Shown here: piece after piece, positions 1 to 64,000 of the stretch
Numbering within the stretch: the first letter of the stretch is position 1
How the letters are laid out: each line of letters starts with the position of its first letter
Source: Candidatus Nealsonbacteria bacterium
GTDB lineage: Bacteria; Patescibacteriota; Minisyncoccia; Minisyncoccales; MHMH01
Length of the DNA stretch: 64,000 bases
NCBI GenBank assembly: GCA_016188865.1
Contig: JACPGX010000005.1
Coordinates: 114,081 to 178,080 of the forward strand
Direction of reading: 5' to 3'
The notes under the pieces: generated by a model
Databases searched by the model: none
What the model was told of the DNA's origin: nothing
Seen by the model: only the letters and a program-made list of their open reading frames with translations
Made by a program: the position numbers and the translations under genes

Positions 1-1
1 T

Positions 2-565
2 ATAATTCTTTTAGATGAAATAGAAAAAGCCCATCCCAATATTCATAATTTATTTTTGCAAGTTTTAGACGAGGGCTCTTTGACGGATGGTCTGGGCAGA
101 AAGGTTGATTTTAAAAATTCCATTATCATTGCTACTTCTAACGCCGGCTACCAAATAATTCTGAAGGCCCTTGAAGAAAAAGCAGAGTGGGGGACAGTTA
201 AAGCAAATCTTTTGGATTATATTTTTGAAAATGCTATTTTTAGGCCGGAATTTATCAATCGTTTTGATGCAGTGGTAGTTTTTTCGCCCCTATCAAAAGA
301 TCATCTTTTGCAAATTGCCGAATTGATGCTGCGAAAATTAAAAAAGAATTTGGAGGAAAAGGGGATTGAGTTTGTAATTACCGCTCCCCTTAAAGAAAAA
401 ATCGTTGAATTAGGCTACGATGTCACTTTCGGCGCTAGAGAAATGAAAAGAGTGATTCAAGATAGGGTGGAAAATGTTTTGGCTCAAGCCCTGCTCTCAG
501 ATCAATTAAAAAGAGGGGATATGGTTGAGGTGGAGCCCGATGAGTTTAAATTGAAAATTTCATGA
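2..565 (+). CDS. ClpB/ClpC-type AAA+ chaperone, C-terminal fragment (5' end truncated by window edge)
   Basis: The frame is open from position 2. The translation IILLDEIEKAHPNIHNLFLQVLDEGSLTDGLGRKVDFKNSIIIATSN matches the AAA-2 sensor and C-terminal small domain of Clp/Hsp100 ATPases. Confidence 0.8.
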   Translation: MILLDEIEKAHPNIHNLFLQVLDEGSLTDGLGRKVDFKNSIIIATSNAGYQIILKALEEKAEWGTVKANLLDYIFENAIFRPEFINRFDAVVVFSPLSKDHLLQIAELMLRKLKKNLEEKGIEFVITAPLKEKIVELGYDVTFGAREMKRVIQDRVENVLAQALLSDQLKRGDMVEVEPDEFKLKIS

Positions 566-1785
566 AGTTATCAATAGCTTTAATGGCTATGGCCATTTTT
601 GCCTCTGTTGCCGGAGGAGTTTTTATTTTAAAACAAGAAAAAGAGATAGTTATTGAAAATAATGGGAGTCCGACTCCCATTATTGCGGCGACTTCGACGA
701 TATTAGGAGGTTCGATCTCCGAAACATTAAATCAGGAGGTCGAACCTCAAAACATCTCGACGTCGACAGAAGACGTCATCAAGCAGGTGCAGGCTCTAAT
801 CCTCGAGACTCAAAAATTCATTGAAAAAGAAAATGAGAAAAAAATACTGGTCGAGGAAGCTCGAGAGAAATCCAGCAAGATTAGGGGGATATATGCTGGG
901 ACAGCGAGAAACCAAGGTTATTTTAAGAATTTTCTTTCGGAAACAGATTTGAATGGGGTGGTTATTGATATTAAAGAAAGTTATGGAATTAATCTGCCCA
1001 TATCTTTGCGGAGTTTTATTTCAGAGCTGCATAAAGAAAGCAATTGGGTAATAGCTAGAATTGTGCTTTTTCGCGATTCCTCTTTAATCGAAGAGAAACC
1101 AGAGTGGTATTTATTTGCCACGAGTTCTCCTTGGCGGGACGGCAGCTCGCAATACTGGTTTGATCCCAGCAATAAAGAAGTTCAGGATTATTTGATTGAG
1201 TTTTCAAAGAAAGCGATTGATTACGGCTTTGACGAATTGCAGTTTGATTATATACGCTACCCCGATGATTACACTTATATTCCAGGCGAAGAGAAAGTAA
1301 AAATAATGGGTGAATTTTTTTCTGACATTTCCAAAGCTCTTAAGGAATACAAGCCGTCAATTATTCTTTCTGCCGACCTTTTCGGCTATGTGGCCACTCA
1401 ATTTAACAGTTATGGCACGGGCCAAAGATTATTTGATGCAGGAAAATATTTTGATTATTTGTCTTTCATGCTGTATCCAAGTCATTTTTACGGCGGTTTT
1501 AATTATCAGGAAATTTATTATTCTTATCCAGATGTGGTTGAACATCCTTACGATGTTGTTTATTATTCTATCGCTTCAGCCAGAGATTATCTTGCCTTAT
1601 TCGGTTCGGAAGCAAAAATTCGGCCATGGTTGCAGGATTTTGATTTAGCTATAGATTCCAGCAGGGGAGTATTTTACGATGCGGAAAAAATAGGTTTTGA
1701 AATTGAGGCTAGTCAGAACGCCACCTCTTCCGGCTGGCTTTTGTGGAATCCTTCATATATTTATACTAAAGAAGCCTTAAAATAG
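562..1785 (+). CDS. Putative glycoside-hydrolase-like (GHL/DUF4015-type TIM barrel) exported protein
   Basis: It has an N-terminal hydrophobic segment. The region GTARNQGYF...VVIDIKESYG...FDELQFDYIRYP...LSFMLYPSHF resembles the putative glycosyl hydrolase DUF4015 family. I have not verified this by search. Confidence 0.5.
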   Translation: MKLSIALMAMAIFASVAGGVFILKQEKEIVIENNGSPTPIIAATSTILGGSISETLNQEVEPQNISTSTEDVIKQVQALILETQKFIEKENEKKILVEEAREKSSKIRGIYAGTARNQGYFKNFLSETDLNGVVIDIKESYGINLPISLRSFISELHKESNWVIARIVLFRDSSLIEEKPEWYLFATSSPWRDGSSQYWFDPSNKEVQDYLIEFSKKAIDYGFDELQFDYIRYPDDYTYIPGEEKVKIMGEFFSDISKALKEYKPSIILSADLFGYVATQFNSYGTGQRLFDAGKYFDYLSFMLYPSHFYGGFNYQEIYYSYPDVVEHPYDVVYYSIASARDYLALFGSEAKIRPWLQDFDLAIDSSRGVFYDAEKIGFEIEASQNATSSGWLLWNPSYIYTKEALK

Positions 1786-1977
1786 CTCTATTGTGAACAA
1801 GGTGTGGAAAAGTGGGCCATAAAACGGGCCTTTTTCGCGTTTTTGGGCTATTTTTAGTGGTTTTAAGTGGGTTGACTAGGTTGCATAAGTGGGCAATAAT
1901 GGAAGTGTAGTGGATAATTGTGGATAACTATGGGGATAACCAAGAAAACGGTGGATAAGTGAACGGACGGATATTGA

Positions 1978-2021
1978 GGAGGTTCGACCTCCCGTCATAT
2001 CTGTCGGGAGGTCGAACCTCC
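1978..2021. repeat. Palindromic repeat family A: two inverted 17-nt arms (GGAGGTTCGACCTCCCG / CGGGAGGTCGAACCTCC) with a 10-nt spacer
   Basis: The arms are perfect reverse complements. Each arm is itself a 6-bp-stem hairpin (GGAGGT-TCG-ACCTCC). The same architecture recurs at 12275-12318, with a half copy at 15659-15672. Confidence 0.85.
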
Positions 2022-2029
2022 AGATATCT

Positions 2030-2461
2030 ATGCTCATCGGAGAATACAAACATACAATTGATAGCAAAAAAAGATTAGCCGTACCGGCGAAGTTTCGGTC
2101 TGATTTAGGCGAGAGCGCGGTAATCACAAAAGGATTAGAAAATTGTTTAGTGATTTACACTTTACGAGAGTGGGAAAGATTAGCAAAAAAGTTAGAAGAA
2201 TTGCCAAGCTCCCAGGCTGATGCCAGGAATTTTGCAAGAATAATGCTATCGGGGGCTTCCGACGTAGAGCTTGATAAACTTGGCAGAATTTTGATCCCTG
2301 ATTATTTAAAAAATTATGCTTGTTTGAAAAAGAATGTAGCCATCTTGGGCTTATCTAATAAAATAGAAATTTGGGACGGCGATCAATGGGAAGAGCATAA
2401 AAAGAAAACTGAAAACGAAGCGGGTAATATAGCCGAAAGATTGAAAGAGCTTGGCATTTAA
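2030..2461 (+). CDS. mraZ: Transcriptional regulator MraZ
   Basis: Translation MLIGEYKHTIDSKKRLAVPAKFR...GLSNKIEIWD shows the duplicated MraZ domain. It is the first gene of a dcw cluster. Confidence 0.9.
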   Translation: MLIGEYKHTIDSKKRLAVPAKFRSDLGESAVITKGLENCLVIYTLREWERLAKKLEELPSSQADARNFARIMLSGASDVELDKLGRILIPDYLKNYACLKKNVAILGLSNKIEIWDGDQWEEHKKKTENEAGNIAERLKELGI

Positions 2462-3275
2462 TATGCATATCCCGGTTCTTCAAAAAGAAGTTATTGAGTA
2501 TTTAGACCCCAAGCCGAATGAAAATTTTATAGATTGCACGATAGGAGAGGGGGGCCACAGCGCAGCTATTTTGGAAAGAATCGCTCCTCGCGGGAAAGTC
2601 TTGGGGATTGATCGGCAGTTGCGCTTAAAACAAAAAGAAAGATTGATTTTAGCGGAGGATAATTTTGCAAATTTAAAAAATATTATTGAGCAGTACAAAT
2701 TTCATCCAGTGAACGGAATTCTTTTTGATTTAGGCATGTCGTCCTGGCATTTAGAAGAATCTGGCAGAGGATTTTCTTTCAAGAAAAAAGAACCCCTCGA
2801 CATGAGATACGACCCTAAGGAAGGGCTTACTGCTCAAAAAATTATTAATTATTGGTCAAAAGCGGAAATAGAAAGAATTTTACGCGAATACGGCGAAGAA
2901 CGCCGAGCTAGCCAAATTGCAGAAAGAATAATTGAAACTAGGAAGGTGAGATCAATTGAAAATACCCCACAATTGAGAGCTATTATCGAAGGGGCGAGAG
3001 GAAATTTGGCACAAACCTTCCAAGCTTTAAGAGTTGCCGTCAATGATGAGCTGAATAATTTGGATAAAGCGCTGCCCCAGGCCGTTGAGATTTTAGAACC
3101 GGGCGGCAGATTGGCAGTAATTTCTTTTCATTCCTTGGAAGACAGGATGGTTAAAAATTTTTTTAAGAATCCATCTTTTGAAATATTAACTAAAAAGCCA
3201 GTTACTCCAAGCCGGGCAGAAATAGAAATCAATCCTCGTTCGAGGTCGGCCAAACTAAGAGTAATTAGAAAATAA
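2451..3275 (+). CDS. rsmH: 16S rRNA (cytosine1402-N4)-methyltransferase RsmH
   Basis: HIPVLQKEVIEYL...DCTIGEGGHS...DLGMSSWHLEE matches the RsmH/MraW family. It follows mraZ. Confidence 0.9.
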   Translation: MAFNMHIPVLQKEVIEYLDPKPNENFIDCTIGEGGHSAAILERIAPRGKVLGIDRQLRLKQKERLILAEDNFANLKNIIEQYKFHPVNGILFDLGMSSWHLEESGRGFSFKKKEPLDMRYDPKEGLTAQKIINYWSKAEIERILREYGEERRASQIAERIIETRKVRSIENTPQLRAIIEGARGNLAQTFQALRVAVNDELNNLDKALPQAVEILEPGGRLAVISFHSLEDRMVKNFFKNPSFEILTKKPVTPSRAEIEINPRSRSAKLRVIRK

Positions 3276-3277
3276 CC

Positions 3278-3607
3278 ATGCAAGTTTTGACTCAATCTAT
3301 AGTTTCAGTAGTTTTTCCCAGAATCAACCTGCAGAAAATTTGGGTTGCCTCATTCATTTTAATCACTTCGCTTATTATTTTTTACATTTTTCAAATTAGT
3401 GAAATTGCCAGCAGTACTTTCCACATTTCCAGCTACGAACAAAGCATTGCTCAACTGTCTCAAAATAATAAAGACTTGGAAATTAAGCTTTCCCAGCTGA
3501 ATTACCTGACTAATTTAGAGAGTATTTTGCAAAATTTTAATTACGAGAAAGTCGGCAAGGTGTACTATATTAGAATCATAGATGGCCAGATGGCTGCTAA
3601 GCCTTAA
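3278..3607 (+). CDS. ftsL: Cell division protein FtsL-like (single TM plus coiled coil)
   Basis: Small protein with one TM helix and a heptad-rich C-terminus. It lies between rsmH and ftsI, as in canonical dcw clusters. Confidence 0.5.
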   Translation: MQVLTQSIVSVVFPRINLQKIWVASFILITSLIIFYIFQISEIASSTFHISSYEQSIAQLSQNNKDLEIKLSQLNYLTNLESILQNFNYEKVGKVYYIRIIDGQMAAKP

Positions 3608-3616
3608 TAATATTTA

Positions 3617-5248
3617 ATGCGCAATTGGCGGATTAATTTAGTCTTAATATTTATTTTTTTATTCGGAGCGGCTATTATCAGCCGCTTAGTTTTTTTGCAA
3701 ATTATTCAAAATGACTTTTATTTGGCTTTGGCAAAAGGACAGCAGAAATTTTTCACAGACAACCGCGGAGAAAGGGGCAGGATTTTCCTTCAAAACCATG
3801 AATTTCCCGTAGCAACAGAAAAGATTAATTATTTTATTTATGCTTCTCCATTAGAAATCGGTCCAGAGGAAAAAGAAAAAATATCTGAAATCTTAAATCA
3901 GACTTTCGGATTGGAGAAGGGACCGGTTTTTAAAAAATTGCAGAATGATTCTCTTTATGAACTGCTTAAAGACAGACTCACGGAAAAAGAAGTGAGTGAT
4001 TTTGACGGTCTTTCCCTAAAAGGCATTTATCTTGGCCAGGAAAAACAGCGAGATTATCCTTATGGCCGTTTTGCATCTCATCTTTTAGGTTTCGTCAACA
4101 AAGACCTGGAGGGACAATACGGCATAGAAGAGTATTGGAATGATTATTTAGCCGGGAAGGAGAAAAGCGGTTCAGACTTGATATTGACAATTGATTATAA
4201 TATTCAGTATTTTGCAGAAAAATTATTGTCTGACGCCAGGAAAAATTTAGATTTTGAAGGAGGGACCATTATTGTAATCAAACCGCAATCCGGAGAGATT
4301 TTAGCTTTAGCGGATTTTCCCAATTTCGATCCAAATAAATATTATGAGCAAAGTAATTTTTTGGTTTTTCAGGCAGATGCCATTCAAAAAATATATGAGC
4401 CGGGTTCTGTTTTTAAGCCAATTACAATGGCCGGCGCTCTAAACGATTCTAAAATTACTCCCTCCACCACTTACCAAGACCCCGGGGTTATTCAAATCGG
4501 CGGCTGGCCTATTTATAATTACGATCAGAGAGTTTATCCGGGCGAGATAACCATGACAGAGGTTTTGGAAAAATCAATCAATACCGGCGCTGTTTTTACA
4601 GAGTCGCAGTTAGGCAATAGCAGATTTTTAGATTATATTGAAAAGTTCGGCATTTTTGATAAAACCGGGATTGATCTCCCGGGAGAAGCCCTTTCTTCCA
4701 ATAAAGAATTTAAAAAAGGATATGAAATCAATTTCGCAACAGCTTCTTTCGGACAAGGCATAGAGATGACCCCCATTCAACTGGCGAGAGCATTTTCTGT
4801 TATTGCTAACGGCGGAAAATTGATTAAGCCATTTATAGTTAAAGAAATTCATAACGATAATAAAATAATTGAAGTTCAGCCGGAAATAAGCGATAATAAT
4901 GTAATTTCTGAAGAAACTTCTTCGAAATTAACTGCTATGCTGACTAGCGTTGTTGAAAATGGTTTTGGCAAGGCAGCCAGAATCCCCGGTTATTATATTG
5001 CCGGCAAAACAGGCACTGCCCAAGTTTCTCTTTCGGCTTTAGGTCTTAATAAAACAGGCTATTCAGAAAAAACTTGGCAGAGCTTTATTGGTTTTGCGCC
5101 GGCTTTTGACCCTAAATTCCTAATTCTGGTAAAATTAAATAATCCAAAAACCAAAACTGCAGAATACTCTGCTGTGCCGATTTTCAGAGAATTAGCAAAA
5201 TATATTATTGATTATTGGCGAATTCCGCCAGATTATGAAAATTTTTAA
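3617..5248 (+). CDS. ftsI: Penicillin-binding protein 2 / FtsI-type peptidoglycan D,D-transpeptidase
   Basis: N-terminal TM. Motifs SVFKP (SxxK), SIN (SxN) and KTGT are all present. Confidence 0.85.
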   Translation: MRNWRINLVLIFIFLFGAAIISRLVFLQIIQNDFYLALAKGQQKFFTDNRGERGRIFLQNHEFPVATEKINYFIYASPLEIGPEEKEKISEILNQTFGLEKGPVFKKLQNDSLYELLKDRLTEKEVSDFDGLSLKGIYLGQEKQRDYPYGRFASHLLGFVNKDLEGQYGIEEYWNDYLAGKEKSGSDLILTIDYNIQYFAEKLLSDARKNLDFEGGTIIVIKPQSGEILALADFPNFDPNKYYEQSNFLVFQADAIQKIYEPGSVFKPITMAGALNDSKITPSTTYQDPGVIQIGGWPIYNYDQRVYPGEITMTEVLEKSINTGAVFTESQLGNSRFLDYIEKFGIFDKTGIDLPGEALSSNKEFKKGYEINFATASFGQGIEMTPIQLARAFSVIANGGKLIKPFIVKEIHNDNKIIEVQPEISDNNVISEETSSKLTAMLTSVVENGFGKAARIPGYYIAGKTGTAQVSLSALGLNKTGYSEKTWQSFIGFAPAFDPKFLILVKLNNPKTKTAEYSAVPIFRELAKYIIDYWRIPPDYENF

Positions 5249-6299
5249 AGAAATTGAATTTTTTTTTCAACGGCCGAAAGTGATTCTTGTAGCCGGCAAT
5301 GGCAAAAAGACAGCCAAAGAAGCGATTTCAAAGGTTCTCAATCGTTATTTTAAAATTGGCAAAGAAATCGTAATTTTAGATACAGACGCTAAAGACGCCG
5401 AACTTTTTTTAAAAAGATCGCGGCTGCCAATTCTGGTGGCAACGCATATTGGGGAATATCACCCAGATCGCGAATTTTTCGCTGGCGAAATGGACCAGGC
5501 GTTGGAAATAGAAAAACTGGCGGAAGCAATTCCGGCGCATGGTTTTTTAGTTTTGAATTTTGACGATGAAACCATCCGGGATATTAAAAATAAAAGCATA
5601 GCCCACCCCTTAACTTTTGGTTTTGGCTCTAGAGCCAATGTTAGCGGCACAGATATCGTGCTTACCCAGTTTCCCAGTTTGGGGACAAACTTCAAAATCA
5701 ATAATGACGGCAATATTGTTCCATGTTGGCTTGAAAATCTTTTCGGGAAAGAGAATATCTATGCGGCCTTAGCGGCTGCAGCTGTCGGCTTAGCTTTGGA
5801 TTTGAATTTGGTGGAAATTTCAGAGGCTCTTAAGGGCTATGGGGGTTTGCTCGGCAGAATGAAGCTCGCCAAGGGTATTAAGAAGTCTTTAATTTTGGAT
5901 GATGCCGAAAGCGCTTCATCTTTATCTATGTTGGAATCGTTGAGAATTTTAAAACAGATTGGAGAGACTTGCCCTGAGCCGTGCCGAAGGGTTGCCGTTT
6001 TGGGCGATATTGTGGGCATTGGTAAATATGCTATTGAAGCGCACGAGGCGCTGGGAGAAGAAATAAAGAATTCAGCTGATTTGCTCGTGACTGTTGGCGA
6101 GAGGGCTAAATTTTTTAGCGAAGGCGCCAAATCCAAGGGAATGGCAGAAGATAAAATTTTTCAATTTAGCGATGTTGTCTCCGCAAGTAAATTTTTGCAA
6201 AGCGAAATTAAAGAAGGCGATCTTATTCTTGTTGACGGTTCCAAGGAAATGAGTATGATTGATATAGTCAAAGAGATAGAAATTGGCCCTATCGTCTAG
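5235..6299 (+). CDS. Mur ligase family protein, MurF-like (lacks canonical N-terminal domain)
   Basis: The C-terminal half (RRVAVLGDIVGIG...LILVDGSKEMSMIDIV) aligns with the MurF C-terminal domain. The N-terminus has a degenerate P-loop (VAGNGKKT). The alternative ATG at 5208 overlaps ftsI. Confidence 0.55.
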   Translation: MKIFKEIEFFFQRPKVILVAGNGKKTAKEAISKVLNRYFKIGKEIVILDTDAKDAELFLKRSRLPILVATHIGEYHPDREFFAGEMDQALEIEKLAEAIPAHGFLVLNFDDETIRDIKNKSIAHPLTFGFGSRANVSGTDIVLTQFPSLGTNFKINNDGNIVPCWLENLFGKENIYAALAAAAVGLALDLNLVEISEALKGYGGLLGRMKLAKGIKKSLILDDAESASSLSMLESLRILKQIGETCPEPCRRVAVLGDIVGIGKYAIEAHEALGEEIKNSADLLVTVGERAKFFSEGAKSKGMAEDKIFQFSDVVSASKFLQSEIKEGDLILVDGSKEMSMIDIVKEIEIGPIV

Positions 6300-6359
6300 C
6301 CCGGTTCAGGACGCAGGGTTCTCATCCCTGTAACTCGGGTTCAAATCCCGATGGGGCCG
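6285..6359 (+). tRNA. tRNA-Glu (anticodon CTC)
   Basis: Cloverleaf with acceptor GGCCCTA/TGGGGCC, the D-arm GTC-TAGCCCGGTTCAG-GAC typical of tRNA-Glu, anticodon loop TTCTCAT and T-arm TCGGG-TTCAAAT-CCCGA. It overlaps the murF-like stop by 15 nt. Confidence 0.75.
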
Positions 6360-6433
6360 CAGTTTGACAATAATAGTTTTCAGGTGTAAGATAATTTGTT
6401 CTTTTAAAATAGTTGTTTTTAGGAGGATCGTTG

Positions 6434-7087
6434 ATGGGGAATAAAAATACTGCAGCGTTGTGGTTATTGTATGTTGTAGTTCTTTCGGGTTTTAGTATTT
6501 GGTTTTTTTTAACTGGGGGATTAAATGAACCGACAAGTCAGTTGATTTCCTTCTTCAAAGAAACGAGAGTAAACCGTCAAAGTATTTCTTTGGCTAACCT
6601 AAACGTACTGATCGGTTTTGTATTCATAAATTATTGCGTTTCGTTTGCAGCAATAATTTTTGCGTCGATAATAAAAAAAAGAGGACCCAAAATGCAGCCG
6701 ATAGATGCGTCCCTAAAATTACCTTTTTGGTTAATGAATTTTATTTTACTGGGCGTGGTAACGATGGAAGAAGTAATTTTTAGATGGCTTCCCCTAGGTT
6801 TTTTACTGCCCATTTTCGATACGAGATCCGCACTCTGGATATTAATTATCGTAAGCAGTTTAGCATTTGGTTTAGTCCATATCGGAAACCAAAAACTGTA
6901 TAGGAAGAGTATAATTTTTACTCTTCCTCAAATGCTAGGAGGCATAATCCTTTGCTATGTTTTTCTTGCATTCGGTTTTCTGGGGGCGCTATTAGTGCAT
7001 TTTATTTTTAACGCAATTTTATTCATCCCACTTTGGCTTGCATACCGCGTTGATGGAAATAACCAATCAAATAACCAATTATTGTAA
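6434..7087 (+). CDS. CPBP-family intramembrane metalloprotease (CAAX protease / Abi domain)
   Basis: Multi-TM protein with EEVIFRW (EExxxR), FGLVHIGN and HFIFN (HxxxN) motifs. SD AGGAGG sits 7 nt upstream of ATG 6434. Confidence 0.7.
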   Translation: MGNKNTAALWLLYVVVLSGFSIWFFLTGGLNEPTSQLISFFKETRVNRQSISLANLNVLIGFVFINYCVSFAAIIFASIIKKRGPKMQPIDASLKLPFWLMNFILLGVVTMEEVIFRWLPLGFLLPIFDTRSALWILIIVSSLAFGLVHIGNQKLYRKSIIFTLPQMLGGIILCYVFLAFGFLGALLVHFIFNAILFIPLWLAYRVDGNNQSNNQLL

Positions 7088-7097
7088 TTTAATCCAT

Positions 7098-7128
7098 AAT
7101 GGCGCGCCCGATCGCGCCATTTTTATTT
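7098..7128 (+). terminator. Rho-independent terminator (AATGGCGCG-CCCGAT-CGCGCCATT + T-run)
   Basis: A perfect 9-bp GC-rich stem followed by TTTTTATTT, directly after the CPBP stop codon. Confidence 0.8.
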
Positions 7129-7182
7129 GACTTTTTGGTGAGACTTGGTATGAGTTTATTAGTACCTTTAGAGGAGAATAAA

Positions 7183-7668
7183 ATGGTTGAACACTCGAAA
7201 ATTTTGATTATCTACGGGTACCATCCCAAAGAAATTTTTGCCATAAGAGTCGGAGAGAGCGTTCTCAAAGAGTTTTTAACTCCTTTCGTAAAAGTTGTGG
7301 AATATGCTGGCAAACAAGACGAGAAGTCTACATGCCATTTAAGACATTTTATTGCTAAATTTGGACCATTGATTTTGCCAATCGTTCTTCACAGTGATGA
7401 AAATTTTGATATTAAAATAGCGGATATTAATGCCAACGCAGTAATCATTTATTATGCCAGATCAATGCAAGAGAAAGAAAAAATACTGAAATTTCTATTT
7501 GATTTCATCTTCAGGTATAACAAAAGCAGAGTGTCGGTTATTTTTGATATTGTTTTAACCCGCAATGCCAAACACAGTTTGGTCGAGATAGAATTTAATC
7601 CAAAAATGGAGCTTAAAAAAGCCGTGAAATTGGTGGAAGATTTTTCCAAATATGTGCCCAATATATAA
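7183..7668 (+). CDS. Hypothetical protein with AstE/AspA-like GxHxxE and LHSD motifs (possible small zinc hydrolase)
   Basis: SD GAGGAG lies upstream of ATG 7183. The ORF-track start at 7099 lies inside the upstream terminator hairpin. Motifs IYGYHPKE and IVLHSDE resemble succinylglutamate desuccinylase/aspartoacylase family zinc ligands. Confidence 0.35.
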   Translation: MVEHSKILIIYGYHPKEIFAIRVGESVLKEFLTPFVKVVEYAGKQDEKSTCHLRHFIAKFGPLILPIVLHSDENFDIKIADINANAVIIYYARSMQEKEKILKFLFDFIFRYNKSRVSVIFDIVLTRNAKHSLVEIEFNPKMELKKAVKLVEDFSKYVPNI

Positions 7669-7697
7669 GCTTTAGCGTTTCGCTAAGGCTTTTTTAT
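7668..7697 (+). terminator. Rho-independent terminator (10-bp stem AGCTTTAGCG/CGCTAAGGCT + TTTTTT)
   Basis: A hairpin with one G-U pair followed by a T6 run, immediately after the stop at 7668. Confidence 0.75.
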
Positions 7698-7711
7698 GCT
7701 AAAATAAAATA

Positions 7712-10336
7712 ATGTCTGAGAAAATACTATGGCATGGCATCGGCTGGCAAGATGCTGTAATACAATTAGATTCCAACGCCGAACAGGGCCTTCCAGAGAA
7801 AGAGGCTGTTTTAAGGCAGAAGAAATTCGGGCCCAATCAGCTTCCCGAAGAAGAGCCGGCGTCAAGGGTGAGAATTTTACTTGACCAGATAAAAACCCCT
7901 TTAATTTATATTTTAATAATAGCTGGCATCATTACCTTAATTTTTCAAAAATGGGCTGATTCTATTGTTATTTTCGGAGCCGTGGCTCTTAATGCTTTTA
8001 TGGGTTTTTACCAAGAAAATAAAGCCAATCAAGCTCTAAGAGCTTTAAAGAAAATGGTAAAGATTGAAGCGCAGGTTATAAGAGAGGGCAGAGAAAGAAA
8101 CATTGACGCGGCAGATTTGGTGCCGGGAGATATAGTTGTCCTTACCTCGGGTAATAAAATTCCGGCTGACGGAAGATTAATAATGGCTCATCACTTGATG
8201 GCTCAGGAAGCTTCTTTAACCGGAGAATGGCTGGCATCGCCTAAAAATATTGATGTTTTACCTCAAGAAACTTTTCTAGCCGATAGAGAAAATATGGTTT
8301 ATATGGGCTGCACCGTTGAAAACGGCAAGGGCATGGCAATAGTTACGGCCATAGGCAAAGACAGTAAGATAGGGGAAGTAGCTGCTTTAGTCGGCCAGAC
8401 AAAAGAAGAGAAAACACCGCTGCAAAATAAAATAATTCATTTTAGCAAAATAGTTACGGCAGTAATTGCTTTTTTAGCTGTTTTTATTTTTTTAGAGGGA
8501 GTATTCAGGGGAAGAGATTTTTTGGAAATGTTCATGACCTCGATTGCCGTAGCTGTAGCTGCCATTCCTGAAGGATTGCCCGTAGCTTTAACTGTTATTC
8601 TAGCCATAGGCATGCAGAGAATTTTGAAAAGGCATGGCTTGGTAAGAAAATTAATAGCAGCAGAAATTTTGGGCGGCACTTCGGTGATAGCTTCCGACAA
8701 AACCCTTACTTTAACCCAAGGCAAAATGCGGGTTGCTGAAATCGCAGGCGATGACCCGGCCTTATTGCTTCAGATAGCAGTTCTGACTAGCGAGGGGTTT
8801 ATTGAAAATCCCGGAGACCCTTATCATTCTTGGATTATTAAAGGCAGGCCGACCGACAAAGCTTTAATTTTAGCTGGAGCGGAAGCGGGATTCGAAAAAC
8901 CGATTTTAGATAAAGCCTATGCTAAGATTGATGAAATACCGTTTAACCATGAAAATAAGTTTATAGCCGCCTTAGTGCAAGCCAAACCTTTAATAGATGG
9001 ATTTGAGCCGATTATCAACGGGAGCGATCAAGCGATATTGGTTTCCGGAGCTCCGGAAAAAATTCTCAATCATTCCTACCTTCAGGAAAGCGATCTTTCA
9101 AAGCTAAAAGACGAATTAAAAGAGCTTACCGGCAAAGGATTAAGAGTAGTTGCCTCAGCTTACAAAAAAATCGCAAACCATAAAACCGAGATTACTAACT
9201 TAAAAGATGAAATAGACGGTTTAACTTTTGTCGGATTCATTGGATTGGCTGACCCCTTAAGGCCGGAGGCCAAAGAAGCAATTTCGTCCTGCAAAGAAGC
9301 CGGCCTTAAGCCGATTATTGTTACAGGCGATCATCTTTTTACGGCTAAAGCTGTAGCGTCAGAGCTTGGCCTCAAAATAGAAGCAGAGAATATTATTGAA
9401 GGAGGGGAGCTGGATAAAATTTCAGACGAAGAATTTCAAAAAAGAATTAGAAGTATTGATGTTTATGCCAGAGTAGAGCCGCACCATAAATTAAGAATCG
9501 TTGAAGCATGGCAAAAACAAGGCGACGTTGTGGCCATGACCGGAGACGGGATTAACGATACGCCAGCTCTTAAAAAAGCAGATATTGGCATCGCCCTGGG
9601 ATCGGGAACTGATGCAGCTAAAGAAGTTTCGGATTTAGTTTTGCTTACCGACAACTTCAATGTTATTTTAGCTGCTGTGGAAGAGGGCAGAATTATTATT
9701 GATAATATCCGGAAAATTATCACTTATTTGCTTTCCGATTCTTTTACCGAAACTATCTTAATCGGAATGAGTATTTTTTTGGGATGGCCTTTGCCAATTT
9801 CAGCCGTTCAGATTTTATGGATTAATTTGATTGAAGATGGATTTCCTAATATGGCTTTAGCTTTTGAGCCAAAAGAAGAAGATGTTTTGAAGAGAAAACC
9901 GGAAGGTAAAGAGGTAAAACTCTTGACTCCTACAATGAAAACAATAATTTTTATCATCGGAATTATTACTGATTTTCTTTTGCTTGGGATTTTTTGGTGG
10001 TTTCTTGGCGGGAATTATGATATTCAATATATAAGGACGATTATTTTCACCGCCCTAGGGATTGATTCGCTTTTTTACGTTTTTTCCTGCAAGAGTTTAA
10101 GGAAAAATCTTTGGCGCACTAATTTATTTTCAAATAAATTTTTAATAATTTCTGTAATATTCGGTTTTGCCATGCTTTTTGCGGCGCTTTACGTTCCTGT
10201 TTTCCAGGCACTGTTAAAAACCACGCCTTTGGGGGTTAAGGAATGGCTAATTGTTTTAGGTTTGGGGATTGTTAATGTTTTATTGATTGAATTAGTCAAA
10301 TATATTTTTATTATTAGGCATAAGGCAAAAGCATGA
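7712..10336 (+). CDS. Cation-transporting P-type ATPase (P2/Ca-ATPase-like) with non-canonical DKTLT and TGEW motifs
   Basis: Ten TM segments. TGDGINDTPAL, DPLR, VTGDH and SGAPEKIL motifs are present. The phosphorylation motif reads DKTLTLT where DKTGTLT is canonical, and the actuator motif reads TGEW where TGES is canonical. Confidence 0.85.
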   Translation: MSEKILWHGIGWQDAVIQLDSNAEQGLPEKEAVLRQKKFGPNQLPEEEPASRVRILLDQIKTPLIYILIIAGIITLIFQKWADSIVIFGAVALNAFMGFYQENKANQALRALKKMVKIEAQVIREGRERNIDAADLVPGDIVVLTSGNKIPADGRLIMAHHLMAQEASLTGEWLASPKNIDVLPQETFLADRENMVYMGCTVENGKGMAIVTAIGKDSKIGEVAALVGQTKEEKTPLQNKIIHFSKIVTAVIAFLAVFIFLEGVFRGRDFLEMFMTSIAVAVAAIPEGLPVALTVILAIGMQRILKRHGLVRKLIAAEILGGTSVIASDKTLTLTQGKMRVAEIAGDDPALLLQIAVLTSEGFIENPGDPYHSWIIKGRPTDKALILAGAEAGFEKPILDKAYAKIDEIPFNHENKFIAALVQAKPLIDGFEPIINGSDQAILVSGAPEKILNHSYLQESDLSKLKDELKELTGKGLRVVASAYKKIANHKTEITNLKDEIDGLTFVGFIGLADPLRPEAKEAISSCKEAGLKPIIVTGDHLFTAKAVASELGLKIEAENIIEGGELDKISDEEFQKRIRSIDVYARVEPHHKLRIVEAWQKQGDVVAMTGDGINDTPALKKADIGIALGSGTDAAKEVSDLVLLTDNFNVILAAVEEGRIIIDNIRKIITYLLSDSFTETILIGMSIFLGWPLPISAVQILWINLIEDGFPNMALAFEPKEEDVLKRKPEGKEVKLLTPTMKTIIFIIGIITDFLLLGIFWWFLGGNYDIQYIRTIIFTALGIDSLFYVFSCKSLRKNLWRTNLFSNKFLIISVIFGFAMLFAALYVPVFQALLKTTPLGVKEWLIVLGLGIVNVLLIELVKYIFIIRHKAKA

Positions 10337-11277
10337 TTCTTTTATACATTTTAATTTTTATTACAGCTATTTTACTTTTGACAAGATCGGGCGCTTGGGC
10401 TGTCCAGGACCTTTCGAGAATTGCCAGATATTTAGGCTGGTCTGAATTTGTGGTTGCTTTTATTTTGATGGCTTTTGTTTCCTCTATCCCGGAATTTTTT
10501 ATCGGTATTTCATCGGTGATACATAAAGTTCCGGAAGTTTCTTTCGGCAATATTATAGGAGCTAATGTTATTAATTTGACCCTAGCTGTTGGTTTGGCGG
10601 TTGTATTCATAGGCGGCCTCAGCGTGGACAGAAAAATAGTTCAAAAAGATTCCACCTTAACTGCCATTTCGGCTTTTTTGCCTTTGATTTTAATTTTAGA
10701 TAAAGAGCTTTCCAGAATCGACGGCATAATTTTACTTTTAGGATTTTTAGCTTACATTTTTTGGCTTTTTTCCCAGAAAGACAGATTTTCCAGAATTTAT
10801 AATAATTCAAAAGAAGGACTTAAGCAGTTTATAAAAAATATTTTTGCCTTGTTGGGCAGTGTTTTTTTGCTTTTTTTGAGTGCCGAGGCGGTTATCAGGT
10901 CTTCGACTATTTTAGCCAAGGAATTTGGGATACCTCATATACTTATCGGAATTTTAATTATAGGAACAGGCACGGCTTTGCCAGAAACCTATTTTGTGGT
11001 AAGAGCAGCTTTGAAGCATAAAAAAGAAATGATTTTAGGCAACCTGATGGGCTGCGTAGTTGTAACTTCTTTATTTGTTCTTGGATTTGTTGCCCTGCTT
11101 TCTCCGATAAAAATTAATGACTTTAGCCCATATTTTTCTGCCAGAATTTTTCTTTTAATTTCTATTGTATCTTTTTTGATTATTCTCAGAACTGGGAACA
11201 AAATTACCAGAAAAGAATCTCTGTTGTTAATCTCCATTTATCTTGCTTTCGTTGCCGCAGAAATATTGTTTAAATAA
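10333..11277 (+). CDS. Ca2+/cation antiporter (CaCA, YrbG-type Na+/Ca2+ exchanger)
   Basis: Two alpha-repeats (GNIIGANVINLTLAVGL and GNLMGCVVVTSLFVLG). Ten TM segments. It is co-located with the P-type ATPase. Confidence 0.8.
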   Translation: MILLYILIFITAILLLTRSGAWAVQDLSRIARYLGWSEFVVAFILMAFVSSIPEFFIGISSVIHKVPEVSFGNIIGANVINLTLAVGLAVVFIGGLSVDRKIVQKDSTLTAISAFLPLILILDKELSRIDGIILLLGFLAYIFWLFSQKDRFSRIYNNSKEGLKQFIKNIFALLGSVFLLFLSAEAVIRSSTILAKEFGIPHILIGILIIGTGTALPETYFVVRAALKHKKEMILGNLMGCVVVTSLFVLGFVALLSPIKINDFSPYFSARIFLLISIVSFLIILRTGNKITRKESLLLISIYLAFVAAEILFK

Positions 11278-11299
11278 GGTTTAATGTTAATATAAATCA

Positions 11300-12262
11300 A
11301 TGCAAAATCAGTTTCTCGCTTTGATAGTTTTCTTTATTGTCGCGATAGCTGTTGGAGTGTTTTATTTTTTAATTAAGAAATCAAAAACTGACAGCAACCA
11401 AACCGAAGCCATAAAAGATTTGGAAAGGCGAATGACCGATTTAATGATGGGCCAGTCCAGAAACATGAACGACCAGATTCGTTCTTTTACGCAAGAAGCG
11501 ACTAAAATCAGGGAAGATTTGAAGCAAGTGCAAGACAGCGTTAAAGATGTTTCTACTTTTCAGGACATTTTTAGGTCGCCAAAATTAAGGGGTCAATGGG
11601 GCGAAGCTTCGTTGGAACATATTTTATCTCAACATTTTCCGGCAGAGCTTTTTAAAATTCAGCATTTATTTTCCTCGGGAGAGCAGGTGGACGCTGTCTT
11701 GAAGCTGCCCAATGGCAGAATTCTGCCCATTGACGCCAAGTTTCCTTCGGAAAATTTTGAAAAGATGATAAATACCGCCTCTGAAACAGAAAAGAATTTT
11801 TATAAAAAGACTTTTTTGGAAGACGTAAAATTTAAAATAAACGATATTGCCGCCAAATACATATTGCCATCGGAAGGCACGGTTGACTTTGCTTTAATGT
11901 ATATCCCCGCAGAAGCTATTTATTACGAAATTATCAACAATATCGGCAAAGAGGTTGATATGGCTTCTTTTGCCTGGTCAAAGAAAATCATTTTAACTTC
12001 GCCCAATACCATATATTTAGCTTTAAGGACTATTGAGCATTGGTTTAAAGATACGCAAATTTCAAAGCAAACACAGGAAATTTTAAAGAAATTAGGCAGA
12101 GTTCATCAAGACGCCCAAAAACTTATGGATGACTTCAGGAAATTGGGCAGTCATTTATCTAACGCTAAGTCTGCTTTCGACTCTTCAGAAAAACGCTTGA
12201 TTATGCTGGACGATAAGGTAGAAAAGCTAGAAGAAGTAGGGGAGACCAAGAAACTTGAGTGA
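11300..12262 (+). CDS. rmuC: DNA recombination protein RmuC
   Basis: N-terminal TM and coiled coil, then a RmuC domain (QWGEASLEHIL...YIPAEAIYYEI). Confidence 0.8.
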   Translation: MQNQFLALIVFFIVAIAVGVFYFLIKKSKTDSNQTEAIKDLERRMTDLMMGQSRNMNDQIRSFTQEATKIREDLKQVQDSVKDVSTFQDIFRSPKLRGQWGEASLEHILSQHFPAELFKIQHLFSSGEQVDAVLKLPNGRILPIDAKFPSENFEKMINTASETEKNFYKKTFLEDVKFKINDIAAKYILPSEGTVDFALMYIPAEAIYYEIINNIGKEVDMASFAWSKKIILTSPNTIYLALRTIEHWFKDTQISKQTQEILKKLGRVHQDAQKLMDDFRKLGSHLSNAKSAFDSSEKRLIMLDDKVEKLEEVGETKKLE

Positions 12263-12274
12263 CGATATTCGGGA

Positions 12275-12318
12275 GGAGGTCCGACCTCCCGACAAATATG
12301 ACGGGAGGTCGGACCTCC
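12275..12318. repeat. Palindromic repeat family A, second copy, inverted relative to the copy at 1978
   Basis: Arms are GGAGGTCCGACCTCCCG and CGGGAGGTCGGACCTCC, with a 10-nt spacer ACAAATATGA. It is flanked by GATATT / AGATATT, as copy 1 is. Confidence 0.85.
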
Positions 12319-12366
12319 AGATATTAAGGTATTGCATTTTTTTAGCAAAGTAGTAGTATAAACGAT

Positions 12367-12681
12367 ATGTTGGCGGTCATTAAAACCGGAGGGAAACAAT
12401 ATATTGTTGCTCCCGGACAAAAAATTAAAGTTGAGAAATTAGATAAAAAAGAAGGCTCGGAAATAGCCTTTAATGAGGTTTTATTATTGGAGAAAAGCAA
12501 CTACCTTGAGATTGGTTCTCCTTTCGTTCAAGACGCAAAAGTTACGGCTAAGGTCTTAAGCCACGGCAAAGGAGAAAAAGTGATTGCTTATAAATACAAA
12601 GCCAAAAAGCGCTATCATCGCAAAAAAGGCCACCGCCAATCTTTCACCGAAGTGGAAATTACCAGCCTCGAAACTAAATAA
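12367..12681 (+). CDS. rplU: 50S ribosomal protein L21
   Basis: MLAVIKTGGKQYIVAPGQKIKVEKL... is typical of bL21. Confidence 0.9.
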   Translation: MLAVIKTGGKQYIVAPGQKIKVEKLDKKEGSEIAFNEVLLLEKSNYLEIGSPFVQDAKVTAKVLSHGKGEKVIAYKYKAKKRYHRKKGHRQSFTEVEITSLETK

Positions 12682-12720
12682 AATGTGCGCTCCCCGAGAG
12701 TGCACATTTTTATTATTTTC
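12681..12720 (+). terminator. Rho-independent terminator after rplU
   Basis: A hairpin (AAATGTGCGCTC...GAGTGCACATTT, about 12 bp) followed by TTTTTATTATTTTC. Confidence 0.75.
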
Positions 12721-12735
12721 TATTATAGCGACACG

Positions 12736-12774
12736 TTGTTAGACACTCGGTGTTGGACACCGAGTGTCTAACAA
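12736..12774. repeat. REP-like palindrome, family 1 (TTGTTAGACACTCGGTGT-TGG-ACACCGAGTGTCTAACAA), at the 3' flank of RAYT-1
   Basis: It has perfect 18-bp arms. A second hairpin of the same family lies at 13469-13507 on the other side of the gene. A half-site lies inside the gene at 13266-13283. Confidence 0.9.
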
Positions 12775-12777
12775 TCT

Positions 12778-13452
12778 TCAATCAAGTAATTGTTTTTCAT
12801 CTAGTATTTTGGATAAATCTTTAGCTCCGCTTGTTTCCACGAATAATTTATACTTTTCACTGCTAGAAAATTGTTTGGTGACAATGCCAGTTTCTAAAAG
12901 ATTTCCCCACCGATTTTTATTTATACAATCCTGGTAACTAGAATAAGGGAAGAGGTGTTCTCTGTCGGCCCATTCCTTGATTTCTCTTGGATTGCGGTGA
13001 ATATAAGCGGAGAGATAAAGAAGCTGGTCGTCATTTTTAATATGGACAATTTGAAATGGGCCCTGAAAAAGATGCCCCGAGATTTTATATTTTGTATTGA
13101 AGTATTTTGTATAAGCGTTTAAAACTCTTTGCATATATTGGGAAATACCGTTTTCTTTTAATCCGTGGATAATTAAATGGAAATGATTTGGCATCAGCGT
13201 GAAATTAATCAATTCTATGCTTCGATTTTTTATTATTTCCTCTACAACCTCCCGCGAGATGTTAAACACCGAGTGTCTAACAAAGCAGGCAACTTGTCTG
13301 CCGAGATTATAGAAAGTCAAATGAGATTGGCAGTGAGTGATTAAGAAAAGAAATCTTATCCAATCTTTTTCATCACGAAAAACTGGTTGTTTATTATTAC
13401 CCCTATTGTAGATGTGATAATATTCTCCGGAAACAATTTTAACTTTTCTCAT
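12778..13452 (-). CDS. REP-associated tyrosine transposase (RAYT / IS200-IS605-like HUH Y1 transposase), paralog 1
   Basis: HUH motif MPNHFHLII, catalytic Tyr motif YIHRNP, and an N-terminal GEYYHIYNRG beta-strand. It is flanked on both sides by cognate hairpins. Confidence 0.75.
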   Translation of the reverse strand: MRKVKIVSGEYYHIYNRGNNKQPVFRDEKDWIRFLFLITHCQSHLTFYNLGRQVACFVRHSVFNISREVVEEIIKNRSIELINFTLMPNHFHLIIHGLKENGISQYMQRVLNAYTKYFNTKYKISGHLFQGPFQIVHIKNDDQLLYLSAYIHRNPREIKEWADREHLFPYSSYQDCINKNRWGNLLETGIVTKQFSSSEKYKLFVETSGAKDLSKILDEKQLLD

Positions 13453-13468
13453 ACGTTCTTATTCTAGC

Positions 13469-13507
13469 ATGTTAGACACTCGGTGTCCAACACCGAGTGT
13501 CTAACAT
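13469..13507. repeat. REP-like palindrome, family 1 (ATGTTAGACACTCGGTGT-CCA-ACACCGAGTGTCTAACAT), at the 5' flank of RAYT-1
   Basis: It has perfect 18-bp arms and lies 16 nt upstream of the RAYT-1 start. Confidence 0.9.
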
Positions 13508-13665
13508 GGCAGGATTATTCAACATAGTGCCCAACATTTACTAGTGGGACTTAAACAAAATGACCCCCGTTGAATACAGGGATCATTTGCTGGCATTAAA
13601 TGCCTAAAACGTGCTTTTTTATTCGTGTCCACTAAACGGGGTACACTTCACACCCGTGTATTTTT

Positions 13666-14262
13666 TTATTTCCTATTGTCAAGGGCGGAGGAGAGGGTTT
13701 CGTCGTCGGCGTATTCGAGTTCGGAGCCGACGGGCAGGCCGCGGCCGAGCTTGGTAACTTTTTTGCCAAGAGGCGCAAGGGTTCTTTCTAAGTATAGGGA
13801 AGTGGCTTCGCCTTCAGTAGTAGGATTAGTGGCTATAATAATTTCTTGAATTTCAGGCAATTTAGTAATTTCCAGCAGTTCTTTTACCCTTAGTTTTTCT
13901 ATATCTTCTTTTCTTAGTTTGGAAACAGTGCCCCCCAAAATAAAATACCTCCCGTGGTATTTTTTTGTTTTTTCAATGGTTTCTAGGTCGGTTTCTTTTT
14001 CCACAACACAGAGCAACGTTTTATCTCGGCCATTATCAGAGCAAATTGCGCAGAGTTCTATCTCTCCCTCAAATGGTTTGAAACAAAAAGAACATAGTTT
14101 TACTTTGTTTTTTAAATCAGCGATAGATTCAATGGCTTCTTTTACCTCGCTTTTGGGAAGTTTTAGCAAATAAAAAACAAAACGGGCGGCTGTTCTGGGG
14201 CCTACCGTGGGAAACTTGGAAAATATTGCGATTAGCCTTTCAATGGAAGGGGAGTAAGCCAT
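13666..14262 (-). CDS. recR: Recombination protein RecR
   Basis: HhH at the N-terminus, a C4 zinc finger (CSFCFK...CAICSD) and a Toprim domain. Confidence 0.9.
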   Translation of the reverse strand: MAYSPSIERLIAIFSKFPTVGPRTAARFVFYLLKLPKSEVKEAIESIADLKNKVKLCSFCFKPFEGEIELCAICSDNGRDKTLLCVVEKETDLETIEKTKKYHGRYFILGGTVSKLRKEDIEKLRVKELLEITKLPEIQEIIIATNPTTEGEATSLYLERTLAPLGKKVTKLGRGLPVGSELEYADDETLSSALDNRK

Positions 14263-14263
14263 T

Positions 14264-15616
14264 TTAAAAATCTTCGTTTACGTGGGTTTTGTCTAAATTT
14301 CTGAATGTTACTCTTTGGTCATCAAAAAACAGTTTTACGCTGCCGGTTGGTCCGTTTCTGTGTTTGGCAACAATAATTTCAGCCACATTGCTGGGCACGG
14401 TTTCACCTCTTTCTTTTTCGCGGTAGATGAAAAGTACGACGTCAGCATCTTGCTCCAGCGATCCGGACTGTCTAAGGTCGGCTAGTTTTGGTCGGGGAGG
14501 GATTCTTGCTTCTACGGCTCTAGATAGCTGAGAAAGAGCCAAAACAGGCACTTCTAATTCTCTAGCTAAACTTTTTAATGACCTCGATATTTCTGTAACC
14601 TGCTGGACTTCGCCGACATTGGTATTTCTTGGTTCCATTAATTGCAGATAATCTATCACAATCAAACCTAAACCTTTTTCTGCCTGGAGGCGTCTAGCCA
14701 TAGCTCTCATTTGAAGAATATTTGATGTGGCGGCATCATCAATATAAATTGGAGCACCGGAAAGATCTGCCATAGCTTGCTGAATTTTCGTGAAGTCATT
14801 TTCTTCGCCTGTACTTGAAAGTTTTCCAGTCCTTATCCGCCAAGCATCTACGCCAGATTGTGCAGAAATGAGCCTGTCAACGATTTGATCTTTCGACATT
14901 TCCAAACTGAATATCCCTACGGGAATTTTTTGCTGATTGGCAATATTTCTGGCTATATCTACTGCCAAAGCCGATTTTCCCATGGAAGGCCGGGCGGCTA
15001 AAATAATCAAATCAGATTTTTGCAGGCCAGCTAGTTTGTTGTCTAAGTCCGCAAAGCCGGTAGGCAGGCCGCGCAGCGCTCCCTCATATTTTGAAAGCTT
15101 GTCCAGTCTTTCAAAAGCATCTTCCAGCGTGTCTTTTACTGCTATAAAATTTTGGTTAAGAGATTTTTGGGTGATGCTGAAAATTTTCTTTTCAGCTTGG
15201 TCCAGCAATTCATCAACTTCTTCAGTCTCGTTATAGCCCATTAGCCCAATATCATAAGAAGCTTCTATTAAATCGCGCAAGATTCTTTTCTTTTGGACGA
15301 TTTTAGCATAGTTCAAAACATGAGCGGCCGTAGGCACGGTATTAATGAGTTCGGTTAAATAGGCGCTTCCGCCGATTTCTGGCAAAGTATTCTTTTCTTT
15401 AAGCCGGGCTGAAACCGACAATAAATCAATGGGTTCGTTTCTTTCAAAAAGATCCTGCGTAGCAGAATAAATCTCCTGATGAATGCCCCTATAAAAGTCT
15501 TTCGGCTGCAAAAAATCCACCACTTTTATAATAGCGTTTTTATCGAGCATCAAGCAGCCCAAAAGTGATTTTTCTGCTTCAATATTTTGCGGAGGAATTT
15601 TATCGGGTGTTTCCAT
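14264..15616 (-). CDS. dnaB: Replicative DNA helicase DnaB
   Basis: An N-terminal DnaB domain (PPQNIEAEKSLLGCLM) and a RecA-like domain with Walker A GARPSMGKS. Confidence 0.9.
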   Translation of the reverse strand: METPDKIPPQNIEAEKSLLGCLMLDKNAIIKVVDFLQPKDFYRGIHQEIYSATQDLFERNEPIDLLSVSARLKEKNTLPEIGGSAYLTELINTVPTAAHVLNYAKIVQKKRILRDLIEASYDIGLMGYNETEEVDELLDQAEKKIFSITQKSLNQNFIAVKDTLEDAFERLDKLSKYEGALRGLPTGFADLDNKLAGLQKSDLIILAARPSMGKSALAVDIARNIANQQKIPVGIFSLEMSKDQIVDRLISAQSGVDAWRIRTGKLSSTGEENDFTKIQQAMADLSGAPIYIDDAATSNILQMRAMARRLQAEKGLGLIVIDYLQLMEPRNTNVGEVQQVTEISRSLKSLARELEVPVLALSQLSRAVEARIPPRPKLADLRQSGSLEQDADVVLFIYREKERGETVPSNVAEIIVAKHRNGPTGSVKLFFDDQRVTFRNLDKTHVNEDF

Positions 15617-15658
15617 ACTTGATTAGTATACTAAAGTTTCTTGAATAGTTCAAATTTT

Positions 15659-15672
15659 AGGAGGTCGAACCT
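15659..15672. repeat. Palindromic repeat family A, half copy (GGAGGTCGAACCTC)
   Basis: A single arm plus the TAAATATT tail, lying between the cysS stop and the dnaB start. Confidence 0.6.
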
Positions 15673-15679
15673 CTAAATA

Positions 15680-17047
15680 TTATCGTTGAATTTTTTTTAA
15701 TTTCGAGCCTTGCTTGGTATCTTCAACCTGCCAGTCGAGCTTTATTATCTCATTTCTTATTTCATCGGCTTTTTGCCAGTCGCTTTTTTTTCGATATTCT
15801 TGGCGTTGCCTGACTAAGTCAAGCAACGCTTTCGGGGGCTTTTTTTGGTGTTTTGGCCAGAAGATAAAGTTTAAAAATTCGTCAATCTGTTTTAGAAATT
15901 TTAAAGTATCTTTAGCATCTAAAGTATTTTTTTGGCGCATTAGGTCAAATATCACGGCAATGGCTTTCGGCGTGTTAAAGTCGTCTTCCATGGCTTTTTC
16001 GAAGTTGGTTTCCAATTTTTTGATTTCCGAAATCCTCTCAAATTTGAGTGGATTTCGGAAATCTTTTAATCTGTCGACGAATTCATCAATCTTTTCCAAT
16101 TCTCTTTCGGCCTGCGCGACAGATTCTTCGGTATAATCAATAGGCGAACGGTAATGATTTTTTAGTATCAAAAATCTTAATAAGCGGGGGGAGTATTTTT
16201 CTGTAAAGTCTTTAATGGTTATAAAATTGCCTAGCGATTTAGACATTTTTTGCCCATTGACTTTTAAAAAGCCGGGATGCAGCCAGTATTTTACCATCGG
16301 CCTTTTACTGGAGATAGCTTCCATTTGAGCTATTTCAGCCTCGTGGTGGGGGAACATTAAATCAACCGCTCCTCCGTGCATATCATACTGGGAGCCGAAG
16401 AATTTTTCGGTAATGGCCGTATCCTCTATGTGCCAGCCTGGTCTGCCAAAACCCCACGGGCTAGGCCATTTGGGTTCTCCGGGTTTGGAGATTTTCCATA
16501 AAGCAAAGTCCCCTTTATTTTTTTTGCTTACAGCTTCATCGATTCTGGAAACCGCATCTTCTGCCTGCAGGGCGGTTCTTCCCGATAATTTTCCGTAATT
16601 TTTAAACTTTGAAATATCGTAATAAATACCGTCTTCTATCTGATAGGCATACTTTTTATCCAGCAGTTTTTTCACTTGGCCGATTATTTCTTTTATGTAA
16701 TCTGTAGCTCTTGCGTATTTTGTAACAGCATTAACCTTCAAATTCTTCATATCTTCCGAATATTTTTTTTCAAAATTTCGGGCTAGTTTTAAAGGAGAAA
16801 TTCCTTTTTCTTTTGCTCGGTTTATAATTTTGTCGTCGATGTCAGTAATATTCTGCAAATAAAAAATATTAAAGCCTCTTTGCTTTAAATATTTTGCAAT
16901 CATGTCAAAAGCCAGATATGTTCTAGCGTGCCCGATATGGGCTGAATCGTAAACCGTCGGCCCGCAAACAAAAAGTTTTATTTTTTTGCCATGGGCTGGC
17001 TTGAATATTTCTTTTTTCCGCGTTAAGGTACTATAAAGCTTTAGCAT
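15680..17047 (-). CDS. cysS: Cysteine--tRNA ligase
   Basis: HIGH-type motif CGPTVYDSAHIGHARTY and KMSKS motif KMSKSLGN. Confidence 0.9.
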   Translation of the reverse strand: MLKLYSTLTRKKEIFKPAHGKKIKLFVCGPTVYDSAHIGHARTYLAFDMIAKYLKQRGFNIFYLQNITDIDDKIINRAKEKGISPLKLARNFEKKYSEDMKNLKVNAVTKYARATDYIKEIIGQVKKLLDKKYAYQIEDGIYYDISKFKNYGKLSGRTALQAEDAVSRIDEAVSKKNKGDFALWKISKPGEPKWPSPWGFGRPGWHIEDTAITEKFFGSQYDMHGGAVDLMFPHHEAEIAQMEAISSKRPMVKYWLHPGFLKVNGQKMSKSLGNFITIKDFTEKYSPRLLRFLILKNHYRSPIDYTEESVAQAERELEKIDEFVDRLKDFRNPLKFERISEIKKLETNFEKAMEDDFNTPKAIAVIFDLMRQKNTLDAKDTLKFLKQIDEFLNFIFWPKHQKKPPKALLDLVRQRQEYRKKSDWQKADEIRNEIIKLDWQVEDTKQGSKLKKIQR

Positions 17048-17056
17048 GATTTTATT

Positions 17057-18154
17057 ATGACAAATCTAGTGCTCTATCGCAAATATCGGCCTAAGACTTT
17101 TAGTGAGGTTGTCGGGCAAGAGCATGTGGTACAGACTTTGACTAACGCCATAACTATGGGAATTATTTCCCATGCCTATTTATTTACAGGGCCCAGGGGC
17201 TCCGGTAAAACTACCATTGCCAGACTCTTGGCAAAATCTCTTAATTGCGAAAACAGAAAAGATGGTTTTGAGCCCTGTAATGAGTGTTCTTCCTGCAACG
17301 AAGTTAATGAAGCTAGGGCCATTGATTTAATTGAGGTAGATGCGGCTTCCAATAGGGGCATTGATGAAATCAGAGAATTGAGAGACGGCATCAGATTCGC
17401 GCCCACTAAGTCAAAATATAAAGTTTTTATTATTGACGAAGCCCATCAACTTTCCAAAGACGCGGCAAATGCCTTATTAAAAACCCTTGAAGAGCCGCCT
17501 TCCCACGCCATATTTATTTTGGCTACCACGGAAATTCATAAAATGATTCCCACTATAATTTCCCGCTGCCAAAGATTTGATTTCAGGAAGCTTAGTTTTC
17601 CCGAAATTATCAGCCGCCTTGAGTGGATCATTAATAAGGAAAAAGTTCAGATTGATAGAACAGCTTTAGAGCTTATCGCCTTAAATTCCAGCGGTTCCGT
17701 CAGAGATGCCGAAGCTTTATTGGACCAGGTTTTGGCTTTTGGCGGAAAGACCGCTCAAGATATCAAGGAATTATTGGGAATGGTTGATAATACTGTAGTC
17801 GGTCAGTTCGTCGATTATCTCTGCCAAGGGCAAGTAGGGCCGGCAATCGAGTTTTTGAATAAAACCATGGAAAAGGGCAAAGATCCTCAAGAATTTTCTA
17901 AAACTTTAGTTAATTATTTGAGGCAGGGGATGATTTTGAAAATGGGGCCGGAGTTGGCCAATCCGATTCTTACCGGCTTAACCGGAGAAGAGAAATCAAA
18001 ACTATGTTCTCAAGTCGCTAATTTCCAAGACAACGAATTACGCCGCATTTTAAAGCTTTTCCTCGAAGCCGAAAACAAAATAAAATATTCTCCCATACCT
18101 CAGCTGCCCATAGAGCTGGCAATCATTGAATCATTGCAAAATGAAGAAAAATAG
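17057..18154 (+). CDS. dnaX: DNA polymerase III subunit gamma/tau (short form)
   Basis: YRPKTFSEVVGQEHV, Walker A GPRGSGKTT, zinc module CNECSSC and the SRC motif. Confidence 0.85.
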   Translation: MTNLVLYRKYRPKTFSEVVGQEHVVQTLTNAITMGIISHAYLFTGPRGSGKTTIARLLAKSLNCENRKDGFEPCNECSSCNEVNEARAIDLIEVDAASNRGIDEIRELRDGIRFAPTKSKYKVFIIDEAHQLSKDAANALLKTLEEPPSHAIFILATTEIHKMIPTIISRCQRFDFRKLSFPEIISRLEWIINKEKVQIDRTALELIALNSSGSVRDAEALLDQVLAFGGKTAQDIKELLGMVDNTVVGQFVDYLCQGQVGPAIEFLNKTMEKGKDPQEFSKTLVNYLRQGMILKMGPELANPILTGLTGEEKSKLCSQVANFQDNELRRILKLFLEAENKIKYSPIPQLPIELAIIESLQNEEK

Positions 18155-18176
18155 GTATAATTTAAGCGATTATTAT

Positions 18177-18247
18177 TCCGGGGTCGTCTAATGGTAGGAC
18201 AAGGCCCTTTGAAGGCCTATATTGGGGTCCGAATCCCTACCCCGGAA
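18177..18247 (+). tRNA. tRNA-Gln (anticodon TTG)
   Basis: Acceptor TCCGGGG/CCCCGGA with the U1-A72 pair typical of tRNA-Gln. Anticodon stem AGGCC/GGCCT with loop CTTTGAA. T-arm TGGGG-TCCGAAT-CCCTA. Confidence 0.65.
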
Positions 18248-18258
18248 CATAACATCTT

Positions 18259-19749
18259 GTGAAAATCCTGCTTTTATATCCTAGGTTTCCCAGGACTTTC
18301 TGGGGATTTAAATACGCTTTACCCTTTATCGGAAAAAAGGCGACTTTTCCGCCCCTAGGATTATTAACGGTAGCGACTTTGCTGCCTCAAGATTGGGAAA
18401 AAAGAATAATTGATCTAAATATTGGAGATTTTAGTGGAAAAGATCTTCAATGGGCAGATTTGATTTTTATTTCAGCCATGGCCCTGCAGAAAGAATCGGT
18501 CTGGGAGATTATATATCATGCTAAAAAATTAGGAAAAAAAATTGTTGCCGGCGGGCCGCTTTTTACCACCGGTTACGAAGAATTTTTTAATAATATCGAT
18601 CATTTTGTTTTGGGCGAAGCGGAAGATGTCATGCCTCTTTTGGTCCAGGATTTAGAAAGGGGCAGTTTGCAGAAAATTTATCAATCCAACCAGCGGCCAG
18701 AGGCTGATAAAATTCCTCTGCCTTCGTGGGAATTAATTGATATGAACAAATACGCCTCGATGAGCATCCAGTTTTCCAGAGGCTGTCCTTTTAATTGCGA
18801 ATTTTGCGACATAGTTTATTTAAATGGCAGAGTTCCAAGAGTAAAAAATAAAGAACAGGTTTTGGCCGAGCTCGATGCTTTATACTTCAACGGTTGGCGT
18901 GGTAATGTATTTTTCGTAGACGATAATTTTATTGGGAATAAAATAAAGTTAAAAAGAGAAATTTTGCCAGCTATTATTGGATGGATGGGAGCCAAAAGGC
19001 ATCCTTTCTCTTTTCATACGCAAGTTTCTATTAATCTTGCCGACGACCTAGAACTGATAAAATTGATGACCATGGCCGGTTTCGATACTGTTTTTATCGG
19101 CATAGAGAGCCCCAAAGAAGAGAGCCTTAAGGGCTGCGGAAAAGTGCAGAATATTAACCGTGATTTATTGAACTCGATAAGAATTTTTCAAAATAATGGC
19201 TTGCAAGTTCAGGCAGGATTTATCATTGGCTTCGACCAGGATACGCCTTCGATTTTCGACCGCATGACGCTTTTTATCCAAAAAAGCGGCATAGCCATCG
19301 CTATGGTCGGGCTCTTGCAGGCGCCGCCAAAAACTAGATTGTGGGACAGAATGAAGAAAGAGGGAAGATTGGTTTCGCAAGCTAGTGGCGACAATACCAA
19401 TTGCACTATTAATTTTGTCCCTAAAATGAATCGTGAGATTTTGCTTGCTGGCTATAAAAAACTCACCGCTCATATTTATTCGTCTAAATATTACTATCAA
19501 AGATTGAAAACTTTTTTGAAAGAATATAAGCCCGAAAGGAAGAAGATATCCCGTCGGATTAGCTTTAGCCGGCTTCTGGCTTTTCCTAAATCGCTTTGGT
19601 TTTTAGGGTTCATGCATAAGGAGAGAATTTATTACTGGGAGCTTCTTTTTTGGTGTTTTTTTAGAAAGCCTAAATTTTTTCCGATGGTTATTGATATGGC
19701 GATTAAGGGATTCCATTTCCGTAAAATTTCAGAAAACCACCTATGTTAA
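18259..19749 (+). CDS. B12-binding domain radical SAM protein (class B, DUF4070-type C-terminus); GTG start
   Basis: An N-terminal cobalamin-binding Rossmann segment and a CPFNCEFC (CxxxCxxC) radical SAM cluster motif. Confidence 0.8.
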   Translation: MKILLLYPRFPRTFWGFKYALPFIGKKATFPPLGLLTVATLLPQDWEKRIIDLNIGDFSGKDLQWADLIFISAMALQKESVWEIIYHAKKLGKKIVAGGPLFTTGYEEFFNNIDHFVLGEAEDVMPLLVQDLERGSLQKIYQSNQRPEADKIPLPSWELIDMNKYASMSIQFSRGCPFNCEFCDIVYLNGRVPRVKNKEQVLAELDALYFNGWRGNVFFVDDNFIGNKIKLKREILPAIIGWMGAKRHPFSFHTQVSINLADDLELIKLMTMAGFDTVFIGIESPKEESLKGCGKVQNINRDLLNSIRIFQNNGLQVQAGFIIGFDQDTPSIFDRMTLFIQKSGIAIAMVGLLQAPPKTRLWDRMKKEGRLVSQASGDNTNCTINFVPKMNREILLAGYKKLTAHIYSSKYYYQRLKTFLKEYKPERKKISRRISFSRLLAFPKSLWFLGFMHKERIYYWELLFWCFFRKPKFFPMVIDMAIKGFHFRKISENHLC

Positions 19750-19851
19750 CTATCCGGTTCGGATTTCTGTCCCGCAACCGTCTAGTGCATCGTTCTCGGT
19801 GATCGAGGTGCGTCGAAAATCATCAAGTGGGGAATTTTTGCACACCAAAAT

Positions 19852-19880
19852 TTGACAAAAAAGTTTAGAATGCTATATTG
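19852..19880 (+). promoter_or_regulatory. Sigma70-like promoter (TTGACA-17-TATATT)
   Basis: Consensus -35, a 17-nt spacer and a near-consensus -10, upstream of a small ORF with an AAGGAGG SD. Confidence 0.55.
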
Positions 19881-19925
19881 CTTGTAGCAAATTTAAATGT
19901 ATATTTGTTGCAAGGAGGTAGTTAA

Positions 19926-20057
19926 ATGACAATATATCATGATAATGAAAAAAGATTATTTAAAATTCGCGAGCGCCTGGAGGAATATCGAAAACATAAG
20001 AATGACCCTTATGTCTATTATTTAGACGTTGAACGTCTAACATTGAGACCAAAATAA
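19926..20057 (+). CDS. Small hypothetical protein (43 aa, MTIYHDNEKRLFKIRERLEEYRKHKNDPYVYYLDVERLTLRPK)
   Basis: A strong SD (AAGGAGG) lies 7 nt upstream. A promoter lies upstream. The stop codon abuts the inverted repeat at 20056. Confidence 0.35.
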   Translation: MTIYHDNEKRLFKIRERLEEYRKHKNDPYVYYLDVERLTLRPK

Positions 20058-20075
20058 TGGTGCCTGTCCCCATTT
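20056..20075. repeat. 20-bp terminal-inverted-repeat-like element AATGGTGCCTGTCCCCATTT, copy A
   Basis: Reverse-complement copies lie at 20914-20933 and 22305-22325. A same-orientation copy lies at 20948-20968. Confidence 0.8.
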
Positions 20076-20128
20076 TCATTTTTGCTATGGGTGTAGGGCG
20101 ACTGAAACGCATTGCGTAAGCTCCCCCC

Positions 20129-20158
20129 TTTACAAAAATTTGGTTTAGGCGTATAATG
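20129..20158 (+). promoter_or_regulatory. Sigma70-like promoter (TTTACA-18-TATAAT)
   Basis: A consensus -10. It is followed by SD AAGGAGG and ATG 20207. Confidence 0.5.
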
Positions 20159-20206
20159 CAATATTCCAGTTAGATGGAAAGAGATTTGGTGTAAGGAGGG
20201 TATAGA

Positions 20207-20578
20207 ATGGAGAAAAAAAGAAAAAGGGAAACTTTCTTCTGTCCTCAATCTATAAATGAGGTTGAAAAGCAGAAAAAGAGGACGGGAATTCCTAGCACTT
20301 GTTCTTTGGATGAAATGGTCAAAATATTGAAGGATAATAGCAAGGAGCCAGTTTTCGTTACTATAGCTCAATTACGAGGATATCCGGCATATGGTATATA
20401 CGATGAAGCTGGACAAAAAAATCCACCGTATGGTTTCCATTTTGATGCTCAGATAATGGTGCCAGGAGGTGGTGTTACTACACACACTAGTCTTCTAGTG
20501 AGTGGTGAATTTCTTGAAGAAACGGGAGCAAAAGATCGCGACGAAGTGATAATTATCATAGCCAAAAGAGAAAAGTAA
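20207..20578 (+). CDS. Hypothetical protein, possible ribbon-helix-helix-like N-terminus (cargo of an inverted-repeat-bounded element)
   Basis: It has its own promoter, SD and terminator. It lies between inverted repeats A and B. Confidence 0.4.
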   Translation: MEKKRKRETFFCPQSINEVEKQKKRTGIPSTCSLDEMVKILKDNSKEPVFVTIAQLRGYPAYGIYDEAGQKNPPYGFHFDAQIMVPGGGVTTHTSLLVSGEFLEETGAKDRDEVIIIIAKREK

Positions 20579-20588
20579 GAATAGTGAA

Positions 20589-20630
20589 GGCCTAGAGGGT
20601 AACAAACTCTCTGGCCTTTTTATTTTTTAC
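20589..20630 (+). terminator. Rho-independent terminator
   Basis: A GGCCTAGAG...CTCTCTGGCC hairpin followed by TTTTTATTTTTT. Confidence 0.7.
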
Positions 20631-20913
20631 CCCGACCGAGACGCACCGGTGGAAGAGCTCAAAATAGCCTAATTTTTCCTCTGATAACTTGGTTCTAGAC
20701 CGGGGCACACAGCAAACTGAAATTTCCCCGAACAGGGGAAATTGAAGTTTGCTTGTGGGGTTTTCGGTGAGAATCAAGTCCCTGAATTCCGAGCCCACAG
20801 GCGAGGGAATGCCTTCGGGCAACTCTTCGAATTCAAGTCCCGCAGCCATCATATGCTAAGTCAGGTGACTGAGATGCATGTCTAAAATCGTAACGAAAAA
20901 TCACCGTAATGGT

Positions 20914-20933
20914 AAATGGGGACAGGCACCATT
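20914..20933. repeat. Inverted copy B of the 20-bp repeat (AAATGGGGACAGGCACCATT)
   Basis: It is the reverse complement of copy A. Confidence 0.8.
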
Positions 20934-20947
20934 TCTAATCTATTTGT

Positions 20948-20968
20948 AATGGTGCCCGCCCCCATTTT
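20948..20968. repeat. Copy C of the 20-bp repeat (AATGGTGCCCGCCCCCATTTT)
   Basis: It is in the same orientation as copy A and lies 15 nt after copy B. Confidence 0.7.
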
Positions 20969-21248
20969 CATCATTTTCACGAGGTTAAAAAAGAACGCGG
21001 AAAGGAATATTACAAATACACCAAAATAATGATGTTGCAAAAATTCAGCTTCGAAGGGTTTTTAAAGGCGCTGGAGGAGGGGAAAGTCCTCGTGGATTTT
21101 GATGCGCGCACCGGTCATAACCACGGAACAAAATTTAGAATGCGACAGGATTGCTTACCGATGCTTTATAAAAAGGCCACGAAGGTTCTTCCTTAAAATA
21201 TAACCGGCCATATAATCAATAGCTAAATAAATTAAATACAGTGCCAAT

Positions 21249-21437
21249 TTAGGCGTTTTTGCTTGATTTTGGTGTTCGATTTCGTAAATCGAACATTTTC
21301 TTTATCTCCTTAATTTGAGAATCAATGGAGAGCGCTTCATCCCTTTCAGTTGACTTCCTGGCGTAGAGGCAATAACGGAGAGGGGCGAGAATTGGCTGCT
21401 GCTCTCGAGCCGTTTCGATTGTTGTTTGTTGTTCCAT
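21249..21437 (-). pseudogene. Serine recombinase (resolvase/invertase) N-terminal fragment
   Basis: The translation contains YCLYARKSTERDEALSIDSQIKEIKKM, matching the catalytic-serine motif YxRVSTxxQ...SLxxQ. The frame breaks after about 60 aa. Confidence 0.5.
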
Positions 21438-21530
21438 AAAAGTCCCTTAAAATACTTGTTTTTTACCTTCGACCTTTCAAGACAAGGGATGACGCAACCC
21501 TCCTAGGGAGTCCAGTCCTGTTATCCCTAG

Positions 21531-22004
21531 TCAAGTCTTGCTGGGGATAAACGGCGTTCCGCGCCGAAGGACCGCATAAATGCGCGAAAGGAGTTTTCGT
21601 GTCGTGGCAACGGTCGCCACGGTATAGCATTTCCCTTCACTTCGTTTCTTTTCGTAATATGCTTTGAGTTCCGGATCAAACATACGCGCGACATTCGCCG
21701 CGATAAAGAGCGCTCTCCGGAGATAGGGCGATCCCCGTTTCGTAAGTTTGCCGTAGCTATTCAATGCGTGGCCGCTTCGGCGAATTATGGTTTGGAGAAG
21801 CGCGACTTCCGGCTCACGCTGTGATCGAGCGAAGAGTTCTCGTTCATGAGTGCGGATGGCATCTGCCAATGCTTCGCCACTCTGCTCTAATCGATTGCGG
21901 AGAGCCTCGAGTGACGGCGTGGAGCTTTGAAAATCAATGCTTTGCTGTGATCTGTACCCCGAAAAGTGGACACATTTGATCTGTACCCAGAAAAGTGGAC
22001 ACAT
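21531..22004 (-). pseudogene. IS110-family transposase, C-terminal fragment only
   Basis: GKLTKRGSPYLRRALFIAANVARMFDPELKAYYEKKRSEGKCYTVATVATTRKLL matches the Transposase_20 (IS116/IS110/IS902) C-terminal domain. The N-terminal DEDD domain is absent. Confidence 0.7.
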
Positions 22005-22005
22005 T
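21949..22005. repeat. Tandem direct repeat, two copies of about 29 bp (GATCTGTACCCCGAAAAGTGGACACATTT)
   Basis: Two adjacent copies with one indel and one substitution. It lies inside the degraded IS110 region. Confidence 0.8.
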
Positions 22006-22061
22006 GTGTCCCTTTTTTGTAGTTTTGGTAAGATGTAAAGGTAAAATTAAGCATAAAAAAT

Positions 22062-22355
22062 ATGAACAGAAAAATATTTACAGAGGAGCAGATAAAAGAG
22101 CTATCCAGGAACAAAAACGTGCGCCGCTGCGGCGCCAAGTCCGTGAGATACAAAAGGAGCTTCAAGGAATCAGCCCTCAGGCGGTACCATGAGGAAGGAT
22201 TGAGCGCGGTTGAAATATTCAAGGCAGCCGGCTTTAATCTGAACATCATCGGCATCAGGAAGCCTAACAAGCTGATGCACCAGTGGAGCAGGGCTCCCTG
22301 CAATAAATGGGGACAGGCACCATTTCCAATCTATAGTCCTTATGTTATTGTCTAA
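22062..22355 (+). pseudogene. Transposase-associated HTH protein fragment
   Basis: MNRKIFTEEQIKELSRNKNV...LSAVEIFKAAGF is an HTH typical of the N-terminal ORF of IS elements. The reading frame runs through the 20-bp repeat copy D. Confidence 0.35.
22305..22325. repeat. Inverted copy D of the 20-bp repeat (AAATGGGGACAGGCACCATTT)
   Basis: It is in the same orientation as copy B and bounds the IS-remnant island on the right. Confidence 0.8.
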
Positions 22356-22610
22356 GCGGGACACAATGGGTTTTGTTTGATTTCGTAAATCAAACAAATC
22401 AAACAATTTTTGACGGGAAGTTCTGAGAGAGCTTCCCTTTGTGTTAGTCTGTGAAATAAACTCAACCGAGATGCTTAGTTTTTGGAATCCCAAACCAGCC
22501 AAATTTGTTCCTGAATTTCTGGTTCTAGACCGAGGATGCCAGCAGTCTAGTGCTGAGTATCGAGGACCGAGAGGGATCATTATAGTTAATGAGATAAAAG
22601 AAAAGCAGGA

Positions 22611-22982
22611 TTAGTTATCCTGCTTTTGCAATAGTTTTTTTAGATGAGGTATTACTATTTTTTTAGCTATGAAATCTACGGGGCAAGTTATTCCATGAGC
22701 CCAACGCGTAATTGTCGGACGCGATACATCGAATTCTCTAGCGAGTTGTTGTTCACTTCCCGGGTTCTTAGACAGAAAAGCGTTTAGTAAGTCATACATT
22801 TCTGGCTGTCCGTAATTTTTGAGTGTGACGCAAGGATAGAATCCGCCATCTGCGCCTTTTTGACGTTCGATTCCAGCGATTACTACGGCTACTAGTTTGT
22901 CGTCTTCATAGACCAATACGCGAGCGGGGCGTTCTGAAGTTGCGACTTCAGATTCCGTTTCAACTCTTATCATTTCGCTCAT
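22611..22982 (-). CDS. HTH DNA-binding protein (C-terminal helix-turn-helix LAREFDVSRPTITRWAHG)
   Basis: A small protein with a C-terminal HTH. It is divergently oriented to the Cys-rich repeat protein operon. The start is chosen at the MSEMIRV ATG. Confidence 0.4.
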   Translation of the reverse strand: MSEMIRVETESEVATSERPARVLVYEDDKLVAVVIAGIERQKGADGGFYPCVTLKNYGQPEMYDLLNAFLSKNPGSEQQLAREFDVSRPTITRWAHGITCPVDFIAKKIVIPHLKKLLQKQDN

Positions 22983-23070
22983 AACTTTTCCTCCACACAT
23001 CAGTTTTTAAGGTTCCTTTCCAAACAGTAGCATATTCTTTAGTTATCCACAAGACAGTATTGACAGGGTT

Positions 23071-23079
23071 TGGTATAAT
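23071..23079 (+). promoter_or_regulatory. Extended -10 promoter element (TGgTATAAT) giving a near-leaderless transcript for the 23086 gene
   Basis: TGnTATAAT ends 6 nt before ATG 23086. An upstream TTGACA is too close (8 nt) to serve as a -35. Confidence 0.4.
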
Positions 23080-23085
23080 AAAGGC

Positions 23086-23313
23086 ATGAGAAATATTATT
23101 ATTTTTATTATCGTTTTAGTGTTAGCTGCAGCCGGAGCTTATTATTTCGGCTATCAGCAGGGTTTTTCCAAAGGGAAAGAAATGGGGAAGGCCGCGGCTG
23201 AAGTTGGCGCTGGCGCTGCGGTGGAAAATCCGCTAGAGGAAATGCCGTCAACCAATCCTTTCGAGGAGGCGGTAAATCCATTTAAGGATTTATATAAGAA
23301 TCCATTTAAATAA
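23086..23313 (+). CDS. Small membrane-anchored hypothetical protein (75 aa)
   Basis: An N-terminal TM helix, then a Gly/Ala-rich segment and NPF repeats. Confidence 0.5.
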   Translation: MRNIIIFIIVLVLAAAGAYYFGYQQGFSKGKEMGKAAAEVGAGAAVENPLEEMPSTNPFEEAVNPFKDLYKNPFK

Positions 23314-23330
23314 TATTATTTAAATGGATT
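23299..23330. promoter_or_regulatory. 32-bp perfect AT-rich palindrome (AATCCATTTAAATAAT|ATTATTTAAATGGATT) spanning the stop of the 23086 gene and the start codon of the Cys-rich gene
   Basis: It has perfect 16-bp arms. ATG 23324 lies within the right arm. Confidence 0.7.
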
Positions 23331-25030
23331 TTAAATTTATGAAGAAATATTATTTTTTATTAATTTTTATTTTTGTATTATTTTCCGGAGTTTTAGTTTT
23401 TGCTACCTCCAAAGAAGATATTACTTATCCTGTAGCTTCGTTGGGAAATTGCAAAAACGAAGCGGATTGTCTAGCTTACTGCGACAAGCCGGAAAATATG
23501 GAGCCCTGTCTTAATTTTGCCGAAAAGCATAATTTAATTACCGATAAAGAGATTGCTATAGCCAGAAAAATGCTGGCTGCAGGAAAAACTTCGGGACCCG
23601 GAGGCTGTAAAGGACAAGTTGAGTGCGGAAATTATTGTGATGACATGAGTCATATAAAAGAATGCGTTGCTTTTGCGGAAGAAAATGATTTGATGATGCC
23701 GGAAGAATTAGCAGAGGCAAAAAAAGTTGCCGCGGCCCTAGAAAGGGGGGTTCAACCTCCGCCGTGCAGCAGTAAAACAGAGTGCGATAGCGTTTGCACT
23801 CTTCCCGAAAACATGAGAACCTGCATTATTTTTGCTAAAGAAGCCGGTTTAATGCCTCCGGAAGAACTGGAAGAAGTTGAAAAAGTTTTAGCAGCGCTTG
23901 ATAAAGGAATAACGCCTCCGCCTTGCGGAGGTAGGGATAAATGCGATGAGTATTGTTCTTTGCCAGAAAATTTTGAAACCTGCATTACTTTTGCCGAAGC
24001 AGCTGGCTTTATGTCGGCAGAAGAAGCAGCTATGGTCAGGCGTACTGGGGGCAAGGGTCCGGGTGATTGTCGCGGCAAAGAAGCATGCGAAGCGTTTTGT
24101 GAAGACCCGGCTAATATGGAGCCATGTATAAATTTTGCTATTGAAAATGGTTTTATGTCCCCCGAAGAGGCGGAGCAAGCTAGAAAAATGCTAGCTGCCG
24201 GGTTTACTTCGGGCCCGGGTGGATGCAAGGGGCAGGGAGAATGCGAAGCTTATTGCGATGATATGACTCATATGACAGAATGCGTTGATTTTGCTGAAAA
24301 AGCCGGCTTTATGACTGCAGAAGATGCTGCTCGAGCCAGAAAAATGGCAGAAATGGGCATGACTGGCGGTCCGGGAGGTTGCAAGGGCGAAGAAGAATGC
24401 CGGTCATTCTGCGAAGACCCTGCCAATATGAATACTTGCATTGATTTTGCAGTTCAAATTGGCGATATGAGCCCCGAAGAAGCTGATCAAGCCCGCCAAA
24501 GAATGGGGCAGATGCAAGAGATGGAGGGCCGGATGAAAGAATGTTTAGTAATGCCCTGTCCGGATGCTCTTGCTTGTTTCCAAAGTATTCAAGGTGAACA
24601 AGGCGGCTCACCAGAAGAAGGTGAAGCAGGCGAGGGCGGCGGCGCTATGGGTTCCAGCGCAGAAATTCAGACTAAGATAGAATCCTGCATACAGGAAATG
24701 CAGCAGCAAGGTGGCGGGGAAGGAGCAGGTTTTGGTCCGGGTTCGGAAATGATGCCGCCTGAAGGGTTTGAAGGAGAAATGCCGCCGTTTAATCAAGGAG
24801 AATTTCATGAAGGCCAAATACCAGAAGGTTTTGTACCATCGGAAGGTATGAGCCAACCTCCTTCCCAAGAAGAAATGGAGAGAATAATTCAAGAAGAAAC
24901 TCAAAGAAGAATTCAGGAGGAAACTCAAAGAATGATGGAGCAATTTGTTCCGCCTCCATCTACCGAACCTCCGCCGCAGTCTTTTTTAAACCAAGTCAAA
25001 AATTTCTTAGCAGGCTTAATGGTAAGATAA
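23324..25030 (+). CDS. Secreted cysteine-rich tandem-repeat protein (about 7.5 modules of about 48 aa with the spacing C-x5-C-x3-C-x8-C and a PENM...C..FAE..G motif) with an acidic Gly/Pro/Gln-rich C-terminal tail
   Basis: An N-terminal signal peptide. The repeats are visible in the translation (CLAYCDKPENMEPCLNFAEKHN, CGNYCDDMSHIKECVAFAEEND, CDSVCTLPENMRTCIIFAKEAG, and so on). GC content is higher than in the flanks. Confidence 0.7.
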   Translation: MDFKFMKKYYFLLIFIFVLFSGVLVFATSKEDITYPVASLGNCKNEADCLAYCDKPENMEPCLNFAEKHNLITDKEIAIARKMLAAGKTSGPGGCKGQVECGNYCDDMSHIKECVAFAEENDLMMPEELAEAKKVAAALERGVQPPPCSSKTECDSVCTLPENMRTCIIFAKEAGLMPPEELEEVEKVLAALDKGITPPPCGGRDKCDEYCSLPENFETCITFAEAAGFMSAEEAAMVRRTGGKGPGDCRGKEACEAFCEDPANMEPCINFAIENGFMSPEEAEQARKMLAAGFTSGPGGCKGQGECEAYCDDMTHMTECVDFAEKAGFMTAEDAARARKMAEMGMTGGPGGCKGEEECRSFCEDPANMNTCIDFAVQIGDMSPEEADQARQRMGQMQEMEGRMKECLVMPCPDALACFQSIQGEQGGSPEEGEAGEGGGAMGSSAEIQTKIESCIQEMQQQGGGEGAGFGPGSEMMPPEGFEGEMPPFNQGEFHEGQIPEGFVPSEGMSQPPSQEEMERIIQEETQRRIQEETQRMMEQFVPPPSTEPPPQSFLNQVKNFLAGLMVR

Positions 25031-25043
25031 AAAATAAATAAAA

Positions 25044-25075
25044 ACATACGAGAACGGTTCTCGTATGTTTTTATG
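25044..25075. terminator. Bidirectional rho-independent terminator (perfect 12-bp stem ACATACGAGAAC-CG-GTTCTCGTATGT, T-runs on both sides)
   Basis: The hairpin is followed by TTTTTAT on the plus strand. On the minus strand it is followed by TTTTTATTTATTTTTT, downstream of the rnpB 3' end. Its core ACGAGAACGGTTCTCGT also occurs inside miaA and thrS. Confidence 0.8.
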
Positions 25076-25076
25076 T

Positions 25077-25442
25077 CCCAGCAAGTCTATAAGCCGAATT
25101 CTGTTCCGCCTCGTCGGCGGATGGTAATTATCTATCTAGGTCCGACATCGCTGTCGAGACTCTGTGCGAGTTACTTTTAACGAAAGTTCCAAGATGAATC
25201 CCAGAACTTCCGGTTTACTCTTGCTCTTGGGTAAGAATTTAGCCGTTTCACCCTTCGACAAGCTCAGGGCAAGCCCCAAACTAGTGAAGACTCGTCTCTG
25301 TTCGCATCTCTGCCTCGCCCAAAATTTTGGGCGGGCGGCAGGTGTTACCTGCTACCTTTTTAACCCCCGTTAAACGGGGAGTAAGAGTTCGGACTTTCCT
25401 CCAGGCACAGTCTTGTGCCTGGCAATCACCCGACTTACTGGG
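25077..25442 (-). ncRNA. rnpB: RNase P RNA (bacterial type A-like)
   Basis: The minus strand contains GGAGGAAAGTCCGAACTC (P4 5' strand), AGGGTGAAACGGC (the GGGUGAAA region) and ACAGAATTCGGCTTAT (P4 3' strand). A P1 helix forms between CCCAGTAAGTC and GACTTGCTGGG. Confidence 0.8.
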
Positions 25443-25450
25443 ACAAAGAT

Positions 25451-25479
25451 ATTGTAGCAGATTTTAAGTAGTCTGTCAA
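25451..25479 (-). promoter_or_regulatory. Promoter for rnpB (TTGACA-17-TACAAT on the minus strand)
   Basis: It sits about 7 nt upstream of the predicted P1 5' end. Confidence 0.55.
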
Positions 25480-25520
25480 ATTTTTTTGTATTAGAATACG
25501 GATATTAGGAAGTCGGACTT

Positions 25521-25555
25521 CGCGAAATCGAAAAACCCGTTCGTTGGAACGGGTT
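25521..25555 (-). terminator. Rho-independent terminator downstream of pyrB (AACCCGTTC-GTTG-GAACGGGTT)
   Basis: A perfect 9-bp stem. On the minus strand it is followed by TTTTTCGATTT. Confidence 0.65.
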
Positions 25556-25561
25556 TTGCTT

Positions 25562-26503
25562 TTATTTCAAAATCATTTTTAAGAGGGCCATTCTGACGTA
25601 AAGGCCGTTTTCCGCTTGGCGGAAGTAAACAGCTCGAGGGTCTTTATCGACTTCTGGAGCAATTTCTTCCAAATGCGGCAGGGGGTGCATAACGATGGCG
25701 TCTTTTTTCATCAGGTTGAGAATCTCCTGATTGACCTCCCAGGAATATTCAAGATCGGGACTGGGCTTATAATGCAAAAGAATATCTCCGCCTCTTTCCC
25801 TTTGGATCCTGGTACTATAGATAATATCAACTTTTGAAGCAACTTCCTTTAAATTATAAAGTTCTTCAAAATCGACGTTATGTTTCTTCAAATAATCTTT
25901 GATATTCTGCGGTATTCTGCCCATTTCCGGAGAAACAAAAGATATTTTCACATTAGGAAATTTAGCGTAGAGATACGCTAACGAGTGGACCGTTCTGCCT
26001 CTAGCAAGGTCGCCGGCCACAGCCATCCAAGTGCCGGAAATTCTCCCCATTTTTTCTTGAATAGTGTAAAGATCAGGCAATGTTTGAGTCGGGTGTTGGC
26101 CGGTACCGTCTCCTGCGTTGATAACCGGCACCGGGCTAAGCTCAGCGGCTTTTTCTGCCATTCCCTCCTCACTAGTCCGAAGAACTACAACATCGGGATG
26201 GTATCCGCAAATCACCCTTATAGTATCTTCAATTTTTTCGCCTTTAGCTGCAGATGAGAATTCTTTGGCATTTTCTGTAGAGACTACTCCGCCTCCCAAT
26301 TTTTGCATTGCCATTTCAAAAGATAATCTTGTCCTTGTGCTTGGTTCATAAAAAAGAGTGACCATTATTTTACCAGTCAGCATTGTCTTCTTTTTCTTTG
26401 CTTTGACTATTTTTTCCATTTCTTTTGCTAATGGGAAAAGTTCGCCTTCTAACAATTCTTTGCTGAACTGCTGCGATTTAAGAATGTGATGCAGTTTTGT
26501 CAT
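25562..26503 (-). CDS. pyrB: Aspartate carbamoyltransferase catalytic subunit
   Basis: STRTR carbamoyl-phosphate motif, HPTQ and HPLP motifs. Confidence 0.9.
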   Translation of the reverse strand: MTKLHHILKSQQFSKELLEGELFPLAKEMEKIVKAKKKKTMLTGKIMVTLFYEPSTRTRLSFEMAMQKLGGGVVSTENAKEFSSAAKGEKIEDTIRVICGYHPDVVVLRTSEEGMAEKAAELSPVPVINAGDGTGQHPTQTLPDLYTIQEKMGRISGTWMAVAGDLARGRTVHSLAYLYAKFPNVKISFVSPEMGRIPQNIKDYLKKHNVDFEELYNLKEVASKVDIIYSTRIQRERGGDILLHYKPSPDLEYSWEVNQEILNLMKKDAIVMHPLPHLEEIAPEVDKDPRAVYFRQAENGLYVRMALLKMILK

Positions 26504-26520
26504 TTTCTACCTCCTCTCGA

Positions 26521-27702
26521 TTAAGTTACAATCTTATCCAAAAGGTCGTGTTTGATGGCTCTGCGGATTTCGAAAGCGATTCTTCGACCAGTGGACATTC
26601 TTTCGCCCCACAAGGAGTTTAAATACGGATGTCCGGAAAAGGTGGTTATATTGTCGCCGCCCGGAATTCTGAAAGCCACGTCATAACAAGTTGGCTTCAT
26701 GTCATCTTCAATGATGCATTGAAGGCCGAAAGGCCCAATCATGCCCGGCGGATAAAGCTCTTTCATGGTTTTGACGAATTTTTCGCCCATTTCATAAAGA
26801 TATCTTAAAAGCGATTCTCGCACCGTCATTGCAGCATGCCCCACAACGATATAGGTTTCCGGGGTTTTTTCCAACAGGGCTAATTGTTGATGAGCCGGCA
26901 ATCTTACCATGCCGTCCAGATTGGATTCAAATCGCCATTCGGTTGACATTAATTCGAGAGGCTCGCCTTCCCAAATTTCTCTAGAGATAGGCGAATAAAA
27001 GAAATTAACATTGCAGACAGGCCCTATGGCGAATCTTTCGATTCTTATTTCTTCCCGCCAATTATTTTTGGAAATGATATTTTTGGCTATTCTTTTATCT
27101 AGCTCCTCATGGAATTTTTCCGTGGTGGGAGCCATAAAAAATCCTCTTTCCAGCCTGTGGACTGCGTGAGGTATTTTAACCATGGCCGGGCCTAATCTAT
27201 CAATATCTTCGGGAGAATTGTATTTTTCAGGGGCTCGAATTCCTGCTTTCATCAAGACATCATAATAATTGAATGATTCTTTTTCCCTGTCTTCCAAATG
27301 CAATGCTTGTCTTGAGCCGAAAATCGGCACTCGGAATTTTTCTTGGATTTCTTTTTCTCCGCAGTAAACCCAGAAAGAACGGTTGGGAATCCAGACGACC
27401 GACTCATCGCATAGGAAGGTCTGGCATGTTAAAATATCTTTAAAATTATCTAGGACAATTGGCCGGTCTACGACGCCACGGATTCTTTTTCCGCCGTCAA
27501 AAATAGATCGAAAATATCTGGAATAGGGATACTCTCTGCCTTTTTCGCAAAATACTATCGTATGAAACCTTTCGCTGATTGCCCCTTCGCAAACATCTAA
27601 AGCCGAATGGCTGCCAAGACATCCGATGGCAATTTTTTTCTTATTATAGTTTTTCAGCGTTTCCTGTATTTCTTTTTGAGTGATCATTTTCCTCCTTTTC
27701 AA
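26521..27702 (-). CDS. PurP-like 5-formaminoimidazole-4-carboxamide ribonucleotide (FAICAR) synthetase (archaeal-type ATP-grasp)
   Basis: It aligns along its length with archaeal PurP (IAIGCLGSHSALD...; YSPISREIW...ESNLDGMVRLPA...PGMIGPFGLQ...). I have not verified this by search. Confidence 0.55.
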   Translation of the reverse strand: MKRRKMITQKEIQETLKNYNKKKIAIGCLGSHSALDVCEGAISERFHTIVFCEKGREYPYSRYFRSIFDGGKRIRGVVDRPIVLDNFKDILTCQTFLCDESVVWIPNRSFWVYCGEKEIQEKFRVPIFGSRQALHLEDREKESFNYYDVLMKAGIRAPEKYNSPEDIDRLGPAMVKIPHAVHRLERGFFMAPTTEKFHEELDKRIAKNIISKNNWREEIRIERFAIGPVCNVNFFYSPISREIWEGEPLELMSTEWRFESNLDGMVRLPAHQQLALLEKTPETYIVVGHAAMTVRESLLRYLYEMGEKFVKTMKELYPPGMIGPFGLQCIIEDDMKPTCYDVAFRIPGGDNITTFSGHPYLNSLWGERMSTGRRIAFEIRRAIKHDLLDKIVT

Positions 27703-27762
27703 TTTGTCAAAGTCCTGGTGTCATAGTAAGATGATATTGGTTTTTTGACAAGGAGGTGTAAA

Positions 27763-28986
27763 ATGCCGGTTACAGTAGTTCTAGGAGCACAATGGGGAGA
27801 CGAGGGCAAAGGAAAGATAACCGATTTTTTAGCCAAAAAAGCCGATGTTTGCGTTAGATTCAGCGGCGGCGATAATGCCGGACACACGGTAATAAACAAG
27901 CGGGGCGAGTTTAAGCTTCATTTGATACCTTGCGGAATCTTCAATCCGGAAACCTTGTGTATTATCGGAAACGGAGTAGCGGTCAATCCTAATGTTTTGA
28001 TTGGGGAAATGGCTGCCTTGGAGCAGAGAGGCGTTAGCTGTAAAAATTTGAGAATAAGCAGTAAGGCTCATTTAATTATGCCATGGCATTTGGCCCTTGA
28101 CGGCCTGCAGGAAGAAGAAAGAGGCGAAGGAAAAATCGGCACAACCAAGCGCGGCATAGGCCCGGTATTTTCAGATAAAATAGGCAGATTCGGATTGAGG
28201 GTAGAAGATCTTTTTGCGGAAAACATGGAGCAAAAATTAAGAAAACTTCGAGAGCGGTCAGCCACTTTGCTTTTGATGGTTTATGGCTACAAGAGCTATG
28301 ATTTAATGTACGATGTTATTTTGAAAAACCTGCTAGACTTTAAAAATCGCATTTCTCCGTTTGTCACCGAAACCGAACCGGTTCTTTGGGAAGCTTGCGA
28401 TCAAAAGAAAAGAATTTTAATGGAAGGGGCTCAGGGGATTATGCTTGATCCTGATTTTGGAACTTACCCCGAAACCACTTCTTCGCCATGCACCTTAGCT
28501 AGCGCTTTGCAGGGTTCCGGAATTTCCTGGATGGAGATTAAGGAAGTAATCGGCGTGGTTAAGGCTTATACGACAAGGGTTTGCGAAAAAAATATCCCCT
28601 TTAAAACTGAAATGCCAAGCGCAATAGCCGATCCCTTCAGGGAGCACACCAAAGAGTATGGCGCAACTACCAACAGGCCGAGAAGAATCGGCTGGCTGGA
28701 TGCTTCCTATTTAAGATACGCTGCGAGAATAAATGGTTTTACCGGTTTGGCGGTTACTCGGATGGACAGCTTGGGCACATTTCACTTTTCTGGAGGAAAA
28801 GTGAAAATTTGGGACGGCAATAAATATCTTGAGATGCCGGGCAAGTGGGGCAGAGATATTAAACACCTCAATGCCATACTGTTTTTGCAAGCTGTTGAAA
28901 AACTGGCAGGGGTTAGGGTCAAATACATTTCTTACGGGCCGGAAAGAGAACAGGTGGCGATTGTAAAAAACAGATTTTTATTTTAA
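27763..28986 (+). CDS. purA: Adenylosuccinate synthetase
   Basis: GAQWGDEGKGK and GGDNAGHT motifs. SD AGGAGG lies upstream of ATG 27763. The ORF-track start at 27745 is upstream of the SD. Confidence 0.9.
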   Translation: MPVTVVLGAQWGDEGKGKITDFLAKKADVCVRFSGGDNAGHTVINKRGEFKLHLIPCGIFNPETLCIIGNGVAVNPNVLIGEMAALEQRGVSCKNLRISSKAHLIMPWHLALDGLQEEERGEGKIGTTKRGIGPVFSDKIGRFGLRVEDLFAENMEQKLRKLRERSATLLLMVYGYKSYDLMYDVILKNLLDFKNRISPFVTETEPVLWEACDQKKRILMEGAQGIMLDPDFGTYPETTSSPCTLASALQGSGISWMEIKEVIGVVKAYTTRVCEKNIPFKTEMPSAIADPFREHTKEYGATTNRPRRIGWLDASYLRYAARINGFTGLAVTRMDSLGTFHFSGGKVKIWDGNKYLEMPGKWGRDIKHLNAILFLQAVEKLAGVRVKYISYGPEREQVAIVKNRFLF

Positions 28987-29021
28987 AATAAAAGCGCCCG
29001 CCAATGGCGAGGTAAATCCTC

Positions 29022-30650
29022 ATGAGGGCGCTTTTCAATTCTCAAGCAAAAACAATCGGCGGAGCAACCGCCGTATTGATAGTTTTCTCTGTAATCAGCG
29101 GCTTCTTCGGTTTGCTGTCGGATCGGCTTTTGGCTGCCCGGTTTGGAGCTGGCATCGAAGCCAGTATTTATTTCGCAGCCTTTAAAATACCCGACGTAGT
29201 TTATAATATTTTGATTTTAGGAGGCATTTTGGTTGCATTTTTGCCGATTTTTGCCGAGTACTTTGCCAAAAGTCAGGAAGGGGCTTGGCAAATGGCAAAC
29301 CATGTTTTAAGCGTCTTTTTCTTTTTATTGGCGATTTCAGCTATAATCCTCTTTATCTTAAGCCCGTGGCTGGTAAAATTAATGGCGCCCGGTTTTACTG
29401 AAAGCGCCCAATCAATGCTCTTAATTTTAGTCAGAATTTTATTAGTGCAGCCGATTATTTTAGGGATATCCAATATTTTTTCCGGAGTTTTGCATTATTT
29501 TTCAAGATTCTTGGCTTATTCTTTAGCTCCCATTTTATATAATTTTGGAATTATTTTTGGCATTTTATTTTTAACTCCTCGCTTCGGAATTTACGGAGTC
29601 GGCATCGGCGTTATTTTGGGAGCTTTTTTGCATTTGTTAATTCAAATTATAGCGGCTGTAAACTGCGGTTTCAAATTTCATTTTTCGTTTGATTTAGAAT
29701 ATCTGGCAATCAAAAGAATCTTTATTCTAATGATTCCCCGGATTTTTGGCATAGCGGCAAATCAGATTAATCTGATTGTTATAACAGCCATTGCTTCAAC
29801 CATAGCTTCCAGCTCCATAGCTGTTTTTAATTTTGCTAACAATCTTCAAGGAATGCTTACCGGCGTTTTGGGAATATCTTTAGCTACAGCCGCTTTCCCT
29901 GCTTTTTCCAAGCTTTGGGTAAACGGTCAAAAAAAAGAGTTTAGCGATAAGCTGTCTATAATTTTGCGCCAGATTTTTTTCCTGGTGATACCCGCCAGTA
30001 TTTTATTATTTCTTTTAAGGGCTCAACTGGTCAGAATTGTTTTGGGCACGGGAAATTTTGGCTGGCAGGAAACAAGATTGACTGCAGCTTCTCTTGGATT
30101 GTTTGCTTTCAGCATTTTTGCTTCAACCCTAGTTCCTCTTTTGACCAGAACATTCTTTTCATTTCAGGATACTAAAACTCCCACTATAGTAAGTTTAATT
30201 TCCGTGTCAGTGAATATCGGCTTCAGCTTTCTTTTTATTTCACTATTTAAGTCGTCTATTTTATTCGCTGATTTTTTTCAAAAAACCTTAAAACTTCAGG
30301 GAATTTCTGATATAGCTGTTGTTGCTCTTCCTTTGGCTTTTTCCATTTCCGCCATATTGCAATTCGTTTTATTATCGATATTTTTGTACAAAAAAATCGG
30401 TGGTTTTAAAATTAAGAAAGTTATATATTCTTTAAAAAATATCTTAATCGCCAGTACTTTAATGGCAGTTGCCGTTTATTTCGTGTTGCGTTTTTCAGCC
30501 AATTTTGTAAATATGTCTACTTTTGGCGGAGTTTTTCTCCAGGCAGTCCTCGCCGTTTTATCCGGCGCCTTCGTTTATATTTTTACAGCCTATTATCTTA
30601 GCTTCCCCGAACTTAAAACTATTTTATCATTGCGGTCTTTACGGAAATAA
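29022..30650 (+). CDS. murJ: Lipid II flippase MurJ (MviN)
   Basis: Fourteen TM segments. The N-terminal region is conserved (SRLLGLLRDRLLAARFGAG-like). Confidence 0.85.
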   Translation: MRALFNSQAKTIGGATAVLIVFSVISGFFGLLSDRLLAARFGAGIEASIYFAAFKIPDVVYNILILGGILVAFLPIFAEYFAKSQEGAWQMANHVLSVFFFLLAISAIILFILSPWLVKLMAPGFTESAQSMLLILVRILLVQPIILGISNIFSGVLHYFSRFLAYSLAPILYNFGIIFGILFLTPRFGIYGVGIGVILGAFLHLLIQIIAAVNCGFKFHFSFDLEYLAIKRIFILMIPRIFGIAANQINLIVITAIASTIASSSIAVFNFANNLQGMLTGVLGISLATAAFPAFSKLWVNGQKKEFSDKLSIILRQIFFLVIPASILLFLLRAQLVRIVLGTGNFGWQETRLTAASLGLFAFSIFASTLVPLLTRTFFSFQDTKTPTIVSLISVSVNIGFSFLFISLFKSSILFADFFQKTLKLQGISDIAVVALPLAFSISAILQFVLLSIFLYKKIGGFKIKKVIYSLKNILIASTLMAVAVYFVLRFSANFVNMSTFGGVFLQAVLAVLSGAFVYIFTAYYLSFPELKTILSLRSLRK

Positions 30651-30706
30651 ATTATTTTGCTATATCTTGTTAACTGCTCTTTGAATAATTGAGGAGGGAC
30701 CGTTGA

Positions 30707-31315
30707 ATGAATGGGTTGCGGCGGCCGCTGGTTGAGGGAGAAAATTACATTTTTACTGTAAACAAAAAGAAAATTTGCATTAATTACTGCAAAATAAAAG
30801 ACTTAACCGGTCTTTTAGTGCCCATATTTGATTTTCATTCTTTTGATTTGCATGGCGTAGCGTATAAGCCGGAAAAGAGCGACGAGGTAGCTTGGGTGGC
30901 CCTAAATTTTAAAAGTCTTGCCGGGTCAAAGGCAAATCATATTATTCAAAAAAGAGTTGTGGCTGTTTTAGCTCATGAAATAAGGCATTTATTCCAAACT
31001 AAATCAAAAAATCGGTTTGCCGGATTTTTAAAAAGATGGCAGGCAACAATGTACCGTTATTATTTGCCCGCCATTGCCATATCTATAGTTATTTTGTTTC
31101 TGGTTGCTATTTTCCGCTTGCCGGATCCTTGGTTGTTAATGGCGAACCTAATCCCATTTTTTCTTTTTATTTTATGGGTGATATTATCGGTGGCAAATGC
31201 GCTATTTTATTATTTCTTTAGTGAAGACGAAAAAGATGCCAGGAAATTTGAAAAAGAGGCCTTAAAAGACTCAAGGTGGCTTAATGCAGTTAAGATTGAA
31301 GATATCCCAAACTAA
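30707..31315 (+). CDS. Hypothetical membrane-anchored protein with an HExxH motif (HEIRH), possible zinc metallopeptidase
   Basis: SD GAGGAGG is present. HEIRH is followed by two C-terminal TM helices. Confidence 0.4.
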   Translation: MNGLRRPLVEGENYIFTVNKKKICINYCKIKDLTGLLVPIFDFHSFDLHGVAYKPEKSDEVAWVALNFKSLAGSKANHIIQKRVVAVLAHEIRHLFQTKSKNRFAGFLKRWQATMYRYYLPAIAISIVILFLVAIFRLPDPWLLMANLIPFFLFILWVILSVANALFYYFFSEDEKDARKFEKEALKDSRWLNAVKIEDIPN

Positions 31316-31379
31316 AAATAAAGAACGCTCCAAAAGAGCGCTTTTCTTTTTGATTCAATTTTGATATAGTAAAAATAAT

Positions 31380-31937
31380 ATGGAATATAAAGAAATTATT
31401 GATAAAGTTAAGCCGGAGATGGATAGGGTCGCGGCGTTTTTGGATGGAGAATTGGCAAAGATCAGGACCGGCAGGGCCAATCCTTCTTTGGTTGAAGACG
31501 TGGTCTGCGATTGTTTTGGGCAGAAGTTTCCCTTAAAGCAGTTAGCTGCTATTTCCATACCCGAACCCAAACAAATTTTGATTCAGCCGTGGGATAAGTC
31601 TTACGTTGAAGGGATTGTTTCTGCTTTGCAAAAAACTGGCACTGGAGCCAATCCGATAGTTGACAGGGATGCCATTAGAATAAATTTGCCTCCCATGACT
31701 GAAGAATACAGAAAGGATTTGTCCCGCCTTATTTCCGAAAAACAAGAGCAGTCTCGCCAGTCAATTAGGCGTTGGCGAGAGCAGGCTTGGGAAGAAATTC
31801 AGGAGCAGACCAAAGCTAGTAAGATCAGGGAAGACGATAAATTTAAGGCGAAAGAAGAGTTGCAGGGAATAGTTGACGAGTACAATAAAAAAATCGATGA
31901 TTTGGGAGAAAAAAAGAAAAAAGAAATTTCAGAATAA
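31380..31937 (+). CDS. frr: Ribosome recycling factor
   Basis: MEYKEIIDKVKPEMDRVAAFLDGELAKIRTGRANPSLVEDV... is typical of RRF. Confidence 0.9.
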   Translation: MEYKEIIDKVKPEMDRVAAFLDGELAKIRTGRANPSLVEDVVCDCFGQKFPLKQLAAISIPEPKQILIQPWDKSYVEGIVSALQKTGTGANPIVDRDAIRINLPPMTEEYRKDLSRLISEKQEQSRQSIRRWREQAWEEIQEQTKASKIREDDKFKAKEELQGIVDEYNKKIDDLGEKKKKEISE

Positions 31938-32038
31938 CATTACGCTCGTAGCAGGGTTTCTAAAGTACCGGTTGTTCTCGGCTCCAGCGAGCCGAGTCAA
32001 CCTGCATTCTCGCCTCGCCATCCCGCTTCGCGGGAACC

Positions 32039-33160
32039 ATGCTGGCGAGGTTGCGAAAGCTACTTTATGAAACCCAGCTACTTCGCTTATTTATGATTCT
32101 TACTATTTTAATCGCTTTTATCAGTCTTATCGGCTTAATGGTTATTCATGAATTGGGCCATTTTGTTTTAGCTAAAAAATTTGGCACTGAAGTCGAAGAA
32201 TTCGGCGTAGGATATCCTCCGAGAATTTTTGGGAAAAAAATAGGTGAAACGATTTATTCCCTGAATCTCATTCCCTTCGGAGCTTTTGTCAAAGTGAAAG
32301 GCGAAATGGGCGGGATAGAGGATTATCACAGTTTTTCGAGCAAGCCGATGTGGCAGAGATTTTCCATTGTTTTGGGCGGGGTAGTTTCTTTTTGGGTAGT
32401 TTCATTCATTATTTTAAGCGTAGTGGCTGGAGTTTGGGGGCTTCCGACAGAAGTTAAAGATACCGATAAGTCAGTGGCCAGCCCGAAAGTTTATATAGCC
32501 GCCATATCGTCCGATTCGCCGGCTAAAGAAGCTGATTTAAGGCTGGGAGACATTGTACTGGGTTTTAGCAAAATTAAAGAAGTCCAGGAATTCATTGATT
32601 TAAATAGAGGCAAAGAACTTATTTTTACAGTTAAAAGAGGCAGTGAGGTTGTGGAAAAAAAAATGATTCCAAGAGTGCTGCCGCCCGAAGGCCAAGGCCC
32701 CTTGGGAGTGGGATTGGCTAGAAGCGGATTGAAAATATATCCCTGGTATCAAGCTCCTTTGCAAGGGGCAGTTGCCACGGGCAGTCTGACGGCGAATATT
32801 TTTTCTGGCTGGCAACTGGGATTAAAAAGCCTTTTGGGCATAACTGAACTTCCCGAAGGGTTAAAGATGGAATTAATGGGCCCCTTGGGCATATTTGATT
32901 TGCTAAGGCAGCATTTTGAAATGGGAGTAAATTATTTCCTTTTTTTGATTGCTGTAATTTCTATAGCTTTGGCCCTGGCAAATATCTTGCCCATACCAGC
33001 CCTGGACGGCGGGAAATTGGTATTTTTAAGCATTGAAGCGATAAGGGGAAAACCAATTAACCATAAATTAGAGCAAAGAATTTCTTCAACTTTTTTCGCT
33101 CTGCTGATTATTTTAATGATTTTCGTTACTATTAAATTCGATATTCCAAGAGTATTTTAA
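32039..33160 (+). CDS. rseP: RseP-type site-2 zinc metalloprotease (M50, PDZ-containing)
   Basis: HELGHF motif, a PDZ segment and LDGG in the C-terminal TM region. An alternative start at 32093 is possible. Confidence 0.85.
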   Translation: MLARLRKLLYETQLLRLFMILTILIAFISLIGLMVIHELGHFVLAKKFGTEVEEFGVGYPPRIFGKKIGETIYSLNLIPFGAFVKVKGEMGGIEDYHSFSSKPMWQRFSIVLGGVVSFWVVSFIILSVVAGVWGLPTEVKDTDKSVASPKVYIAAISSDSPAKEADLRLGDIVLGFSKIKEVQEFIDLNRGKELIFTVKRGSEVVEKKMIPRVLPPEGQGPLGVGLARSGLKIYPWYQAPLQGAVATGSLTANIFSGWQLGLKSLLGITELPEGLKMELMGPLGIFDLLRQHFEMGVNYFLFLIAVISIALALANILPIPALDGGKLVFLSIEAIRGKPINHKLEQRISSTFFALLIILMIFVTIKFDIPRVF

Positions 33161-33164
33161 AATT

Positions 33165-34427
33165 ATGAAACAATCGGAATTATTTACTAAAGTTTTAAGG
33201 GAAACGCCTAGGGAAGCGACCTTTGTCAGCCATCAATTACTATTGAGGGGAGGTTTTATTTATCGCTTTGCTTCCGGCATGTATGCTCTTTTGCCCCTGG
33301 GTTTTCTAGTTTTCAAAAAAATTGAAAATATTATCAGGGAAGAATTCAATAAAGCCGGAATTCAGGAATTATTGATGTCTCTTTTGCATCCGGCTGAACT
33401 CTGGAAAAAAACTGGAAGATTTGAAACTGCTGGCAAGGAATTATGGAAAATAAAAAGCCGAACTGGCGAAGAGATGGTTTTGGCAATGACTCACGAAGAA
33501 ACCATAGCTGCCATAGCCGCAGATACCGTAAGGTCGGAGTCGGAACTGCCTTTCATTGTTAATCAGTTTCAAACTAAGGTTAGAGACGAGGAAAGGCCAA
33601 GAGGAGGATTATTGCGCCTTAGAGAATTTATTATGCAAGACGCTTATTCTTTTGATAAAGATGAAGAGGGATTGAGTAGAAGTTTTCAGAAAATGATCGG
33701 AATTTATCAAAAAATATTCAAAAACATAGGCTTGCCGGCAATTCCAGTCAAAGCTTCGGCCGGCCTTATGGGCGGCGAAGACTCTTATGAATTTATGGTA
33801 TTGGCGGATAGCGGAGAAGACGAAGTCGTGATTTGCCGGAAATGCGGATTTGCGGCTAACACAGAGATCGCAAAGGACAAAAAAGAATGCCCTCAATGCG
33901 GAGGAGAGATGGTGATTAAGAATTCAATTGAGGTTGCTCACGCTTTTAAATTAGGCACCAAATACAGCAAGGCAATGAATATTTTTTGGAATGACAAAAA
34001 AGGTGAAAAACATTTGGTTCAAATGGGCTGTTACGGCATAGGATTGGAGAGGGCAATGGCTACCATTATTGAGATTTCTCATGACGATCATGGAATAATT
34101 TGGCCGCTCAAAGTCGGTCCTTTTAGGGTTCATTTGCTGGCCTTAGGAAGCAGCAAGAAAGCAGTGTGGAAAAAAATAAAGAAAATTAGCGAGAAATTAT
34201 ACCAAGATTTGAAAAAATCCGGAACAGATGTATTATATGACGATAGGGAAGGCAGGTCTGCGGGCGAGAAATTCGCCGAAGCCGACCTTATCGGAATTCC
34301 GATTAGAGTTGTGGTCAGCGAAAGAACTTTGGAGAAAAACTCTGTGGAAATAAAAAAACGCAAAGAAGATAAAGTAAAATTATGTTTAATAAAATTCTTT
34401 CCTTCTTATCTCAAGACATTGCTATAG
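33165..34427 (+). CDS. proS: Proline--tRNA ligase (short form lacking the INS editing domain; contains a C4 zinc ribbon)
   Basis: Class II motifs (FRDE..RPRGGLLRLREF; GCYGIGLERA). A CRKCG...CPQCGG zinc-ribbon insertion. Confidence 0.85.
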   Translation: MKQSELFTKVLRETPREATFVSHQLLLRGGFIYRFASGMYALLPLGFLVFKKIENIIREEFNKAGIQELLMSLLHPAELWKKTGRFETAGKELWKIKSRTGEEMVLAMTHEETIAAIAADTVRSESELPFIVNQFQTKVRDEERPRGGLLRLREFIMQDAYSFDKDEEGLSRSFQKMIGIYQKIFKNIGLPAIPVKASAGLMGGEDSYEFMVLADSGEDEVVICRKCGFAANTEIAKDKKECPQCGGEMVIKNSIEVAHAFKLGTKYSKAMNIFWNDKKGEKHLVQMGCYGIGLERAMATIIEISHDDHGIIWPLKVGPFRVHLLALGSSKKAVWKKIKKISEKLYQDLKKSGTDVLYDDREGRSAGEKFAEADLIGIPIRVVVSERTLEKNSVEIKKRKEDKVKLCLIKFFPSYLKTLL

Positions 34428-35434
34428 ACTTGGGCACTGCCACTACCTTGGTTTACGCCCGAGGCCGGGGAATTATTATTTTTGAGCCGTCAGTAGTGGC
34501 GGTAAACCAGAAAACTGGCCAGATTTTAGCTATTGGCCAGGAAGCCAAAAAGATGGTGGGCCGCACGCCAGCTCATATTGTTGCTACCCGTCCTTTGGTT
34601 AAAGGAGTAATTTCTGATTTTGAGGTGACAGAGCAAATGCTGAGATATTTTGTAGAGAAAGTCCAAAAAAGAAAGATGCTGCTCGCTTCGCGGCCGAGAG
34701 TTATTATCGGCGTGCCTTGCGAGGTCACTGAAGTTGAGAAGAAATCTGTCAGAGATGCTGCCTTATCAGCCGGCGCAAGGGAGGTTTATTTAATCGAACA
34801 GCCAATGGCAGCAGCCATAGGCGCCAGACTTCCGGTACAAGAAGCCGGAGGAAATTTAATAGTGGACATTGGCGGAGGCACTGCCCAAGTCGTAGTTATT
34901 TCTTTGGGAGGAATAGTTTTGGCTAAAAGCTTGCGGATTGCCGGAGATAAATTAAATGAAGACATAATTCATTTTGCTCAAGAAGAATATAAGCTTCTTA
35001 TTGGCGAGCGGACTGCTGAAGAAATAAAAATTGGCATAGGTTCGGCCTCTCCCATGAAAGAACGCAAACATATGGCAATGAGGGGGAGAAATTTAGTGAC
35101 CGGTCTTCCCGAAGAAATTTTAGTTTCAGATGAAGACATTAGAAGGGCCCTAGAAAAATCAGTGGGCCAAATTGTAAATACAATTAAAAGCGCAGTCGAA
35201 GAAACTCCGCCCGAGCTTCTTGCCGACGTGATGCGCCGAGGCATTTATCTTACTGGTGGTGGCAGTCTTTTGCACGGCTTAGACTCGCTTGTTGCCAAAG
35301 AAACAAAAATTCATACTCAAATCATAGAAGATCCAGTGACAGCCGTAGCTAGGGGAGCCGGCTTAGTTTTAGAAAATTTAGATGAGTTGAGAGAAGTCCT
35401 TTCGAAAACAGAGGACCTAGAACCACCCAGATGA
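34382..35434 (+). CDS. mreB: Rod shape-determining protein MreB
   Basis: DLGTATTLVY, an actin-like ATPase phosphate-1 motif, and LTGGGSLL. Confidence 0.9.
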   Translation: MFNKILSFLSQDIAIDLGTATTLVYARGRGIIIFEPSVVAVNQKTGQILAIGQEAKKMVGRTPAHIVATRPLVKGVISDFEVTEQMLRYFVEKVQKRKMLLASRPRVIIGVPCEVTEVEKKSVRDAALSAGAREVYLIEQPMAAAIGARLPVQEAGGNLIVDIGGGTAQVVVISLGGIVLAKSLRIAGDKLNEDIIHFAQEEYKLLIGERTAEEIKIGIGSASPMKERKHMAMRGRNLVTGLPEEILVSDEDIRRALEKSVGQIVNTIKSAVEETPPELLADVMRRGIYLTGGGSLLHGLDSLVAKETKIHTQIIEDPVTAVARGAGLVLENLDELREVLSKTEDLEPPR

Positions 35435-35685
35435 TGAATAAAAAAGAAGTGAAACATATTGCTCAATTGGCTAGGCTTGGAATGACGCCGCGTGAAGAAG
35501 AAAGGTTTGCCAAAGAACTTTCTTCTGTTTTGAAATATGTGGGAAAACTCAAGGAGGTTGATGTTTCTAAAACCGAAGCTGTCAGCCATCCCTTTAAAGT
35601 TGAGAATGTAATGAGAGTTGATGAAGCGACAAAAGACAAAAAAAAATTAATTGAGGGATTTTTGCAGGTAAAATCAGTTTTTTAA
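35431..35685 (+). CDS. gatC: Asp/Glu-tRNA(Asn/Gln) amidotransferase subunit C
   Basis: A small protein with VKHIAQLARLGMTPREEERF, typical of GatC. It lies upstream of gatA. Confidence 0.85.
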   Translation: MMNKKEVKHIAQLARLGMTPREEERFAKELSSVLKYVGKLKEVDVSKTEAVSHPFKVENVMRVDEATKDKKKLIEGFLQVKSVF

Positions 35686-35706
35686 CGATTAAAGATTCGA
35701 TACATC

Positions 35707-37140
35707 ATGAATTTAGCCAGCTTAACTATTACCCAAGCTCACGATGGCTTGGTGAAAAAAGAATTTTCCGCCCTAGAGCTAGCCCGGGCTTTTTTAGATG
35801 AGATAGAAAAATCAGATAAAAGTATATTTGCTTTTTTAACCTTAACTCCAGACTTAGCGCTTTTCCAAGCTAAAAAGATTGATGATTTAATTTCCCAAGG
35901 AAACAGCATACCGCTTTTAGCCGGTATTCCAGCGGCAATAAAAGATAATATATTGGTCGAGAACATGAGATGCACAGCTGCCTCAAAAATTTTGGAAAAT
36001 TATACAGCTCCCTACAGCGCAACCGTCATTAAGAAACTCGAGAAACATGGATCAATAATTTTGGGAAAAACTAACCTTGATGAGTTTGCCATGGGGGCTT
36101 CAACTGAAAATTCAGCATTTGGCCCGACTAAAAATCCCCGCAATTTAAGCAGGGTTCCCGGCGGTTCATCGGGAGGGTCGGCAGCAGCGGTAGCGGGCAA
36201 TCTTGCGGTTTATGCCTTGGGGTCAGATACCGGCGGCTCCATAAGGCAGCCAGCTTCTTTTTGCGGAGTGGTCGGCTTGAAGCCGACCTATGGGGCAGTT
36301 TCCAGATACGGTCTAATTGCCATGGCTTCTTCGTTGGACCAAATAGGGCCGCTCGCTAAGACAGTCGAAGATGCAAGAATAGTTTTCGATGCTATTCGCG
36401 GCAGAGATCATTTTGACTCAACATCAATCGAACCGGAAGTTAAAAATTTAAAATTTAAAATTAAAAATTTAAGGGTTGGCGTGCCGAAGGAATATTTCAT
36501 TAAAGGAATGGAGAAAGGCGTGGAGAAAGCTGTTAAAAATGCTATAAATAAATTAGAGGAAGCCGGAGCTAAAATTGTAGAAGTGAGCTTGCCTCATTGC
36601 ACTGATTACGCTTTAGCGGCTTATTATATCCTTATGTCATCGGAGGTTTCAGCCAATTTAGCCAGATATGACGGCATAAAATACGGATACTCCGAAGCAC
36701 GAAATCCGAAGCACGAAATCCGAAACCTTATAGACGTTTATTTGCAAAGCAGAAAAAATGGATTAGGCCACGAAGTGCGCCGGCGAATAATGTTAGGAAC
36801 TTATGCCTTATCGTCGGGTTATTATGAAGCTTATTATTTACGGGCTCAAAAAGTAAGGGCTAAAATTATTGAAGATTTTGCCAATGCTTTCAAGAAGGCA
36901 GACGTCATTGCTACTCCGGTTGCTCCCACTACAGCTTTTAAGCTCGGCGATAAAACAAAAGACCCATTAAGCATGTATTTAGCGGATATTTTTGTTACGG
37001 CCGTTAATTTAGCAGGGCTCCCCGGACTTTCCCTGCCCTGCGGCAAATCTAGTGATTTGCCTGTTGGACTGCAATTTATCGGCAAACACTTCGAAGATAA
37101 TTTTATTTTAGAATTAGGAGAATTTTTCGAGAAATTGTAA
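35707..37140 (+). CDS. gatA: Asp/Glu-tRNA(Asn/Gln) amidotransferase subunit A (amidase signature)
   Basis: GGSSGGSAAAVA amidase signature and the Ser-cisSer-Lys triad context. Confidence 0.9.
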   Translation: MNLASLTITQAHDGLVKKEFSALELARAFLDEIEKSDKSIFAFLTLTPDLALFQAKKIDDLISQGNSIPLLAGIPAAIKDNILVENMRCTAASKILENYTAPYSATVIKKLEKHGSIILGKTNLDEFAMGASTENSAFGPTKNPRNLSRVPGGSSGGSAAAVAGNLAVYALGSDTGGSIRQPASFCGVVGLKPTYGAVSRYGLIAMASSLDQIGPLAKTVEDARIVFDAIRGRDHFDSTSIEPEVKNLKFKIKNLRVGVPKEYFIKGMEKGVEKAVKNAINKLEEAGAKIVEVSLPHCTDYALAAYYILMSSEVSANLARYDGIKYGYSEARNPKHEIRNLIDVYLQSRKNGLGHEVRRRIMLGTYALSSGYYEAYYLRAQKVRAKIIEDFANAFKKADVIATPVAPTTAFKLGDKTKDPLSMYLADIFVTAVNLAGLPGLSLPCGKSSDLPVGLQFIGKHFEDNFILELGEFFEKL

Positions 37141-37707
37141 ATGAATCCCTTTAAATTTATCAGCAATATTAATATTGATTTCAATGAAATTATTTTACGT
37201 CTTATTTTATATTTAACTTCGAATGAACTTCAAGATAAGCTTCTTGTCTTGAAGATAGTTTTTCTCGCAATAATCGCCGCGCTTCTTGGGTTGATAATAT
37301 TCACCATAAGCAGAACTCATTATCTGCAGTGGTGGTTTATACAGGACGTTTCTCAATTTCTTACCAGGAGGCCGTACGGCGCAAAAAAAATAAATAGACA
37401 ATGGAATAAGATTTTGGAGCGCCTGGAAACAGGAATTGAATCGGATTATAAATTGGCGATTATTGAGGCGAATGATATGCTGGATGCCTCCTTAAAGAGA
37501 CTGGGGTTTGACGGGCAGACTCTTGAGGATAAATTAAAAAATTTGACTTCAGCTACTTTGCCTAATATTCTGCAACTTTTTGAAATTTATCGTCTTAGAA
37601 ATAATATTGTTCACGATCCCGATTACAGGCTGGCCTTAAATGAGGCTAAAGCAGCTTTGGATGTTTATGCTCAAGCTTTTCGCGACTTGCAAATCTTGGG
37701 AGAATAG
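37141..37707 (+). CDS. Hypothetical membrane protein
   Basis: One TM helix. No recognisable domain. Confidence 0.4.
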   Translation: MNPFKFISNINIDFNEIILRLILYLTSNELQDKLLVLKIVFLAIIAALLGLIIFTISRTHYLQWWFIQDVSQFLTRRPYGAKKINRQWNKILERLETGIESDYKLAIIEANDMLDASLKRLGFDGQTLEDKLKNLTSATLPNILQLFEIYRLRNNIVHDPDYRLALNEAKAALDVYAQAFRDLQILGE

Positions 37708-37720
37708 TATAAAATTACCT

Positions 37721-37792
37721 CGCGGGGTGGACTAGCAGTAGGTCGTCTGGCTCATAACCAGAAAATCGCCGGTGCAATTCCGGCCCCCGCAA
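37721..37792 (+). tRNA. Initiator tRNA-fMet (anticodon CAT)
   Basis: 5' CGCGGGG and 3' CCCCGCA give the C1xA72 mismatch. An A11:U24 pair and the anticodon loop CTCATAA are present. It closely parallels E. coli tRNA-fMet. Its anticodon stem has only two consecutive G-C pairs. Confidence 0.8.
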
Positions 37793-37808
37793 CACTTCGA
37801 CTCCAAGA

Positions 37809-37883
37809 GCCGGCGTAGCTCAGTGGTAGAGCAATGCCTTCATAAGGCAGTGGTCGTCAGTTCGAATCTGACCGTCGGCACCA
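37809..37883 (+). tRNA. tRNA-Met or tRNA-Ile2 (anticodon CAT), CCA encoded
   Basis: Acceptor GCCGGCG/CGTCGGC with G1-C72. D-arm GCTC-AGTGGTA-GAGC, anticodon loop TTCATAA, T-arm GTCAG-TTCGAAT-CTGAC, and a genomically encoded ACCA. Confidence 0.75.
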
Positions 37884-37964
37884 CGTAAAAAAATTTTATT
37901 GCGTAAAATTTTCACGTGGTAGCCTCGCGGGAAATTCAACAAAATTTTCTTTACGGAGGCATAT

Positions 37965-37987
37965 GGGCTCATGGCGTAGCCCGGTCT
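37965..37987 (+). repeat. Orphan 5' fragment of tRNA-Asp (23 nt, 1 mismatch)
   Basis: GGGCTCATGGCGTAGCCCGGTCT matches positions 1-23 of the intact tRNA-Asp at 38057. It is followed by an unrelated hairpin. Confidence 0.7.
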
Positions 37988-38056
37988 GACCCCGTACAAA
38001 TCCTGCGGGATTATACGGGGCAAGCACGCCTCTCGAAAAATGAATTTGCGCAAAGC

Positions 38057-38132
38057 GGGCTCATGGTGTAGCCCGGTCTAACACGCCTCCCTGTCACGGA
38101 GGAGATCAGGGGTTCAAATCCCCTTGGGCCCG
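38057..38132 (+). tRNA. tRNA-Asp (anticodon GTC)
   Basis: Acceptor GGGCTCA/TGGGCCC, discriminator G73, D-stem GTGT/ACAC, anticodon loop CTGTCAC and T-arm AGGGG-TTCAAAT-CCCCT. Inverted TTTGCGCAAAGC / GCTTTGCGCA flanks extend the acceptor helix. Confidence 0.85.
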
Positions 38133-38182
38133 CTTTGCGCAGGGAAGTCACGCTTGCCCGCCGAAGCCGAAGGCGTAGGCGG

Positions 38183-38218
38183 GGAGGAGATCAGGGGTTC
38201 AAATCCCCTTGGGCCCGC
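38183..38218 (+). repeat. Orphan 3' fragment of tRNA-Asp (36 nt identical to the anticodon-stem-to-3'-end segment)
   Basis: GGAGGAGATCAGGGGTTCAAATCCCCTTGGGCCCGC is repeated 50 nt downstream of the intact gene. Confidence 0.8.
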
Positions 38219-38226
38219 CCAATAGT

Positions 38227-38258
38227 TTACGAGGCTTCGCCTCGTAAGTTTTATTTTT
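38227..38258 (+). terminator. Rho-independent terminator (TTACGAGGC-TTC-GCCTCGTAA + GTTTTATTTTT)
   Basis: A perfect 9-bp stem with a T-run. It closes the tRNA cluster. Confidence 0.8.
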
Positions 38259-38272
38259 CCACAGGTAAGGTA

Positions 38273-38301
38273 TTGACAAGCAGTTATGCGTGAAATATAA
38301 T
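38273..38301 (+). promoter_or_regulatory. Consensus sigma70 promoter (TTGACA-17-TATAAT) giving a leaderless ArsR-family mRNA
   Basis: Perfect hexamers. The -10 ends 7 nt before ATG 38309, so the transcript is predicted to start at or next to the start codon. Confidence 0.65.
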
Positions 38302-38308
38302 TCACATA

Positions 38309-38599
38309 ATGAGGGATAAGTGCCATTTATTTTTTGAAACTCTGGGGACGGGCCTGAAAATAGATCTGATTTTTCAGCTCAAAAAAAGACCCTTGAGTGT
38401 TAAGCAGCTGTCGGAAAACCTTAAAGAAGAGAGAAGTAAGGTTTCTCACGCCTTGATTTCTCTTTTGGAATGCGGTTTAGTAAGAGTGAAGAAAGAGGGC
38501 AAGAGCAGAATTTACTTTTTGAATAAAGATACTATTTTGCCCTTGCTGAATTTAGTTGAGAAACATATTAAAAAATATTGTAAAATATGCAAAAAATAA
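38309..38599 (+). CDS. ArsR/SmtB-family winged-helix transcriptional regulator
   Basis: An HTH segment LSVKQLSENLKEERSKVSHALISLLECGLV within a small protein of about 96 aa. Confidence 0.7.
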   Translation: MRDKCHLFFETLGTGLKIDLIFQLKKRPLSVKQLSENLKEERSKVSHALISLLECGLVRVKKEGKSRIYFLNKDTILPLLNLVEKHIKKYCKICKK

Positions 38600-38790
38600 C
38601 AAAAGATATGACGCTCGGCGAAATAGCCGAGAAATATTCAAAAGCGGTCGACATACTTATGAAATACGGCCTGCACTGCATAGGCTGTTCGGTTGCTGTC
38701 TGGGAAACCTTAGAGCAGGGAGCAGCAGCTCACGGCATAACAGGCAAGAAATTAGACGAAATATTGAAAGAATTGAACGAGGAGGCGTAG
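38587..38790 (+). CDS. DUF1858-type redox-disulfide small protein (CIGC motif)
   Basis: MTLGEIAEKYSKAVDILMKYGLHCIGCSVAVWETL matches the hybrid-cluster-protein-associated redox disulfide domain pattern. Confidence 0.55.
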   Translation: MQKITKDMTLGEIAEKYSKAVDILMKYGLHCIGCSVAVWETLEQGAAAHGITGKKLDEILKELNEEA

Positions 38791-38794
38791 ATAG

Positions 38795-39469
38795 ATGATT
38801 GATAAGTGTCCGGGGCAGAGCAATATTGTCAGGGGCCCTCAGGATGTCGAGTTTAAGTGTTCCAAGTGCGGCAAGATAGTTGAGGTTTGGCCGCCGGCTC
38901 TCGGAGTTAAATGTCCGAATTGCGGAACTTGGGTGAGCAGAGGAGAGTCCTGCGCTGATTGGTGCCCCGGCGGTGAAGAAATGGTTAAGCAATGTTTGGG
39001 TGAGGAGAAATATAAGGAGTGGAAAAAATCAAAAGCTATGGCAGAGTGTTGTCATCACAATTGCATAGAGGAACTCCGGTCAGACCACGAAAAGATTTTG
39101 GCCGAGCTGGATAAATTAGAAGCAGATCCTGCGGGTTATGCCAAGGAGTTTTTGAAATTCACCGAGGAGTTCGCCGAACCTCACCATCACAAAGAGGAAG
39201 AAGTGTTGTTTCCGGCTTTGGAGAAAAAAGGCATACCCAATGAGGGCGGTCCTATTGGCATGATGTTAATGGAGCACGAGATGAAGAGGGGATACGTCAA
39301 AGAACTGGCAGCCGGGAAAATAGAAGCGGCAATGAAGATAGTTTCTCTCTTGAGGGATCATATTAATAAAGAAAATAATATTCTGTATCCTATGGCTGAA
39401 CAGGTTTTGACTGAAGAAGAATTAGCGGAAATGGGTCATAGGTGTGAAAAGTTGAAAGATAAAAAGTAG
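38795..39469 (+). CDS. Hemerythrin (HHE cation-binding) domain protein with an N-terminal Cys-rich zinc-ribbon region
   Basis: Conserved His/Glu in DHEKILAELD, HHHKEEEVLFPAL, MLMEHEMKRGY and HINKENNILYP. An N-terminal CxxC...CxxC...CC cluster. Confidence 0.7.
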   Translation: MIDKCPGQSNIVRGPQDVEFKCSKCGKIVEVWPPALGVKCPNCGTWVSRGESCADWCPGGEEMVKQCLGEEKYKEWKKSKAMAECCHHNCIEELRSDHEKILAELDKLEADPAGYAKEFLKFTEEFAEPHHHKEEEVLFPALEKKGIPNEGGPIGMMLMEHEMKRGYVKELAAGKIEAAMKIVSLLRDHINKENNILYPMAEQVLTEEELAEMGHRCEKLKDKK

Positions 39470-39475
39470 GAATAC

Positions 39476-39515
39476 AAAAGAGTCGAGCAAATGCTTGACT
39501 CTTTTTTGTTTTTGG
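39476..39515 (+). terminator. Rho-independent terminator (13-bp stem AAAAGAGTCGAGC/GCTTGACTCTTTT, one mismatch, + TTTTGTTTTT)
   Basis: It directly follows the hemerythrin stop. Confidence 0.8.
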
Positions 39516-39557
39516 CTTAAACTTTTTTTGGTACTTTAAATTAAAGGAGGAGAACTA

Positions 39558-40400
39558 TTGCCGGAAAGAAATTTCAATGAGATGATCCAGAGGAAATGGA
39601 ATGAGGGTAAGTCCATCTGCGTCGGCTTAGACAGCGATCCCGATAAAATTCCTGCGATAATTCGCAGCGGCCAAGATTATGGCGTAGGGCTTTTTAACTT
39701 CGCAATTATTGATGCTACATATGATTTAGTCTGCGCCTATAAACCCAATCTTGCTTTCTATGAAAGCTTGGGAGAATTTGGGCCTATCGCTCTCAAAGCA
39801 ACCATAAATCGTATAAGATTTATGGACCCGGAACTGCCCGTAATCGGCGACATGAAGGCAGGCGATATTGGCAATACCAATTGGAAATATGTTAGAAAAG
39901 CTTTTGAGTATTTTGGTTTTGACGCTATCACAATAAATCCGTATCCCGGCAGGGAGGCGTTGCAGCCATTTTTAGACCAGAAAAATAAGGGGATTTTTGT
40001 TCTTTGCCGGACCTCTAACGAAGGTTCTGATGAATTTCAGGGCCGGAATGTTATTGTTTTAGACAGGCATGTTCCTCTTTATCGGTATGTTGCTCACAGG
40101 GTGGCAAATTTCTGGAATCAGAATGGAAATTGCGGTTTGGTGGTTGGGGCGACTTGTCCGGAAGAACTGTCCGAGGTTAGAATGATTGCCGGCGACAATA
40201 TGCCGATTCTTATTCCCGGCATTGGCGAGCAGGGCGGAGATCTTAAAGCTGTATTGAAAGCCGGTAGAAACAGCGATGGTCAGGGCATGATTATTAATTC
40301 TTCTCGAAAGATTATTTTCGCTTCTTCCGGTCCGGATTTTGCTGAAGCTGCCAGAAAGGAAGTTATTAAACTTTTAAAGGCCGTAAATCAATGTTTCTGA
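39558..40400 (+). CDS. pyrF: Orotidine 5'-phosphate decarboxylase (type 2)
   Basis: DSDPDKIP, DMKAGDIGNT (the DxKxxDIxxT motif) and the C-terminal PGIGEQGG. Confidence 0.85.
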   Translation: MPERNFNEMIQRKWNEGKSICVGLDSDPDKIPAIIRSGQDYGVGLFNFAIIDATYDLVCAYKPNLAFYESLGEFGPIALKATINRIRFMDPELPVIGDMKAGDIGNTNWKYVRKAFEYFGFDAITINPYPGREALQPFLDQKNKGIFVLCRTSNEGSDEFQGRNVIVLDRHVPLYRYVAHRVANFWNQNGNCGLVVGATCPEELSEVRMIAGDNMPILIPGIGEQGGDLKAVLKAGRNSDGQGMIINSSRKIIFASSGPDFAEAARKEVIKLLKAVNQCF

Positions 40401-40411
40401 TGAGAGGGTAA

Positions 40412-41014
40412 ATGGATAAAAAACACTGGGTTGAAGAGAAATTTGAAGAATGCGGGGCAATTTTAGACGGGCATTTTGTTTTAGCTTCCGAAAGGCACAG
40501 TAAGACATATTTGGAAAAAGCCTTAGTTTACGTTAACCCGGAAATAGTCTCAGAGCTATGCTATCAGATGGCTATAAATGTCGGCCTATCTTCAAAAGTA
40601 AGCGTTTCAAATATCGAATGCGTTGTTGGTCCATCTTTGGGCGGTATTATTTTATCTCAATTTACCGCCTATCATTTAAGCTCTATGTTTTCGAAAAATG
40701 TATTATCGCTATTCACAGAAAAAGATGCCGCCGGGAAACAAGTTCTTAAGAGAGGATATCAGAAACTCATTGCTGGTAAAAGAGTATTAATTGTTGACGA
40801 TATTTTAACCACTGGGGAATCGATTAAGCAAGTAGCTCAAGCAGTTGAGCAAGCCGGAGGAATAATTGTGGCTGTAGCTGTGATATGTAACCGCGAAGAT
40901 GTAACTTCAGCAAAGCTCGGCTATCCGCTTTTCTGTCTGTGGAGAACAAATATCGAAAGCTGGCCGGCAAAAGAGTGCCCCCTATGTCAGCGAGGCATTC
41001 CCATCACAATGTAA
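40412..41014 (+). CDS. pyrE: Orotate phosphoribosyltransferase
   Basis: PRPP-binding motif VLIVDDILTTGESI. Confidence 0.85.
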   Translation: MDKKHWVEEKFEECGAILDGHFVLASERHSKTYLEKALVYVNPEIVSELCYQMAINVGLSSKVSVSNIECVVGPSLGGIILSQFTAYHLSSMFSKNVLSLFTEKDAAGKQVLKRGYQKLIAGKRVLIVDDILTTGESIKQVAQAVEQAGGIIVAVAVICNREDVTSAKLGYPLFCLWRTNIESWPAKECPLCQRGIPITM

Positions 41015-41033
41015 CTGGTACGACCCGTTACAT
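41009..41033. repeat. REP-like palindrome, family 2 (ATGTAACtGGTACGACCCGTTACAT, 1 mismatch), overlapping the pyrE stop
   Basis: The same palindrome occurs at 41109-41133 and 41851-41875 (both perfect). Confidence 0.85.
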
Positions 41034-41037
41034 ATTA

Positions 41038-41066
41038 AAAAGAGCTTTGTAAAAAGCTCTTTTATG
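41038..41066 (+). terminator. Rho-independent terminator (AAAAGAGCTTT-GTA-AAAGCTCTTTT)
   Basis: An 11-bp stem flanked by A- and T-runs, between two REP copies after pyrE. Confidence 0.7.
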
Positions 41067-41108
41067 TTTGCGTTATTCTTGATTTGTATCTTTCCTTAAT
41101 CTATAATA

Positions 41109-41133
41109 ATGTAACGGGTACGACCCGTTACAT
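41109..41133. repeat. REP-like palindrome, family 2 (ATGTAACGGGTACGACCCGTTACAT), at the 5' flank of RAYT-2
   Basis: A perfect 10-bp stem with an ACG loop. It ends at the RAYT-2 start codon. Confidence 0.9.
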
Positions 41134-41851
41134 GCATAATATGCCGGGGAAAAGAAAGGTACAATTTGTTAATGGGGGAATATATCATATCGTAACGAGA
41201 GCCGTTGATGGCACGGAACTTTTTCGTGAACAAGGCGATAATCTTCGGATGACTCATGATATTTTTGAATTTAATGATTTAACGCCACTTTCATCAGCGT
41301 TGCGAATTGTTCATTGTCGAAATAAAAATAACACCATTCCTCTTACTACGGAACGCAGAGAAAGGAAATTATTAGTGGAAATCTTGGCATTTTGTTTTAT
41401 GCCTAACCATGTTCATTTATTACTTAGACAACTTCAAGACAGGGGAGTTCAAAAATTTATGCAAAAATTAGGTGGTTACACCACTTATTATAATAAAAAA
41501 TATCAGAGGCAGGGTTATCTTTTTCAGGGCAGATATCGAGCAGTTCACATTAAAGATGATAAACAATTAATGACGGTATTTGTTTATATTCATACTAATC
41601 CAGTGGCCCTTCTTTACCCGGGCTGGAAAGAAAGAGGTATTAAAGATATTAAAAAGGCCATAGAATTTATTAATCAATATAGATGGTCAAGCTATTTGGA
41701 TTATCTGGGAATTAAGAATTTTCCGTCTTTGACCAGTAGAGAATTTTTAATAAAAACAATAGGTGGAATGGAAGAGTGCCAAAGATTAGTAGAAGATTGG
41801 CTTTATCAAAAACGTGTACTATTTGACCTTGATAAGGTCGCACTGGAATAA
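41132..41851 (+). CDS. REP-associated tyrosine transposase (RAYT), paralog 2
   Basis: HUH motif MPNHVHLLL, Tyr motif YIHTNP, and the C-terminal WSSY motif (RWSSYLDYLG). The start is set at the ATG overlapping the palindrome; 41141 is also possible. The ORF-track start at 41084 reads through the palindrome. Confidence 0.75.
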   Translation: MHNMPGKRKVQFVNGGIYHIVTRAVDGTELFREQGDNLRMTHDIFEFNDLTPLSSALRIVHCRNKNNTIPLTTERRERKLLVEILAFCFMPNHVHLLLRQLQDRGVQKFMQKLGGYTTYYNKKYQRQGYLFQGRYRAVHIKDDKQLMTVFVYIHTNPVALLYPGWKERGIKDIKKAIEFINQYRWSSYLDYLGIKNFPSLTSREFLIKTIGGMEECQRLVEDWLYQKRVLFDLDKVALE

Positions 41852-41875
41852 TGTAACGGGTACGACCCGTTACAT
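41851..41875. repeat. REP-like palindrome, family 2, at the 3' flank of RAYT-2
   Basis: A perfect copy overlapping the RAYT-2 stop codon. Confidence 0.9.
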
Positions 41876-41932
41876 TTAGTTTTCCACAATTGGGGGCTTG
41901 ATTTTGACTTAATTTTAGGGTAAAATAGAGTA

Positions 41933-42925
41933 ATGGCAAAGACGAAAATTAGCTTAAAATTGCTCAAAAATAAGGCGCAAAAAGAGATGCTTCAGGCGAA
42001 AGACCTGAAGGATTTAGACATTGTTTTTAAGAAGTACCTAGGTGACGAGGGAGAGGTTACTTTGGTATTACGTTCCTTAAAAAAATTACCGAAAACAAAG
42101 AAAGCCAAGATCGGCAAAGAGGCAAATGAGCTTAAAAATTTCTTAAAAATTAAGTTTGCCGAGGCAGCCGCTGCCTTGAAAGAGAAAGCTCAAAAAGAGG
42201 CTGAATTAAAAGAGTGGTTTGACATTACTGTCCCTGGAGAGAAAGTTGCCTTTGGGCATTTGCATCCGTTAACTTTAGTGCAGAGAAAATGCGAAGAGAT
42301 TTTCCAATTTATGGGTTTTTCAATAATTGAAGGGCCTGAAATGGAAGAAGAATGGTATAATTTCGACGCTTTAAACATCCCCAAAAATCACCCGGCGCGG
42401 GACCTTTGGGATACTTTTTATTTAAAAAACGGTTTGCTTTTGCGTACTCATACCAGCCCTGTCCAGATTCGCTATATGGAGAAAAATCAGCCGCCCCTCA
42501 GGATTATAGCCCCGGGTCGTGTTTTCCGCCACGAGGCCACTGATTCATCGCATGAAGTTAATTTTTATCAGGTCGAAGGATTAATGATTGGCAGAGATAT
42601 TTCCGTTGCTAATTTTAAAGCCATAATTCAGGAATTTTTCAGAAGATTTTTTTCCAAGGACGTAGAAATTAGGCTTAGGCCAAGTTATTTTCCATTTGTG
42701 GAGCCGGGCTTCGAAATAGACATAAAATGGGGAGACCAATGGATGGAAATAATGGGGGCTGGAATGGTTCATCCCAATGTATTGAAAAATGCCGGGCTGA
42801 ATCCTAGTGACTGGCAAGGTTTTGCTTTTGGCATGGGTTTGGATAGATTAGCAATGATAAAGTATAAAGTTGACGATGTTAGATTATTTTATTCGGGAGA
42901 TTTAAGATTTTTGAATCAGTTTTAA
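41933..42925 (+). CDS. pheS: Phenylalanine--tRNA ligase alpha subunit
   Basis: Class II motifs (FRHEATDSSHEVNFYQVEG; GAGMVHP...GFAFGMGLDR). Confidence 0.9.
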   Translation: MAKTKISLKLLKNKAQKEMLQAKDLKDLDIVFKKYLGDEGEVTLVLRSLKKLPKTKKAKIGKEANELKNFLKIKFAEAAAALKEKAQKEAELKEWFDITVPGEKVAFGHLHPLTLVQRKCEEIFQFMGFSIIEGPEMEEEWYNFDALNIPKNHPARDLWDTFYLKNGLLLRTHTSPVQIRYMEKNQPPLRIIAPGRVFRHEATDSSHEVNFYQVEGLMIGRDISVANFKAIIQEFFRRFFSKDVEIRLRPSYFPFVEPGFEIDIKWGDQWMEIMGAGMVHPNVLKNAGLNPSDWQGFAFGMGLDRLAMIKYKVDDVRLFYSGDLRFLNQF

Positions 42926-43008
42926 GTTATTCATATTTTGTCTTTTCTTCGCGCTTTACCCTAAAGGGCTCCGACGCGACTCAGAAAATCCAAAATATTA
43001 ATTTTTTT

Positions 43009-44976
43009 ATGATATTTTCATATAATTGGCTGCAATCTTTTTTCACGAGAAAATTGCCCAAGCCGGAAAAATTGGCAGAGCTTTTGACTATGCATAGTTT
43101 TGAAGTAGGGGAAGTTAAAAAAGCCGGTAGCGATTGGACACTAGATATCGATGTCTTGCCAAACAGGGCGGGAGATTGTTTTTCGCATTTCGGAATAGCC
43201 AGAGAAATAGCCGCTATTATAAATTCGAAATTCGAAATTCGAAATTCGAAACAAATTATAAATTCTAAATTACAAACGAAAGATTTTGTTTCGGTGGACG
43301 TTAGGGCTAAACAGGCGTGTTTAAGATATACGGCCAAAGTGATTACAGACGTTAAGGTGGGGCCATCCCCAAAGTGGTTGAAAGATAAGCTGGAAGTTTG
43401 CGGCTTGAATTCCATTAATAATGTGGTAGATGCCGCCAATTACGTGATGCTAGAGACTGGTCAGCCAATGCATGCCTTTGATTTAGAGAAATTAGAAGAT
43501 CAAAAAATTATTGTTAGATTTGCCAAAGAAGACGAGAAAATTACGACTTTAGACAATCAGGTATTCAATCTAAACCCAGCAATACTGGTTATTGCCGATG
43601 TTAAAAAACCGGTAGCTATAGCCGGAATTAAGGGGGGCACATCTCCGGAGATCAGTGAAGCGACAAAAACCATAGTTTTGGAGTCGGCCAATTTCGATCC
43701 GACTATTACCCGTAGAGCATCAAAAGAGTTAAATCTTAAAACAGACGCATCCTTGAGATTTGAACACGGAATTGATCCCAATTTATCCGAAATAGCAATC
43801 GATAGGGCAGCCGAGATTATTTCACGAGTTGCTGGCGGTCAAATTGCTTCAGGATTAGTTGATTTTTATTCCAAGAAAGTTTTGCCCAAAAGAATTAAAT
43901 TGGATTTGGATTATTTAAAAAGCTTGTTAGGCATTGAAATTTCAGCTGCTGAAGTAAAAGTGATTTTAAACAGCTTAGGTTTTAAAATAATCGGAGTCCG
44001 ACTCCCATTATTGGTTGAAATTCCGACATTCAGGTTAGATATTTCTCTGCAGGAAGATTTGATTGAAGAAGTTGGCCGGATTTATGGTTATGATAAAATA
44101 CCGGTTGTTTTTCCTCTGGCTTCTTTGATCCCGCCCGTCAGAAACGATAATTTATTTTGGACCAGCATAGTAAAAGATATTTTTAGAGGAGTCGGTTTTA
44201 CAGAAATATATAACTATTCTTTTCAAAAAGAAGCAGGAGAAGTAGAAGTAGAAAATCCCCAAAGTTTGGAATATCGATATTTAAGGCCAAGTTTGATTCC
44301 TAATTTATTGAAAAACGTTGAAAAGAACAGCGTCAATTTTAAAAAGATAAAAATTTTTGAGTTGGGGAAGGTATTCGAAGATAAGACAGAGAAGAGAATG
44401 CTTACCGGGATGCTTGTTGGAGAAGATTTCTATCGGTTGAAAGGAGTGATAGATTCGCTTTTCAATAAATTGGGCATAGTTAAAGTTTGGTATGACGATT
44501 ATCAGGCTAGCCCGGAAGATAGTCCAAAATCTTTGTGGCATCATAAAAAATCCGCAGAAATTAAAGTTAGAGACATTGAGCTGGGTTTTTTGGGTGAACT
44601 AAAAGATAAGCCCAATATAGTGGCTTTCGATTTAGATTTTGATAAATTAACGGCTCTGGCTTCAGAAGAGCACGAATACAGGCAAATTTCTAAATACCCT
44701 GCGACAATAAGAGATTTAGCAGTTTTGGTGCCCGCATTAACCAGAGTGGAAGAAGTGCTGAATGTTATAGAAACGGCAGGCGGCAGTATTTTAAAAGATG
44801 TTGATTTATTTGATATTTATGAAGGAGAAGGCATTGGAGATGGGAAGAAAAATTTAGCTTTTCATTTTGTTTATCAGGCAGAGGACAGAACTTTAACCTC
44901 GATTGAAGTTTATAAAATTCATCAAAAAATAATTGAAGCTCTGGAGGAAAATCCAGAGTGGGAAGTGAGACGATAA
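43009..44976 (+). CDS. pheT: Phenylalanine--tRNA ligase beta subunit (short form)
   Basis: It has B3/B4 and B5 domains and a C-terminal anticodon-binding domain. It follows pheS. It contains an in-frame heptamer microsatellite at 43221-43252. Confidence 0.85.
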   Translation: MIFSYNWLQSFFTRKLPKPEKLAELLTMHSFEVGEVKKAGSDWTLDIDVLPNRAGDCFSHFGIAREIAAIINSKFEIRNSKQIINSKLQTKDFVSVDVRAKQACLRYTAKVITDVKVGPSPKWLKDKLEVCGLNSINNVVDAANYVMLETGQPMHAFDLEKLEDQKIIVRFAKEDEKITTLDNQVFNLNPAILVIADVKKPVAIAGIKGGTSPEISEATKTIVLESANFDPTITRRASKELNLKTDASLRFEHGIDPNLSEIAIDRAAEIISRVAGGQIASGLVDFYSKKVLPKRIKLDLDYLKSLLGIEISAAEVKVILNSLGFKIIGVRLPLLVEIPTFRLDISLQEDLIEEVGRIYGYDKIPVVFPLASLIPPVRNDNLFWTSIVKDIFRGVGFTEIYNYSFQKEAGEVEVENPQSLEYRYLRPSLIPNLLKNVEKNSVNFKKIKIFELGKVFEDKTEKRMLTGMLVGEDFYRLKGVIDSLFNKLGIVKVWYDDYQASPEDSPKSLWHHKKSAEIKVRDIELGFLGELKDKPNIVAFDLDFDKLTALASEEHEYRQISKYPATIRDLAVLVPALTRVEEVLNVIETAGGSILKDVDLFDIYEGEGIGDGKKNLAFHFVYQAEDRTLTSIEVYKIHQKIIEALEENPEWEVRR

Positions 44977-44977
44977 T

Positions 44978-46915
44978 ATGACGAAAAAAACACCAAAAAA
45001 AGAATCAAATTATACGGCAAAAGATATTTATGTTTTAGAGGGGCTGGAGCCTGTTAGGAAAAGGCCCGGAATGTATATTGGGTCTACCGGTCCCGACGGG
45101 CTTCACCATTTAATTTGGGAAGTAGCCGATAACTCTTTAGATGAAGCTATGGGCGGTTATGCTAAGAATATTACGGTTATTCTTCTTCCTCAAAGCAGAA
45201 TAGAAATAACTGACGATGGTCGGGGAATTCCCGTGGAAAAGCATCCGCAAACCAAAAAATCAACTTTGGAAACAGTCATGACCACATTGCATGCGGGCGG
45301 TAAATTCGGAGGCGAGGCTTACAAGGTTTCTGGCGGACTGCACGGCGTGGGGGTTTCTGTTGTCTGCGCTCTTTCCAAGTGGATGAAAGCTGAAGTTTGC
45401 CGCGATGGCTCAAAATATGCTCAAGAGTATGTCAGGGGCAAGCCTCAGGGAGCAGTTAAGAAAATAGGCCCATGCCGGCAGACGGGGACCACCGTATCTT
45501 TTGAGCCTGATCCGGAAATTTTTAAAGAAATTAAGTTTGATATCAAAAAGATTTTGAACCATTTGCGCCAGCAGGCTTATCTAACTCAAGGCGTAAGGAT
45601 TAACGTTATAGACAGAACTTTAACGGGCCAGATTTTTAATTATACTTTTTATTTTGAAGGCGGGGTAAAATCTTACGTGAAATATTTAGTAAGAGGCCAG
45701 GAGTTAAGCCATCAGACTATTTTTTATGCCGTAGGCGAAAAAGACGGAATCGCAGTAGATACGGCCTTTCAATATACTAATGAGATAGAAGGTTATGAAG
45801 AAGGCTTTGCCAATAATATTCATACAGGAGAAGGCGGAACGCATATTACCGGCTTTAGGGCCGGCTTGACTAGGTCGCTTAATGACTATGCCAAGAAAAA
45901 TAATTACCTTAAAGGAGAAGGCGAGAATAGTTTAGCAGGCGAGGATGTGAGAGAGGGTTTGACAGCTGTTGTGTCGGTTAAAATAAGGGAGCCGCAATTT
46001 GAGGGACAGACTAAAGCAAAATTAGGCAATCCTGAAGCTAAAGTAGCTGTGGAGACAGTAGTTTCCGACGGTTTGGCTGATTTTTTGGAAAGAAATCCAT
46101 CGGATGCCAGGGCCATAATTGAAAAATGCCTTTTAGTAGCAAAAGCCAGAAAAGCTGCCAAGGCTGCCCGCCAGACTGTTTTGAGAAAAGGAGCCTTGGA
46201 TGGGTTAGCTTTGCCGGGAAAACTAGCTGACTGCAGTTCCAGGAATCCGGAAGAATCAGAATTGTATATCGTCGAAGGCGAGAGCGCCGGCGGAAGTTCT
46301 AGGCAGGCGAGAGATCGCCATTTTCAGGCGATACTGCCCTTGAGAGGTAAAATTCTGAACGTTGAAAAAGCCAGACTGGATAAAATGCTGGACTCCAAAG
46401 AAATTAAATCTCTCATTATCGCTTTGGGCACCGCTATTGCCGATGACTTCGATTTAACTAAATTGAGATACCACAGAATTATTATTATGACCGATGCCGA
46501 CGTTGACGGCTCGCATATCAGAACTTTGCTTTTGACTCTTTTTTACCGGCATTTTAAACAAATGGTTGAGCAAGGCCATATTTATATCGCTCAGCCGCCG
46601 CTTTACAGGATTCAGGCCGGGAAAAGAATTGACTATGCTTATACTGACGCTGACAAGGAAGGGGTTCTAAAAAGCATGGCGAAAGAAGTAAAAATAGCTC
46701 CCTCGATTCAGCGATATAAAGGCTTGGGAGAAATGAATCCGGATCAGTTGTGGGAAACAACTATGAACCCTCAAAATAGAGTACTCTTGCAGGTTACCGT
46801 TGAGGATGCTAAGGAAGCTGACAGGATTTTTGATATTTTAATGGGCGATGAAGTATTGCCGCGCAAAAAATTTATTCAAGCTCATGCCAAAAGCGTGAAG
46901 AATCTTGACATTTAA
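44978..46915 (+). CDS. gyrB: DNA gyrase subunit B (short form without the large insertion)
   Basis: GHKL ATPase N-terminus, Toprim EGESAGGS, and PLRGKILNVEKA. Confidence 0.9.
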   Translation: MTKKTPKKESNYTAKDIYVLEGLEPVRKRPGMYIGSTGPDGLHHLIWEVADNSLDEAMGGYAKNITVILLPQSRIEITDDGRGIPVEKHPQTKKSTLETVMTTLHAGGKFGGEAYKVSGGLHGVGVSVVCALSKWMKAEVCRDGSKYAQEYVRGKPQGAVKKIGPCRQTGTTVSFEPDPEIFKEIKFDIKKILNHLRQQAYLTQGVRINVIDRTLTGQIFNYTFYFEGGVKSYVKYLVRGQELSHQTIFYAVGEKDGIAVDTAFQYTNEIEGYEEGFANNIHTGEGGTHITGFRAGLTRSLNDYAKKNNYLKGEGENSLAGEDVREGLTAVVSVKIREPQFEGQTKAKLGNPEAKVAVETVVSDGLADFLERNPSDARAIIEKCLLVAKARKAAKAARQTVLRKGALDGLALPGKLADCSSRNPEESELYIVEGESAGGSSRQARDRHFQAILPLRGKILNVEKARLDKMLDSKEIKSLIIALGTAIADDFDLTKLRYHRIIIMTDADVDGSHIRTLLLTLFYRHFKQMVEQGHIYIAQPPLYRIQAGKRIDYAYTDADKEGVLKSMAKEVKIAPSIQRYKGLGEMNPDQLWETTMNPQNRVLLQVTVEDAKEADRIFDILMGDEVLPRKKFIQAHAKSVKNLDI

Positions 46916-46918
46916 ATC

Positions 46919-47332
46919 TTGATATTTAATATGTCAGAAAATTTCGATAAAAAGGGAACAATTAAAGCAATGGGGATTGCTTTAATTGTAGCTATTTTGG
47001 GAATAGTGGTTTTGGGCTGGCAGTATAATCGGTTAGAAAAACAGCAACTGCCGGCCCTAGAAGAAAAAATAGAGCAGAATTCTGCCCGGGATGTTTTAAG
47101 AAGGTATTTAGAAACGAGAGCAGATATTCTTTTGACGGAAAGGGCGATGGAGCAAAAAGTTAGGGGAGAGTTTGTTTTGGAGGATATTAAATCTTACGAA
47201 ATTTTAAAAGTTGAAAAGGTAGCCGATGAGCAATATAAATTTCACGTTAAAGTCGGAGATTTTACTGAGATAATTACTCTGATTAAGGTTCTGAGCAGTT
47301 ATTATATAGACGCCATTGACACAGCTGGTTAA
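46919..47332 (+). CDS. Hypothetical membrane-anchored protein
   Basis: One TM helix. No recognisable domain. Confidence 0.4.
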   Translation: MIFNMSENFDKKGTIKAMGIALIVAILGIVVLGWQYNRLEKQQLPALEEKIEQNSARDVLRRYLETRADILLTERAMEQKVRGEFVLEDIKSYEILKVEKVADEQYKFHVKVGDFTEIITLIKVLSSYYIDAIDTAG

Positions 47333-47379
47333 TTTTGCTAATATCAAAATTGAGCCCGCAAGGGCTTTTTAAAAACCTT

Positions 47380-47565
47380 ATGTTATTAAAAATCGCCGCT
47401 TTTCTTAAAGAAGTAAATATGGAAATAAAAAAAGTAAACTGGCCCACAAAACACCAGCTTTTAAGATACACCATGATTGTCCTTGGTATTTCTGGAGCCG
47501 TAGCGTTATTTTTAGGCAGTTTAGACTTCCTTTTTACCACTATATTGAATAAATTCGTACTCTAA
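47380..47565 (+). CDS. secE: Protein translocase subunit SecE
   Basis: KEVNMEIKKVNWPTKHQLLRYTMIVLGISGAVALFLG, conserved position upstream of nusG. The start is chosen at the internal ATG. Confidence 0.6.
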   Translation: MLLKIAAFLKEVNMEIKKVNWPTKHQLLRYTMIVLGISGAVALFLGSLDFLFTTILNKFVL

Positions 47566-47566
47566 T

Positions 47567-48112
47567 ATGCCAAAACAGCAGGTAGAACAAGCGAAAAATT
47601 GGTATGTTATACATACTTACTCGGGATATGAAGATGCAGTAGCCGCAGCCCTTAAGCAGCGGGTTGAGTCTTTGGGCATGGAAGACAGAATTTTTAATGT
47701 AATAGTGCCCAAAGAAAAAAAGATAAAAATTAAAGAAGGCAAGAGAAGAGTAGTTGAAGAAAAAATTTATCCGGGGTATGTTTTAGTTGAGATGGTAGTT
47801 ACCGACGACAGCTGGTATGTGGTGAGAAATACGCCCAATGTTACGGGTTTTGTCGGGGCTGGCACCACTCCTGTGCCAGTTTCTCAACAGGAAATGGATA
47901 CTTTAAAGAAGAAAATGGGGGTTGATGTTCCGCAGTATAAAATCGATGTCCAAATTGGCGAGGCTGTTAAAATTACCGATGGCCCATTTAAGGATTTTGA
48001 CGGCAAGGTTTCAGAGATTGATGAGCAAAGAGGCAAAGTTAAAGTGTTGGTCAACATGTTCGGTAGAGATACGCCCGTCGAATTAGATTCATTACAAATC
48101 AAAAAGATTTAA
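47567..48112 (+). CDS. nusG: Transcription termination/antitermination factor NusG
   Basis: An NGN domain ([11 protein letters not shown]) and a KOW motif ([15 protein letters not shown]). Confidence 0.9.
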
Positions 48113-48114
48113 TT

Positions 48115-48540
48115 ATGGCAAAGAAAATTAAAGCTATTGTAAAACTTCAGATTCAAGCAGGAGCAGCTACCCCGGCGCCGCCGGTGGGGCCGGCTTTGGC
48201 TCAGCACGGTTTGAACATTATGGAGTTTTGCCAAAAATTCAATGAAGCCACTAAAGCTAACGCCGGTTTTAAAATTCCTGTGGAAATTACGATTTTTGAG
48301 GACAGAACTTATACTTTCAAACTAAAACAGCCGCCTGCCTCCGAGCTTTTAAAGAAAATAGCTGGCATTGAAAAAGGCTCCGGTGTGCCAAACAAAACAA
48401 AGGTTGCTAAAATTACTAGAGATCAGCTTAAAAAGGTGGCCGAACAGAAAATGCAGGATTTGAATGCCAATGATATTGAAGCAGCTATGAGAATTATTGA
48501 GGGTACAGCCCGCAACATGGGGATTGAAATAACCGGTTAA
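48115..48540 (+). CDS. rplK: 50S ribosomal protein L11
   Basis: [43 protein letters not shown] is typical of uL11. Confidence 0.9.
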
Positions 48541-48547
48541 ATATTTG

Positions 48548-48621
48548 GGATGTCCGAAACCGCGCGTCAACACCCGGTGTTGACGAAGAAACACCGGGTG
48601 TTTAATCGGTTTCGGACATCC
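48548..48621. promoter_or_regulatory. Composite palindromic element: an outer 15-bp perfect inverted repeat (GGATGTCCGAAACCG / CGGTTTCGGACATCC) enclosing two tandem palindromes (GTCAACACCCGGTGTTGAC and AAACACCGGGTGTTT) whose centres are 21 bp apart
   Basis: Read directly from the sequence between rplK and the dCMP deaminase start. There is no downstream T-run. The ORF-track N-terminal extension at 48550 lies within this structure and is rejected. Confidence 0.6.
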
Positions 48622-48633
48622 AGACATAAAAAC

Positions 48634-49185
48634 ATGGAATCAACAAATTCTCAAAATCAGAGGCCTTCATGGGATGAGTTTTGGTTCACTTTGGCGCTTT
48701 TTTATTCTACTCGTGGAACTTGCGACAGGTTGAAAGCAGCCTGTCTTTTAATTGATAAAAATAATAGGCTGGTTGGAGCCGGTTATAACGGTTCTCTGCC
48801 CGGGCATCCGCATTGCGACGAGGCAGGGCATTTGATGGTTGACGGCCATTGTTTGAGGACTTTGCATGCTGAAGTTAATGCCATTATGCACAGCGTGGGA
48901 GATTTGGAGGGAGCTACTGCTTATGTTTTGGGGACTCCCTGCATTGACTGCGTCAAAAAACTTCTTGCTAAAAAAGTGAAAAAGATTTTTTTTACCAGGG
49001 ATTACGATAATCAGGCCCGCGGGGGAGAATATATTTTTGATTTAGCCAAAACATCGGGAGCGGAAATGAGGAGAGTTGATGTGGATTTTACGGAAGTTTT
49101 AAGTAAGGAAATGACAATTCTTACCGGAACAGGTGGCGCTTTCTTCGGCCAAAATTATGGGTTTACGAAACCCACTCAAATTTGA
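48634..49185 (+). CDS. dCMP deaminase (ComEB-type CMP/dCMP deaminase, zinc-binding)
   Basis: HAEVNAI and PCIDCVKKL zinc-ligand motifs. Confidence 0.8.
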   Translation: MESTNSQNQRPSWDEFWFTLALFYSTRGTCDRLKAACLLIDKNNRLVGAGYNGSLPGHPHCDEAGHLMVDGHCLRTLHAEVNAIMHSVGDLEGATAYVLGTPCIDCVKKLLAKKVKKIFFTRDYDNQARGGEYIFDLAKTSGAEMRRVDVDFTEVLSKEMTILTGTGGAFFGQNYGFTKPTQI

Positions 49186-49210
49186 GAGGGTTTCGTAAAC
49201 CCCAAATATA

Positions 49211-49633
49211 ATGGAAATACGAATTCAAAAAATAGATCCCTCGGCTAAGGTTCCCGTTTTCGCTTACGAGGGCGACGCTGGAATGGATATTTTTTCCTGC
49301 GAAGATTGCAAAATAGAGCCCTTTGAAAAGAAGGCCATAAGCACTGGTTTGAAAATAGCGGTGCCTGCTGGTTTTGCCGGTTTTATTTGGGACAAATCCG
49401 GTTTAGCTCTTAATAATTCATTAAAAACTATGGCCGGAGTTTTAGATTCAGGCTATAGGGGAGAGTTGAAAATAATTTTAATGAATTTAGGCAAAGAGCC
49501 TTACGAGGTTAAAAAAGGCCAGAAAGTTGCCCAGCTTATAATCAAAAAAATAGAAAAACCGGAAATTATTGAAGATGTTTTGGATGATACCGAGCGCGGC
49601 GAAAGGGGGTTTGGCAGTTCGGGGCTAACTTAA
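49211..49633 (+). CDS. dut: dUTP diphosphatase
   Basis: dUTPase motifs AGMDI, GVLDSGYRGE and RGERGFGSSG. Confidence 0.9.
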   Translation: MEIRIQKIDPSAKVPVFAYEGDAGMDIFSCEDCKIEPFEKKAISTGLKIAVPAGFAGFIWDKSGLALNNSLKTMAGVLDSGYRGELKIILMNLGKEPYEVKKGQKVAQLIIKKIEKPEIIEDVLDDTERGERGFGSSGLT

Positions 49634-49638
49634 ATTTT

Positions 49639-50256
49639 ATGGAAAAAAATCCATATCTTGGCAAATTTATCGTTTTTGAGGGGTTGGATGGCTCCGGGCA
49701 ATCAACTCAGGCAGCTCTTTTAAAAGATTTTTTGGTTCAGAGTGGCCATGGTGTTATTTTAACAAAAGAGCCGACTATGGATTCCGGAGCCGGCAGGCAA
49801 ATCCGCCAAGTTTTGAACAAAAATACAGGGGTGCAACCCCTGTATCTGCAGGAGTTGTTTGCCGAGGATAGAAGAGAGCATTTGGCTAATGTCATCGCTC
49901 CAGCTTTAAAAGACGGAAAAATAGCGATATCTGATCGGTATTTTTTTTCCTCCTTTGCTTATGGAGCAGCTTCGGGAGTAGACTTAGAAGAGCTTATTAA
50001 ATTAAACCAAGGTTTTTTGACACCCGATTTAACTATAATTTTAAAAGTAAGGCCGGAAGTTTGTATGGAAAGAATAGGGAAAAGAGGAGAACCGCAAACT
50101 CTTTTTGAGGAAGCAGAAAGACTTGGGATGGTATGGCAGACCTATCAGGCATTGCCGGAACGTTTCGAAAATGTTTATATTATAAATGGTGAAAGGCAAA
50201 TTAAAGAAGTTTTTTCAGAAGTCAAAGAAATAGTACGTTCAAAATTGAATTTATAA
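49639..50256 (+). CDS. tmk: Thymidylate kinase
   Basis: P-loop FEGLDGSGQST, the DRY-like DRYFFSS motif and a lid region. Confidence 0.9.
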   Translation: MEKNPYLGKFIVFEGLDGSGQSTQAALLKDFLVQSGHGVILTKEPTMDSGAGRQIRQVLNKNTGVQPLYLQELFAEDRREHLANVIAPALKDGKIAISDRYFFSSFAYGAASGVDLEELIKLNQGFLTPDLTIILKVRPEVCMERIGKRGEPQTLFEEAERLGMVWQTYQALPERFENVYIINGERQIKEVFSEVKEIVRSKLNL

Positions 50257-50266
50257 GGAGGTTAAA

Positions 50267-50935
50267 TTGGTGAAAAAATTTTTGGATGTAGTTTCTCTTG
50301 AAGCGAGGGATTTACCCGAAGCTTGGCGGTCTTGCGTGAGAGAGCTTTTCGATAAGGGCCATAAATATAAGATTGACAGGGGCAGCTTTGCCGGACAGCA
50401 TAGACTGGAATTTGATTTTATCACCGTCAGAGTCAAGTATCCCGGTACCAGACCCATAGTTCCGGTGCTTGATGTGCCTCAAGGCGTGCCGCCGCCTTCA
50501 ACGATGGATTATGTTGAATCTTACCTGCCTTATTTAATGACTTCTGAAAGAAAAGAAGGCGAGCAATATACTTACGGCCAATATCTTGAACCGCAGATTG
50601 CCAAAGCGATCAAAATGTACAAAGAAGACGGACACGGCACCAATCAGGCGTACATGGCCGTGGGCGATAAAAACTCCATTGATCTTTCCGATCCTCCTTG
50701 TTTGAGAGGCATTGATACCAGAATAAGGTACGGAAAACTCCACTTTATGGTCTATTTTCGCTCTTGGGACCTTTGGGCCGGCTTTCCTTCTAATTTGGCG
50801 GCTATACAGCTTTTGAAAGAATATATGGGCTCCGAAATCGGCGTGGAGGACGGAGAACTGATAGCTTGCAGCAAGGGCCTGCACCTTTACGAATATATTT
50901 GGGATATGGCCAAAGTGATGTGCGGAATAAAATAG
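50267..50935 (+). CDS. Thymidylate synthase ThyA-family protein, short divergent (archaeal-like) form
   Basis: PPC (nucleophile Cys), LHFMVYFRSWDLWAGFPSN (aligns with LSCQLYQRSADVFLGLPFN, including the uracil-specifying Asn) and GELIACSKGLHLY. Only 222 aa. Confidence 0.6.
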   Translation: MVKKFLDVVSLEARDLPEAWRSCVRELFDKGHKYKIDRGSFAGQHRLEFDFITVRVKYPGTRPIVPVLDVPQGVPPPSTMDYVESYLPYLMTSERKEGEQYTYGQYLEPQIAKAIKMYKEDGHGTNQAYMAVGDKNSIDLSDPPCLRGIDTRIRYGKLHFMVYFRSWDLWAGFPSNLAAIQLLKEYMGSEIGVEDGELIACSKGLHLYEYIWDMAKVMCGIK

Positions 50936-50943
50936 AATAATAA

Positions 50944-50974
50944 AGCTCTCGACTTTCGAGGGCTTTTCATTTTG
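50944..50974 (+). terminator. Rho-independent terminator (AGCTCTCGA-CTT-TCGAGGGCT + TTTCATTTT)
   Basis: A hairpin with one mismatch and a T-rich tail after the ThyA-like gene. Confidence 0.55.
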
Positions 50975-50999
50975 TATTTATTAATCCATATGTTATATT

Positions 51000-51028
51000 A
51001 AAGTAGCGGGAACATTTCCCGTTACTTT
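51000..51028. repeat. REP-like palindrome, family 3 (AAAGTAGCGGGAA-CAT-TTCCCGTTACTTT), at the 5' flank of RAYT-3
   Basis: 13-bp arms with one A-C mismatch. It is related to family 2 through the shared GTAACGGG...CCCGTTAC core. Confidence 0.85.
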
Positions 51029-51032
51029 AATT

Positions 51033-51743
51033 ATGCCGAGTAAAAAAAGGCCGCCATTAGTTAATAGCGAGATATATCATATAGTAATAAGGACAGTAGA
51101 GGATCTTAAACTTTTTCGTGATGACCACGATTTTTTAAGAATGATACATGATTTATTCGCTTTTAATGACACAGTGCCAGTTTCCTCATATTTTCGTAGG
51201 GATAAAGTAACGGGAACGTTTCCCGCTACTTTTATGAAGAGAAAAAGAGAAGTATTGGTTGAAATTTTAGCCTTTTGCTTGATGTCGAATCATGTTCATT
51301 TATTAGTACGTCAATTAAAAGACGATGGAATAAGTAATTTTATGAGAAAAATTGGAGCCGGTTACAGCGCTTATTATAATCAGAAATATAAGAGAGCTGG
51401 TCATGTTTTTCAGGGAAGATATAAAATAGTTCATATAACCAATGATAATCAGCTAAAAACTATTTTTGTATATATTCACACTAATCCAGTGGCAATTATT
51501 TATCCCCACTGGAAGGAGGAAGGGATCGGAATTAAATATTTAGGCAAAGTTATTCAATTTATAGAAGAATACCGTTGGTCAAGTTATTCAGATTATCTTG
51601 GAAATAAAAATTTTCCATCTCTGACTTTCAGAGAATGGTTGATGGGAGAGATTGGCGGGATCAACGAGTGCCGAAGATTTATTAATGATTGGCTGGAAAC
51701 AAAAAAAGATTTAGCTGATTTGGATAAAATTGCTATCAATTAA
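51033..51743 (+). CDS. REP-associated tyrosine transposase (RAYT), paralog 3
   Basis: HUH motif MSNHVHLLV, Tyr motif YIHTNP and the RWSSYSDYLG motif. It is closest to paralog 2. It contains an in-frame copy of its own REP palindrome at 51204-51232. Confidence 0.75.
   Translation: MPSKKRPPLVNSEIYHIVIRTVEDLKLFRDDHDFLRMIHDLFAFNDTVPVSSYFRRDKVTGTFPATFMKRKREVLVEILAFCLMSNHVHLLVRQLKDDGISNFMRKIGAGYSAYYNQKYKRAGHVFQGRYKIVHITNDNQLKTIFVYIHTNPVAIIYPHWKEEGIGIKYLGKVIQFIEEYRWSSYSDYLGNKNFPSLTFREWLMGEIGGINECRRFINDWLETKKDLADLDKIAIN
51204..51232. repeat. REP family 3 palindrome embedded in-frame within the RAYT-3 coding sequence (encodes KVTGTFPATF)
   Basis: AAAGTAACGGGAA-CGT-TTCCCGCTACTTT. It lies in the variable loop between the N-terminal strand and the HUH motif. 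Paralog 2 has no insertion at this position. Confidence 0.85.
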
Positions 51744-51747
51744 TTTT

Positions 51748-51776
51748 AAAGTAACGGGAAATGTTCCCGCTACTTT
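51748..51776. repeat. REP-like palindrome, family 3, at the 3' flank of RAYT-3 (inverted orientation)
   Basis: AAAGTAACGGGAA-ATG-TTCCCGCTACTTT, 5 nt after the stop. Confidence 0.85.
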
Positions 51777-51819
51777 GCAGTTTGAGTTGTTTGTGCTATT
51801 TTGGTTATAGAAGATTATT

Positions 51820-52122
51820 ATGCCATACATAAAACAAGAAGTTCGCAAGGAACTTGATTCCGGTATTAAAAGCCTTGCAGATAAAATTAACGATTTGGCT
51901 AAAAAAGAGGGAGATGAGGCGGCTTTTGCCGGGCTTTTGAATTATACTTGCACAAAATTAACATTAAAAACAATTCCCGCTAGGCGCTACAAATGGATTG
52001 CAATGGTTTGCGGAGTTTTTTCAAATATAATTCATGAGTTCTATCGCCGCTATGCCGCCCCCTACGAAGAAGAGAAAATCAAAGAGAGCGGTGATGTTTA
52101 TCCAGAAAGCAGAGATAATTAG
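51820..52122 (+). CDS. Hypothetical protein (100 aa)
   Basis: An ORF with reasonable codon usage. No recognisable motif. Confidence 0.35.
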   Translation: MPYIKQEVRKELDSGIKSLADKINDLAKKEGDEAAFAGLLNYTCTKLTLKTIPARRYKWIAMVCGVFSNIIHEFYRRYAAPYEEEKIKESGDVYPESRDN

Positions 52123-53177
52123 GGAAGCTTGAAATGGTTTTTGAAGGGACGGTAGTTTTTCTTTAAGAAATTAAAGAACTCCCTTTCGTTATTGAAGACC
52201 TTGTCGCAGAAATAAGTGATAAATGGAGAGCCTTCGCCGCCCGGGTGTATCACCCAGACGGTTTTATTTGTTTCATGAGCTTCTCTAAGTTCGTTTATAA
52301 CTCCGGGAGAAGAAACGACTTTCGGGAAAAAGGCTACCACTTTTTTGCTTTGCCTGACTAGCCAATAAAGGTCTCTGTTAACTATTTGCGTGTAAAAAAC
52401 TGGATTTTTCTGTCCGGTTTTTTTATTAAATTTGACTATGCCGGGGCCAGAGGTGGCTTCAACGCTTCTTGGGTCGAAAACAACGAAATATTTATTTAAT
52501 TCCCCAACAAATTTATCAACTCTTGATTGCAATTTTTTATCTCTAAGGTGGGTTATTGGCATGCTGACATAAACCGGCTCCTGCCTTTGGTCAAAAAGCA
52601 GGCGATAGAGCCCTGAAAACGGGTGTTTGGCAGGGATTACGTAGAATGGCTTTAAATTTATATCCGCCCAGGAAGAAGTTACCTCTACTTCAACATTTTG
52701 CCAGAGCAGTATTTCTTCGAGTGTTAATTTTTCCGGCTTCCATTGCGGCCTTGCATCAAGATTTTTTTTGATTACAGTAGCATCATCGATAAAAGTTAAA
52801 AATACATCTGCGTTAAATTGAGTAGGATAAAATCTGTCATAGGCTTTGGTAAATATTTTTTTCCATAAAAAGAAAGCGTGAATATTGATAAATACGGCAT
52901 CGTATTTTTTTAAATCATGCTTAAGAGTGCTTAGGATATTCTCGAAAATAGCGCTTCTCAGGGAGTTTATTACGTGAGGATTAGCATTGAGCACATTTTC
53001 CGGAGTAAGGGTGATGCCTATTTTTTCTGCCTGTTCGAAAATCATTTGGCCGACATTATGAATTTTGACCAATTTTTTGTGGCTTTTGGCAAATTTTTCA
53101 AGCTGGGCCAAAAATTCTTTTCCCCCGCAGCCTGAAATACCAGTAGTAATAATTAGCATATCCATTGATTTTAACAC
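52119..53177 (-). CDS. Hypothetical protein: N-terminal P-loop-like segment (GISGCGGKE) and a C-terminal region resembling the nucleoside 2-deoxyribosyltransferase fold
   Basis: C-terminal SPGVINELREAHETNKTVWVI resembles the NDT catalytic-Glu segment (DSGTAFELGYAYALGKPVI). I have not verified this by search. Confidence 0.35.
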   Translation of the reverse strand: MLKSMDMLIITTGISGCGGKEFLAQLEKFAKSHKKLVKIHNVGQMIFEQAEKIGITLTPENVLNANPHVINSLRSAIFENILSTLKHDLKKYDAVFINIHAFFLWKKIFTKAYDRFYPTQFNADVFLTFIDDATVIKKNLDARPQWKPEKLTLEEILLWQNVEVEVTSSWADINLKPFYVIPAKHPFSGLYRLLFDQRQEPVYVSMPITHLRDKKLQSRVDKFVGELNKYFVVFDPRSVEATSGPGIVKFNKKTGQKNPVFYTQIVNRDLYWLVRQSKKVVAFFPKVVSSPGVINELREAHETNKTVWVIHPGGEGSPFITYFCDKVFNNEREFFNFLKKNYRPFKNHFKLP

Positions 53178-53201
53178 TATTTTGGATTAAAATCAAAGAA
53201 T

Positions 53202-54611
53202 ATGGCCTATAAAACAACCATCGGTTTGGAAATACATGTTGAGCTCAAGACAAAGAGCAAAATGTTTTGTGATTCATCTAACGATCCCTTGGAAAGGCAC
53301 CCCAATGTTAATATTTGCCCCATTTGCTTGGGGCATCCGGGAGTGTTGCCGGTTATCAATGAAGAAGCGGTGAGGAAAGTTATTAAAACCGGCTTGGCTT
53401 TGGGTTGTCAGATTCAGGAACACTCCAAGTTTGACAGGAAAAATTATTTCTATCCAGATTTGCCTAAGGGCTACCAAATTTCCCAGTACGATATGCCGCT
53501 TTGTAAAAATGGGTATCTGGGGAAAATTCGTATTCGGCGCGTGCACCTTGAAGAAGATACGGGCAGATTAATCCACCCCAAAGGGGCAGACTATTCTTTG
53601 GTTGATTTTAATCGGGCGGGCATCCCCTTGATGGAATTAGTTACAGAGCCCGATATCAGTTCGGCTAAAGAGGCTCGTCAATTTGCCGAAGAATTGCAGT
53701 TAATTTTGAGATATATCGGAGTTTCTGACGCTGACATGGAAAAAGGGCAAATGCGGGTGGAAGTTAACATTTCTTTGGGGAAAAACAATAAATTAGGCAC
53801 GAAGGCAGAAATTAAAAATTTAAATTCCTTTAAAGCCGTGCAAGACGCTTTAGATTATGAGATTGCCAGACAATCTGAAATTTTGGAATCTGGCCAGAAG
53901 CTTGTTCAGGAGACCAGAGGCTGGGATGACATTAGAGGTAAAACTTATAGCCAAAGAATCAAAGAGGAAGCACAGGATTACAGGTATTTTCCGGAGCCGG
54001 ATTTGCCGCCTTTGCATTTTACTAAGGAGCAAATTAAGAAAATCTCTGCGGAGATTGCCGAACTTCCCCAACAGAGGAGAGAACGTTTTAAAAAAGAATA
54101 CGGCTTAGGAGAAAAAGAGGTTGAAGTTTTGGTGCGTGATAAGGACCTGGGAGAATACTTTGAGAAAGCGGCTTCCGAGCTGGGCGATATTAAACTTATT
54201 AAACTTTGCGTTAATTACATTCTTACCGATCTTCATGGCTTATTGAAAAGAGCCTCAATTACCGATGAAAATTTCAGGATTACTCCAGAGAATTTCGCCG
54301 ACTTTATTAGATTCATCGGAAACGGAAAATTATCCAGCAAATTGGCCAAGGAAGTTTTGGCCGAGATGTTTTCCAGCGGAGCAGAACCATCGCATATTAT
54401 TCAGGAAAGAGGGCTGGTTCAGATTAGCGATGAGTCAGAACTGGGTAAAATAGTGGAAGAAATTATTTCTCAAAATCCAAATCCTGTGGAAGATTTTAAA
54501 AAAGGCAAAGAAAACGCCTTGCAATTCTTAGTCGGTCAAGCAATGGCTAAAACCCGCGGCAAAGCCAACCCGGAGAAAGTCCGCCAAATACTCTTGACAA
54601 AACTGAAATAA
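53202..54611 (+). CDS. gatB: Asp/Glu-tRNA(Asn/Gln) amidotransferase subunit B
   Basis: TIGLEIHVEL, NICPICLGHPGVLP and a C-terminal YqeY-like domain. Confidence 0.9.
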   Translation: MAYKTTIGLEIHVELKTKSKMFCDSSNDPLERHPNVNICPICLGHPGVLPVINEEAVRKVIKTGLALGCQIQEHSKFDRKNYFYPDLPKGYQISQYDMPLCKNGYLGKIRIRRVHLEEDTGRLIHPKGADYSLVDFNRAGIPLMELVTEPDISSAKEARQFAEELQLILRYIGVSDADMEKGQMRVEVNISLGKNNKLGTKAEIKNLNSFKAVQDALDYEIARQSEILESGQKLVQETRGWDDIRGKTYSQRIKEEAQDYRYFPEPDLPPLHFTKEQIKKISAEIAELPQQRRERFKKEYGLGEKEVEVLVRDKDLGEYFEKAASELGDIKLIKLCVNYILTDLHGLLKRASITDENFRITPENFADFIRFIGNGKLSSKLAKEVLAEMFSSGAEPSHIIQERGLVQISDESELGKIVEEIISQNPNPVEDFKKGKENALQFLVGQAMAKTRGKANPEKVRQILLTKLK

Positions 54612-54649
54612 TGCTGTATAATTTAAGTATAAAATAAAAAGGAGGCGTT

Positions 54650-54784
54650 ATGAAAATCCGAGAAAACTTTCCCGTCCAAGCCTTGGACAGACTACGGAGG
54701 ATCCGCATGAGCCGCCTGGCGTTCGTTTGCAACGCCAGTGGTTCGACCACGACCCCGACCATTGAGATCAAATCCAATCAGTAG
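54650..54784 (+). CDS. Small ORF (44 aa, MKIRENFPVQALDRLRRIRMSRLAFVCNASGSTTTPTIEIKSNQ), GC-rich
   Basis: An extended -10 (TGTATAAT, 54615-54622). SD AAGGAGG lies 7 nt upstream. A bidirectional terminator lies downstream. Confidence 0.3.
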   Translation: MKIRENFPVQALDRLRRIRMSRLAFVCNASGSTTTPTIEIKSNQ

Positions 54785-54796
54785 GGTCGGCGAACA

Positions 54797-54840
54797 AAAA
54801 GGGGAGAGATCGCTAAGATCTTCTCCCCTTATTTGTTTAT
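54797..54840. terminator. Bidirectional rho-independent terminator (GGGGAGAGATC...GATCTTCTCCCC)
   Basis: The stem is flanked by an A-run upstream and a T-run downstream. It serves the small ORF on the plus strand and miaA on the minus strand. Confidence 0.7.
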
Positions 54841-55722
54841 AAATTTTTGAGCTAAACTTTTAGCTTCTTTGTAGTTTTTCACCCAATAAATGCGATTATC
54901 TCTTTTGAACCAAGTCATTTGGCGTTTGGCAAAATGCTCAATATCTTTTTGCAATAAACTAACGAGAACCGTTCTCGTCAGTTTTGATTGCAAATATCGC
55001 GCGAGCCAGCGGTATTCTAAGCCGAATTCTTCCAGCTGTTTCCAAGAAACGCCCGACTGGCGCAGTTTTTTAACTTCGGCAATCATGCCTTGTTTAAGCC
55101 TTTTAAGCAGGCGTTTTTTTATTAATTTTTTTAACTCTTCAGGAGATTTTTTAATTCCAATCATTAATACGGGATAGGGCAGTGGATTTTTCTGCAAAAC
55201 AGGGACAACTCCTATTTTTTTTGCAATTTCTATGGCCCTGATTAGCCTTCTGCGGTTATATCTATCAATAGTGTTAGCCCTTCTCGGATCAAGCTTTTTT
55301 ATCTTTTCAAATAACGCTTCAGTGTTTAAACTATTGAGGCCCGACCTCAATAGTAAATCAGGTTTTACTTCGGGGATTGCGATGCCATCTACCACTGCTT
55401 GGATATAAAAACCAGTTCCGCCGCAAAGAATGGGAATTTTGTTTTTTTTGAATATTTTATTTATTGCCGCCAGCGCCATTTTTTTATATTCAGCTACTGT
55501 AAATCTTCTTTTAGGAGAAGCGACGTCTAAAAGATGGTGAAGGATGCCTTGCTTTTCTCTTTTGCTGATTTTGCCTGTGCCGATATCCATGCCTTTGTAA
55601 ACCTGCCTTGAATCAGCTGAAATAATCTCGCCATTGAATTTTTTAGCGAGCTTGACGGCTAATCCAGATTTTCCGGAAGCTGTTTGCCCTAAAATAACGA
55701 TGATTTTTTGAGCTATTGACAT
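54829..55722 (-). CDS. miaA: tRNA dimethylallyltransferase
   Basis: P-loop GQTASGKS and DSRQVYKGMDIGT motifs. It contains an in-frame 23-bp palindrome at 54959-54981. Confidence 0.9.
   Translation of the reverse strand: MSIAQKIIVILGQTASGKSGLAVKLAKKFNGEIISADSRQVYKGMDIGTGKISKREKQGILHHLLDVASPKRRFTVAEYKKMALAAINKIFKKNKIPILCGGTGFYIQAVVDGIAIPEVKPDLLLRSGLNSLNTEALFEKIKKLDPRRANTIDRYNRRRLIRAIEIAKKIGVVPVLQKNPLPYPVLMIGIKKSPEELKKLIKKRLLKRLKQGMIAEVKKLRQSGVSWKQLEEFGLEYRWLARYLQSKLTRTVLVSLLQKDIEHFAKRQMTWFKRDNRIYWVKNYKEAKSLAQKFINK
54959..54981. repeat. Palindrome CTAACGAGAACCGTTCTCGTCAG (22/23) in-frame within miaA, encoding LTRTVLV
   Basis: The same palindrome occurs perfect within thrS at 60281-60303. Its core occurs in the terminator at 25044-25068. 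Confidence 0.9.
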
Positions 55723-55776
55723 TTTTATATAAATTGTTTAATATATATATTAGAAACAAAGTTTTAAGGAGGATAG

Positions 55777-56124
55777 ATGGGAAGGTGTTATTTCAGCGTA
55801 GAGTACAATCATCCGGAGCACCCCGATAATATCTGCGCAGTGGACTGGGATTGTTGGGCTAAGGGCCGCTGGGTAAGATCGTGGAGGAGCGATTTCCAGT
55901 GGCACAAAGAAGACGAAGACGGAGGTCATGTGGGAAAACTCGGGTTCCAGGCTATAGTCGATAAATTTGGACTAAATGGCTTGGATCACGAATTAACCCC
56001 AGAAAATATTGAGTTTATGAGTCCGGCACGATTGATGGCGTTCAGAAGGCAAAAGGGTTTGCCGTATAGAACAATACTGAGCGATACATTGGGCGATCCT
56101 AGTCCGGCTGAAGAATACGACTAA
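55777..56124 (+). CDS. Hypothetical protein (115 aa), GC-rich relative to flanks
   Basis: SD AAGGAGG. A terminator at 56135-56160. No recognisable motif. Confidence 0.4.
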   Translation: MGRCYFSVEYNHPEHPDNICAVDWDCWAKGRWVRSWRSDFQWHKEDEDGGHVGKLGFQAIVDKFGLNGLDHELTPENIEFMSPARLMAFRRQKGLPYRTILSDTLGDPSPAEEYD

Positions 56125-56134
56125 AAGAAATTAC

Positions 56135-56160
56135 AAAGGCTGAGAAATCAGCCTTTTTGC
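56135..56160. terminator. Hairpin GGCTGA-GAAA-TCAGCC with flanking T-runs on both strands
   Basis: It overlaps the last codons of the miaB-like gene. Confidence 0.55.
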
Positions 56161-57209
56161 TTGCCCTGAGGACCTTCGGCTGAGCTCAGTCGAAGACCCG
56201 CGTCGAAGGGCTTAACCATACTCATTAAAACCATTTCTCTTCGTTTTTTTTCCTTGAAAGGAACGTCGTCTTTTATAAGAAATGCGGCGGTGCCGGTCCT
56301 TGGAGAGTATTTGGAGATATAAGCTATGTTAAAACAAAGTTCCTTGAATAATTTAACGGTATTTCCGAATTGCTTTTTTGTTTCTCCGGGGAATCCGACT
56401 ATTGCATCAGTAGATAGGTTTATATCGGGCATTTTGTCTTGTATTTTCTTAATTAAATCCTTGTACTGCTTAATGGTGTAGCGCCTGTTCATTTTTTTTA
56501 AGATTTCGTTATCCCCTGACTGTACCGGCAAATTAAGAAATTTTGCCACCTTCCTGCATTTCGCCATAGTTTCAATTAATTCATCCGTAAAATCTGCAGG
56601 ATTCGGGCTGGTAAATCTTATTTGAAAATCTCCAGGAATTTTGTTAATCATATTCAGCAGTTTTGCAAAGTTAATCCGGTCTGATTTGTAGTCGTTGACG
56701 TTTTGTCCTAATAGCCATATTTCTTTAATGCCGTTTTTAACCGCGTTTTTTACTTCGTTTAAGATTTCTTTGTGGTTGCGGCAAACCAAAGGCCCACGAG
56801 TATGGGGAACTACGCAATAAGTGCAAAAGTTATTGCAACCGTTAGATATGGGAATATATTTTGACTTGACGTAAGATTGAGACCATGGTTTGAATTGTAC
56901 GTCGTCAAAGATTTTTTGGAATTTCCCCCTGTCTTTTTTTAAAATACAGCCGGTTAAAATTTTCTTAGCTTTTAAATTTTTGAATTTTGGCGTCAAGCCG
57001 ATAACCCGATCAACGGCAGATTGCCTTACCGAGCACATATTAACCATGACCAAATCGGCCTCGCTTATTTTTAATGTTAATTTATAGCCCTTGTATTCCA
57101 AATCGGCAGCAATTTTCTCTGAATCAGATTTATTCATCTGGCAGCCGAATGTAATGATATGATATTTCTTCATATCAAGCATTTTACAATAAAAAAGCGG
57201 CTTTTTCAA
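56148..57209 (-). CDS. MiaB/RimO-family radical SAM methylthiotransferase, C-terminally truncated (no TRAM domain)
   Basis: MTTase N-terminal domain (ITFGCQMN) and radical SAM CNNFCTYC. The last 16 codons run into GC-rich sequence that appears foreign. Confidence 0.7.
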   Translation of the reverse strand: MKKPLFYCKMLDMKKYHIITFGCQMNKSDSEKIAADLEYKGYKLTLKISEADLVMVNMCSVRQSAVDRVIGLTPKFKNLKAKKILTGCILKKDRGKFQKIFDDVQFKPWSQSYVKSKYIPISNGCNNFCTYCVVPHTRGPLVCRNHKEILNEVKNAVKNGIKEIWLLGQNVNDYKSDRINFAKLLNMINKIPGDFQIRFTSPNPADFTDELIETMAKCRKVAKFLNLPVQSGDNEILKKMNRRYTIKQYKDLIKKIQDKMPDINLSTDAIVGFPGETKKQFGNTVKLFKELCFNIAYISKYSPRTGTAAFLIKDDVPFKEKKRREMVLMSMVKPFDAGLRLSSAEGPQGKQKG

Positions 57210-57218
57210 GGCCGCAGT

Positions 57219-58808
57219 TTAGTGTATTTCTTCTTTCTTTTCCCTTAAAAACGATCTCCATTGTTCTAGAAATTCCAAAAATACCTGAAATGGCATATCG
57301 AGCAGGGAATTTAACAAAACAGCTACCGCGTTATATTTCTGCCATTGGCTGGAAAGCCATTTGCCGACCTGGATTATCGGCAAAGAGAAAAGATCAATAA
57401 AGGTTTGCAGGAAGCTCTCTTTATCTTTTTCCATCTTAAGCTCTCTCGCCCTTTGGCGGATTTTTATACCGGCAAAAGATATTAAAGAAGTGAACATTAG
57501 AAAAATAATAATAGAAATCGGGCTGAAATTTAATTTTCGCAAGCCCCAGACGATCAAACCGAAAGAGGCGATAAAGCTAAGGAGGTAAATAAGCACCATA
57601 ATTGAATTTAAAATAAGTCCTCTTTTGGGCGCTGTTCTGATTTCATAAATATCTTTCCCTTCTCTTTCATAGGCTATTTTCATTATTTCCATTACAACCA
57701 ATTGTTCATTTTGCCTTGAAGGGGGTTTAATGGAAATAACCAAAAAAACCATCAGAAGCGGAGGAATCAAGATATTTATTCCCATATTGAAATAATCAAA
57801 GGCGCCCGTGACATATTTATCGAAAGGCACTTCAATCGCAAAAGCTATCAGCATTTTAGATAATAATATGGAAAGAGTGCTGTAAAAAGCAGCTCTTTTC
57901 AAACTGCCCTTAACTTTTTTTAATCTTTCTTTATAAACAGCTTTGATTTTGTTTTCTAAAACTTCGGGATTACTTAAAATATTTTCTATTTCCGATGGTT
58001 CTGCAGAAATAATATCGCCCAATATTAAGTAAGCCGTATCGTATCTTTCGCAAATAGCATAGAATTTTTCAGTAAGAGGGTGGCGAAGGCTGTTTTCCAC
58101 CTTTTCCCAAGTAAAATAAATATTTTTTGCTATTTGTTCAAATTTTTCTGAAGGAAGGTTGCGCCAATCGGGCAGCCAAGTCTTTAAAAGGTTATAACTT
58201 ATAAGCGGAACATCAAACTTAAAAAGAGCTTTTTGAATTGCAATGTAAATTTGAGTATTTTTTTCTTCCTGGCTGATTTTTGATTCGATTCTTTCCCGCA
58301 TCAGTTCGAGCATAAAACCCATTAAAGCAGTTTCTCTGATAGGCGGAGCTAAAATTTCTTCTATTTCGCAAGCAGCAATTCCTAAAACCCAGTCATGAAG
58401 CTGCATATGCCCCTTTTTATTTGACGAAGACGGAATACTGTCTAGATTATCTAAAATATAAGTGTACTTATCGATTGACTTTTGAATTTCGGCTATTTTT
58501 GTTTCAGGAATGGCATCATTAAGAAAGTGTCCGCCTCTGATTAATTCATTGACAAATGGTTCTGAAATCTCTTTGCCTTTTCTTCTTAAAAATAACCGCC
58601 TTTTTAAAACCCTTTCTATGGCAGTTTTTCTCAAGAGGTGCTCTTCCCGCCAGTCAACAATACCTCGCATTTTTTCATAAAAAGTGGCAACCCTGCTCAC
58701 CACTTCATCGACGTGGATTGTGGGAATTCCTTCCTTAATTCTGGAGGAGCTGTACCAATTTTTATAGCCGGATATGAGTTTTTTTGTTGCTTGAGATATT
58801 TCAGGCAT
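57219..58808 (-). CDS. Large hypothetical membrane protein (soluble N-terminal half, multi-TM C-terminal half)
   Basis: A 529-aa ORF with about 5 TM helices between residues 300 and 470. No recognisable motif. Confidence 0.4.
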   Translation of the reverse strand: MPEISQATKKLISGYKNWYSSSRIKEGIPTIHVDEVVSRVATFYEKMRGIVDWREEHLLRKTAIERVLKRRLFLRRKGKEISEPFVNELIRGGHFLNDAIPETKIAEIQKSIDKYTYILDNLDSIPSSSNKKGHMQLHDWVLGIAACEIEEILAPPIRETALMGFMLELMRERIESKISQEEKNTQIYIAIQKALFKFDVPLISYNLLKTWLPDWRNLPSEKFEQIAKNIYFTWEKVENSLRHPLTEKFYAICERYDTAYLILGDIISAEPSEIENILSNPEVLENKIKAVYKERLKKVKGSLKRAAFYSTLSILLSKMLIAFAIEVPFDKYVTGAFDYFNMGINILIPPLLMVFLVISIKPPSRQNEQLVVMEIMKIAYEREGKDIYEIRTAPKRGLILNSIMVLIYLLSFIASFGLIVWGLRKLNFSPISIIIFLMFTSLISFAGIKIRQRARELKMEKDKESFLQTFIDLFSLPIIQVGKWLSSQWQKYNAVAVLLNSLLDMPFQVFLEFLEQWRSFLREKKEEIH

Positions 58809-60531
58809 CTTTTTCCATTTTAACTTTTTCTGTGAATTTACTCAACTCCATAGCTCCAATATCGCCCCTTCCCCTTTCTCTAACGCTTATTTTGCCAGAT
58901 TCAGCTTCCTTGTCGCCCACGACTATGAGGTAGGGGACTTTTTGAAGTTCGCCTTCTCTGATTCTTTTAGAAACAGTTTCATTTCCATTATTTATCTCAA
59001 TTCTAAGGAAGTTAAGCTCATCTCTAATTTTTTCCGCATATTGATTATGTCTGTCGGCTATGGGAATGATCATGCATTGAACCGGTGATAGCCATAAAGG
59101 TAAGGCTCCCGCATAGTGTTCCAGAAGAAAAGCCATGGTTCTTTCTATGGCGCCGATTGAAGAGCGGTGTATGACAATCGGCTCTTTTTCCTTGCCATCT
59201 TGATCAATATAGCTAAGTTTGAATCTTTTGGGCATAACAAAATCGTACTGTATGGTAAAGGCAGTGTCTTCTTTCCCGGCGAAGTTTTTCATTTGAATGT
59301 CGATTTTCGGGCCGTAAAAAGCAGCCTCTTTTTGAGCTTCAAAAAAGTTATCTTTGCCTCTTTTGGTAAGAACGTTTCTTAAAACTCCCTCGGCAAAATT
59401 CCAGGCCTCGTTATCTTTAAAATATTTTTTAGAGTCTTTTCTGTCGCCTAAGGATAATCTATAGCGATAATTTACGCCGGCTTTCAGCCCTAATTTTAAA
59501 GCCATATATTCGATTAAATCTAAAACTCCATTGATTTCGTCCATAGCCTTTTCTTTTTGGCAGATAATATGGGCATCGGCTAAACAGAAAGATCGTACCC
59601 TGATTAGGCCGGTCAATTCGCCCGATTTTTCGTATCGAAATTGCTTGGCTAATTCGGCAATCCTAAAGGGCAATTCTTTATATGACCTTGGTTTTGAAGC
59701 ATACAGCTGAAAATGATGAGGGCAGGTCATAGGTCTTAAAATCAGCTCTTCCTCGTCAATTTTCATGACAGGATACATTGAATCTTTGTAATACGGATAA
59801 TGCCCCGACGTTTTATACAGTTCCACTTTGGCTAATTCTGGAGTATAAACGTGCTTATAGCCTCTTTTTATTTCTTCATCGACTACAAAACGTTCCAGTT
59901 CCCTTCTAATGATAGATCCCTTTTCGGTAAACAAGGGGAGGCCCTTGCCGACTAAATCGGAAAAAACAAATAAATCTAAATTTTTTCCTATAATCCTATG
60001 GTCTCTTTTTTCAGCTTCTTCCTGTATTTTGAGAAAATCCTCCAGTTCTTTTTTTATTGCAAAAGCTACCCCGTATATTCTGGTCAGCATTTTATTTTTT
60101 TCAGAGCCCTTCCAATAAGCTCCGGCAATTTTCGTCAGCTTAAAAGCATCGGGGGTTATCTCTTTTGTTGATTTAACATGCGGCCCCGAACACAAATCAA
60201 CAAACGTTCCTGATTCGTATATAGTCGGCTGCTTAATTTCCTTTAGCAGCTCTAGCTTATACGGTTGTTTTTTGAACATCCTGACGAGAACGGTTCTCGT
60301 CAGTTTTTGTTTTTTGAAAACAATGTTTTGCGCCAGCAGTTCGCGCATTTTTTTCTCTATTTTCAGCAGGTCTTCCGGCGCTAGGGGAACGGATAATTCG
60401 AAATCGTAATAAAAGCCGTTTTCAATGGCGGGCCCAATGCCAAATTTGGCGCCGGGATATAACTCCTGCACTGCGTAAGCCATTATATGGGCCAAAGAAT
60501 GGCGGATAGTTTCGATTTTAGCAGACATCAA
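58801..60531 (-). CDS. thrS: Threonine--tRNA ligase (short form without the N-terminal TGS/editing extension)
   Basis: SLAHIMAYAV (zinc-site HxxxH region), class II motifs and a C-terminal anticodon-binding domain. It contains an in-frame 23-bp palindrome at 60281-60303. Confidence 0.9.
   Translation of the reverse strand: MMSAKIETIRHSLAHIMAYAVQELYPGAKFGIGPAIENGFYYDFELSVPLAPEDLLKIEKKMRELLAQNIVFKKQKLTRTVLVRMFKKQPYKLELLKEIKQPTIYESGTFVDLCSGPHVKSTKEITPDAFKLTKIAGAYWKGSEKNKMLTRIYGVAFAIKKELEDFLKIQEEAEKRDHRIIGKNLDLFVFSDLVGKGLPLFTEKGSIIRRELERFVVDEEIKRGYKHVYTPELAKVELYKTSGHYPYYKDSMYPVMKIDEEELILRPMTCPHHFQLYASKPRSYKELPFRIAELAKQFRYEKSGELTGLIRVRSFCLADAHIICQKEKAMDEINGVLDLIEYMALKLGLKAGVNYRYRLSLGDRKDSKKYFKDNEAWNFAEGVLRNVLTKRGKDNFFEAQKEAAFYGPKIDIQMKNFAGKEDTAFTIQYDFVMPKRFKLSYIDQDGKEKEPIVIHRSSIGAIERTMAFLLEHYAGALPLWLSPVQCMIIPIADRHNQYAEKIRDELNFLRIEINNGNETVSKRIREGELQKVPYLIVVGDKEAESGKISVRERGRGDIGAMELSKFTEKVKMEKDA
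60281..60303. repeat. Perfect palindrome CTGACGAGAACGGTTCTCGTCAG in-frame within thrS, encoding LTRTVLV
   Basis: It is the reverse-complement orientation of the miaA copy. The encoded peptide is identical. Confidence 0.9.
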
Positions 60532-60646
60532 CTTTTATTATACCAGTTCTTGGGATTGTTAACAACTATTGACAAATTTATAAAAATATGCTACGGTATA
60601 AGTGTAAGAGAAGAGTATAGGGAAAAAAATAAAAAAGGAGAGAAAA

Positions 60647-60862
60647 ATGATTATCATGGTTATTCTTACGGGGGTATGCCTAAACGCTATGATCATTCTT
60701 CATAACATTCGTATGACGAGGCTGACGAGGCGCATCAACAAAGAACTAAGGGAGAGGAGAGAAATAAACGCAGCCCTGAACCAGTTAATCATAGGGCTTT
60801 CTGAGCTGATAGGTGAGTTGCTCATAAAGTTCTACGGAAAGGAGGTTGGTATCAAGTCATAA
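60647..60862 (+). CDS. Small hypothetical membrane protein (71 aa)
   Basis: SD AAGGAG lies 7 nt upstream. An N-terminal TM helix. Confidence 0.35.
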   Translation: MIIMVILTGVCLNAMIILHNIRMTRLTRRINKELRERREINAALNQLIIGLSELIGELLIKFYGKEVGIKS

Positions 60863-61416
60863 CTCCAACCTCCTCCCCTTGAGAGATTGTTAAGCAATTA
60901 ATGATTTCTCAAGGGGAAAATAGCTGTATTTGAAAAATAAGCAAATGGAGGCGACTAGATGGAGCTGAAGTTTTGCCCAAGGTGCGGGGGTGAGTTAAAC
61001 TGGTTAATGCGGTGGAGGCAATTAGTCTGACCCTCCCTTGAGTGCAGTTGGCACTCTTCAGGAGCCTCATCTCGCCGTACTCTCTATTCATTTTTAATGC
61101 GACGAAGAAGGGGGAAGACGTAAGTCTTGCCCCTCTGCCAGAGATTATTAATTAGTAATCTCTGGCGGGGAATGTAGCTTTCATGGCGGCGAAATGGACA
61201 TCGATTTAGTGTCTGATAACCAAAAATTAACTGATTAAGAACTAATAATGGTGTTCATTTCGCCGCGATGAAACATGATAGGATGTCCGACTTCCTATCA
61301 TAAGCGAGGCTGGAAGCGCTTTCGTCCCGTCATTGTCCTCTTTTTTAAGGAATACAAAAGCGGGATGGGAGCACTTCCAGTCTTGACAGAAAATAAAAAA
61401 ATAAAAAGGAGGAGCC

Positions 61417-61554
61417 ATGTCAACTGCCACCGTGATTAAACCGAGTGATCAGCCAACCCAACCAGCATATTGCACGTTTTCCCTGTGCCCCAGGATCCAG
61501 CAGTTCGGCGCTATTGCCTGCGAGAAATGCCCCCGTGGCGACAATAAGAAATAG
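61417..61554 (+). CDS. Small 4-Cys protein (45 aa, C-x5-C-x10-C-x2-C), possible zinc-ribbon peptide
   Basis: SD AAGGAGG lies 7 nt upstream. An upstream TTGACA. A terminator directly downstream. GC-rich. Confidence 0.35.
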   Translation: MSTATVIKPSDQPTQPAYCTFSLCPRIQQFGAIACEKCPRGDNKK

Positions 61555-61578
61555 CGCCGTCCCGGTTCCCCCTCCAAG

Positions 61579-61617
61579 CTCGTCAGTTCGAATCTGGCGA
61601 GTTCTTGTTTTTTTATT
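61579..61617 (+). terminator. Rho-independent terminator (CTCGTCAG-TTCGAAT-CTGGCGAG + TTCTTGTTTTTTTATT)
   Basis: An 8-bp stem with one G-U. The loop resembles a tRNA T-loop. A long T-run follows. Confidence 0.7.
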
Positions 61618-64000
61618 CCTCCACGATTTCTTCTATGGTGTTGCAGATGATTTTTGGGACATTGTCGCGCATATCAACTTTGCCGGAAACAAAGACGATT
61701 TTGTTTTCCTGAAATACAGCAGGATAATTTTCTAAAGTTGACGGGAATACGACTAACTCGATGCGGCTGGCTTCATCTTCCAAATTAACAAAAAGCATAG
61801 GCTGGCCTTTTTTGGTGATAATTTTTTTAATAGTGGAAATAATGCCGCCTATTCTGACCACTCTTCCTGCCAAGTCTTGGGAAACATCAATGATTGGCAG
61901 GCATTTTTGTTCAAAAAGTTTTCTATAATTTCTAAGAGGATGCCCGGAGACGTAAAGTCCGAGCAGTTCTTTTTCCCATTTTAGTTTTTCTAATTCCAGC
62001 GAGGGAGCTGCCGCCAGCAGTTTTATCCCGCGTATGGTTTGAGGAGCCGAGTCAAATAAACCCTTTTGGCCGTTTGTTTTATTTTTCTGCGACTGTCTGG
62101 CGTGCTCTAAAAGTGTTTCCATATTTTGTAAAAGCTGGTTTCTTTCAGCTAACTTATCGAAAGCTCCGGCTTTGATTAAGCTTTCCAGCGATTTTTTATT
62201 TAAATCTTTAGAATTAACCCTGGAAACAAAGTTATCAATAGAAAGGTATGCCCCTCCAGTTTTTCTTTCCGTTAAAATAGCTTCCACGACTTTTTCGCCA
62301 ACATTTTTAATAGCCAAAAGTCCGAACCTTATTTGGTTTTTTTGCGGCACTACGCTGAAATTCATAAAGCTTTCATTGATATCCGGAGGCAAAACTTCAA
62401 TTTTCATTTTTTTGCACTCTTCTATCAAGACGGCAATTCTTTCGATATCAGCTTTTTCTGAAGTTAAAACAGCTGACATAAATTCAACAGGATAATGTGT
62501 TTTTAGCCAAGCGGTCTGGTAGGCAATAGTGGCGTAAGAAGCGGAGTGCGACCTGTTGAAACCATAATGAGCGAATGGCAAAATCCATTCCCAAATTTCC
62601 TCGGCGATTGCCTTATCAATGCCATTCTTAATCATTCCTTGAATCAGTTTTTCTTTTTGGGCCATCAATAAAGATTCTATTTTTTTACCCACAGCTTTCC
62701 TTAAGAAATCCGCTTCTCCCATAGTAAAGCCGGCCATATCTCTGGCAATTTGCATGAGCTGCTCCTGATATATGCAAATGCCTTGCGTTTTTTCCAGAAT
62801 CGGCTTTAACTTTGGATGCAAATATTCAATTTTTTCCTTGCCGTGTTTTCTGGCGATATAGTCGGGTATAAATTCCATGGGCCCCGGCCTGTATAAAGCA
62901 ACCATAGCAATAATGTCTTCAAACTCCGTGGGTTTTAATTGTTTTAAATACCTTTGCATTCCTCCGGATTCTAACTGGAAAACCGATACCGTATCGCCGC
63001 GCTGTAAAATTTTGTAAACCTCCTTATCGTCCATGGGAAGATGTTCTATGTCAATTGATTTATTATGAACTTTATAGATTCGCGCTAAAGTATCTTCGAT
63101 AATCGTTAAATTTTTTAATCCTAGAAAATCCATTTTTAAAAGACCAAGATCTTCGATGGCGTGCATTTCATATTGAGTAACGATAGCTTTGTCGTCCTGT
63201 GTGGGGTGCTGCAGGGGCACAATATTCTCCAAAGGTTCTTTTGAAATAACTACTCCGCAGGCATGAGTGGAGGCATGGCGGGCAACGCCTTCCAGTTTTT
63301 TTGCCAAATCAATCAATTTTTGCGCTTGCGCATCAGATTCGTATAATGCGCGGAATTCGGTAATTTGGCCGATGGTTTGATCCAAAGTAAAACCAAAGGG
63401 GATCATTTTGGCCATTTGGTCGCAGTAGCTGTAGGTATAGCCAAGAGCTCTTCCGACATCTCTGATAACAGCTCTGGCAGCCATAGTCCCGAAAGTGATT
63501 ATTTGAGCAACTTTATCTCTGCCGTATTTTTGGGCAACATACTCTATAACTTCGTTTCTTCTCCTGTCGGCGAAATCAAGGTCAATATCGGGAAGGCCGG
63601 CTGCCCTTTCGGGATTTAAAAATCTTTCAAACAAAAGATCGTATTTTAAAGGGTCAACGTTGGTAATATTTAAAACATAAGAAACGAGGGAGCCCGCGGC
63701 CGAGCCCCTGCCCGGGCCAACAACGATCCTGTTTTCTTTTGCCCAATTGACAAAATCCTGAACAATTAAAAAATAAGGAGCAAAGCCGGTTTGTTTTATT
63801 ATTTGGAGTTCGTATTCCAGCCGTTTCATAATTCCTTCAGTCGGTTTTGGATATTTATTTTCCAATCTTTGCAAGCAAAGATTCTTGATATAATCGTCCG
63901 GTGTTTTGTTTTCGGGCAAATCGAAAGAGGGGAGCTTGGCTTTTCCTAATTCAAAACCAAAATTGCACATTTCTTTTATTTTTTGAGTGTTTTCGATGGC
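61613..64000 (-). CDS. dnaE: DNA polymerase III alpha subunit DnaE, C-terminal about 795 aa (5' end beyond window)
   Basis: Palm/fingers segments (GLLKMDFLGLKNLT; FNRSHSASYA) and an OB domain. The frame is open to position 64000. Confidence 0.9.
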   Translation of the reverse strand, partial: AIENTQKIKEMCNFGFELGKAKLPSFDLPENKTPDDYIKNLCLQRLENKYPKPTEGIMKRLEYELQIIKQTGFAPYFLIVQDFVNWAKENRIVVGPGRGSAAGSLVSYVLNITNVDPLKYDLLFERFLNPERAAGLPDIDLDFADRRRNEVIEYVAQKYGRDKVAQIITFGTMAARAVIRDVGRALGYTYSYCDQMAKMIPFGFTLDQTIGQITEFRALYESDAQAQKLIDLAKKLEGVARHASTHACGVVISKEPLENIVPLQHPTQDDKAIVTQYEMHAIEDLGLLKMDFLGLKNLTIIEDTLARIYKVHNKSIDIEHLPMDDKEVYKILQRGDTVSVFQLESGGMQRYLKQLKPTEFEDIIAMVALYRPGPMEFIPDYIARKHGKEKIEYLHPKLKPILEKTQGICIYQEQLMQIARDMAGFTMGEADFLRKAVGKKIESLLMAQKEKLIQGMIKNGIDKAIAEEIWEWILPFAHYGFNRSHSASYATIAYQTAWLKTHYPVEFMSAVLTSEKADIERIAVLIEECKKMKIEVLPPDINESFMNFSVVPQKNQIRFGLLAIKNVGEKVVEAILTERKTGGAYLSIDNFVSRVNSKDLNKKSLESLIKAGAFDKLAERNQLLQNMETLLEHARQSQKNKTNGQKGLFDSAPQTIRGIKLLAAAPSLELEKLKWEKELLGLYVSGHPLRNYRKLFEQKCLPIIDVSQDLAGRVVRIGGIISTIKKIITKKGQPMLFVNLEDEASRIELVVFPSTLENYPAVFQENKIVFVSGKVDMRDNVPKIICNTIEEIVEE

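Follow-up and report, generated by a model that had tools for sequence, protein, structure and literature searches.

Three RAYT-like Y1 HUH genes of a Candidatus Nealsonbacteria genome with private flanking hairpins and, in two of them, an in-frame third copy

Introduction

A stretch of 64 kb from Candidatus Nealsonbacteria bacterium (contig JACPGX010000005.1, assembly GCA_016188865.1; here called the window) contains three intact Y1 HUH genes, P1, P2 and P3, and each of them has a private palindrome abutting both of its sides. This raises the question of what the palindromes are for the enzymes encoded between them: local members of a dispersed repeat population, elements acting on the gene itself, or substrates of its product.

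The encoded enzymes

All three open reading frames listed in the initial annotation exist and the coordinates of P1 and P3 stand (Table 1). For P2 the gene is retained but its start codon at 41132 is replaced by the one at 41141, because the protein then begins with MPGKRKV... and aligns with MPSKKRP... of P3. P2 and P3 share 59% identity, P1 and P3 about 30-32%. The proteins were correctly recognised as HUH transposases: all three pass the Pfam model Y1_Tnp (41-48 bits, cut-off 23), and the proposed catalytic motifs, HUH (NHFH / NHVH) and YIH[RT]NP, are invariant in an alignment of 45 homologues. Their label as RAYTs holds in part. REP_Tyr_transpos is the top NCBIfam model for each of them and the fold is closest to that of 4er8, but their 41-53 bits lie under the cut-off of 80 for this RAYT equivalog. 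With the NCBIfam IS200 model they reach only 17-18 bits (cut-off 55), and they contain the class-2 Y---NP signature (PMC6006769). A Foldseek search with the AF2 model of P3 returned as top match 4er8_A (E 6.5e-6), which is TnpA_REP in complex with a REP hairpin, and next in rank the transposases of IS608 and ISDra2; a phmmer search with the window proteins found no relative of solved structure. These data support an assignment of P1, P2 and P3 to Y1 HUH enzymes of the RAYT / TnpA_REP type.

Table 1. Positions of the genes, hairpins and associated signals in the window
Feature	Position	Strand	Details
Family-1 hairpin, directly past P1 stop codon (3')	12736-12774		39-nt palindrome, 18-bp stem
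P1, RAYT-like Y1 HUH gene	12778-13452	minus	224 aa; HUH N89-H92; YIHRNP, Y150
Internal family-1 hairpin in P1	13260-13282	minus	23-nt canonical unit, encodes F57-N64
Family-1 hairpin, 15 nt 5' of P1 start codon	13468-13508		19-bp stem
Promoter-like TGGACA-17-TAGAAT	overlaps 13468-13508 hairpin of P1		weak candidate
Extra family-2 hairpin	41009-41033	plus	one mismatch; left edge of P2 insertion
Terminator-like hairpin inside P2 inserted segment	41038-41063	plus	AAAAGAGCTTTGTAAAAAGCTCTTTT
Promoter-like TTGATT-17-TATAAT abutting P2 upstream hairpin	41079-41107	plus	candidate by consensus match alone; hits not above shuffles
Family-2 hairpin, 7 nt 5' of P2 start codon	41109-41133	plus	-11.2 kcal/mol, z = -5.0
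P2, RAYT-like Y1 HUH gene	41141-41851	plus	236 aa, ATG at 41141
Family-2 hairpin overlapping P2 stop codon	41851-41875	plus	right edge of insertion vs three related genomes
Family-3 hairpin, ends 1-3 nt before P3 ATG	50997-51031, core 51001-51029	plus
P3, RAYT-like Y1 HUH gene	51033-51743	plus	236 aa; HUH H87/H89; catalytic Y147
Internal family-3 hairpin in P3	51204-51232	plus	full hairpin, encodes K58-F67
Family-3 hairpin, 4 nt past P3 stop codon (3')	51748-51776	plus

Hairpins around and inside the genes

Each locus is a cassette of ~0.75-0.87 kb in which two copies of a private hairpin enclose the RAYT-like Y1 HUH gene. The reported gene-specific palindromes were all recovered exactly on both sides of each gene, with 0.0-0.03 matches expected by chance from shuffles. 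Folded as ssDNA the flanking copies reach -9 to -22 kcal/mol (z = -4 to -10). In family 1 the downstream copy (-20.5 kcal/mol, z = -10.2) resembles two truncated canonical units in inverted orientation, and the loop of the upstream copy is inverted with respect to it. The upstream copy of family 3 (-12.7 kcal/mol, z = -8.6) has a GTAG foot on the plus strand; its core and the downstream copy are exact mutual reverse complements, and the stem of this family includes one G:T / A:C position. Families 2 and 3, which belong to the closer protein pair, indeed have GTAACGGG...CCCGTTAC in common.

The most distinctive feature was absent from the initial annotation: in P1 and P3 a third copy sits in frame ~20-25 codons before the HUH motif. 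In P1 (~25 codons before it, as in the homologues, which have theirs at the same position) it reads TGTTAGACAC-TCG-GTGTTTAACA on the gene strand, with a 10-bp stem including one G:T and an 18-nt exact match to the flanking arm (-4.8 kcal/mol, z = -2.3). The copy in P3 (-8.9 kcal/mol, z = -4.7) has the orientation of the downstream one and maps in the AF2 model to a loop that is predicted with low confidence and joins helix A to the HUH strand, where residues 55-69, with the hairpin-coded residues 58-67 inside, have pLDDT < 50. From this model we infer that the internal copy is tolerated, as what it encodes would be a flexible surface loop. P2 has no internal hairpin, its equivalent segment (~41318-41350) being without a fold (z = +0.4). 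This loop has kept equal length with its palindromy gone and looks like a product of decay, not like a site where a hairpin was never inserted.

Distribution among related genes

We surveyed 96 unique related genes, nearly all of them from Patescibacteria, and the cassette anatomy recurs in about 60% of them. All three copies are present in at least 41 and the internal hairpin in at least 55. The script assigned three copies to 41 genes, upstream and downstream copies to 14, upstream and internal ones to nine, and internal and downstream ones to four; P1, scored by the script as upstream plus downstream, has all three by hand. No hairpins were detected in 26 of the 96 genes, some of which are false negatives with imperfect repeats. 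A hairpin with a stem of at least 9 bp occurs 8-35 codons before the HUH motif in 58 of 94 ORFs, and the density of internal hairpins is 7.6 per kb in this interval versus 0.32 per kb in the remaining ORF. The hairpin-bracketed layout is common to many genes of this family across Patescibacteria. With >540 relatives in species-representative genomes, three paralogues within 20 kb at another locus (L025) and at least four on one 271-kb Nealsonbacteria contig, the occurrence of three systems in 64 kb, initially considered unusual, is ordinary for this lineage. Loop orientation varies among the copies, which agrees neither with the strict same-strand ends known from IS200 nor with the inverted arrangement of REPtrons.

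The internal hairpin could also be a neutral passenger that landed repeatedly and independently in one permissive loop, being neither ancestral nor a maintained cis-site. Such landings have parallels, since intragenic REPs and REPs in tnpA_REP are documented (PMC3733652, PMC6006769), orphan hairpins of the window lie in frame within cysS, pheT, tmk, miaA, thrS and gatA, and the loop is predicted to be disordered. Chance landing is nevertheless hard to reconcile with the position of the copies: of 75 ORF-internal hairpins, 58 of them within 8-35 codons of the HUH motif, 51 share one 10-codon bin, a 24-fold enrichment over the remaining ORF, their reading phase is identical in 41 of 50 and they always belong to the gene's own family. 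Moreover, P1 and P3 both have one although these paralogues are only ~30% identical, and the equally long P2 loop without palindromy resembles decay. We therefore regard a passenger origin as rather unlikely.

Co-divergence of hairpins and proteins

Hairpin arms differ by 1.9% within a locus, a figure bounded by the copy search, which tolerated at most two arm mismatches (about 10%), versus 65% between loci. Nearly every stem position shows all four Watson-Crick pair types. When hairpin and protein distances of 70 homologues are compared, the Mantel rho is 0.44 and 0 of 2000 permutations reached this value; with the hairpin-coded loop masked it is 0.437. The hairpin sequence thus tracks the protein phylogeny, and the co-divergence originally proposed from the P2/P3 pair extends to these homologues.

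Copy number

In the 64-kb window neither family 1 nor family 3 has an orphan copy, and the single one of family 2 lies at a distance of 100 nt. A search of 1.1 Mb of DNA around the homologues turned up only 22 extra copies, most within a few kb. Judged from these stretches, families 1-3 are low-copy and not classical high-copy REPs, and the name REP given to them, in the sense of a dispersed repeat, is not supported.

These numbers bear directly on the view that the loci are classical domesticated REPtrons, whose flanking and internal copies would be local members of a large dispersed REP/REPIN population. A gene with flanking palindromes and several divergent RAYTs with private repeats are textbook features of such systems (PMC6006769, PMC8266576), and the window holds orphan hairpins of other families, some of them, e.g. 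those at 25036-25076, 54956-54984 and 60281-60303 in comparison with L084, identical to hairpins of other Patescibacteria RAYTs. Against it stand the scarcity of orphans just given and the fact that the genes are non-syntenic and missing from orthologous sites, unlike vertically inherited RAYTs (PMC5581495). We consider domesticated REPtrons an unlikely description of these loci.

Insertion sites

The P2 cassette has an empty counterpart: in relatives with 81-84% identical pheS, the phosphoribosyltransferase gene adjoins pheS. On the right, homology is back 1-3 nt past the downstream hairpin; on the left it stops about 8 nt short of the outermost hairpin upstream, the one at 41009. The insertion is not clean, as it displaced about 50 nt of native sequence. 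The upstream phosphoribosyltransferase gene takes its stop codon from the outermost hairpin, which overlaps this codon and stands in place of the gene's native last codons and terminator, while the terminator-like hairpin next to it has no homology to the relatives' native terminator. In a relative at 82% identity no P3 follows the thymidylate-synthase-like gene, and the rplU/recR context is common to none of 90 loci. One locus (L028) has a tandem duplicate, and L025 contains a 5'-truncated gene that begins exactly at the internal-hairpin position. Judged from these comparisons, the genes are not fixed "domesticated" loci, P2 and P3 being absent from the orthologous sites of relatives. The window contains no near-identical copies, its paralogues being 30-59% identical, and therefore recent transposition is without support. 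Instead of the recent REP mobilisation suggested at first for the three families, the data consist of presence and absence of whole cassettes between relatives.

Proposed function of the hairpins

We consider it probable that the three loci are RAYT-like cassettes of low copy number which are delimited by hairpins and take a position between IS200 elements and REPtrons, the hairpins being likely ssDNA substrates of the enzyme. By analogy with what is known biochemically of TnpA_REP from E. coli and TnpA from IS608, the protein would bind its own hairpin as folded ssDNA, e.g. on the lagging-strand template, cut at the hairpin foot via a 5'-phosphotyrosine intermediate and then rejoin the strands. 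Through such copy exchange (a) whole cassettes could be gained and lost, as IS200 elements are, (b) one hairpin could overwrite another, so that the two or three copies stay identical while the family drifts, (c) the stretch from the upstream to the internal copy could occasionally be deleted, and (d) orphan hairpins could on rare occasions be seeded at other places, genes included. The perfect palindromes are equally compatible with dsDNA recognition by a dimer.

The palindromes might alternatively be dsDNA operators or RNA-level elements and not recombination substrates, namely autoregulatory sites that a dimer would bind via the C-terminal helical domain, a translation-blocking hairpin at the 5' end and a terminator or stabiliser at the 3' end. 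They resemble dimer operators in being nearly perfect inverted repeats whose arms are 1-5 nt apart; the upstream copy lies 1-15 nt from the start codon and leaves no space for a free ribosome-binding site (RBS) in P2 and P3, hexamers resembling promoter elements overlap the upstream hairpin in P1 and adjoin it in P2, and P2's downstream copy has a terminator-like score. In IS200 the RBS is concealed in a stem-loop. The promoter hits do not exceed shuffles, however, and such roles leave unexplained the identical third copy at a fixed ORF position in at least 55 genes, the coincidence of insertion boundaries with hairpins, and the invariance of the catalytic HUH and Tyr residues. A purely regulatory function thus appears improbable, but a role as operator or RNA element and one as recombination substrate are not mutually exclusive.

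A reading of the palindromes as ordinary intrinsic terminators, or as products of chance without relation to the genes, is suggested by the T-runs following some of them but is hardly credible, since the genuine terminators of neighbouring genes are separate and adjacent (12680-12710, 41038-41063, 50942-50966) and the gene-specific triplicates (chance 0.0-0.03) recur in dozens of genomes; the idea of simply local terminators is thereby effectively refuted.

Relation to known systems

The best structural match of the proposed cassette enzymes is E. coli TnpA_REP (RAYT, YafM; PDB 4er8), with which they share the Y1 HUH fold, the HUH motif with a single catalytic Tyr in Y---NP, and cognate palindromes bordering the gene. 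Protein and palindrome co-evolve in its REPtron as they do here (PMC8266576). The window proteins, however, have ~15% identity to it with no phmmer match, are about 70 aa longer and possess an additional helical region at the C-terminus. Whereas the REPs of E. coli are bulged and number in the hundreds, the palindromes here are near-perfect and low-copy; the ORF contains a third one, and the cassettes are non-syntenic.

Among RAYTs, subclass 2.4 (Bertels group 4; Cyanobacteria, Bacteroidetes) is the only described case of a cognate palindrome in frame in its own RAYT gene, there in a peripheral loop, and it also has "double-foot" palindromes (PMC6006769). In-frame REPs within tnpA_REP are thus already known but at a different position; here the hairpin occupies one fixed site before the HUH, and the motifs are FQ and YIH[RT]NP instead of WQ and YIxNNP. 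By eye the proteins fit the published signature of subclass 2.1 (Bertels group 1, including TIRYTs), which has a median length of 238 aa, NHVH or NH[YF]H, FQ, Y[IV]HxNP and, in its tail, an "SS" motif. No other RAYT group is as IS-like (PMC5581495). It is reported to lack REP-like structures, some members having just terminal inverted repeats, whereas the Patescibacteria clade has hairpins at both gene ends and inside.

With IS200/IS605 elements (IS200, IS608, ISDra2) the cassettes have in common a Y1 HUH gene with subterminal hairpins in a unit of ~0.7-0.9 kb, insertion polymorphism ending at hairpins, and a start codon tightly occluded by a hairpin. They differ in the Y---NP motif (Y---Q in IS200/IS605), the low IS200 model score, the lack of near-identical multicopy elements and of tnpB, and in having the same palindrome at both ends plus the internal third copy. 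An HUH/Rep nick site within the nuclease's own coding sequence occurs in phiX174 gene A and pT181 repC. These are likewise HUH-type nucleases with the cis-site embedded in the own ORF, but they are phage or plasmid replication initiators with a single origin and not chromosomal three-hairpin cassettes.

Intragenic REPs and Rickettsia palindromic elements (RPEs) lie in frame in housekeeping genes, tRNA synthetases included (PMC3733652), and the window orphans in cysS, pheT, thrS, miaA and tmk are similar. Those elements are dispersed in unrelated genes, whereas the internal hairpins described here sit in the very gene whose enzyme presumably acts on them.

The three genes and their proteins

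The three RAYT-like Y1 HUH genes of the window (P1, P2 and P3) are real and intact as annotated initially, with a single correction: the start of P2 was moved from position 41132 to 41141, since the ATG there aligns with the N-terminus of P3 and 41132 falls within a hairpin. All three products exceed the threshold of the Pfam model for Y1 transposases (PF01797, Y1_Tnp; 44.6, 40.8 and 47.6 bits against a cut-off of 23). The predicted HUH and catalytic tyrosine motifs are present as NHFH/NHVH and YIH[RT]NP; the latter (YIHRNP, YIHTNP) conforms to the class-2 tyrosine motif Y---NP (PMC6006769), and H87, H89 and Y147 are invariant across 45 aligned sequences. The best NCBIfam model is REP_Tyr_transpos (NF047646), yet its scores of 40.9, 47.6 and 52.9 bits remain below the cut-off of 80, and the IS200 model NF033573 yields 17-18 bits against a cut-off of 55. 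With 224-236 residues and a C-terminal extension the proteins differ from the core-only form of ~150 aa of the IS200/IS605 transposases. P2 and P3 are 59% identical; P1 shares ~30% with either.

An AlphaFold2 model of P3 (built on 45 sequences, mean pLDDT 75) has a core composed of strand beta1, helix A and the HUH strand. Its top PDB match in Foldseek is 4er8_A (E 6.5e-6), the E. coli TnpA_REP in complex with a REP hairpin, followed by 2a6m, 2xm3 and 2vjv; the transposases of IS608 and ISDra2 rank after 4er8_A. A phmmer comparison of P3 with PDB sequences gave one spurious match and no solved relative, so it is the fold search alone that links P3 to TnpA_REP.

Coordinates of genes, hairpins and RNAs in the window
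Feature	Position	Strand	Remarks
P1	12778-13452	minus	intact ORF, 224 aa
P2	41141-41851	plus	intact ORF, 236 aa
P3	51033-51743	plus	intact ORF, 236 aa
Internal family-1 unit in P1	13260-13282		gene strand TGTTAGACAC-TCG-GTGTTTAACA; encodes F57-N64
Internal family-3 hairpin in P3	51204-51232		in frame; encodes K58-F67
Extra family-2 copy	41009-41033		one mismatch
Separate terminators of neighbouring genes	12680-12710, 41038-41063, 50942-50966		
Fourth hairpin family	25036-25076, 54956-54984, 60281-60303		core ACGAGAAC-N-GTTCTCGT; no cognate Y1 gene in window
Orphan hairpin, tmk	49821-49847		matches hairpin of the RAYT in L025
Orphan hairpin, miaA	55330-55354		same-length replacement relative to L216
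Orphan hairpin, gatA	36270-36288		
Orphan hairpin	38227-38247		matches hairpin of L080
Further orphan hairpin	61275-61301		
27-nt hairpin	658-684 (DUF4015 gene), 43986-44012 (pheT)		AATAAT[G/C]GGAGTC-C-GACTCCCATTATT; in frame, 26/27 nt identical
REPIN-like 44-nt intergenic doublets	1978-2021, 12275-12318		GGAGGTYCGACCTCC-N14-GGAGGTCGRACCTCC
42-44-nt palindromes	16022-16063 (cysS, in frame), 49159-49202 (3' edge of dCMP deaminase ORF)		common centre CTCAAATTTGAG
P1-type-like hairpin with half-site	48565-48605 (5' end of dCMP deaminase ORF)		CGTCAACACC-C-GGTGTTGACG, then ACACCGGGTGTTTAA
RNase P class A RNA, bacterial	25074-25441	minus	115 bits
Five tRNA genes	6285, 18177, 37721, 37809, 38057		

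Hairpins at the three loci

Each gene is bordered by its own cognate palindromes (hairpin families 1, 2 and 3), an arrangement that is general across the clade. These flanking copies lie exactly where they had been placed initially, 0-15 nt from the start and stop codons, are far above chance (0.0-0.03 matches expected) and fold as ssDNA with -9 to -22 kcal/mol (z = -4 to -10). The terminators of the neighbouring genes are separate structures. What the initial annotation overlooked are the in-frame internal copies of P1 and P3. The internal hairpin of P3 differs from its downstream copy in the loop and nowhere else; that of P1 is the canonical 23-nt family-1 unit, identical over 18 nt with the flanking arm, and the flanking palindromes of P1 are longer and resemble a pair of inverted, truncated units. 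In the alignment the two internal copies occupy one variable loop, ~20-25 codons before HUH, and in the P3 model the hairpin-coded residues belong to a low-confidence loop (residues 55-69). At the same position the loop of P2 is similarly long but shows no fold (z = +0.4), which we infer to be the result of decay.

For the conserved 5' GT[AG]G foot of RAYT palindromes the picture is mixed: family 3 shows GTAG on one strand with GTAA opposite, in family 2 both strands read GTAA, and family 1 together with most homologues shows TGT...ACA instead. A single G:T / A:C stem position in family 3 places the canonical GTAG foot of the upstream copy on the coding strand, and that of the internal and downstream copies on the template strand. 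The palindromes being near-perfect, almost the same hairpin is offered by both strands.

Architecture across related genes

A scan of species-representative genomes confirmed at least 540 relatives, which belong to Parcubacteria and Microgenomates-type lineages and to a few MAGs labelled otherwise, the taxon labels of some loci being those of automated submissions. The homologue sample comprises 80 loci from species-representative genomes and 10 loci obtained via exact-protein look-ups. Copies were counted with a heuristic hairpin detector in 96 non-redundant Y1 ORFs. Upstream, internal and downstream copies occur together in 41 of these genes, upstream and downstream copies in 14, upstream and internal copies in nine, internal and downstream copies in four and a single copy in two, with no hairpin detected in 26; these counts are lower bounds, as imperfect repeats exist in some genes scored without a hairpin. 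P1 was scored by the script as having upstream and downstream copies, and all three were recognized by hand.

The site of the internal copy is conserved. Without any flank match being required, a hairpin with a stem of at least 9 bp is present 8-35 codons before HUH in 58 of 94 ORFs, and hairpin density is 7.6 per kb in this zone and 0.32 per kb elsewhere in the ORF. In the zone before HUH of these 94 ORFs 51 hairpins are concentrated in one 10-codon bin, the reading phase of the internal hairpin is identical in 41 of 50, and its distance upstream of HUH in the homologue set is 10-28 codons.

The copies of one locus evolve in concert: 139 of 191 are exact, and arm mismatch within loci is 1.9% (a value capped by design, since the search accepted up to two mismatches over two arms, i.e. 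~10%) versus 65% between loci. There is hardly a stem position that lacks any of the four Watson-Crick pair types. Protein and hairpin co-diverge, as had been proposed initially (Mantel rho 0.44, reached by 0 of 2000 permutations), and rho is 0.437 once the hairpin-coded loop is masked. The three copies follow no fixed orientation rule, the commonest arrangement (upstream and downstream copies both inverted with respect to the internal one) accounting for 13 of 39, and the strict IS200-like same-strand model was therefore abandoned. Relatives have several Y1 paralogues per genome. Viral contigs contained no relatives and plasmids contained distant Y1 genes only (at most 36% identity in partial alignments).

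Presence and absence of cassettes and a probable remnant

The hairpin-bounded unit is present in some genomes and absent from others. At the site of P2, pheS comes directly after the phosphoribosyltransferase gene in three relatives whose pheS is 81-84% identical; the two genes are separated by 78-113 nt that contain no Y1 gene. On the right, homology extends back to 1-3 nt past the downstream hairpin (~41877-41879); on the left, it ends ~8 nt before the outermost copy at 41009 in a MAFFT alignment, a cheap-gap global alignment having produced spurious left-side blocks. Hairpins form both edges of the polymorphic unit, at 41009 and at 41875. The insert of ~868 nt contains, in this order, a hairpin, a terminator-like hairpin, a promoter-like TTGATT-17-TATAAT, a hairpin, P2 and a hairpin, the promoter-like match being a hint only, as such matches are no more numerous than in shuffled sequence. 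The 41009 copy substitutes for the codons with which the upstream gene natively ends and for its terminator. In one relative (L211, 4004-4040) this native terminator reads AAAGTYCCGTTGAAAAACGGGACTTTTT and contains CCGTT/AACGG, a motif similar to AACGGG/CCCGTT, the core of the family-2 hairpin; from the sequences, this likeness may reflect targeting of look-alike hairpins or else coincidence.

P3 is absent from L216, a locus with an 82% identical thymidylate-synthase-like gene and with the conserved terminator kept. Its P3-orthologous spot (~5725-5766) is occupied by a solitary 42-nt perfect palindrome of unrelated sequence, AAAATTGTTAATCTATGGCGATCGCCATAGATTAACAATTTT, which may have been left by another cassette (hairpin, gene and hairpin) or may mark an insertion hot spot. 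The rplU/recR context of P1 is common to 0 of the 90 homologous loci, and the pheS or thymidylate-synthase-like context was found in none of them with the exception of a pheS neighbour in L006, which is probably coincidental. Close homologues of P3 have contexts that are all different. Given the absence at orthologous sites, the lack of synteny in the 90 loci and the several paralogues per genome, the genes of this clade are not single-copy, vertically inherited, housekeeping-like loci (PMC5581495). Only one of the 90 loci, L028, has a tandem duplicate.

Recent mobilisation, as suggested initially, is disfavoured by the age of the paralogues of the window (30-59% identity) and by the fact that identical copies, or multiple near-identical copies per genome, were not seen. 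In one relative, L025, a Y1 gene on the minus strand (8171-8666, counted on the reversed sequence) is truncated at its 5' end: it covers HMM positions 66-236, begins with a hairpin at exactly the spot of the internal one in full-length genes, ends with the matching downstream hairpin and has a degenerate tyrosine motif (YVNLNN). By its sequence it looks like what a deletion between upstream and internal copies would leave. Three independent short-read contigs from Logan (L084, L085 and L086) stop at the downstream hairpin, 25 nt past the Y1 gene; in Patescibacteria genomes, hairpin repeats of this kind seem to interrupt de Bruijn assembly. These contig ends, the L025 gene, the tandem duplicate of L028 and the differing contexts all point, like the empty sites, to insertions instead of fixed genes. 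The source of the window is itself a MAG (Candidatus Nealsonbacteria, a contig of 245 kb), and in such contigs repeats are possible points of misassembly.

Orphan hairpins

Classical REPs are dispersed high-copy palindromes. In the stretch covered, families 1-3 are not REPs in this sense and the label given initially needs qualifying: orphan copies number 0, 1 and 0 for families 1, 2 and 3 in the 64 kb of the source genome covered, and 22 extra copies were found near homologues in 1.1 Mb, mostly within a few kb. A metagenome scan with GTAACGGGN{5,7}CCCGYTAC gave at least 120 single-site matches; among those listed none was near a Y1 gene and none was multi-copy, so they are regarded as chance matches. 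No decayed RAYT genes were found elsewhere in the window, weak matches being hairpin-coded peptides.

Hairpins of this kind do disperse, as the window contains orphans from other families. The copies of the fourth family abut the 3' end of the RNase P RNA or lie in miaA and thrS, the one in miaA (at 54956) being a ~9-aa insertion relative to L216. In other Nealsonbacteria this hairpin flanks and interrupts the gene of the RAYT protein P0014 (locus L084) and matches the hairpin-coded peptide of another RAYT, P0034. The tmk orphan is a same-length replacement relative to L216. The pheT hairpin likewise substitutes for a segment of the same length and is not a simple insertion, since a degenerate palindrome occupies those codons in the relative L214. 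Many of the orphans are in frame within genes that are essential, namely cysS, pheT, tmk, miaA (with two), thrS and gatA; REPs inside genes have been documented previously (PMC3733652).

Several further palindromes were observed. A near-copy of the second miaA hairpin lies within the upstream ORF that adjoins the truncated RAYT gene of L025. Each REPIN-like 44-nt doublet consists of two small inverted hairpins that are able to form a 19-bp long stem, with no associated gene identified. The 42-44-nt palindromes in cysS and at the dCMP deaminase ORF are small-hairpin doublets around a common centre. A P1-type-like hairpin followed by a half-site occurs at the 5' edge of the latter ORF. As called, this ORF exceeds those of relatives by ~45 aa (211 aa versus 157-166 aa), so that the true start is probably downstream and this hairpin intergenic.

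Relation to known systems

By the published motif table P1-P3 resemble TnpA_Y1 subclass 2.1 (Bertels group 1, including TIRYT), as judged by inspection against Table 1 of PMC6006769: NHVH or NH[YF]H, FQ, Y[IV]HxNP, the SS tail motif and a length of ~238 aa agree, and the alternative forms W[EQ] and YIELNP of this subclass are not those of P1-P3. However, subclass 2.1 was reported without REPs (PMC6006769), whereas the present clade has hairpins. Subclass 2.4, with a REP inside tnpA_REP, differs in that here FQ and YIH[RT]NP motifs are found and the internal hairpin lies upstream of HUH. Like IS200/IS605 elements (subclass 1.1), P2 and P3 form units with a subterminal hairpin at either end that some genomes have and others lack, but the tyrosine motif there is Y---Q instead of Y---NP, and multiple near-identical copies were not seen here.

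It is already known that RAYTs are flanked by cognate palindromes and that several RAYT/REP pairs can occur per genome. In the literature we found no description of a Patescibacteria-wide clade with a private hairpin at a fixed in-frame site before HUH and at both gene ends, nor of this layout combined with low copy number and presence/absence of cassettes. The initial reading of the locus as a set of RAYT-REP systems is supported in part.

Possible role of the internal hairpin

TnpA_REP and IS608 TnpA bind folded ssDNA in a strand-specific manner, cleave at the foot of the hairpin via a 5'-phosphotyrosine and transfer strands (PMC8266576). By analogy, the proteins of this clade would act on their own hairpins; exchange between copies could move or delete cassettes, and the overwriting of one hairpin by another would keep the copies identical. 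The internal copy would be tolerated because what it encodes is a disordered loop, and it could be under selection, with the role of a master copy or that of a self-limiting site, or could simply have persisted.

As a tentative proposal, to which we assign a low probability, the in-frame hairpin is a maintained cis-site that makes the gene a self-contained cassette with a heritable master copy and possibly a self-limiting switch, and the clade is an intermediate between IS200 elements and REPtrons. The gene would then hold the DNA substrate of its product inside its own ORF, and the internal master would regenerate or overwrite flanking and dispersed copies by enzyme-mediated hairpin exchange; a deletion between upstream and internal copies, comparable to the remnant in L025, could serve as the switch. 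If the maintained cis-site is real, it would explain how protein specificity and palindrome copies change in step across a phylum-level clade, which would then be a living link from IS200-type elements, which are autonomous, to REPtrons, which are domesticated.

REP spread and RAYT-REP co-evolution are still unresolved (PMC8266576). The clade offers hundreds of natural protein-hairpin pairs with small, near-perfect and low-copy substrates. The determinants of specificity become testable with such pairs and with a substrate inside the own ORF, e.g. in P2 and P3 with their common hairpin core, and so do the concerted evolution of dispersed palindromes and the proposed route from IS200 to REPtrons. 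Furthermore, the reading of Patescibacteria genomes, which are ~92% coding, has to take into account cassettes and orphan hairpins in and beside essential genes.

Other features of the window

The coding share of the window is ~92%. The apparent non-coding gap at 25.0-25.5 kb is accounted for by the RNase P RNA.

Follow-up and report, generated by a model that had tools for sequence, protein, structure and literature searches.

Within the window (the whole 64-kb stretch of DNA that was analysed, part of a Nealsonbacteria genome, i.e. of a CPR bacterium), the 20-nt sequence AATGGTGCCTGTCCCCATTT is present in four copies, at positions 20056 (+), 20914 (-), 20948 (+, with two mismatches) and 22305 (-), the number expected by chance being 0. 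No further copy was found in the 64-kb window outside this locus. The four copies, in the following termed A to D, and their two orientations had been noted in a preliminary description of this DNA, which took them to delimit two adjacent segments, A..B and C..D. All four contain the motif GGGGWSAS, present as GGGGACAG or, in copy C, as GGGGGCGG. Copies B and C form a gene-less dimer, with 34 nt from start to start and the GGGG ends pointing outward. This arrangement does not result from a misassembly, because independent Logan contigs from other samples, with 100% identity, span A-B-C (19780-21501) and C-D (20742-23329). Every Logan contig from this population shows 100% identity, and a check for presence/absence polymorphism among them revealed none.

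A 43-aa ORF without homologues (19926-20057, plus strand), preceded by a promoter-like site at 19852-19879, ends in copy A. Segment A..B harbors an orphan gene (20129-20623, plus strand), which comprises a promoter-like site at 20129-20157 (11/12), a 123-aa ORF with an RBS at 20207-20578 and a terminator-like hairpin at 20592-20614 followed by a T tract, in agreement with the promoter, ORF and terminator described previously. The 123-aa protein matches only itself among 5.8e9 proteins and yields no Pfam, NCBIfam or PHROG match; its AlphaFold model has a pLDDT of 48. A lone match among 1.8e9 representatives was rejected as a repeat-summed artefact involving a protein with 11 repeats of 107 aa and 23 bits per stretch.

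The segment following this gene had been described as GC-rich. Its GC content is indeed raised, albeit only moderately (46-50% versus 35-42% nearby). It contains an imperfect palindrome of ~95 nt (20687-20780) with the previously noted 18-bp hairpin GCAAACTGAAATTTCCCC/GGGGAAATTGAAGTTTGC at its centre, and a stretch of ~80 nt containing TGGTTCTAGACCGGGG (20635-20714, plus strand), of which a second, diverged copy (~65%) lies at 22465-22544 on the same strand and bears TGGTTCTAGACCGAGG at 22520. The motif TGGTTCTAGACCGRGG belongs to this paralogous stretch, and the two sites reported for it are located at 20690 and 22520, not at 22528. Both the paralogous stretches and the palindrome were unmatched in every fetched locus. 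Moreover, the 3′-terminal 22 nt of a tRNA-Gln(CTG) (20826-20848) and 23 nt of its downstream flank are present at 20826-20870 (plus strand), with 93% identity over 45 nt to the CPR contig L067, in which a TIRtron follows an intact tRNA-Gln(CTG) gene at a distance of ~800 nt; in the window locus, the tRNA has lost its 5′ portion. Rfam searches with the whole window (gathering threshold) and with positions 19700-22700 (E <= 10) returned at this locus only meaningless miRNA-hairpin matches to B-C.

Segment C..D consists to a large part of truncated genes, which supports the earlier view of the locus as a graveyard of mobile elements. The C-terminal third of an MvaI/BcnI-family restriction endonuclease (20969-21196, plus strand; Pfam PF15515, 3.5e-16, profile 158-227 of 227), which the earlier account had missed, begins at most ~10 nt from copy C. 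The N-terminal ~47 codons of a serine recombinase/integrase (21296-21437, minus strand; phrog_95 integrase, 3.6e-5) are cut at a 23-nt palindrome, and only the C-terminal part of an IS110-family transposase is present (21531-22004, minus strand; model 264-343 of 343; NCBIfam NF033542, 1.8e-13; Pfam PF02371), with a GC content of 51-55%. Both fragments had been recognized before, and the HTH transposase fragment listed with them corresponds to the N-terminus of an IS3 OrfA. The latter belongs to the left end of an IS3-family element (21948-22295, plus strand), whose left inverted repeat occurs in tandem (2 x 29 bp, 21948-22005, as already observed); the OrfA stub extends from 22062 to ~22295, comprises 78 of ~143 aa and is cut ~10-17 nt from copy D. 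The two palindromes reported in this segment are 23 nt in length (TGTTCGATTTCGTAAATCGAACA, at 21273-21295 and 22374-22396), and share their format (TGT, 7-bp stem, 3-nt loop, ACA) with those flanking an intact RAYT-like gene at 41129-41851. Elsewhere in the window, three RAYT-like genes are intact, and a separate pair of palindromes flanks each of them, indicating that such units are normal in this genome.

Relation of the repeats to TIRYT genes

The sequence GGGGACAG fits both the motif GGGGWSAS published for TIRYT repeats (TIRtrons; Di Nocera et al. 2013, PMC3733652) and the motif GGGG[AT][CG]A[CG] published for the repeats of TnpAY1 subclass 2.1 (Quentin et al. 2018, PMC6006769). The 20-mer recurs in the genomes of related CPR bacteria, 35-90 nt upstream of the start codon of a TIRYT gene, and an inverse copy lies at the stop codon of that gene. 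Among loci picked by the motif, the 20-mer (5′) and an inverse copy (3′) enclose the gene for a protein of 222-231 aa in Taylorbacteria (L148), in the CPR contigs L067, L162 and L077, and in a contig with 63% GC (L112). The Taylorbacteria protein matches Pfam PF01797 (1.7e-16) and, with 80.2 bits at a cutoff of 80, NCBIfam NF047646 'REP-associated tyrosine transposase'. The association was likewise observed in a reverse test, for which homologues with 54-73% identity to the L067 protein were chosen regardless of the motif: four of four have GGGGACAG[GT]CAC[ACGT] at 35-50 nt ahead of the ATG, and an inverse copy 15-40 nt past the stop codon. A Y1/HUH gene lies between the repeats in the relatives L179-L186 as well. 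The GGGG end points outward from the gene in nine of nine intact units examined.

The copies in the window can be assigned to the two ends of such units. Copy A (20051-20078, minus strand) is of the 3′-type (TAATGGTGCCTGTCCCCATTTTCAT, with the core GGGGACAGGCACC on the minus strand) and shows 97% identity to the 3′ TIR of L067; copy C (20947-20971, minus strand) matches the 3′ TIR with two mismatches, and in both copies the match includes the TAA. TIR A and the stop codon of the 43-aa ORF overlap, as do the TIRs and TIRYT stop codons in L067 and L162. Copy B (20911-20943, plus strand) is of the 5′-type and still carries ~10 nt from the start of the TIRYT leader (TTCTAATCTAT; 91% identity to positions 165-197 of L067). 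Copy D (22304-22356, plus strand), likewise of the 5′-type, is followed by the complete 32-nt leader (51 nt, 92% identical to L067 and 88% to L162). The resulting order along the locus, 3′-type (A), 5′-3′ dimer (B-C) and 5′-type (D), differs from that of a single unit.

The dimer B-C conforms to the behavior of the family. The 20-mer was recovered at 155 distinct sites. At 68 of them, an inverted copy follows within 150 nt downstream with the GGGG ends outward, at a modal spacing of 34 nt, as in B-C, which thus has the commonest dimer form; at only 8, such a copy lies upstream. Gene-less inverted dimers account for 44% of the occurrences. Only B-C shows this natural outward orientation, A..B and C..D being inside-out. 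A hairpin covariation signal outside the 20-mer was weak, at the edge of the shuffled controls, and was excluded as evidence.

Taken together, these results make it very probable that the 20-mers are the TIRs of a TIRtron, i.e. of a TIRYT gene encoding a RAYT-like Y1/HUH transposase of TnpAY1 subclass 2.1, and that the locus is the decayed wreck of one or more such units. In the window, the evidence for this putative assignment consists of the repeats together with a 32-nt leader. For annotation, the locus is accordingly an ordinary decayed TIRtron of a known family and not a new kind of element: what appeared as a bounded graveyard becomes recognizable as the orphan TIRs of a lost RAYT-like transposase, and the bounded segments are not mobile units. 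With three intact paralogues and this dead one within 64 kb, units of the TIRtron/REPtron type are common in CPR genomes.

The missing transposase gene and the history of the locus

The homology of positions 22306-22356 to the TIR and leader of L067 (92% identity) ends 1 nt before the ATG, which indicates that the TIRYT gene was deleted after D. In line with this, no TIRYT coding remnant was found in any frame of 19700-22640 by tblastn or with HMMs, including a family HMM built from 112 sequences. The idea that the 43-aa ORF is a C-terminal TIRYT remnant was not supported by the family HMM. Judged by its sequence, the locus is a TIRtron remnant and not an intact member, as the Y1/HUH gene (PF01797) is absent between the repeats. 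A cognate TIRYT gene may lie beyond the 64-kb window, elsewhere on the 245-kb contig.

By analogy with RAYTs and their REP/REPIN sequences, the TIRYT enzyme would bind and cut the repeats on single-stranded DNA, and the repeats and gene-less dimers would thereby spread. Once the cognate gene had been deleted, D would have remained as a 5′ repeat still joined to its entire leader, B-C as a dimer lacking a gene, and A as a solitary 3′ repeat. The intervening DNA is no cargo; it comprises the orphan gene, the tRNA-Gln(CTG) 3′ fragment, and pieces of a truncated restriction enzyme, a serine recombinase, IS110 and IS3. Three truncated pieces end at most ~20 nt from a TIR or a 23-nt palindrome. This coincidence of the repeats of TIRtron/REPtron-type units with gene truncation points suggests that the insertions and deletions from which the junkyard arose had their breakpoints at hairpin-forming repeats. 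Most likely, the locus has no present function, save possible expression of the orphan ORF and a terminator-like action of the repeats.

The preliminary description had set the graveyard against a locus that is conserved and syntenic in relatives and whose repeats occur nowhere else. Neither applies: hundreds of further contigs contain the 20-mer, and the nearest relatives found lack synteny at the locus. As the nearest radical SAM orthologues are only 70-73% identical and lie in a different operon and neighbourhood, this statement extends to distant relatives only.

Alternative explanations

A possible, though rather doubtful, alternative is that the whole 2.9-kb stretch represents a decayed integrative island once located at a tRNA-Gln(CTG) gene, with the TIRtron pieces, the restriction gene, the serine integrase and the ISs as its passengers and not as residents that decayed in place. 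The tRNA 3′ end with its flank at 20826-20870 points in this direction, as does the order of genes in L067, where a ClpP-like gene, a TIRtron whose leader is 92% identical, and a gene resembling HTH transposases come after the intact tRNA-Gln(CTG). The N-terminus of a serine integrase, the foreign GC content of the IS110 piece, and the quite different neighbourhood of the radical SAM gene in the relatives are likewise consistent with an island. However, compared to a tRNA att-site island, only one tRNA fragment and an integrase stub are present: the window contains neither an intact tRNA-Gln(CTG), nor a second identical repeat of the tRNA end, nor a complete integrase, and the 3′ end of a nearby tRNA-Gln(TTG) is not the same. 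Of the suggested att-site remnants, an att-like tRNA end is present at 20826-20848; the 20-bp repeats, which are very probably TIRYT TIRs, are not att sites. An island complements the TIRtron identity of the repeats and does not replace it.

It is improbable that the repeats are host-coopted hairpins, kept as bidirectional terminators or mRNA stabilisers and not as transposase substrates. In other genomes, the motif is found in short intergenic regions just 3′ of housekeeping genes, often between convergent genes, the dimer AAAATGGGGACAGGCACC..GGTGCCTGTCCCCATTTT is shaped like an intrinsic terminator, and a T-rich tract follows B-C. Yet the terminator scan passed over B-C, as its loop is too long for the rule applied, the pairing of the bases flanking the motif beyond the self-complementary AAATGG/CCATT(T) ends barely exceeds that in shuffled controls, and the strict association with TIRYT genes would be left unexplained. 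A role as hairpin and a role as transposase substrate can coexist.

The reading of A..B and C..D as neighbouring transposable elements, nested or MITE-like, with 20-bp TIRs and, in the first, a promoter-driven cargo ORF is largely refuted and very unlikely. Although perfect 20-bp inverted repeats bound both segments, and dimers of the B-C type behave as small repeated elements elsewhere, the GGGG ends point inward in both segments, the opposite of what all nine intact units examined and 68 of 76 close inverted pairs show. Moreover, on what should be the inside, C and D directly adjoin the truncated MvaI/BcnI and IS3 OrfA genes, and the leader of the missing transposase sits on the supposed outside of D. 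No target-site duplication or signature is visible, the flanks GACCAAAAT / TCTAATCTA and TATTTGT / TCCAATCTA not being direct repeats, and neither segment has a second copy, be it elsewhere in the window or among the loci fetched. The repeats do belong to a mobile-element system, as had been proposed, and B-C is a MITE-like unit; they are not the ends of two cargo-carrying segments.

IS110/IS1111-family elements insert into REP-like palindromes. An example is ISPpu9, which inserts in REPs (PMC8450116). Such a habit means that the IS110 element, of which a C-terminal fragment lies at the locus, may once have targeted such a repeat. The further reading in which IS110 ends or targets account for the 20-bp repeats, and a bridge (guide) RNA for the GC-rich segment as its remnant, is extremely unlikely, since the IS110 remnant lies on the other strand at a distance of ~700 bp, lacks its N-terminal half and touches no 20-mer, since the 20-mers flank Y1 transposase genes and not IS110 genes in all related loci, and since 20626-20913 contains a tRNA fragment and matches no Rfam family at E <= 10 other than the miRNA hairpins mentioned above, with no bridge-RNA or group II intron signal (Rfam 15 may hold no bridge-RNA model).

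Comparison with known systems and distribution of the repeat

Like published TIRtrons, the units in relatives encode a Y1/HUH transposase of ~220-240 aa (NHWH; YQGRY; YIERNP, the class 2 Y---NP signature) flanked by GGGGWSAS inverted repeats, which also occur as dimers and clusters, and one genome can harbor several different units, each with its own repeats. The window locus differs in that the transposase gene is gone, leaving repeats and leader only, and in its CPR host; moreover, contigs of 24-75% GC share an identical full 20-mer and not merely the 8-nt motif. Quentin et al. reported no REP-like repeats beside subclass 2.1 genes (PMC6006769), whereas gene-less dimers of the 20-mer are common here. 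The TIRYT family probably corresponds to the Group 1 RAYTs of Bertels et al.

With the REP/REPIN-RAYT systems (E. coli TnpAREP, Pseudomonas RAYTs; Nunvar 2010, Bertels & Rainey 2011, Ton-Hoang 2012), the family shares a single-copy Y1 gene between inverted palindromic repeats, gene-less inverted dimers (REPINs) as the dispersed form, and a protein that just reaches the NCBIfam cutoff mentioned above. In contrast to these systems, no GT[AG]G (GTAG/GTGG) lies at the hairpin foot next to any copy of the 20-mer, the single 20-mer is weakly self-complementary (6-bp stem), and four copies in 64 kb, all at one locus, compare with hundreds of copies per genome. IS200/IS605 elements resemble the TIRtrons in their HUH/Y1 catalytic fold (PF01797) and in having subterminal hairpins that serve on single-stranded DNA; in contrast to IS200/IS605, the TIRYT protein scores only 18 bits against the NCBIfam IS200 model (cutoff 55), is longer with a C-terminal extension, and is not accompanied by tnpB. 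As to IS110 with its bridge RNA, the intact DEDD (RuvC-like) and Tnp domains are lacking at the locus.

Among 108 ORFs near the motif, Pfam revealed no recurrent neighbour family, all being housekeeping genes; the association with the transposase shows only in the minority of loci with a master unit. The exact 20-mer is absent from viral contigs, and the full-text literature yielded only chance matches of the repeat to human primers or miRNAs. The exact 20-mer AAATGGGGACAGGCACCATT is common to many phyla, including CPR groups, Thermoanaerobaculia, Collinsella isolates, Nitrospirales, Planctomycetota and Campylobacterota, and the TIRYT proteins flanked by it are only ~33% identical to each other. 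Tentatively, the subclass 2.1 Y1 transposases might run a pan-bacterial REPIN-like system with a near-invariant recognition sequence, in which dimers are mobilised in trans and hairpins act as breakpoints that remodel small CPR genomes. A 20-nt repeat that is near-invariant across phyla is a handy candidate substrate for TIRYT biochemistry. The homologues of the L067 TIRYT protein comprise more than 1,600 protein clusters.

Arrangement of the locus

The locus is bordered on one side by a DUF4070 radical SAM gene (18259-19749) and on the other by a small minus-strand HTH gene (22611-23000). It contains four copies of the 20-mer AATGGTGCCTGTCCCCATTT, termed A to D, at 20056(+), 20914(-), 20948(+, with 2 mismatches) and 22305(-), respectively, where none is expected by chance; the rest of the 64 kb contains no further copy. 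An assembly artefact is excluded as the origin of this arrangement, since Logan assemblies of several other samples cross the junctions A-B-C and C-D with 100% identity. In several samples, the Logan contigs break in a 30-nt overlap at 20742-20771 (L001 and L002 end at 20771, L004 starts at 20742), which hints at a graph branch, due to a variant or a repeat, in the right arm of a 95-nt palindrome. The preliminary description had recorded the four repeats and its remaining items correctly, except that the second TGGTTCTAGACCGRGG lies at 22520 instead of the position given, and that its two palindromes are 23 nt long. It missed a C-terminal fragment of an MvaI/BcnI restriction enzyme (20969-21196).

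The nearest radical SAM orthologues that we found (70-73% identity) reside in a conserved operon, DUF4430-DUF6580-rSAM-DUF362-BioY-SDR, and no comparable junkyard surrounds them. Thus, judged against orthologues of this distance, the locus is lineage-specific, and the 20-mer is found in other contigs, both in keeping with the mobile debris proposed initially. In the window, the DUF4070 gene stands alone, after dnaX and tRNA-Gln(TTG); it may have moved or been gained in this lineage.

The repeat corresponds to the flanks of TIRYT genes

In four loci fetched for comparison (L063, L172, L067 and L162), the ~32 nt following the 20-mer are nearly identical to the sequence directly after copy D. This leader is followed by ATG CCC AGA GTC GCA CGA..., which opens the reading frame of a 222-231-aa protein with the motifs MPRVARVD...YH[VI][IL]NR...NHWH...YQGRYKS...YIERNP. 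The corresponding protein of a Taylorbacteria locus (L148) matches Pfam Y1_Tnp (PF01797) at 1.7e-16 and NCBIfam NF047646 "REP-associated tyrosine transposase" with 80.2 bits (cutoff 80), but reaches only 18 bits with the IS200 model. In the motif-selected loci, the 20-mer is located 35-90 nt 5' of the ATG, and an inverted copy, TAATGGTGCCTGTCCCC, at or just past the stop codon.

Since these first loci had been chosen by the motif, a reverse test was run from the protein side. At E <= 1e-10, 1,646 protein clusters are homologous to the L067 protein; most of the few that bear a name come from CPR bacteria. Four homologues (54-73% identity) were picked irrespective of the motif, and all four genes carry GGGGACAG[GT]CAC[ACGT] upstream and its inverse downstream.

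RAYT-like genes with terminal inverted repeats (TIRs) instead of GTAG-type REPs were described by Di Nocera et al. 2013 (PMC3733652), who named the gene TIRYT and the unit TIRtron; many of these repeats have GGGGWSAS in common, and dimers or clusters also occur. Most TIRYTs are included in TnpAY1 subclass 2.1 (Quentin et al. 2018, PMC6006769), which is characterized by a median length of 238 aa, NHVH or NH[YF]H and the class 2 Y---NP signature, and for which the repeat consensus GGGG[AT][CG]A[CG] is quoted. GGGGACAG agrees with this consensus, as do the length and motifs of the related proteins with the subclass, so the system is of a kind already known. Taken together, the locus is a decayed TIRtron of a RAYT-like Y1 transposase amid other mobile-element debris. 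In L179-L181, contigs with a protein named Kaiserbacteria at NCBI, two identical TIRYT genes lie in tandem, 1,786 bp apart, with two small ORFs between them; hence, tandem TIRtrons with genes in between exist elsewhere.

Anatomy of the decayed TIRtron

The locus was compared with four intact units by BLAST. Copy D with the adjoining 32 nt (22306-22356) shares 92% identity with the 5' repeat plus leader of L067 and 88% with those of L162, the homology stopping 1 nt short of the start codon. Copy B (20911-20943) corresponds to the 5' repeat with the initial 10 nt of leader, and C and A correspond to the 3' repeat, TAA included. No TIRYT coding remnant was detected in 19700-22640, either by tblastn or with HMMs built from 6 and 112 sequences (all E > 0.3). 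As the flanks match and the coding sequence is absent, D represents the 5' end of a gene-deleted unit, B-C a gene-less unit, and A a lone 3' end.

Content of the stretches A..B and C..D

In the first stretch (20079-20910), a 123-aa ORF is preceded by a promoter-like site and an RBS and followed by a terminator-like hairpin. A search of 5.8e9 proteins yielded no homologue of the ORF product (locus tag HYV47_03570, Candidatus Nealsonbacteria MAG, 245-kb contig), the only match among 1.8e9 representatives proved to be a repeat-summed artefact, and the structure model of the protein is unusable. The part previously termed GC-rich and structured has a GC content of only 46-50%. It folds well (z = -5), owing to an imperfect palindrome of ~95 nt together with the B-C hairpin; no Rfam family matched it. 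A ~80-nt stretch at 20635-20714 recurs as a 65%-identical copy at 22465-22544.

The second stretch harbors the MvaI/BcnI C-terminus, a serine recombinase fragment of ~47 codons that is truncated at a 23-nt palindrome, the C-terminal ~80 residues of an IS110 transposase (51-55% GC), and the left end of an IS3-family element, i.e., a 29-bp inverted repeat with a tandem duplicate followed by 78 of ~143 OrfA codons. The 23-nt palindromes (21273 and 22374) share the format of those around a RAYT-like gene at 41084/41129-41851, and may thus have been the repeats of a further unit, now lost.

At 20826-20870, the 3'-terminal 22 nt of a tRNA-Gln(CTG) and 23 nt of its flank are 93% identical to L067, where an intact copy of this tRNA gene precedes the TIRtron by ~800 nt. 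This fragment is the sole att-like element of the locus, the 20-mers, likewise considered as att-site remnants, being TIRYT flanks instead. Together with the serine-integrase stub, the tRNA 3' fragment allows the whole stretch to be read as a decayed island. The suggestion that A..B and C..D are bounded elements does not hold, as their repeats show the rare inside-out orientation and truncated genes abut C and D (MvaI/BcnI homology begins ~10 nt after C, and IS3 OrfA homology stops 10-17 nt before D); both are DNA between TIRtron units. The initial interpretation is supported in part.

Distribution of the 20-mer

An exact-match scan of a species-representative genome collection revealed the 20-mer in 42 stretches, compared with ~4 expected by chance (our estimate for 18 fixed and 2 two-fold positions over 1.2e12 sites), and at least 120 contigs of JGI metagenomes contain it. 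Among the matches listed, the hosts comprise Nealsonbacteria, Taylorbacteria, Paceibacterota and Saccharibacteria of the CPR, and outside it Thermoanaerobaculia, Collinsella tanakaei isolates, Nitrospirales, Planctomycetota, Armatimonadota, Campylobacterota and others; the GC content of these loci ranges from 24% to 75%, and most copies are located in short intergenic regions beside unrelated housekeeping genes. An inverted partner lies downstream within 150 nt, with the GGGG ends outward, for 68 of the 155 distinct occurrences elsewhere, and upstream for only 8. The modal start-to-start spacing of the outward pairs is 34 nt, exactly that of B-C. The exact conservation of 20 nt across phyla and the frequent gene-less dimers are the most interesting residue of this analysis, and somewhat exceed the account of TnpAY1 subclass 2.1 in PMC3733652 and PMC6006769.

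TIR dimers of ~90 bp that are nearly identical, spacer included, occur in differing genomic contexts in contigs binned as Planctomycetota (L024) and Armatimonadota (L029), so that either the dimer has spread horizontally or the binning is wrong. Many TIRs are adjoined, on their outer flank, by arrays of partial copies such as (GAAATGGGGACAG)n or (CTGTCCCCATTTCTTC)n (L010/L148, L016, L031, L035, L182-L186). In L035 (1756-2100), another Nealsonbacteria contig, a truncated duplicate of a membrane-protein N-terminus directly precedes a TIR copy and a small inserted gene; the intact gene, with an N-terminus that looks ComEC-like by eye, follows at 2533. Here, too, a TIR marks a boundary where a gene is truncated or duplicated.

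By analogy with HUH/Y1 enzymes such as the IS200/IS605 TnpA and E. coli TnpAREP, the TIRYT enzyme would recognise the repeat on single-stranded DNA, cleave and rejoin it, which would spread single repeats and dimers and render their sites prone to rearrangement. In the window, the repeats share homology with TIRYT flanks, the TIRYT gene is gone from the locus, A..B and C..D are inside-out, and truncated genes end at repeats; a role of the repeats in causing these truncations is putative, as is TIRYT action on GGGGWSAS repeats.

Intact RAYT-like paralogues and other features of the window

Three intact RAYT-like Y1 transposase genes (HMM E 1e-29 to 1e-36; motifs NHFH / FQG / YIH[RT]NP) are encoded at 12778-13452(-), 41084/41129-41851(+) and 51033-51743(+). 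Each has its own palindrome on both sides, GTTAGACACTCGGTGT..ACACCGAGTGTCTAAC, TGTAACGGGTACGACCCGTTACA and AAAGTAACGGGAAATGTTCCCGCTACTTT, respectively, which within the 64 kb is confined to the flanks of that gene; the first gene additionally contains a half-copy of its palindrome at 13266.

A 568-aa secreted-looking protein (23324-25030) consists of ~45-aa cysteine-rich repeats (C..C..YCD.P.N...C..FA) and a low-complexity Glu/Pro/Gln tail. A bacterial class A RNase P RNA (25074-25441, minus strand) reaches only 114.9 bits (gathering score 100), the model region between 155 and 279 being partly missing or poorly aligned in cmscan. Reduced RNase P RNAs have been reported for CPR bacteria, and the low-scoring RNA of the window may fit this pattern.

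Follow-up and report, generated by a model that had tools for sequence, protein, structure and literature searches.

A conserved two-gene unit of Patescibacteria encoding a small NPF-tailed membrane protein and a predicted exported protein of tandem four-cysteine modules

Patescibacteria represent a large share of bacterial diversity. Their genomes are tiny, and a role is known for few of the proteins specific to their lineages. The stretch of DNA analysed here (64,000 nt from Candidatus Nealsonbacteria, referred to as the window) carries two co-oriented genes, the first for a small membrane protein and the second for a protein made of cysteine-rich repeats, with a perfect palindrome at their junction. 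The features of the locus are as follows.

22611–22982, minus strand: divergent 123-aa ORF with a weakly HTH-like C-terminal half, a neighbour outside the conserved unit
23051–23079, plus strand: promoter-like site by consensus match, AAGACA, 17 nt, TG-n-TATAAT (extended −10)
23086–23313, plus strand: gene 1, ORF for a 75-aa single-pass membrane protein with homologues upstream of the repeat gene
23299–23330, no strand assigned: perfect palindrome of 16 + 16 nt without spacer, at the cistron junction
23339–25030, plus strand: gene 2, predicted exported Cys-module protein of 563 aa (568 aa if the in-frame ATG at 23324 is used)
23339–23404, plus strand: predicted Sec signal peptide (MKK, hydrophobic core, VFA/TS), called by eye from the sequence
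23405–23449, plus strand: N-terminal cap motif (D/E)-I-x-Y-P-V-x-E-L-G-N, running into the first cysteine
23450–24535, plus strand: seven tandem modules, each with C-x5-C-x3-C-x8-C and three helices in the AlphaFold model
23450, 23606, 23765, 23924, 24068, 24224 and 24380, plus strand: module boundaries
24542–24688, plus strand: degenerate C-terminal Cys unit (C-x4-C-x5-C, 36 residues, C)
24689–24979, plus strand: disordered acidic spacer in which P, E, G, Q and M are abundant, with pLDDT about 40 at model residues 461–505
24980–25027, plus strand: C-terminal amphipathic/hydrophobic helix SFLNQVKNFLAGLMVR after PPPQ (AlphaFold predicts a helix at 549–562)
25038–25074, no strand assigned: putative bidirectional terminator, a perfect hairpin of 18 + 18 nt

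The locus is a bicistronic operon that is inherited as a unit by Patescibacteria. Indeed, in 75 of 82 loci the small ORF with an NPF tail immediately precedes the repeat gene, usually at a gap of −4 to +40 nt, and in some loci the stop of gene 1 overlaps or abuts the start of gene 2. In the reverse look-up, starting from the small-protein gene, a repeat gene was paired in three cases out of three. This cassette family is defined in the present analysis and is not a curated family; the window contains an ORF with a transmembrane helix and an NP[FL] tail, upstream of and co-oriented with a multi-module C-x5-C-x3-C-x8-C protein, at a gap of 10 nt to the ATG at 23324 or 25 nt to the ATG at 23339. 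Cassette loci occur in Nealson-, Yanofsky-, Nomura-, Azam-, Giovannoni-, Magasanik-, Uhr-, Kuenen- and Sungbacteria, among others, and the two-gene unit appears restricted to Patescibacteria. A search of the literature for either protein family found no description.

The organization of the transcription unit is also taken as support for an operon, as a single promoter-like site is present before gene 1, none between the genes, and a single terminator after gene 2. In a consensus scan the promoter-like site has 10 of 12 matches plus the TG, and the last base of its −10 box is 7 nt upstream of the small ORF's ATG; visual inspection showed TGnTATAAT boxes ahead of the small ORF in two other loci as well (L003 and L005). 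The terminator-like hairpin would serve both the operon and the convergent RNase P RNA gene (25074–25441, minus strand). When a third conserved gene was sought across 80 loci, no other family occurred in more than 9 of them. Neighbouring S41 peptidase, dnaK/dnaJ and M48 peptidase genes were each present in only 4–9 of the 80 loci, which suggests synteny confined to part of the family. The remaining recurrent neighbours resemble, by eye, unrelated housekeeping genes.

The product of gene 1 has a short N-terminus, one transmembrane helix, a GAYYFGYQ motif and a tail with four NP[FL] motifs that terminates in KNPFK. It belongs to a family of at least 816 members, all Patescibacteria hypotheticals and none with a Pfam domain. 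The small protein of the cassette has one membrane helix and a tail with 3–5 NP[FL] motifs, usually ending in NPF plus one residue. Basic residues flank the helix on both sides, and the membrane topology is uncertain. A first-pass annotation of the same DNA had recorded this small membrane protein, and its presence stands; what was missed is its role as the conserved partner of gene 2. NP motif counts are not correlated with module counts in the gene 2 products (Spearman rho 0.03), thus a docking model with one NP motif per module is not supported.

The product of gene 2 is 100% identical to NCBI HYV47_03600 from a Candidatus Nealsonbacteria metagenome-assembled genome. The open reading frame of 568 aa initially reported (23324–25030, plus strand) is present, but its start is not the favoured one, as the start at 23339 (MKKYYF..., 563 aa), 9 nt downstream of the palindrome, is conserved in relatives and used by NCBI. 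From this start, the layout of a cleavable Sec signal peptide can be read by eye, with a basic n-region, an h-region of 10–20 aa and small residues at −1 and −3. In particular, a 19-residue hydrophobic stretch (YYFLLIFIFVLFSGVLVFA) follows MKK, and V-F-A precedes T-S. Signal-peptide-like N-termini are found in all 80+ homologues, and AlphaFold confidence is low in this region of the window protein; the export signal proposed by the first-pass annotation is thereby upheld as a prediction. Other export and sorting routes were considered. The first 30 residues contain no RR, and a loose twin-arginine match was found in 1 of 75 homologues, which sets aside a Tat-exported cofactor protein. A bacterial lipoprotein is likewise rejected, as the protein has no lipobox (the first Cys of the ORF, at residue 43, already belongs to module 1) and a lipobox-like pattern was found in 1 of 75 homologues. 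No LPXTG motif is present in the protein (loose matches in 4 of 75 homologues), none of the NCBIfam sorting-signal models matches it, and it does not qualify as a sortase-type protein, though a hydrophobic C-terminal helix and a terminal basic residue exist. Downstream of the signal peptide, P31, L35 and C38 of the cap region are invariant in 94 sequences.

The mature protein has a pI of 4.36 (family median 4.7). The acidic low-complexity tail noticed earlier is confirmed, being rich in E, Q, P and G with a pI of 4.1, and its spacer contains a 24-nt x 2.8 repeat at 24866–24933 (Tandem Repeats Finder) that encodes QEE[MT][EQ]R[IR]I. In most homologues the C-terminus consists of a Pro-rich stretch and then a hydrophobic helix, for which 43 of 75 pass the hydropathy cut-off, and about a quarter lack the helix. 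The helix lacks the length and hydrophobicity of a standard transmembrane anchor.

The core of gene 2 is its array of modules. The four-cysteine spacing C-x5-C-x3-C-x8-C described in the first-pass annotation is exact in all seven modules, which start at residues 43, 95, 148, 201, 249, 301 and 353, and the PENM..C..FAE..G[FL]M..EE motif agrees with the consensus derived from 1,933 modules of the family. The count of about 7.5 copies of a 48-aa unit needs amendment: seven modules carry the four cysteines, but the periods of 52, 53, 53, 48, 52 and 52 aa indicate a typical length of 52–53 aa, and the apparent half copy is a distinct degenerate unit. The latter has cysteines C407-x4-C412-x5-C418 plus C455 and predicted helices at 407–421 and 441–457 (AlphaFold, model numbering), and it is duplicated in one homologue (P0006). 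The AlphaFold model has a mean pLDDT of 83.6, with values above 90 across the modules and three helices in each; in this model C2 and C3 lie on the same face of helix 1 and C4 on helix 2. All four cysteines are kept in 97.5% of the 1,933 family modules, and the residue at C3+5 is His or Asn in 95%. Modules of the window protein share 32–54% amino acid and 60–78% DNA identity, a divergence too great for Tandem Repeats Finder, which reported only the repeat in the tail.

At the family level, a module profile retrieved 1,618 representatives at 50% clustering, with multi-copy arrays in every one of the best 150 listed, and the number of modules ranges from 4 to 10. Modules at the same position in homologues are 56–59% identical (scores 149–244), while scores among modules within the window protein are 64–157. 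The array is old and constrained, being conserved position by position without concerted evolution. Some members carry extra Kazal or LamG domains (LamG in one member). Both domains are typical of secreted proteins, and Kazal domains depend on disulfides.

The first-pass annotation did not recognize the module, and indeed no curated library recognizes the Cys-module family. A known, well-characterised repeat family was looked for in Pfam, NCBIfam and PDB, and none was matched: sequence searches with the full protein, a two-module profile and 60 module pairs gave nothing above threshold. For gene 2, the best Pfam match was AtDEF-like (14.7 bits, cut-off 25) and the best NCBIfam match reached 12 bits (cut-off 125), no significant sequence or fold similarity was found in PDB, and the 60 individual module pairs had best E-values of 5e-4 or weaker. 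The closest known systems include the Helicobacter cysteine-rich proteins (HcpB and relatives) with their Sel1-like repeats, whose 36-aa helix A/helix B unit, SLR consensus and one disulfide per repeat are not found here. The CHCH or twin-Cx9C proteins (NDUFB7, Cox17) also consist of short helix-turn-helix units held by two disulfides, as predicted for the modules, and NDUFB7 is the best PDB sequence-profile match at a non-significant E of 0.28. However, they carry Cx9C twice instead of the spacing seen in 7/7 modules and in the family consensus, which rejects identity, and they are single-domain proteins of the mitochondrial intermembrane space, whereas the module protein is a predicted extracellular tandem array. 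The initial C-x5-C-x3-C is shared with defensin-like peptides, scorpion short toxins and late nodulins, and sub-threshold Pfam matches to plant defensin-like, scorpion short toxin and late nodulin models were obtained for 27, 12 and 16 of the 60 module pairs, respectively. These cysteine-stabilised alpha/beta peptides, unlike the module, have six or more Cys, with CxxxC on a helix that is partnered by a C-x-C strand; with four Cys per module, no CxC, no predicted strands (an all-helical prediction) and matches below gathering scores, a defensin or toxin fold is rejected. In overall layout, protein A and GA-module surface proteins are similar, as they too have a signal peptide, then three-helix modules of about 50 aa in tandem and a Pro-rich spacer, and finish with a hydrophobic segment and a terminal basic residue. 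The window protein differs from them in the lack of LPXTG, the absence of any sequence or fold match, and the cysteine stapling of its modules.

As to function, the two proteins most likely form an extracytoplasmic scaffold complex. The signal-peptide-like N-termini, the members with Kazal or LamG domains, and the enrichment of CPR genomes in MdbA-like oxidoreductases and VKOR (bioRxiv 10.1101/335083) point to an extracytoplasmic, oxidising location. After export, two disulfides would lock each module (C1–C3 and C2–C4 being a geometric guess) and the modules would form an elongated, strongly acidic array with a net charge of about −54. This array would be held at the membrane surface by the terminal helix together with the Pro-rich spacer, and/or by the partner's NPF tail, so that the pair would act in the cell envelope as a complex with a structural or scaffold role, and not as an enzyme or a regulator. 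Taken as a whole, the explanation by an envelope scaffold pair with an RNA-level hairpin at the gene junction is, on balance, probable.

The same residues may instead bind Zn, Cu or Fe, or act as an extracellular sacrificial thiol/thioether sink, with the cysteines, the His or Asn at C3+5 and the acidic residues assisted by the Met-containing tail. The 28 invariant module cysteines, the prevalence of His or Asn, the negative charge and a Met content of 6.8% in the window tail are in line with such a role, as is the predicted placement of C2/C3 and C4, by which all four cysteines could converge. One homologue has a weak match to Cu-binding_MopE, but at 25.9 bits it falls below the cut-off of 27. 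Moreover, His and Asn interchange freely at a helix N-cap position, which looks structural, and the Kazal-bearing members imply an oxidising compartment. A Met-rich copper-binding tail as a family trait is rejected, as the family median is only 4% Met, and the Sec- and not Tat-type leader makes insertion of a cofactor in the cytoplasm unlikely. We consider a metal or redox role unlikely.

A host-attachment adhesin of an episymbiont, with the array as stalk or host-recognising surface, is distinctly unlikely. The predicted surface location, the tandem modules and the long Pro-rich spacer do recall Gram-positive surface proteins, copy number varies and one member has a lectin-like LamG domain. 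However, positional conservation across species speaks against diversification towards host ligands, and identity of 35–70% is maintained across many candidate phyla with presumably different hosts. No LPXTG or other known sorting signal is present, and a dedicated small membrane partner is atypical of adhesins. Thus, of the surface or secreted disulfide-rich protein envisaged in the first-pass annotation, the predicted export and the cysteine-rich tandem modules hold; a fast-evolving lineage-specific adhesin is unlikely, because modules at the same position in other species are more similar than neighbours in the same protein.

Returning to the scaffold pair, its junction carries the reported palindrome with perfect 16-nt arms, which covers the small ORF's final four codons with their stop, as well as the ATG at 23324. 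The left arm corresponds to the codons N-P-F-K-stop, and the right arm lies over the position that reads AAGGGG (Shine-Dalgarno-like) in relatives, a sequence degraded to AAATGG in the window. The palindrome occurs once in the window against 0.00 expected from shuffles, and by our own estimate about 3e-5 such palindromes would be expected per 64 kb. It is not a family feature, being absent from 70 of 74 other loci, with no perfect arms above 9 nt among all 74. Imperfect hairpins are found at the same junction in L006, L086, L088 and L089; in L006 and L088 the right arm includes AAGGGG, placed some 10 nt ahead of the conserved ATG, and the window and L006 hairpins differ by one compensatory A-T to C-G change plus a U-G wobble. 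The RNA fold of the window junction has −17 kcal/mol (z = −3.8), and z ranges from −3.8 to −4.7 for the junction hairpins. Across the family, z is below −2 in 16 of 76 loci, and loci with very short gaps mostly lack a hairpin (median z −0.2).

Translational coupling and template switching are established mechanisms. An RNA coupling or attenuation element would fit these data, and the translational-coupling hairpin offered as an alternative in the first-pass annotation is consistent with the hairpins and compensatory change in relatives. As in known intercistronic coupling hairpins, the stem-loop would connect the 3' end of gene 1 with the gene 2 ribosome-binding region, so that expression of gene 2 would depend on, or be set relative to, that of gene 1. 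Coupling might proceed by Shine-Dalgarno sequestration lifted by the terminating ribosome, or by partial termination; unlike in relatives, the Shine-Dalgarno-like sequence is lost to the palindrome in the window, and any coupling mechanism may differ accordingly. The perfection of the palindrome, including its centre, would be best explained if, in this lineage, an ancestral hairpin with imperfect arms had been corrected by template switching, as known for quasi-palindromes, since the inverted repeat is imperfect in relatives.

The idea that the divergent HTH protein binds the palindrome as a dimer, using it as a DNA operator to regulate the operon, is highly improbable. The perfect 32-bp dyad is unique in the window and the ORF lies 300 nt upstream on the opposite strand with its own terminator-like hairpin (22627–22601). 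The ORF is present, but the Pfam matches behind its HTH call are all sub-threshold (HTH_3, E 0.0037, 17.7 bits versus 23). The protein gave no tblastn match in 89 related loci (±3–6 kb flank each), and a collection of 5.8 billion proteins yielded just three partial homologues. Since the regulator is a near-orphan and the palindrome is not family-wide, regulator and operator are not co-conserved with the operon and the idea is unsupported. In addition, the palindrome sits within the transcription unit, some 220 nt past the promoter-like site, and relatives without the HTH protein keep the junction hairpin with a compensatory change and a different sequence, as expected for an RNA structure. Equally improbable is a recent horizontal acquisition tied to the adjacent IS remnants: gene 2 is GC-enriched as stated earlier (0.456 versus 0.40 for the window) and an IS110-family transposase fragment (21531–22004) and degraded ORFs lie immediately upstream, but its GC3 of 0.36 is within the 0.33–0.46 of its neighbours and the excess resides only in codon positions 1 and 2, thus reflecting amino acid composition, while the cassette is widespread in Patescibacteria, its nearest homologues are in other Nealsonbacteria-like genomes, a purA homologue (tblastn to the window ORF 27745–28986) lies 3' of the cassette in L086 too, and replacement is seen on the upstream side only, where relatives have dnaJ and an M48 peptidase.

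Collectively, the analysis adds a widespread two-gene unit whose fold is predicted with confidence and for which Pfam, NCBIfam and PDB gave no match, and provides a concrete target for the envelope and surface biology of Patescibacteria. Both proteins are small enough for expression, and the predicted disulfides and the NPF tail can be approached directly by biochemistry. In the junction hairpin we see a compact case of coding sequence, the NPF codons, doubling as an arm of a putative regulatory RNA, and the palindrome may illustrate how a quasi-palindrome is corrected to a perfect one. A bolder reading, which we entertain only tentatively, is that the pair is a Patescibacteria-specific core component of the envelope in which the modules are a new disulfide-stapled helical repeat that reads NPF peptides and the small protein is its receptor or anchor. 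If true, the product of the pair would be a surface structure without counterpart in other bacteria, for instance an acidic layer on the cell or a contact organelle.

The first-pass annotation had read this locus as encoding a 568-aa protein of tandem four-cysteine modules, preceded by a small membrane ORF and a palindrome; this was confirmed, with small corrections concerning the length of the module and the start codon. The features of the locus are as follows.

23051-23079: promoter-like site with an extended -10 (AAGACA, 17 nt, TG-n-TATAAT), its end 7 nt short of the small-ORF start codon
23086-23313, plus strand: small ORF (gene 1), 75 aa with one hydrophobic helix, directly upstream of gene 2
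23299-23330: palindrome of 32 nt, with perfect 16-nt arms and no spacer
23324-25030, plus strand: repeat gene (gene 2), 568 aa
25038-25074: perfect 18+18-nt hairpin 3' of gene 2, abutting the convergent RNase P RNA gene
25074-25441, minus strand: RNase P RNA gene, bacterial class A (Rfam RF00010, 114.9 bits)

A regular-expression scan of the gene 2 protein returned seven exact C-x5-C-x3-C-x8-C units, with first residues 43, 95, 148, 201, 249, 301 and 353. The cysteine spacing proposed earlier is thus exact, whereas the proposed 7.5 or so copies of about 48 aa become seven modules with periods of 48-53 aa (52, 53, 53, 48, 52 and 52), the extra unit after module 7 being degenerate (C407-x4-C412-x5-C418, then C455). 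A C-terminal tail of 150 aa with abundant E, Q, P, G and M lies beyond this unit. Identity between modules is 32-54% in amino acids and 60-78% in DNA, and Tandem Repeats Finder did not detect the seven of them; its sole report was a tail repeat of 24 nt x 2.8. By sequence, the protein opens with what reads as a signal peptide of the Sec type, in line with the earlier claim: MKK, then 19 hydrophobic residues, then VFA|TS. No twin-arginine motif, lipobox or LPXTG is present in the protein. The mature form is acidic (pI 4.36; net charge about -54). The product is 100% identical to the hypothetical protein HYV47_03600 from a Candidatus Nealsonbacteria MAG. The start codon kept in relatives and annotated by NCBI is that at 23339; the ATG at 23324 is in frame and is created by the palindrome, and either could be used as the start.

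At least 1,619 proteins match the gene 2 product, all of them unnamed or "hypothetical", and the named sources are Patescibacteria. A search for the module beyond the window, with a 52-position profile built from the seven window modules and run against 1.84 billion cluster representatives, was positive for 1,618 proteins at E ≤1e-3 and for 834 at E ≤1e-30, with 5-12 matched stretches per protein among the best 150 matches listed. Scanning one genome per GTDB species recovered 80 loci, from Nealson-, Yanofsky-, Nomura-, Azam-, Giovannoni-, Gribaldo-, Lipton-, Sung-, Wildermuth-, Magasanik-, Uhr- and Kuenenbacteria and from unnamed Patescibacteria. All four cysteines are kept in 97.5% of 1,933 modules from 259 family proteins, and the consensus is C-[KR]-[GS]-K-E-E-C-E-A-Y-C-x-D-P-E-[HN]-M-E-E-C-[IL]-x-F-A-E-x-x-G-[LF]-[MI]-[SP]-P-E-E-A-E-x-A-[RK]-K ... 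G-P-G-G. Homologues carry 4-10 modules each (median pI 4.7) and a P/G/E/Q-rich spacer whose median length is about 190 aa. The C-terminus of most consists of a Pro-rich stretch and then a hydrophobic or amphipathic helix of 15-20 aa, often with R or K as the last residue; by a hydropathy cut-off, this ending is present in 43 of 75 homologues. A subset of homologues (L054, L063, L072, L078 and L079) has no C-terminal amphipathic helix and ends in a different Cys-rich motif, ...SCSYVPPQFKDLCEKCKGE. In some homologues other domains follow the Cys modules, namely one to three Kazal protease-inhibitor domains in P0019 and P0114 and a LamG lectin-like domain in P0147. Kazal and LamG are domains typical of extracellular proteins, and Kazal depends on disulfides; thus, the module array can carry other extracellular domains.

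AlphaFold2, given a 94-sequence alignment, modelled the gene 2 protein with a mean pLDDT of 83.6 and values above 90 across all modules, while a two-module model reached a pLDDT of 88 and a pTM of 0.68. Each module is predicted to start with C1, three residues ahead of a short helix 1 bearing C2 and C3; after a one-residue break (D/x-P) comes a 13-residue helix with C4, and then a G-[LF]-[MI]-x-P loop that leads to helix 3 (12-15 residues) and a GPGG or PPP linker. The tail is predicted to be disordered apart from three helices, the last of which is the C-terminal SFLNQVKNFLAGLMVR. A Foldseek search of the PDB gave only noise-level matches to generic helical repeats (best E 0.81), and sequence-profile searches of PDB and Pfam returned nothing significant, so that the module, not recognised at first reading, matches no described family or solved fold. 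Weak recurring matches to the CHCH protein NDUFB7, to defensin-like families and to scorpion toxins reflect Cys spacing and not homology.

From the positions of the helices, a C2-C4 disulfide would bridge the hairpin of helices 1 and 2, and on geometric reasoning a C1-C3 disulfide would form via the conserved G/S turn that follows C1; the modules would be stapled by disulfides after Sec export. Méheust et al. (bioRxiv 10.1101/335083) report an enrichment of MdbA-like thiol-disulfide oxidoreductases, frequently beside VKOR, in CPR genomes, which makes an extracytoplasmic disulfide machinery plausible. The main rival is that the module cysteines bind a metal, for example in a four-thiolate site, or act in redox buffering. 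An adhesin is also possible, and here the conservation pattern of the modules is informative. Indeed, a module of the window protein is closest to its positional counterpart in the homologues (56-59% identity, scores 149-244, against 64-157 for module-versus-module comparisons inside the window protein), indicating that the array is old, that its positions are separately constrained and that no concerted evolution has occurred. Judged from these alignments, such positional conservation argues against a fast-diversifying adhesin, to which the pattern is a poor fit.

The second component of the locus is the small membrane protein, whose tail in the window reads ENPLEEMPSTNPFEEAVNPFKDLYKNPFK. Exact protein look-up gave four loci, and in all of them an unannotated 80-86-aa ORF precedes the repeat gene, whereas every other neighbour differs. 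A scripted scan located the small ORF directly upstream of the repeat gene in 75 of 82 loci, with gaps mostly of -4 to +40 nt; two of the seven remaining loci are at contig ends. The small proteins have a basic N-terminus, which is short, a single TM helix and 3-5 NP[FLMV] motifs in the tail; in 55 of 72, a single residue follows the last NPF. A profile built from 27 small proteins recovered at least 816 relatives of 81-120 aa, essentially none with a consistent Pfam domain, and the taxon-labelled sources are Patescibacteria. In the reverse direction, each of three looked-up relatives, one of them labelled Daviesbacteria, precedes a protein with six of the Cys modules. Among ORFs around the 80 loci there is no third conserved gene and no other clustered neighbour family in more than nine loci: S41 peptidase, dnaK/dnaJ and M48 peptidase adjoin the cassette in a few loci only, and the remaining recurrent neighbours resemble, by eye, ordinary housekeeping genes. 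The unit thus consists of exactly two genes, a conserved operon restricted to Patescibacteria as far as sampled. In the relatives closest to the window (L001-L003, L086, L087 and L089), this cassette lies downstream of hrcA-grpE-dnaK-dnaJ and/or an M48 peptidase gene, and in L001-L003 also upstream of an S41 (Ctp-like, PDZ) peptidase gene. This proteostasis neighbourhood is not general (S41 peptidase in 9/80 loci, dnaK/dnaJ in 4/80) and is replaced upstream in the window.

Since the extended -10 box TGgTATAAT ends 7 nt ahead of the small-ORF ATG (box and ATG together within 23072-23088), the mRNA may be leaderless or nearly so. There is no plus-strand promoter-like site between the two genes. 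The hairpin at 25038-25074 is common to the repeat gene and the convergent RNase P RNA gene, and the end first assigned to the finding overlaps the latter gene.

The junction palindrome occurs once in the window and in none of 100 shuffles, and its left arm, AAT CCA TTT AAA TAA T, encodes N-P-F-K-stop. Elsewhere, in 74 loci that have a small ORF, perfect junction arms reach 9 nt at best; thus, the perfect palindrome is not general in the family. A hairpin nevertheless occupies the same junction position in the four closest relatives (60-73% amino-acid identity). That of L006, AATCCCTTTAAATA-G-TATTTAAGGGGATT, differs from the window by an A-T to C-G compensatory change and one U-G wobble, the stem of L088 resembles it in a less perfect form, and the stem of L086 and L089 is in a different register, ACGAATCC ... 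GGATTCGT. The right arm in L006 and L088 includes the Shine-Dalgarno-like AAGGGG, which lies about 10 nt 5' of the conserved ATG (window 23339), and the NPF codons (AAY CCN TTY) are the natural complement of AAGG-type sequences. Junction folding has z < -2 in 16 of 76 loci, while loci with a gap below 10 nt mostly have no hairpin and instead show abutting or overlapping stop and start codons. We conclude that the two genes are tied to each other, in translation or in transcription; in the Nealsonbacteria-like clade, an RNA hairpin would do the tying. A T-rich tract follows each junction hairpin, so that the hairpins might alternatively act by partial termination. In the window, AAGGGG is replaced by AAATGG through the palindrome, which, together with its perfection through the centre, suggests a template-switch correction of a quasi-palindrome at the DNA level.

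Of the two roles first offered for the palindrome, translational-coupling hairpin or operator for the divergent "HTH" ORF (22611-22982, minus strand, 123 aa), the former is in keeping with the hairpins of the relatives. The operator idea is not supported, as the palindrome is internal to the transcription unit, about 220 nt in, and the 89 related loci searched contain no homologue of the "HTH" ORF. The HTH matches of this ORF are all sub-threshold, a collection of 5.8 billion proteins contains three partial homologues of it, and it is an accessory gene beside an IS110 fragment, not a partner of the cassette. The GC enrichment taken earlier as a sign of acquisition is present, in codon positions 1 and 2, but acquisition does not follow: GC3 is ordinary (0.36 against 0.33-0.46 in neighbours), and tblastn with the window's own ORF 27745-28986 places a purA homologue downstream of the cassette in both L086 and the window. 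The flank is rearranged in the window on the upstream side only.

Upstream, the region 19900-22600 is degraded, with many short overlapping ORFs and an IS110-family transposase fragment (21531-22004, Transposase_20), and just before it lies a B12-binding radical SAM protein with DUF4070 (18259-19749, plus strand). The stretch 51045-51737 matches a protein that adjoins the cassette in L003, where that protein has a Y1_Tnp Pfam match, and also its L086 counterpart. Long perfect hairpins are reused in this genome: near-identical perfect palindromes at 12736-12774 and 13468-13508 (arms 18-19 nt, core TGTTAGACACTCGGTGT) flank a 224-aa ORF (12778-13452, minus strand) and may represent a pair of terminators, a mobile element or a regulatory one; ATGTAACGGGTACGACCCGTTACAT occurs at 41109-41133 and 41850-41876, about 740 nt apart; and the hairpins 25038-25074 and 60281-60303 have a common core, ACGAGAACGGTTCTCGT. 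Inserts of 170-310 nt made of long inverted repeats occupy the gap between the two genes in three distant relatives (L026 5812-5982, L041 1107-1412, L091 3292-3602; fold energies -74 to -119 kcal/mol); those of L026 and L041 have common termini, GACCTGTTGCTTAATAA, and all three look like MITE-type insertions.

Collectively, the cassette encodes a predicted exported acidic array of three-helix modules, each with four invariant cysteines, and a partner that reads as a single-pass protein with an NPF-repeat tail; both would form a surface-tethered scaffold complex. Full-text literature searches returned no description of either family. The general kind, a secreted helical repeat protein stapled by disulfides, is already known and is shared with the Helicobacter Hcp / Sel1-like repeats, while this module, its obligatory small partner and the restriction to Patescibacteria are new. 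The cassette is well defined, testable and widespread in a group that is poorly understood.
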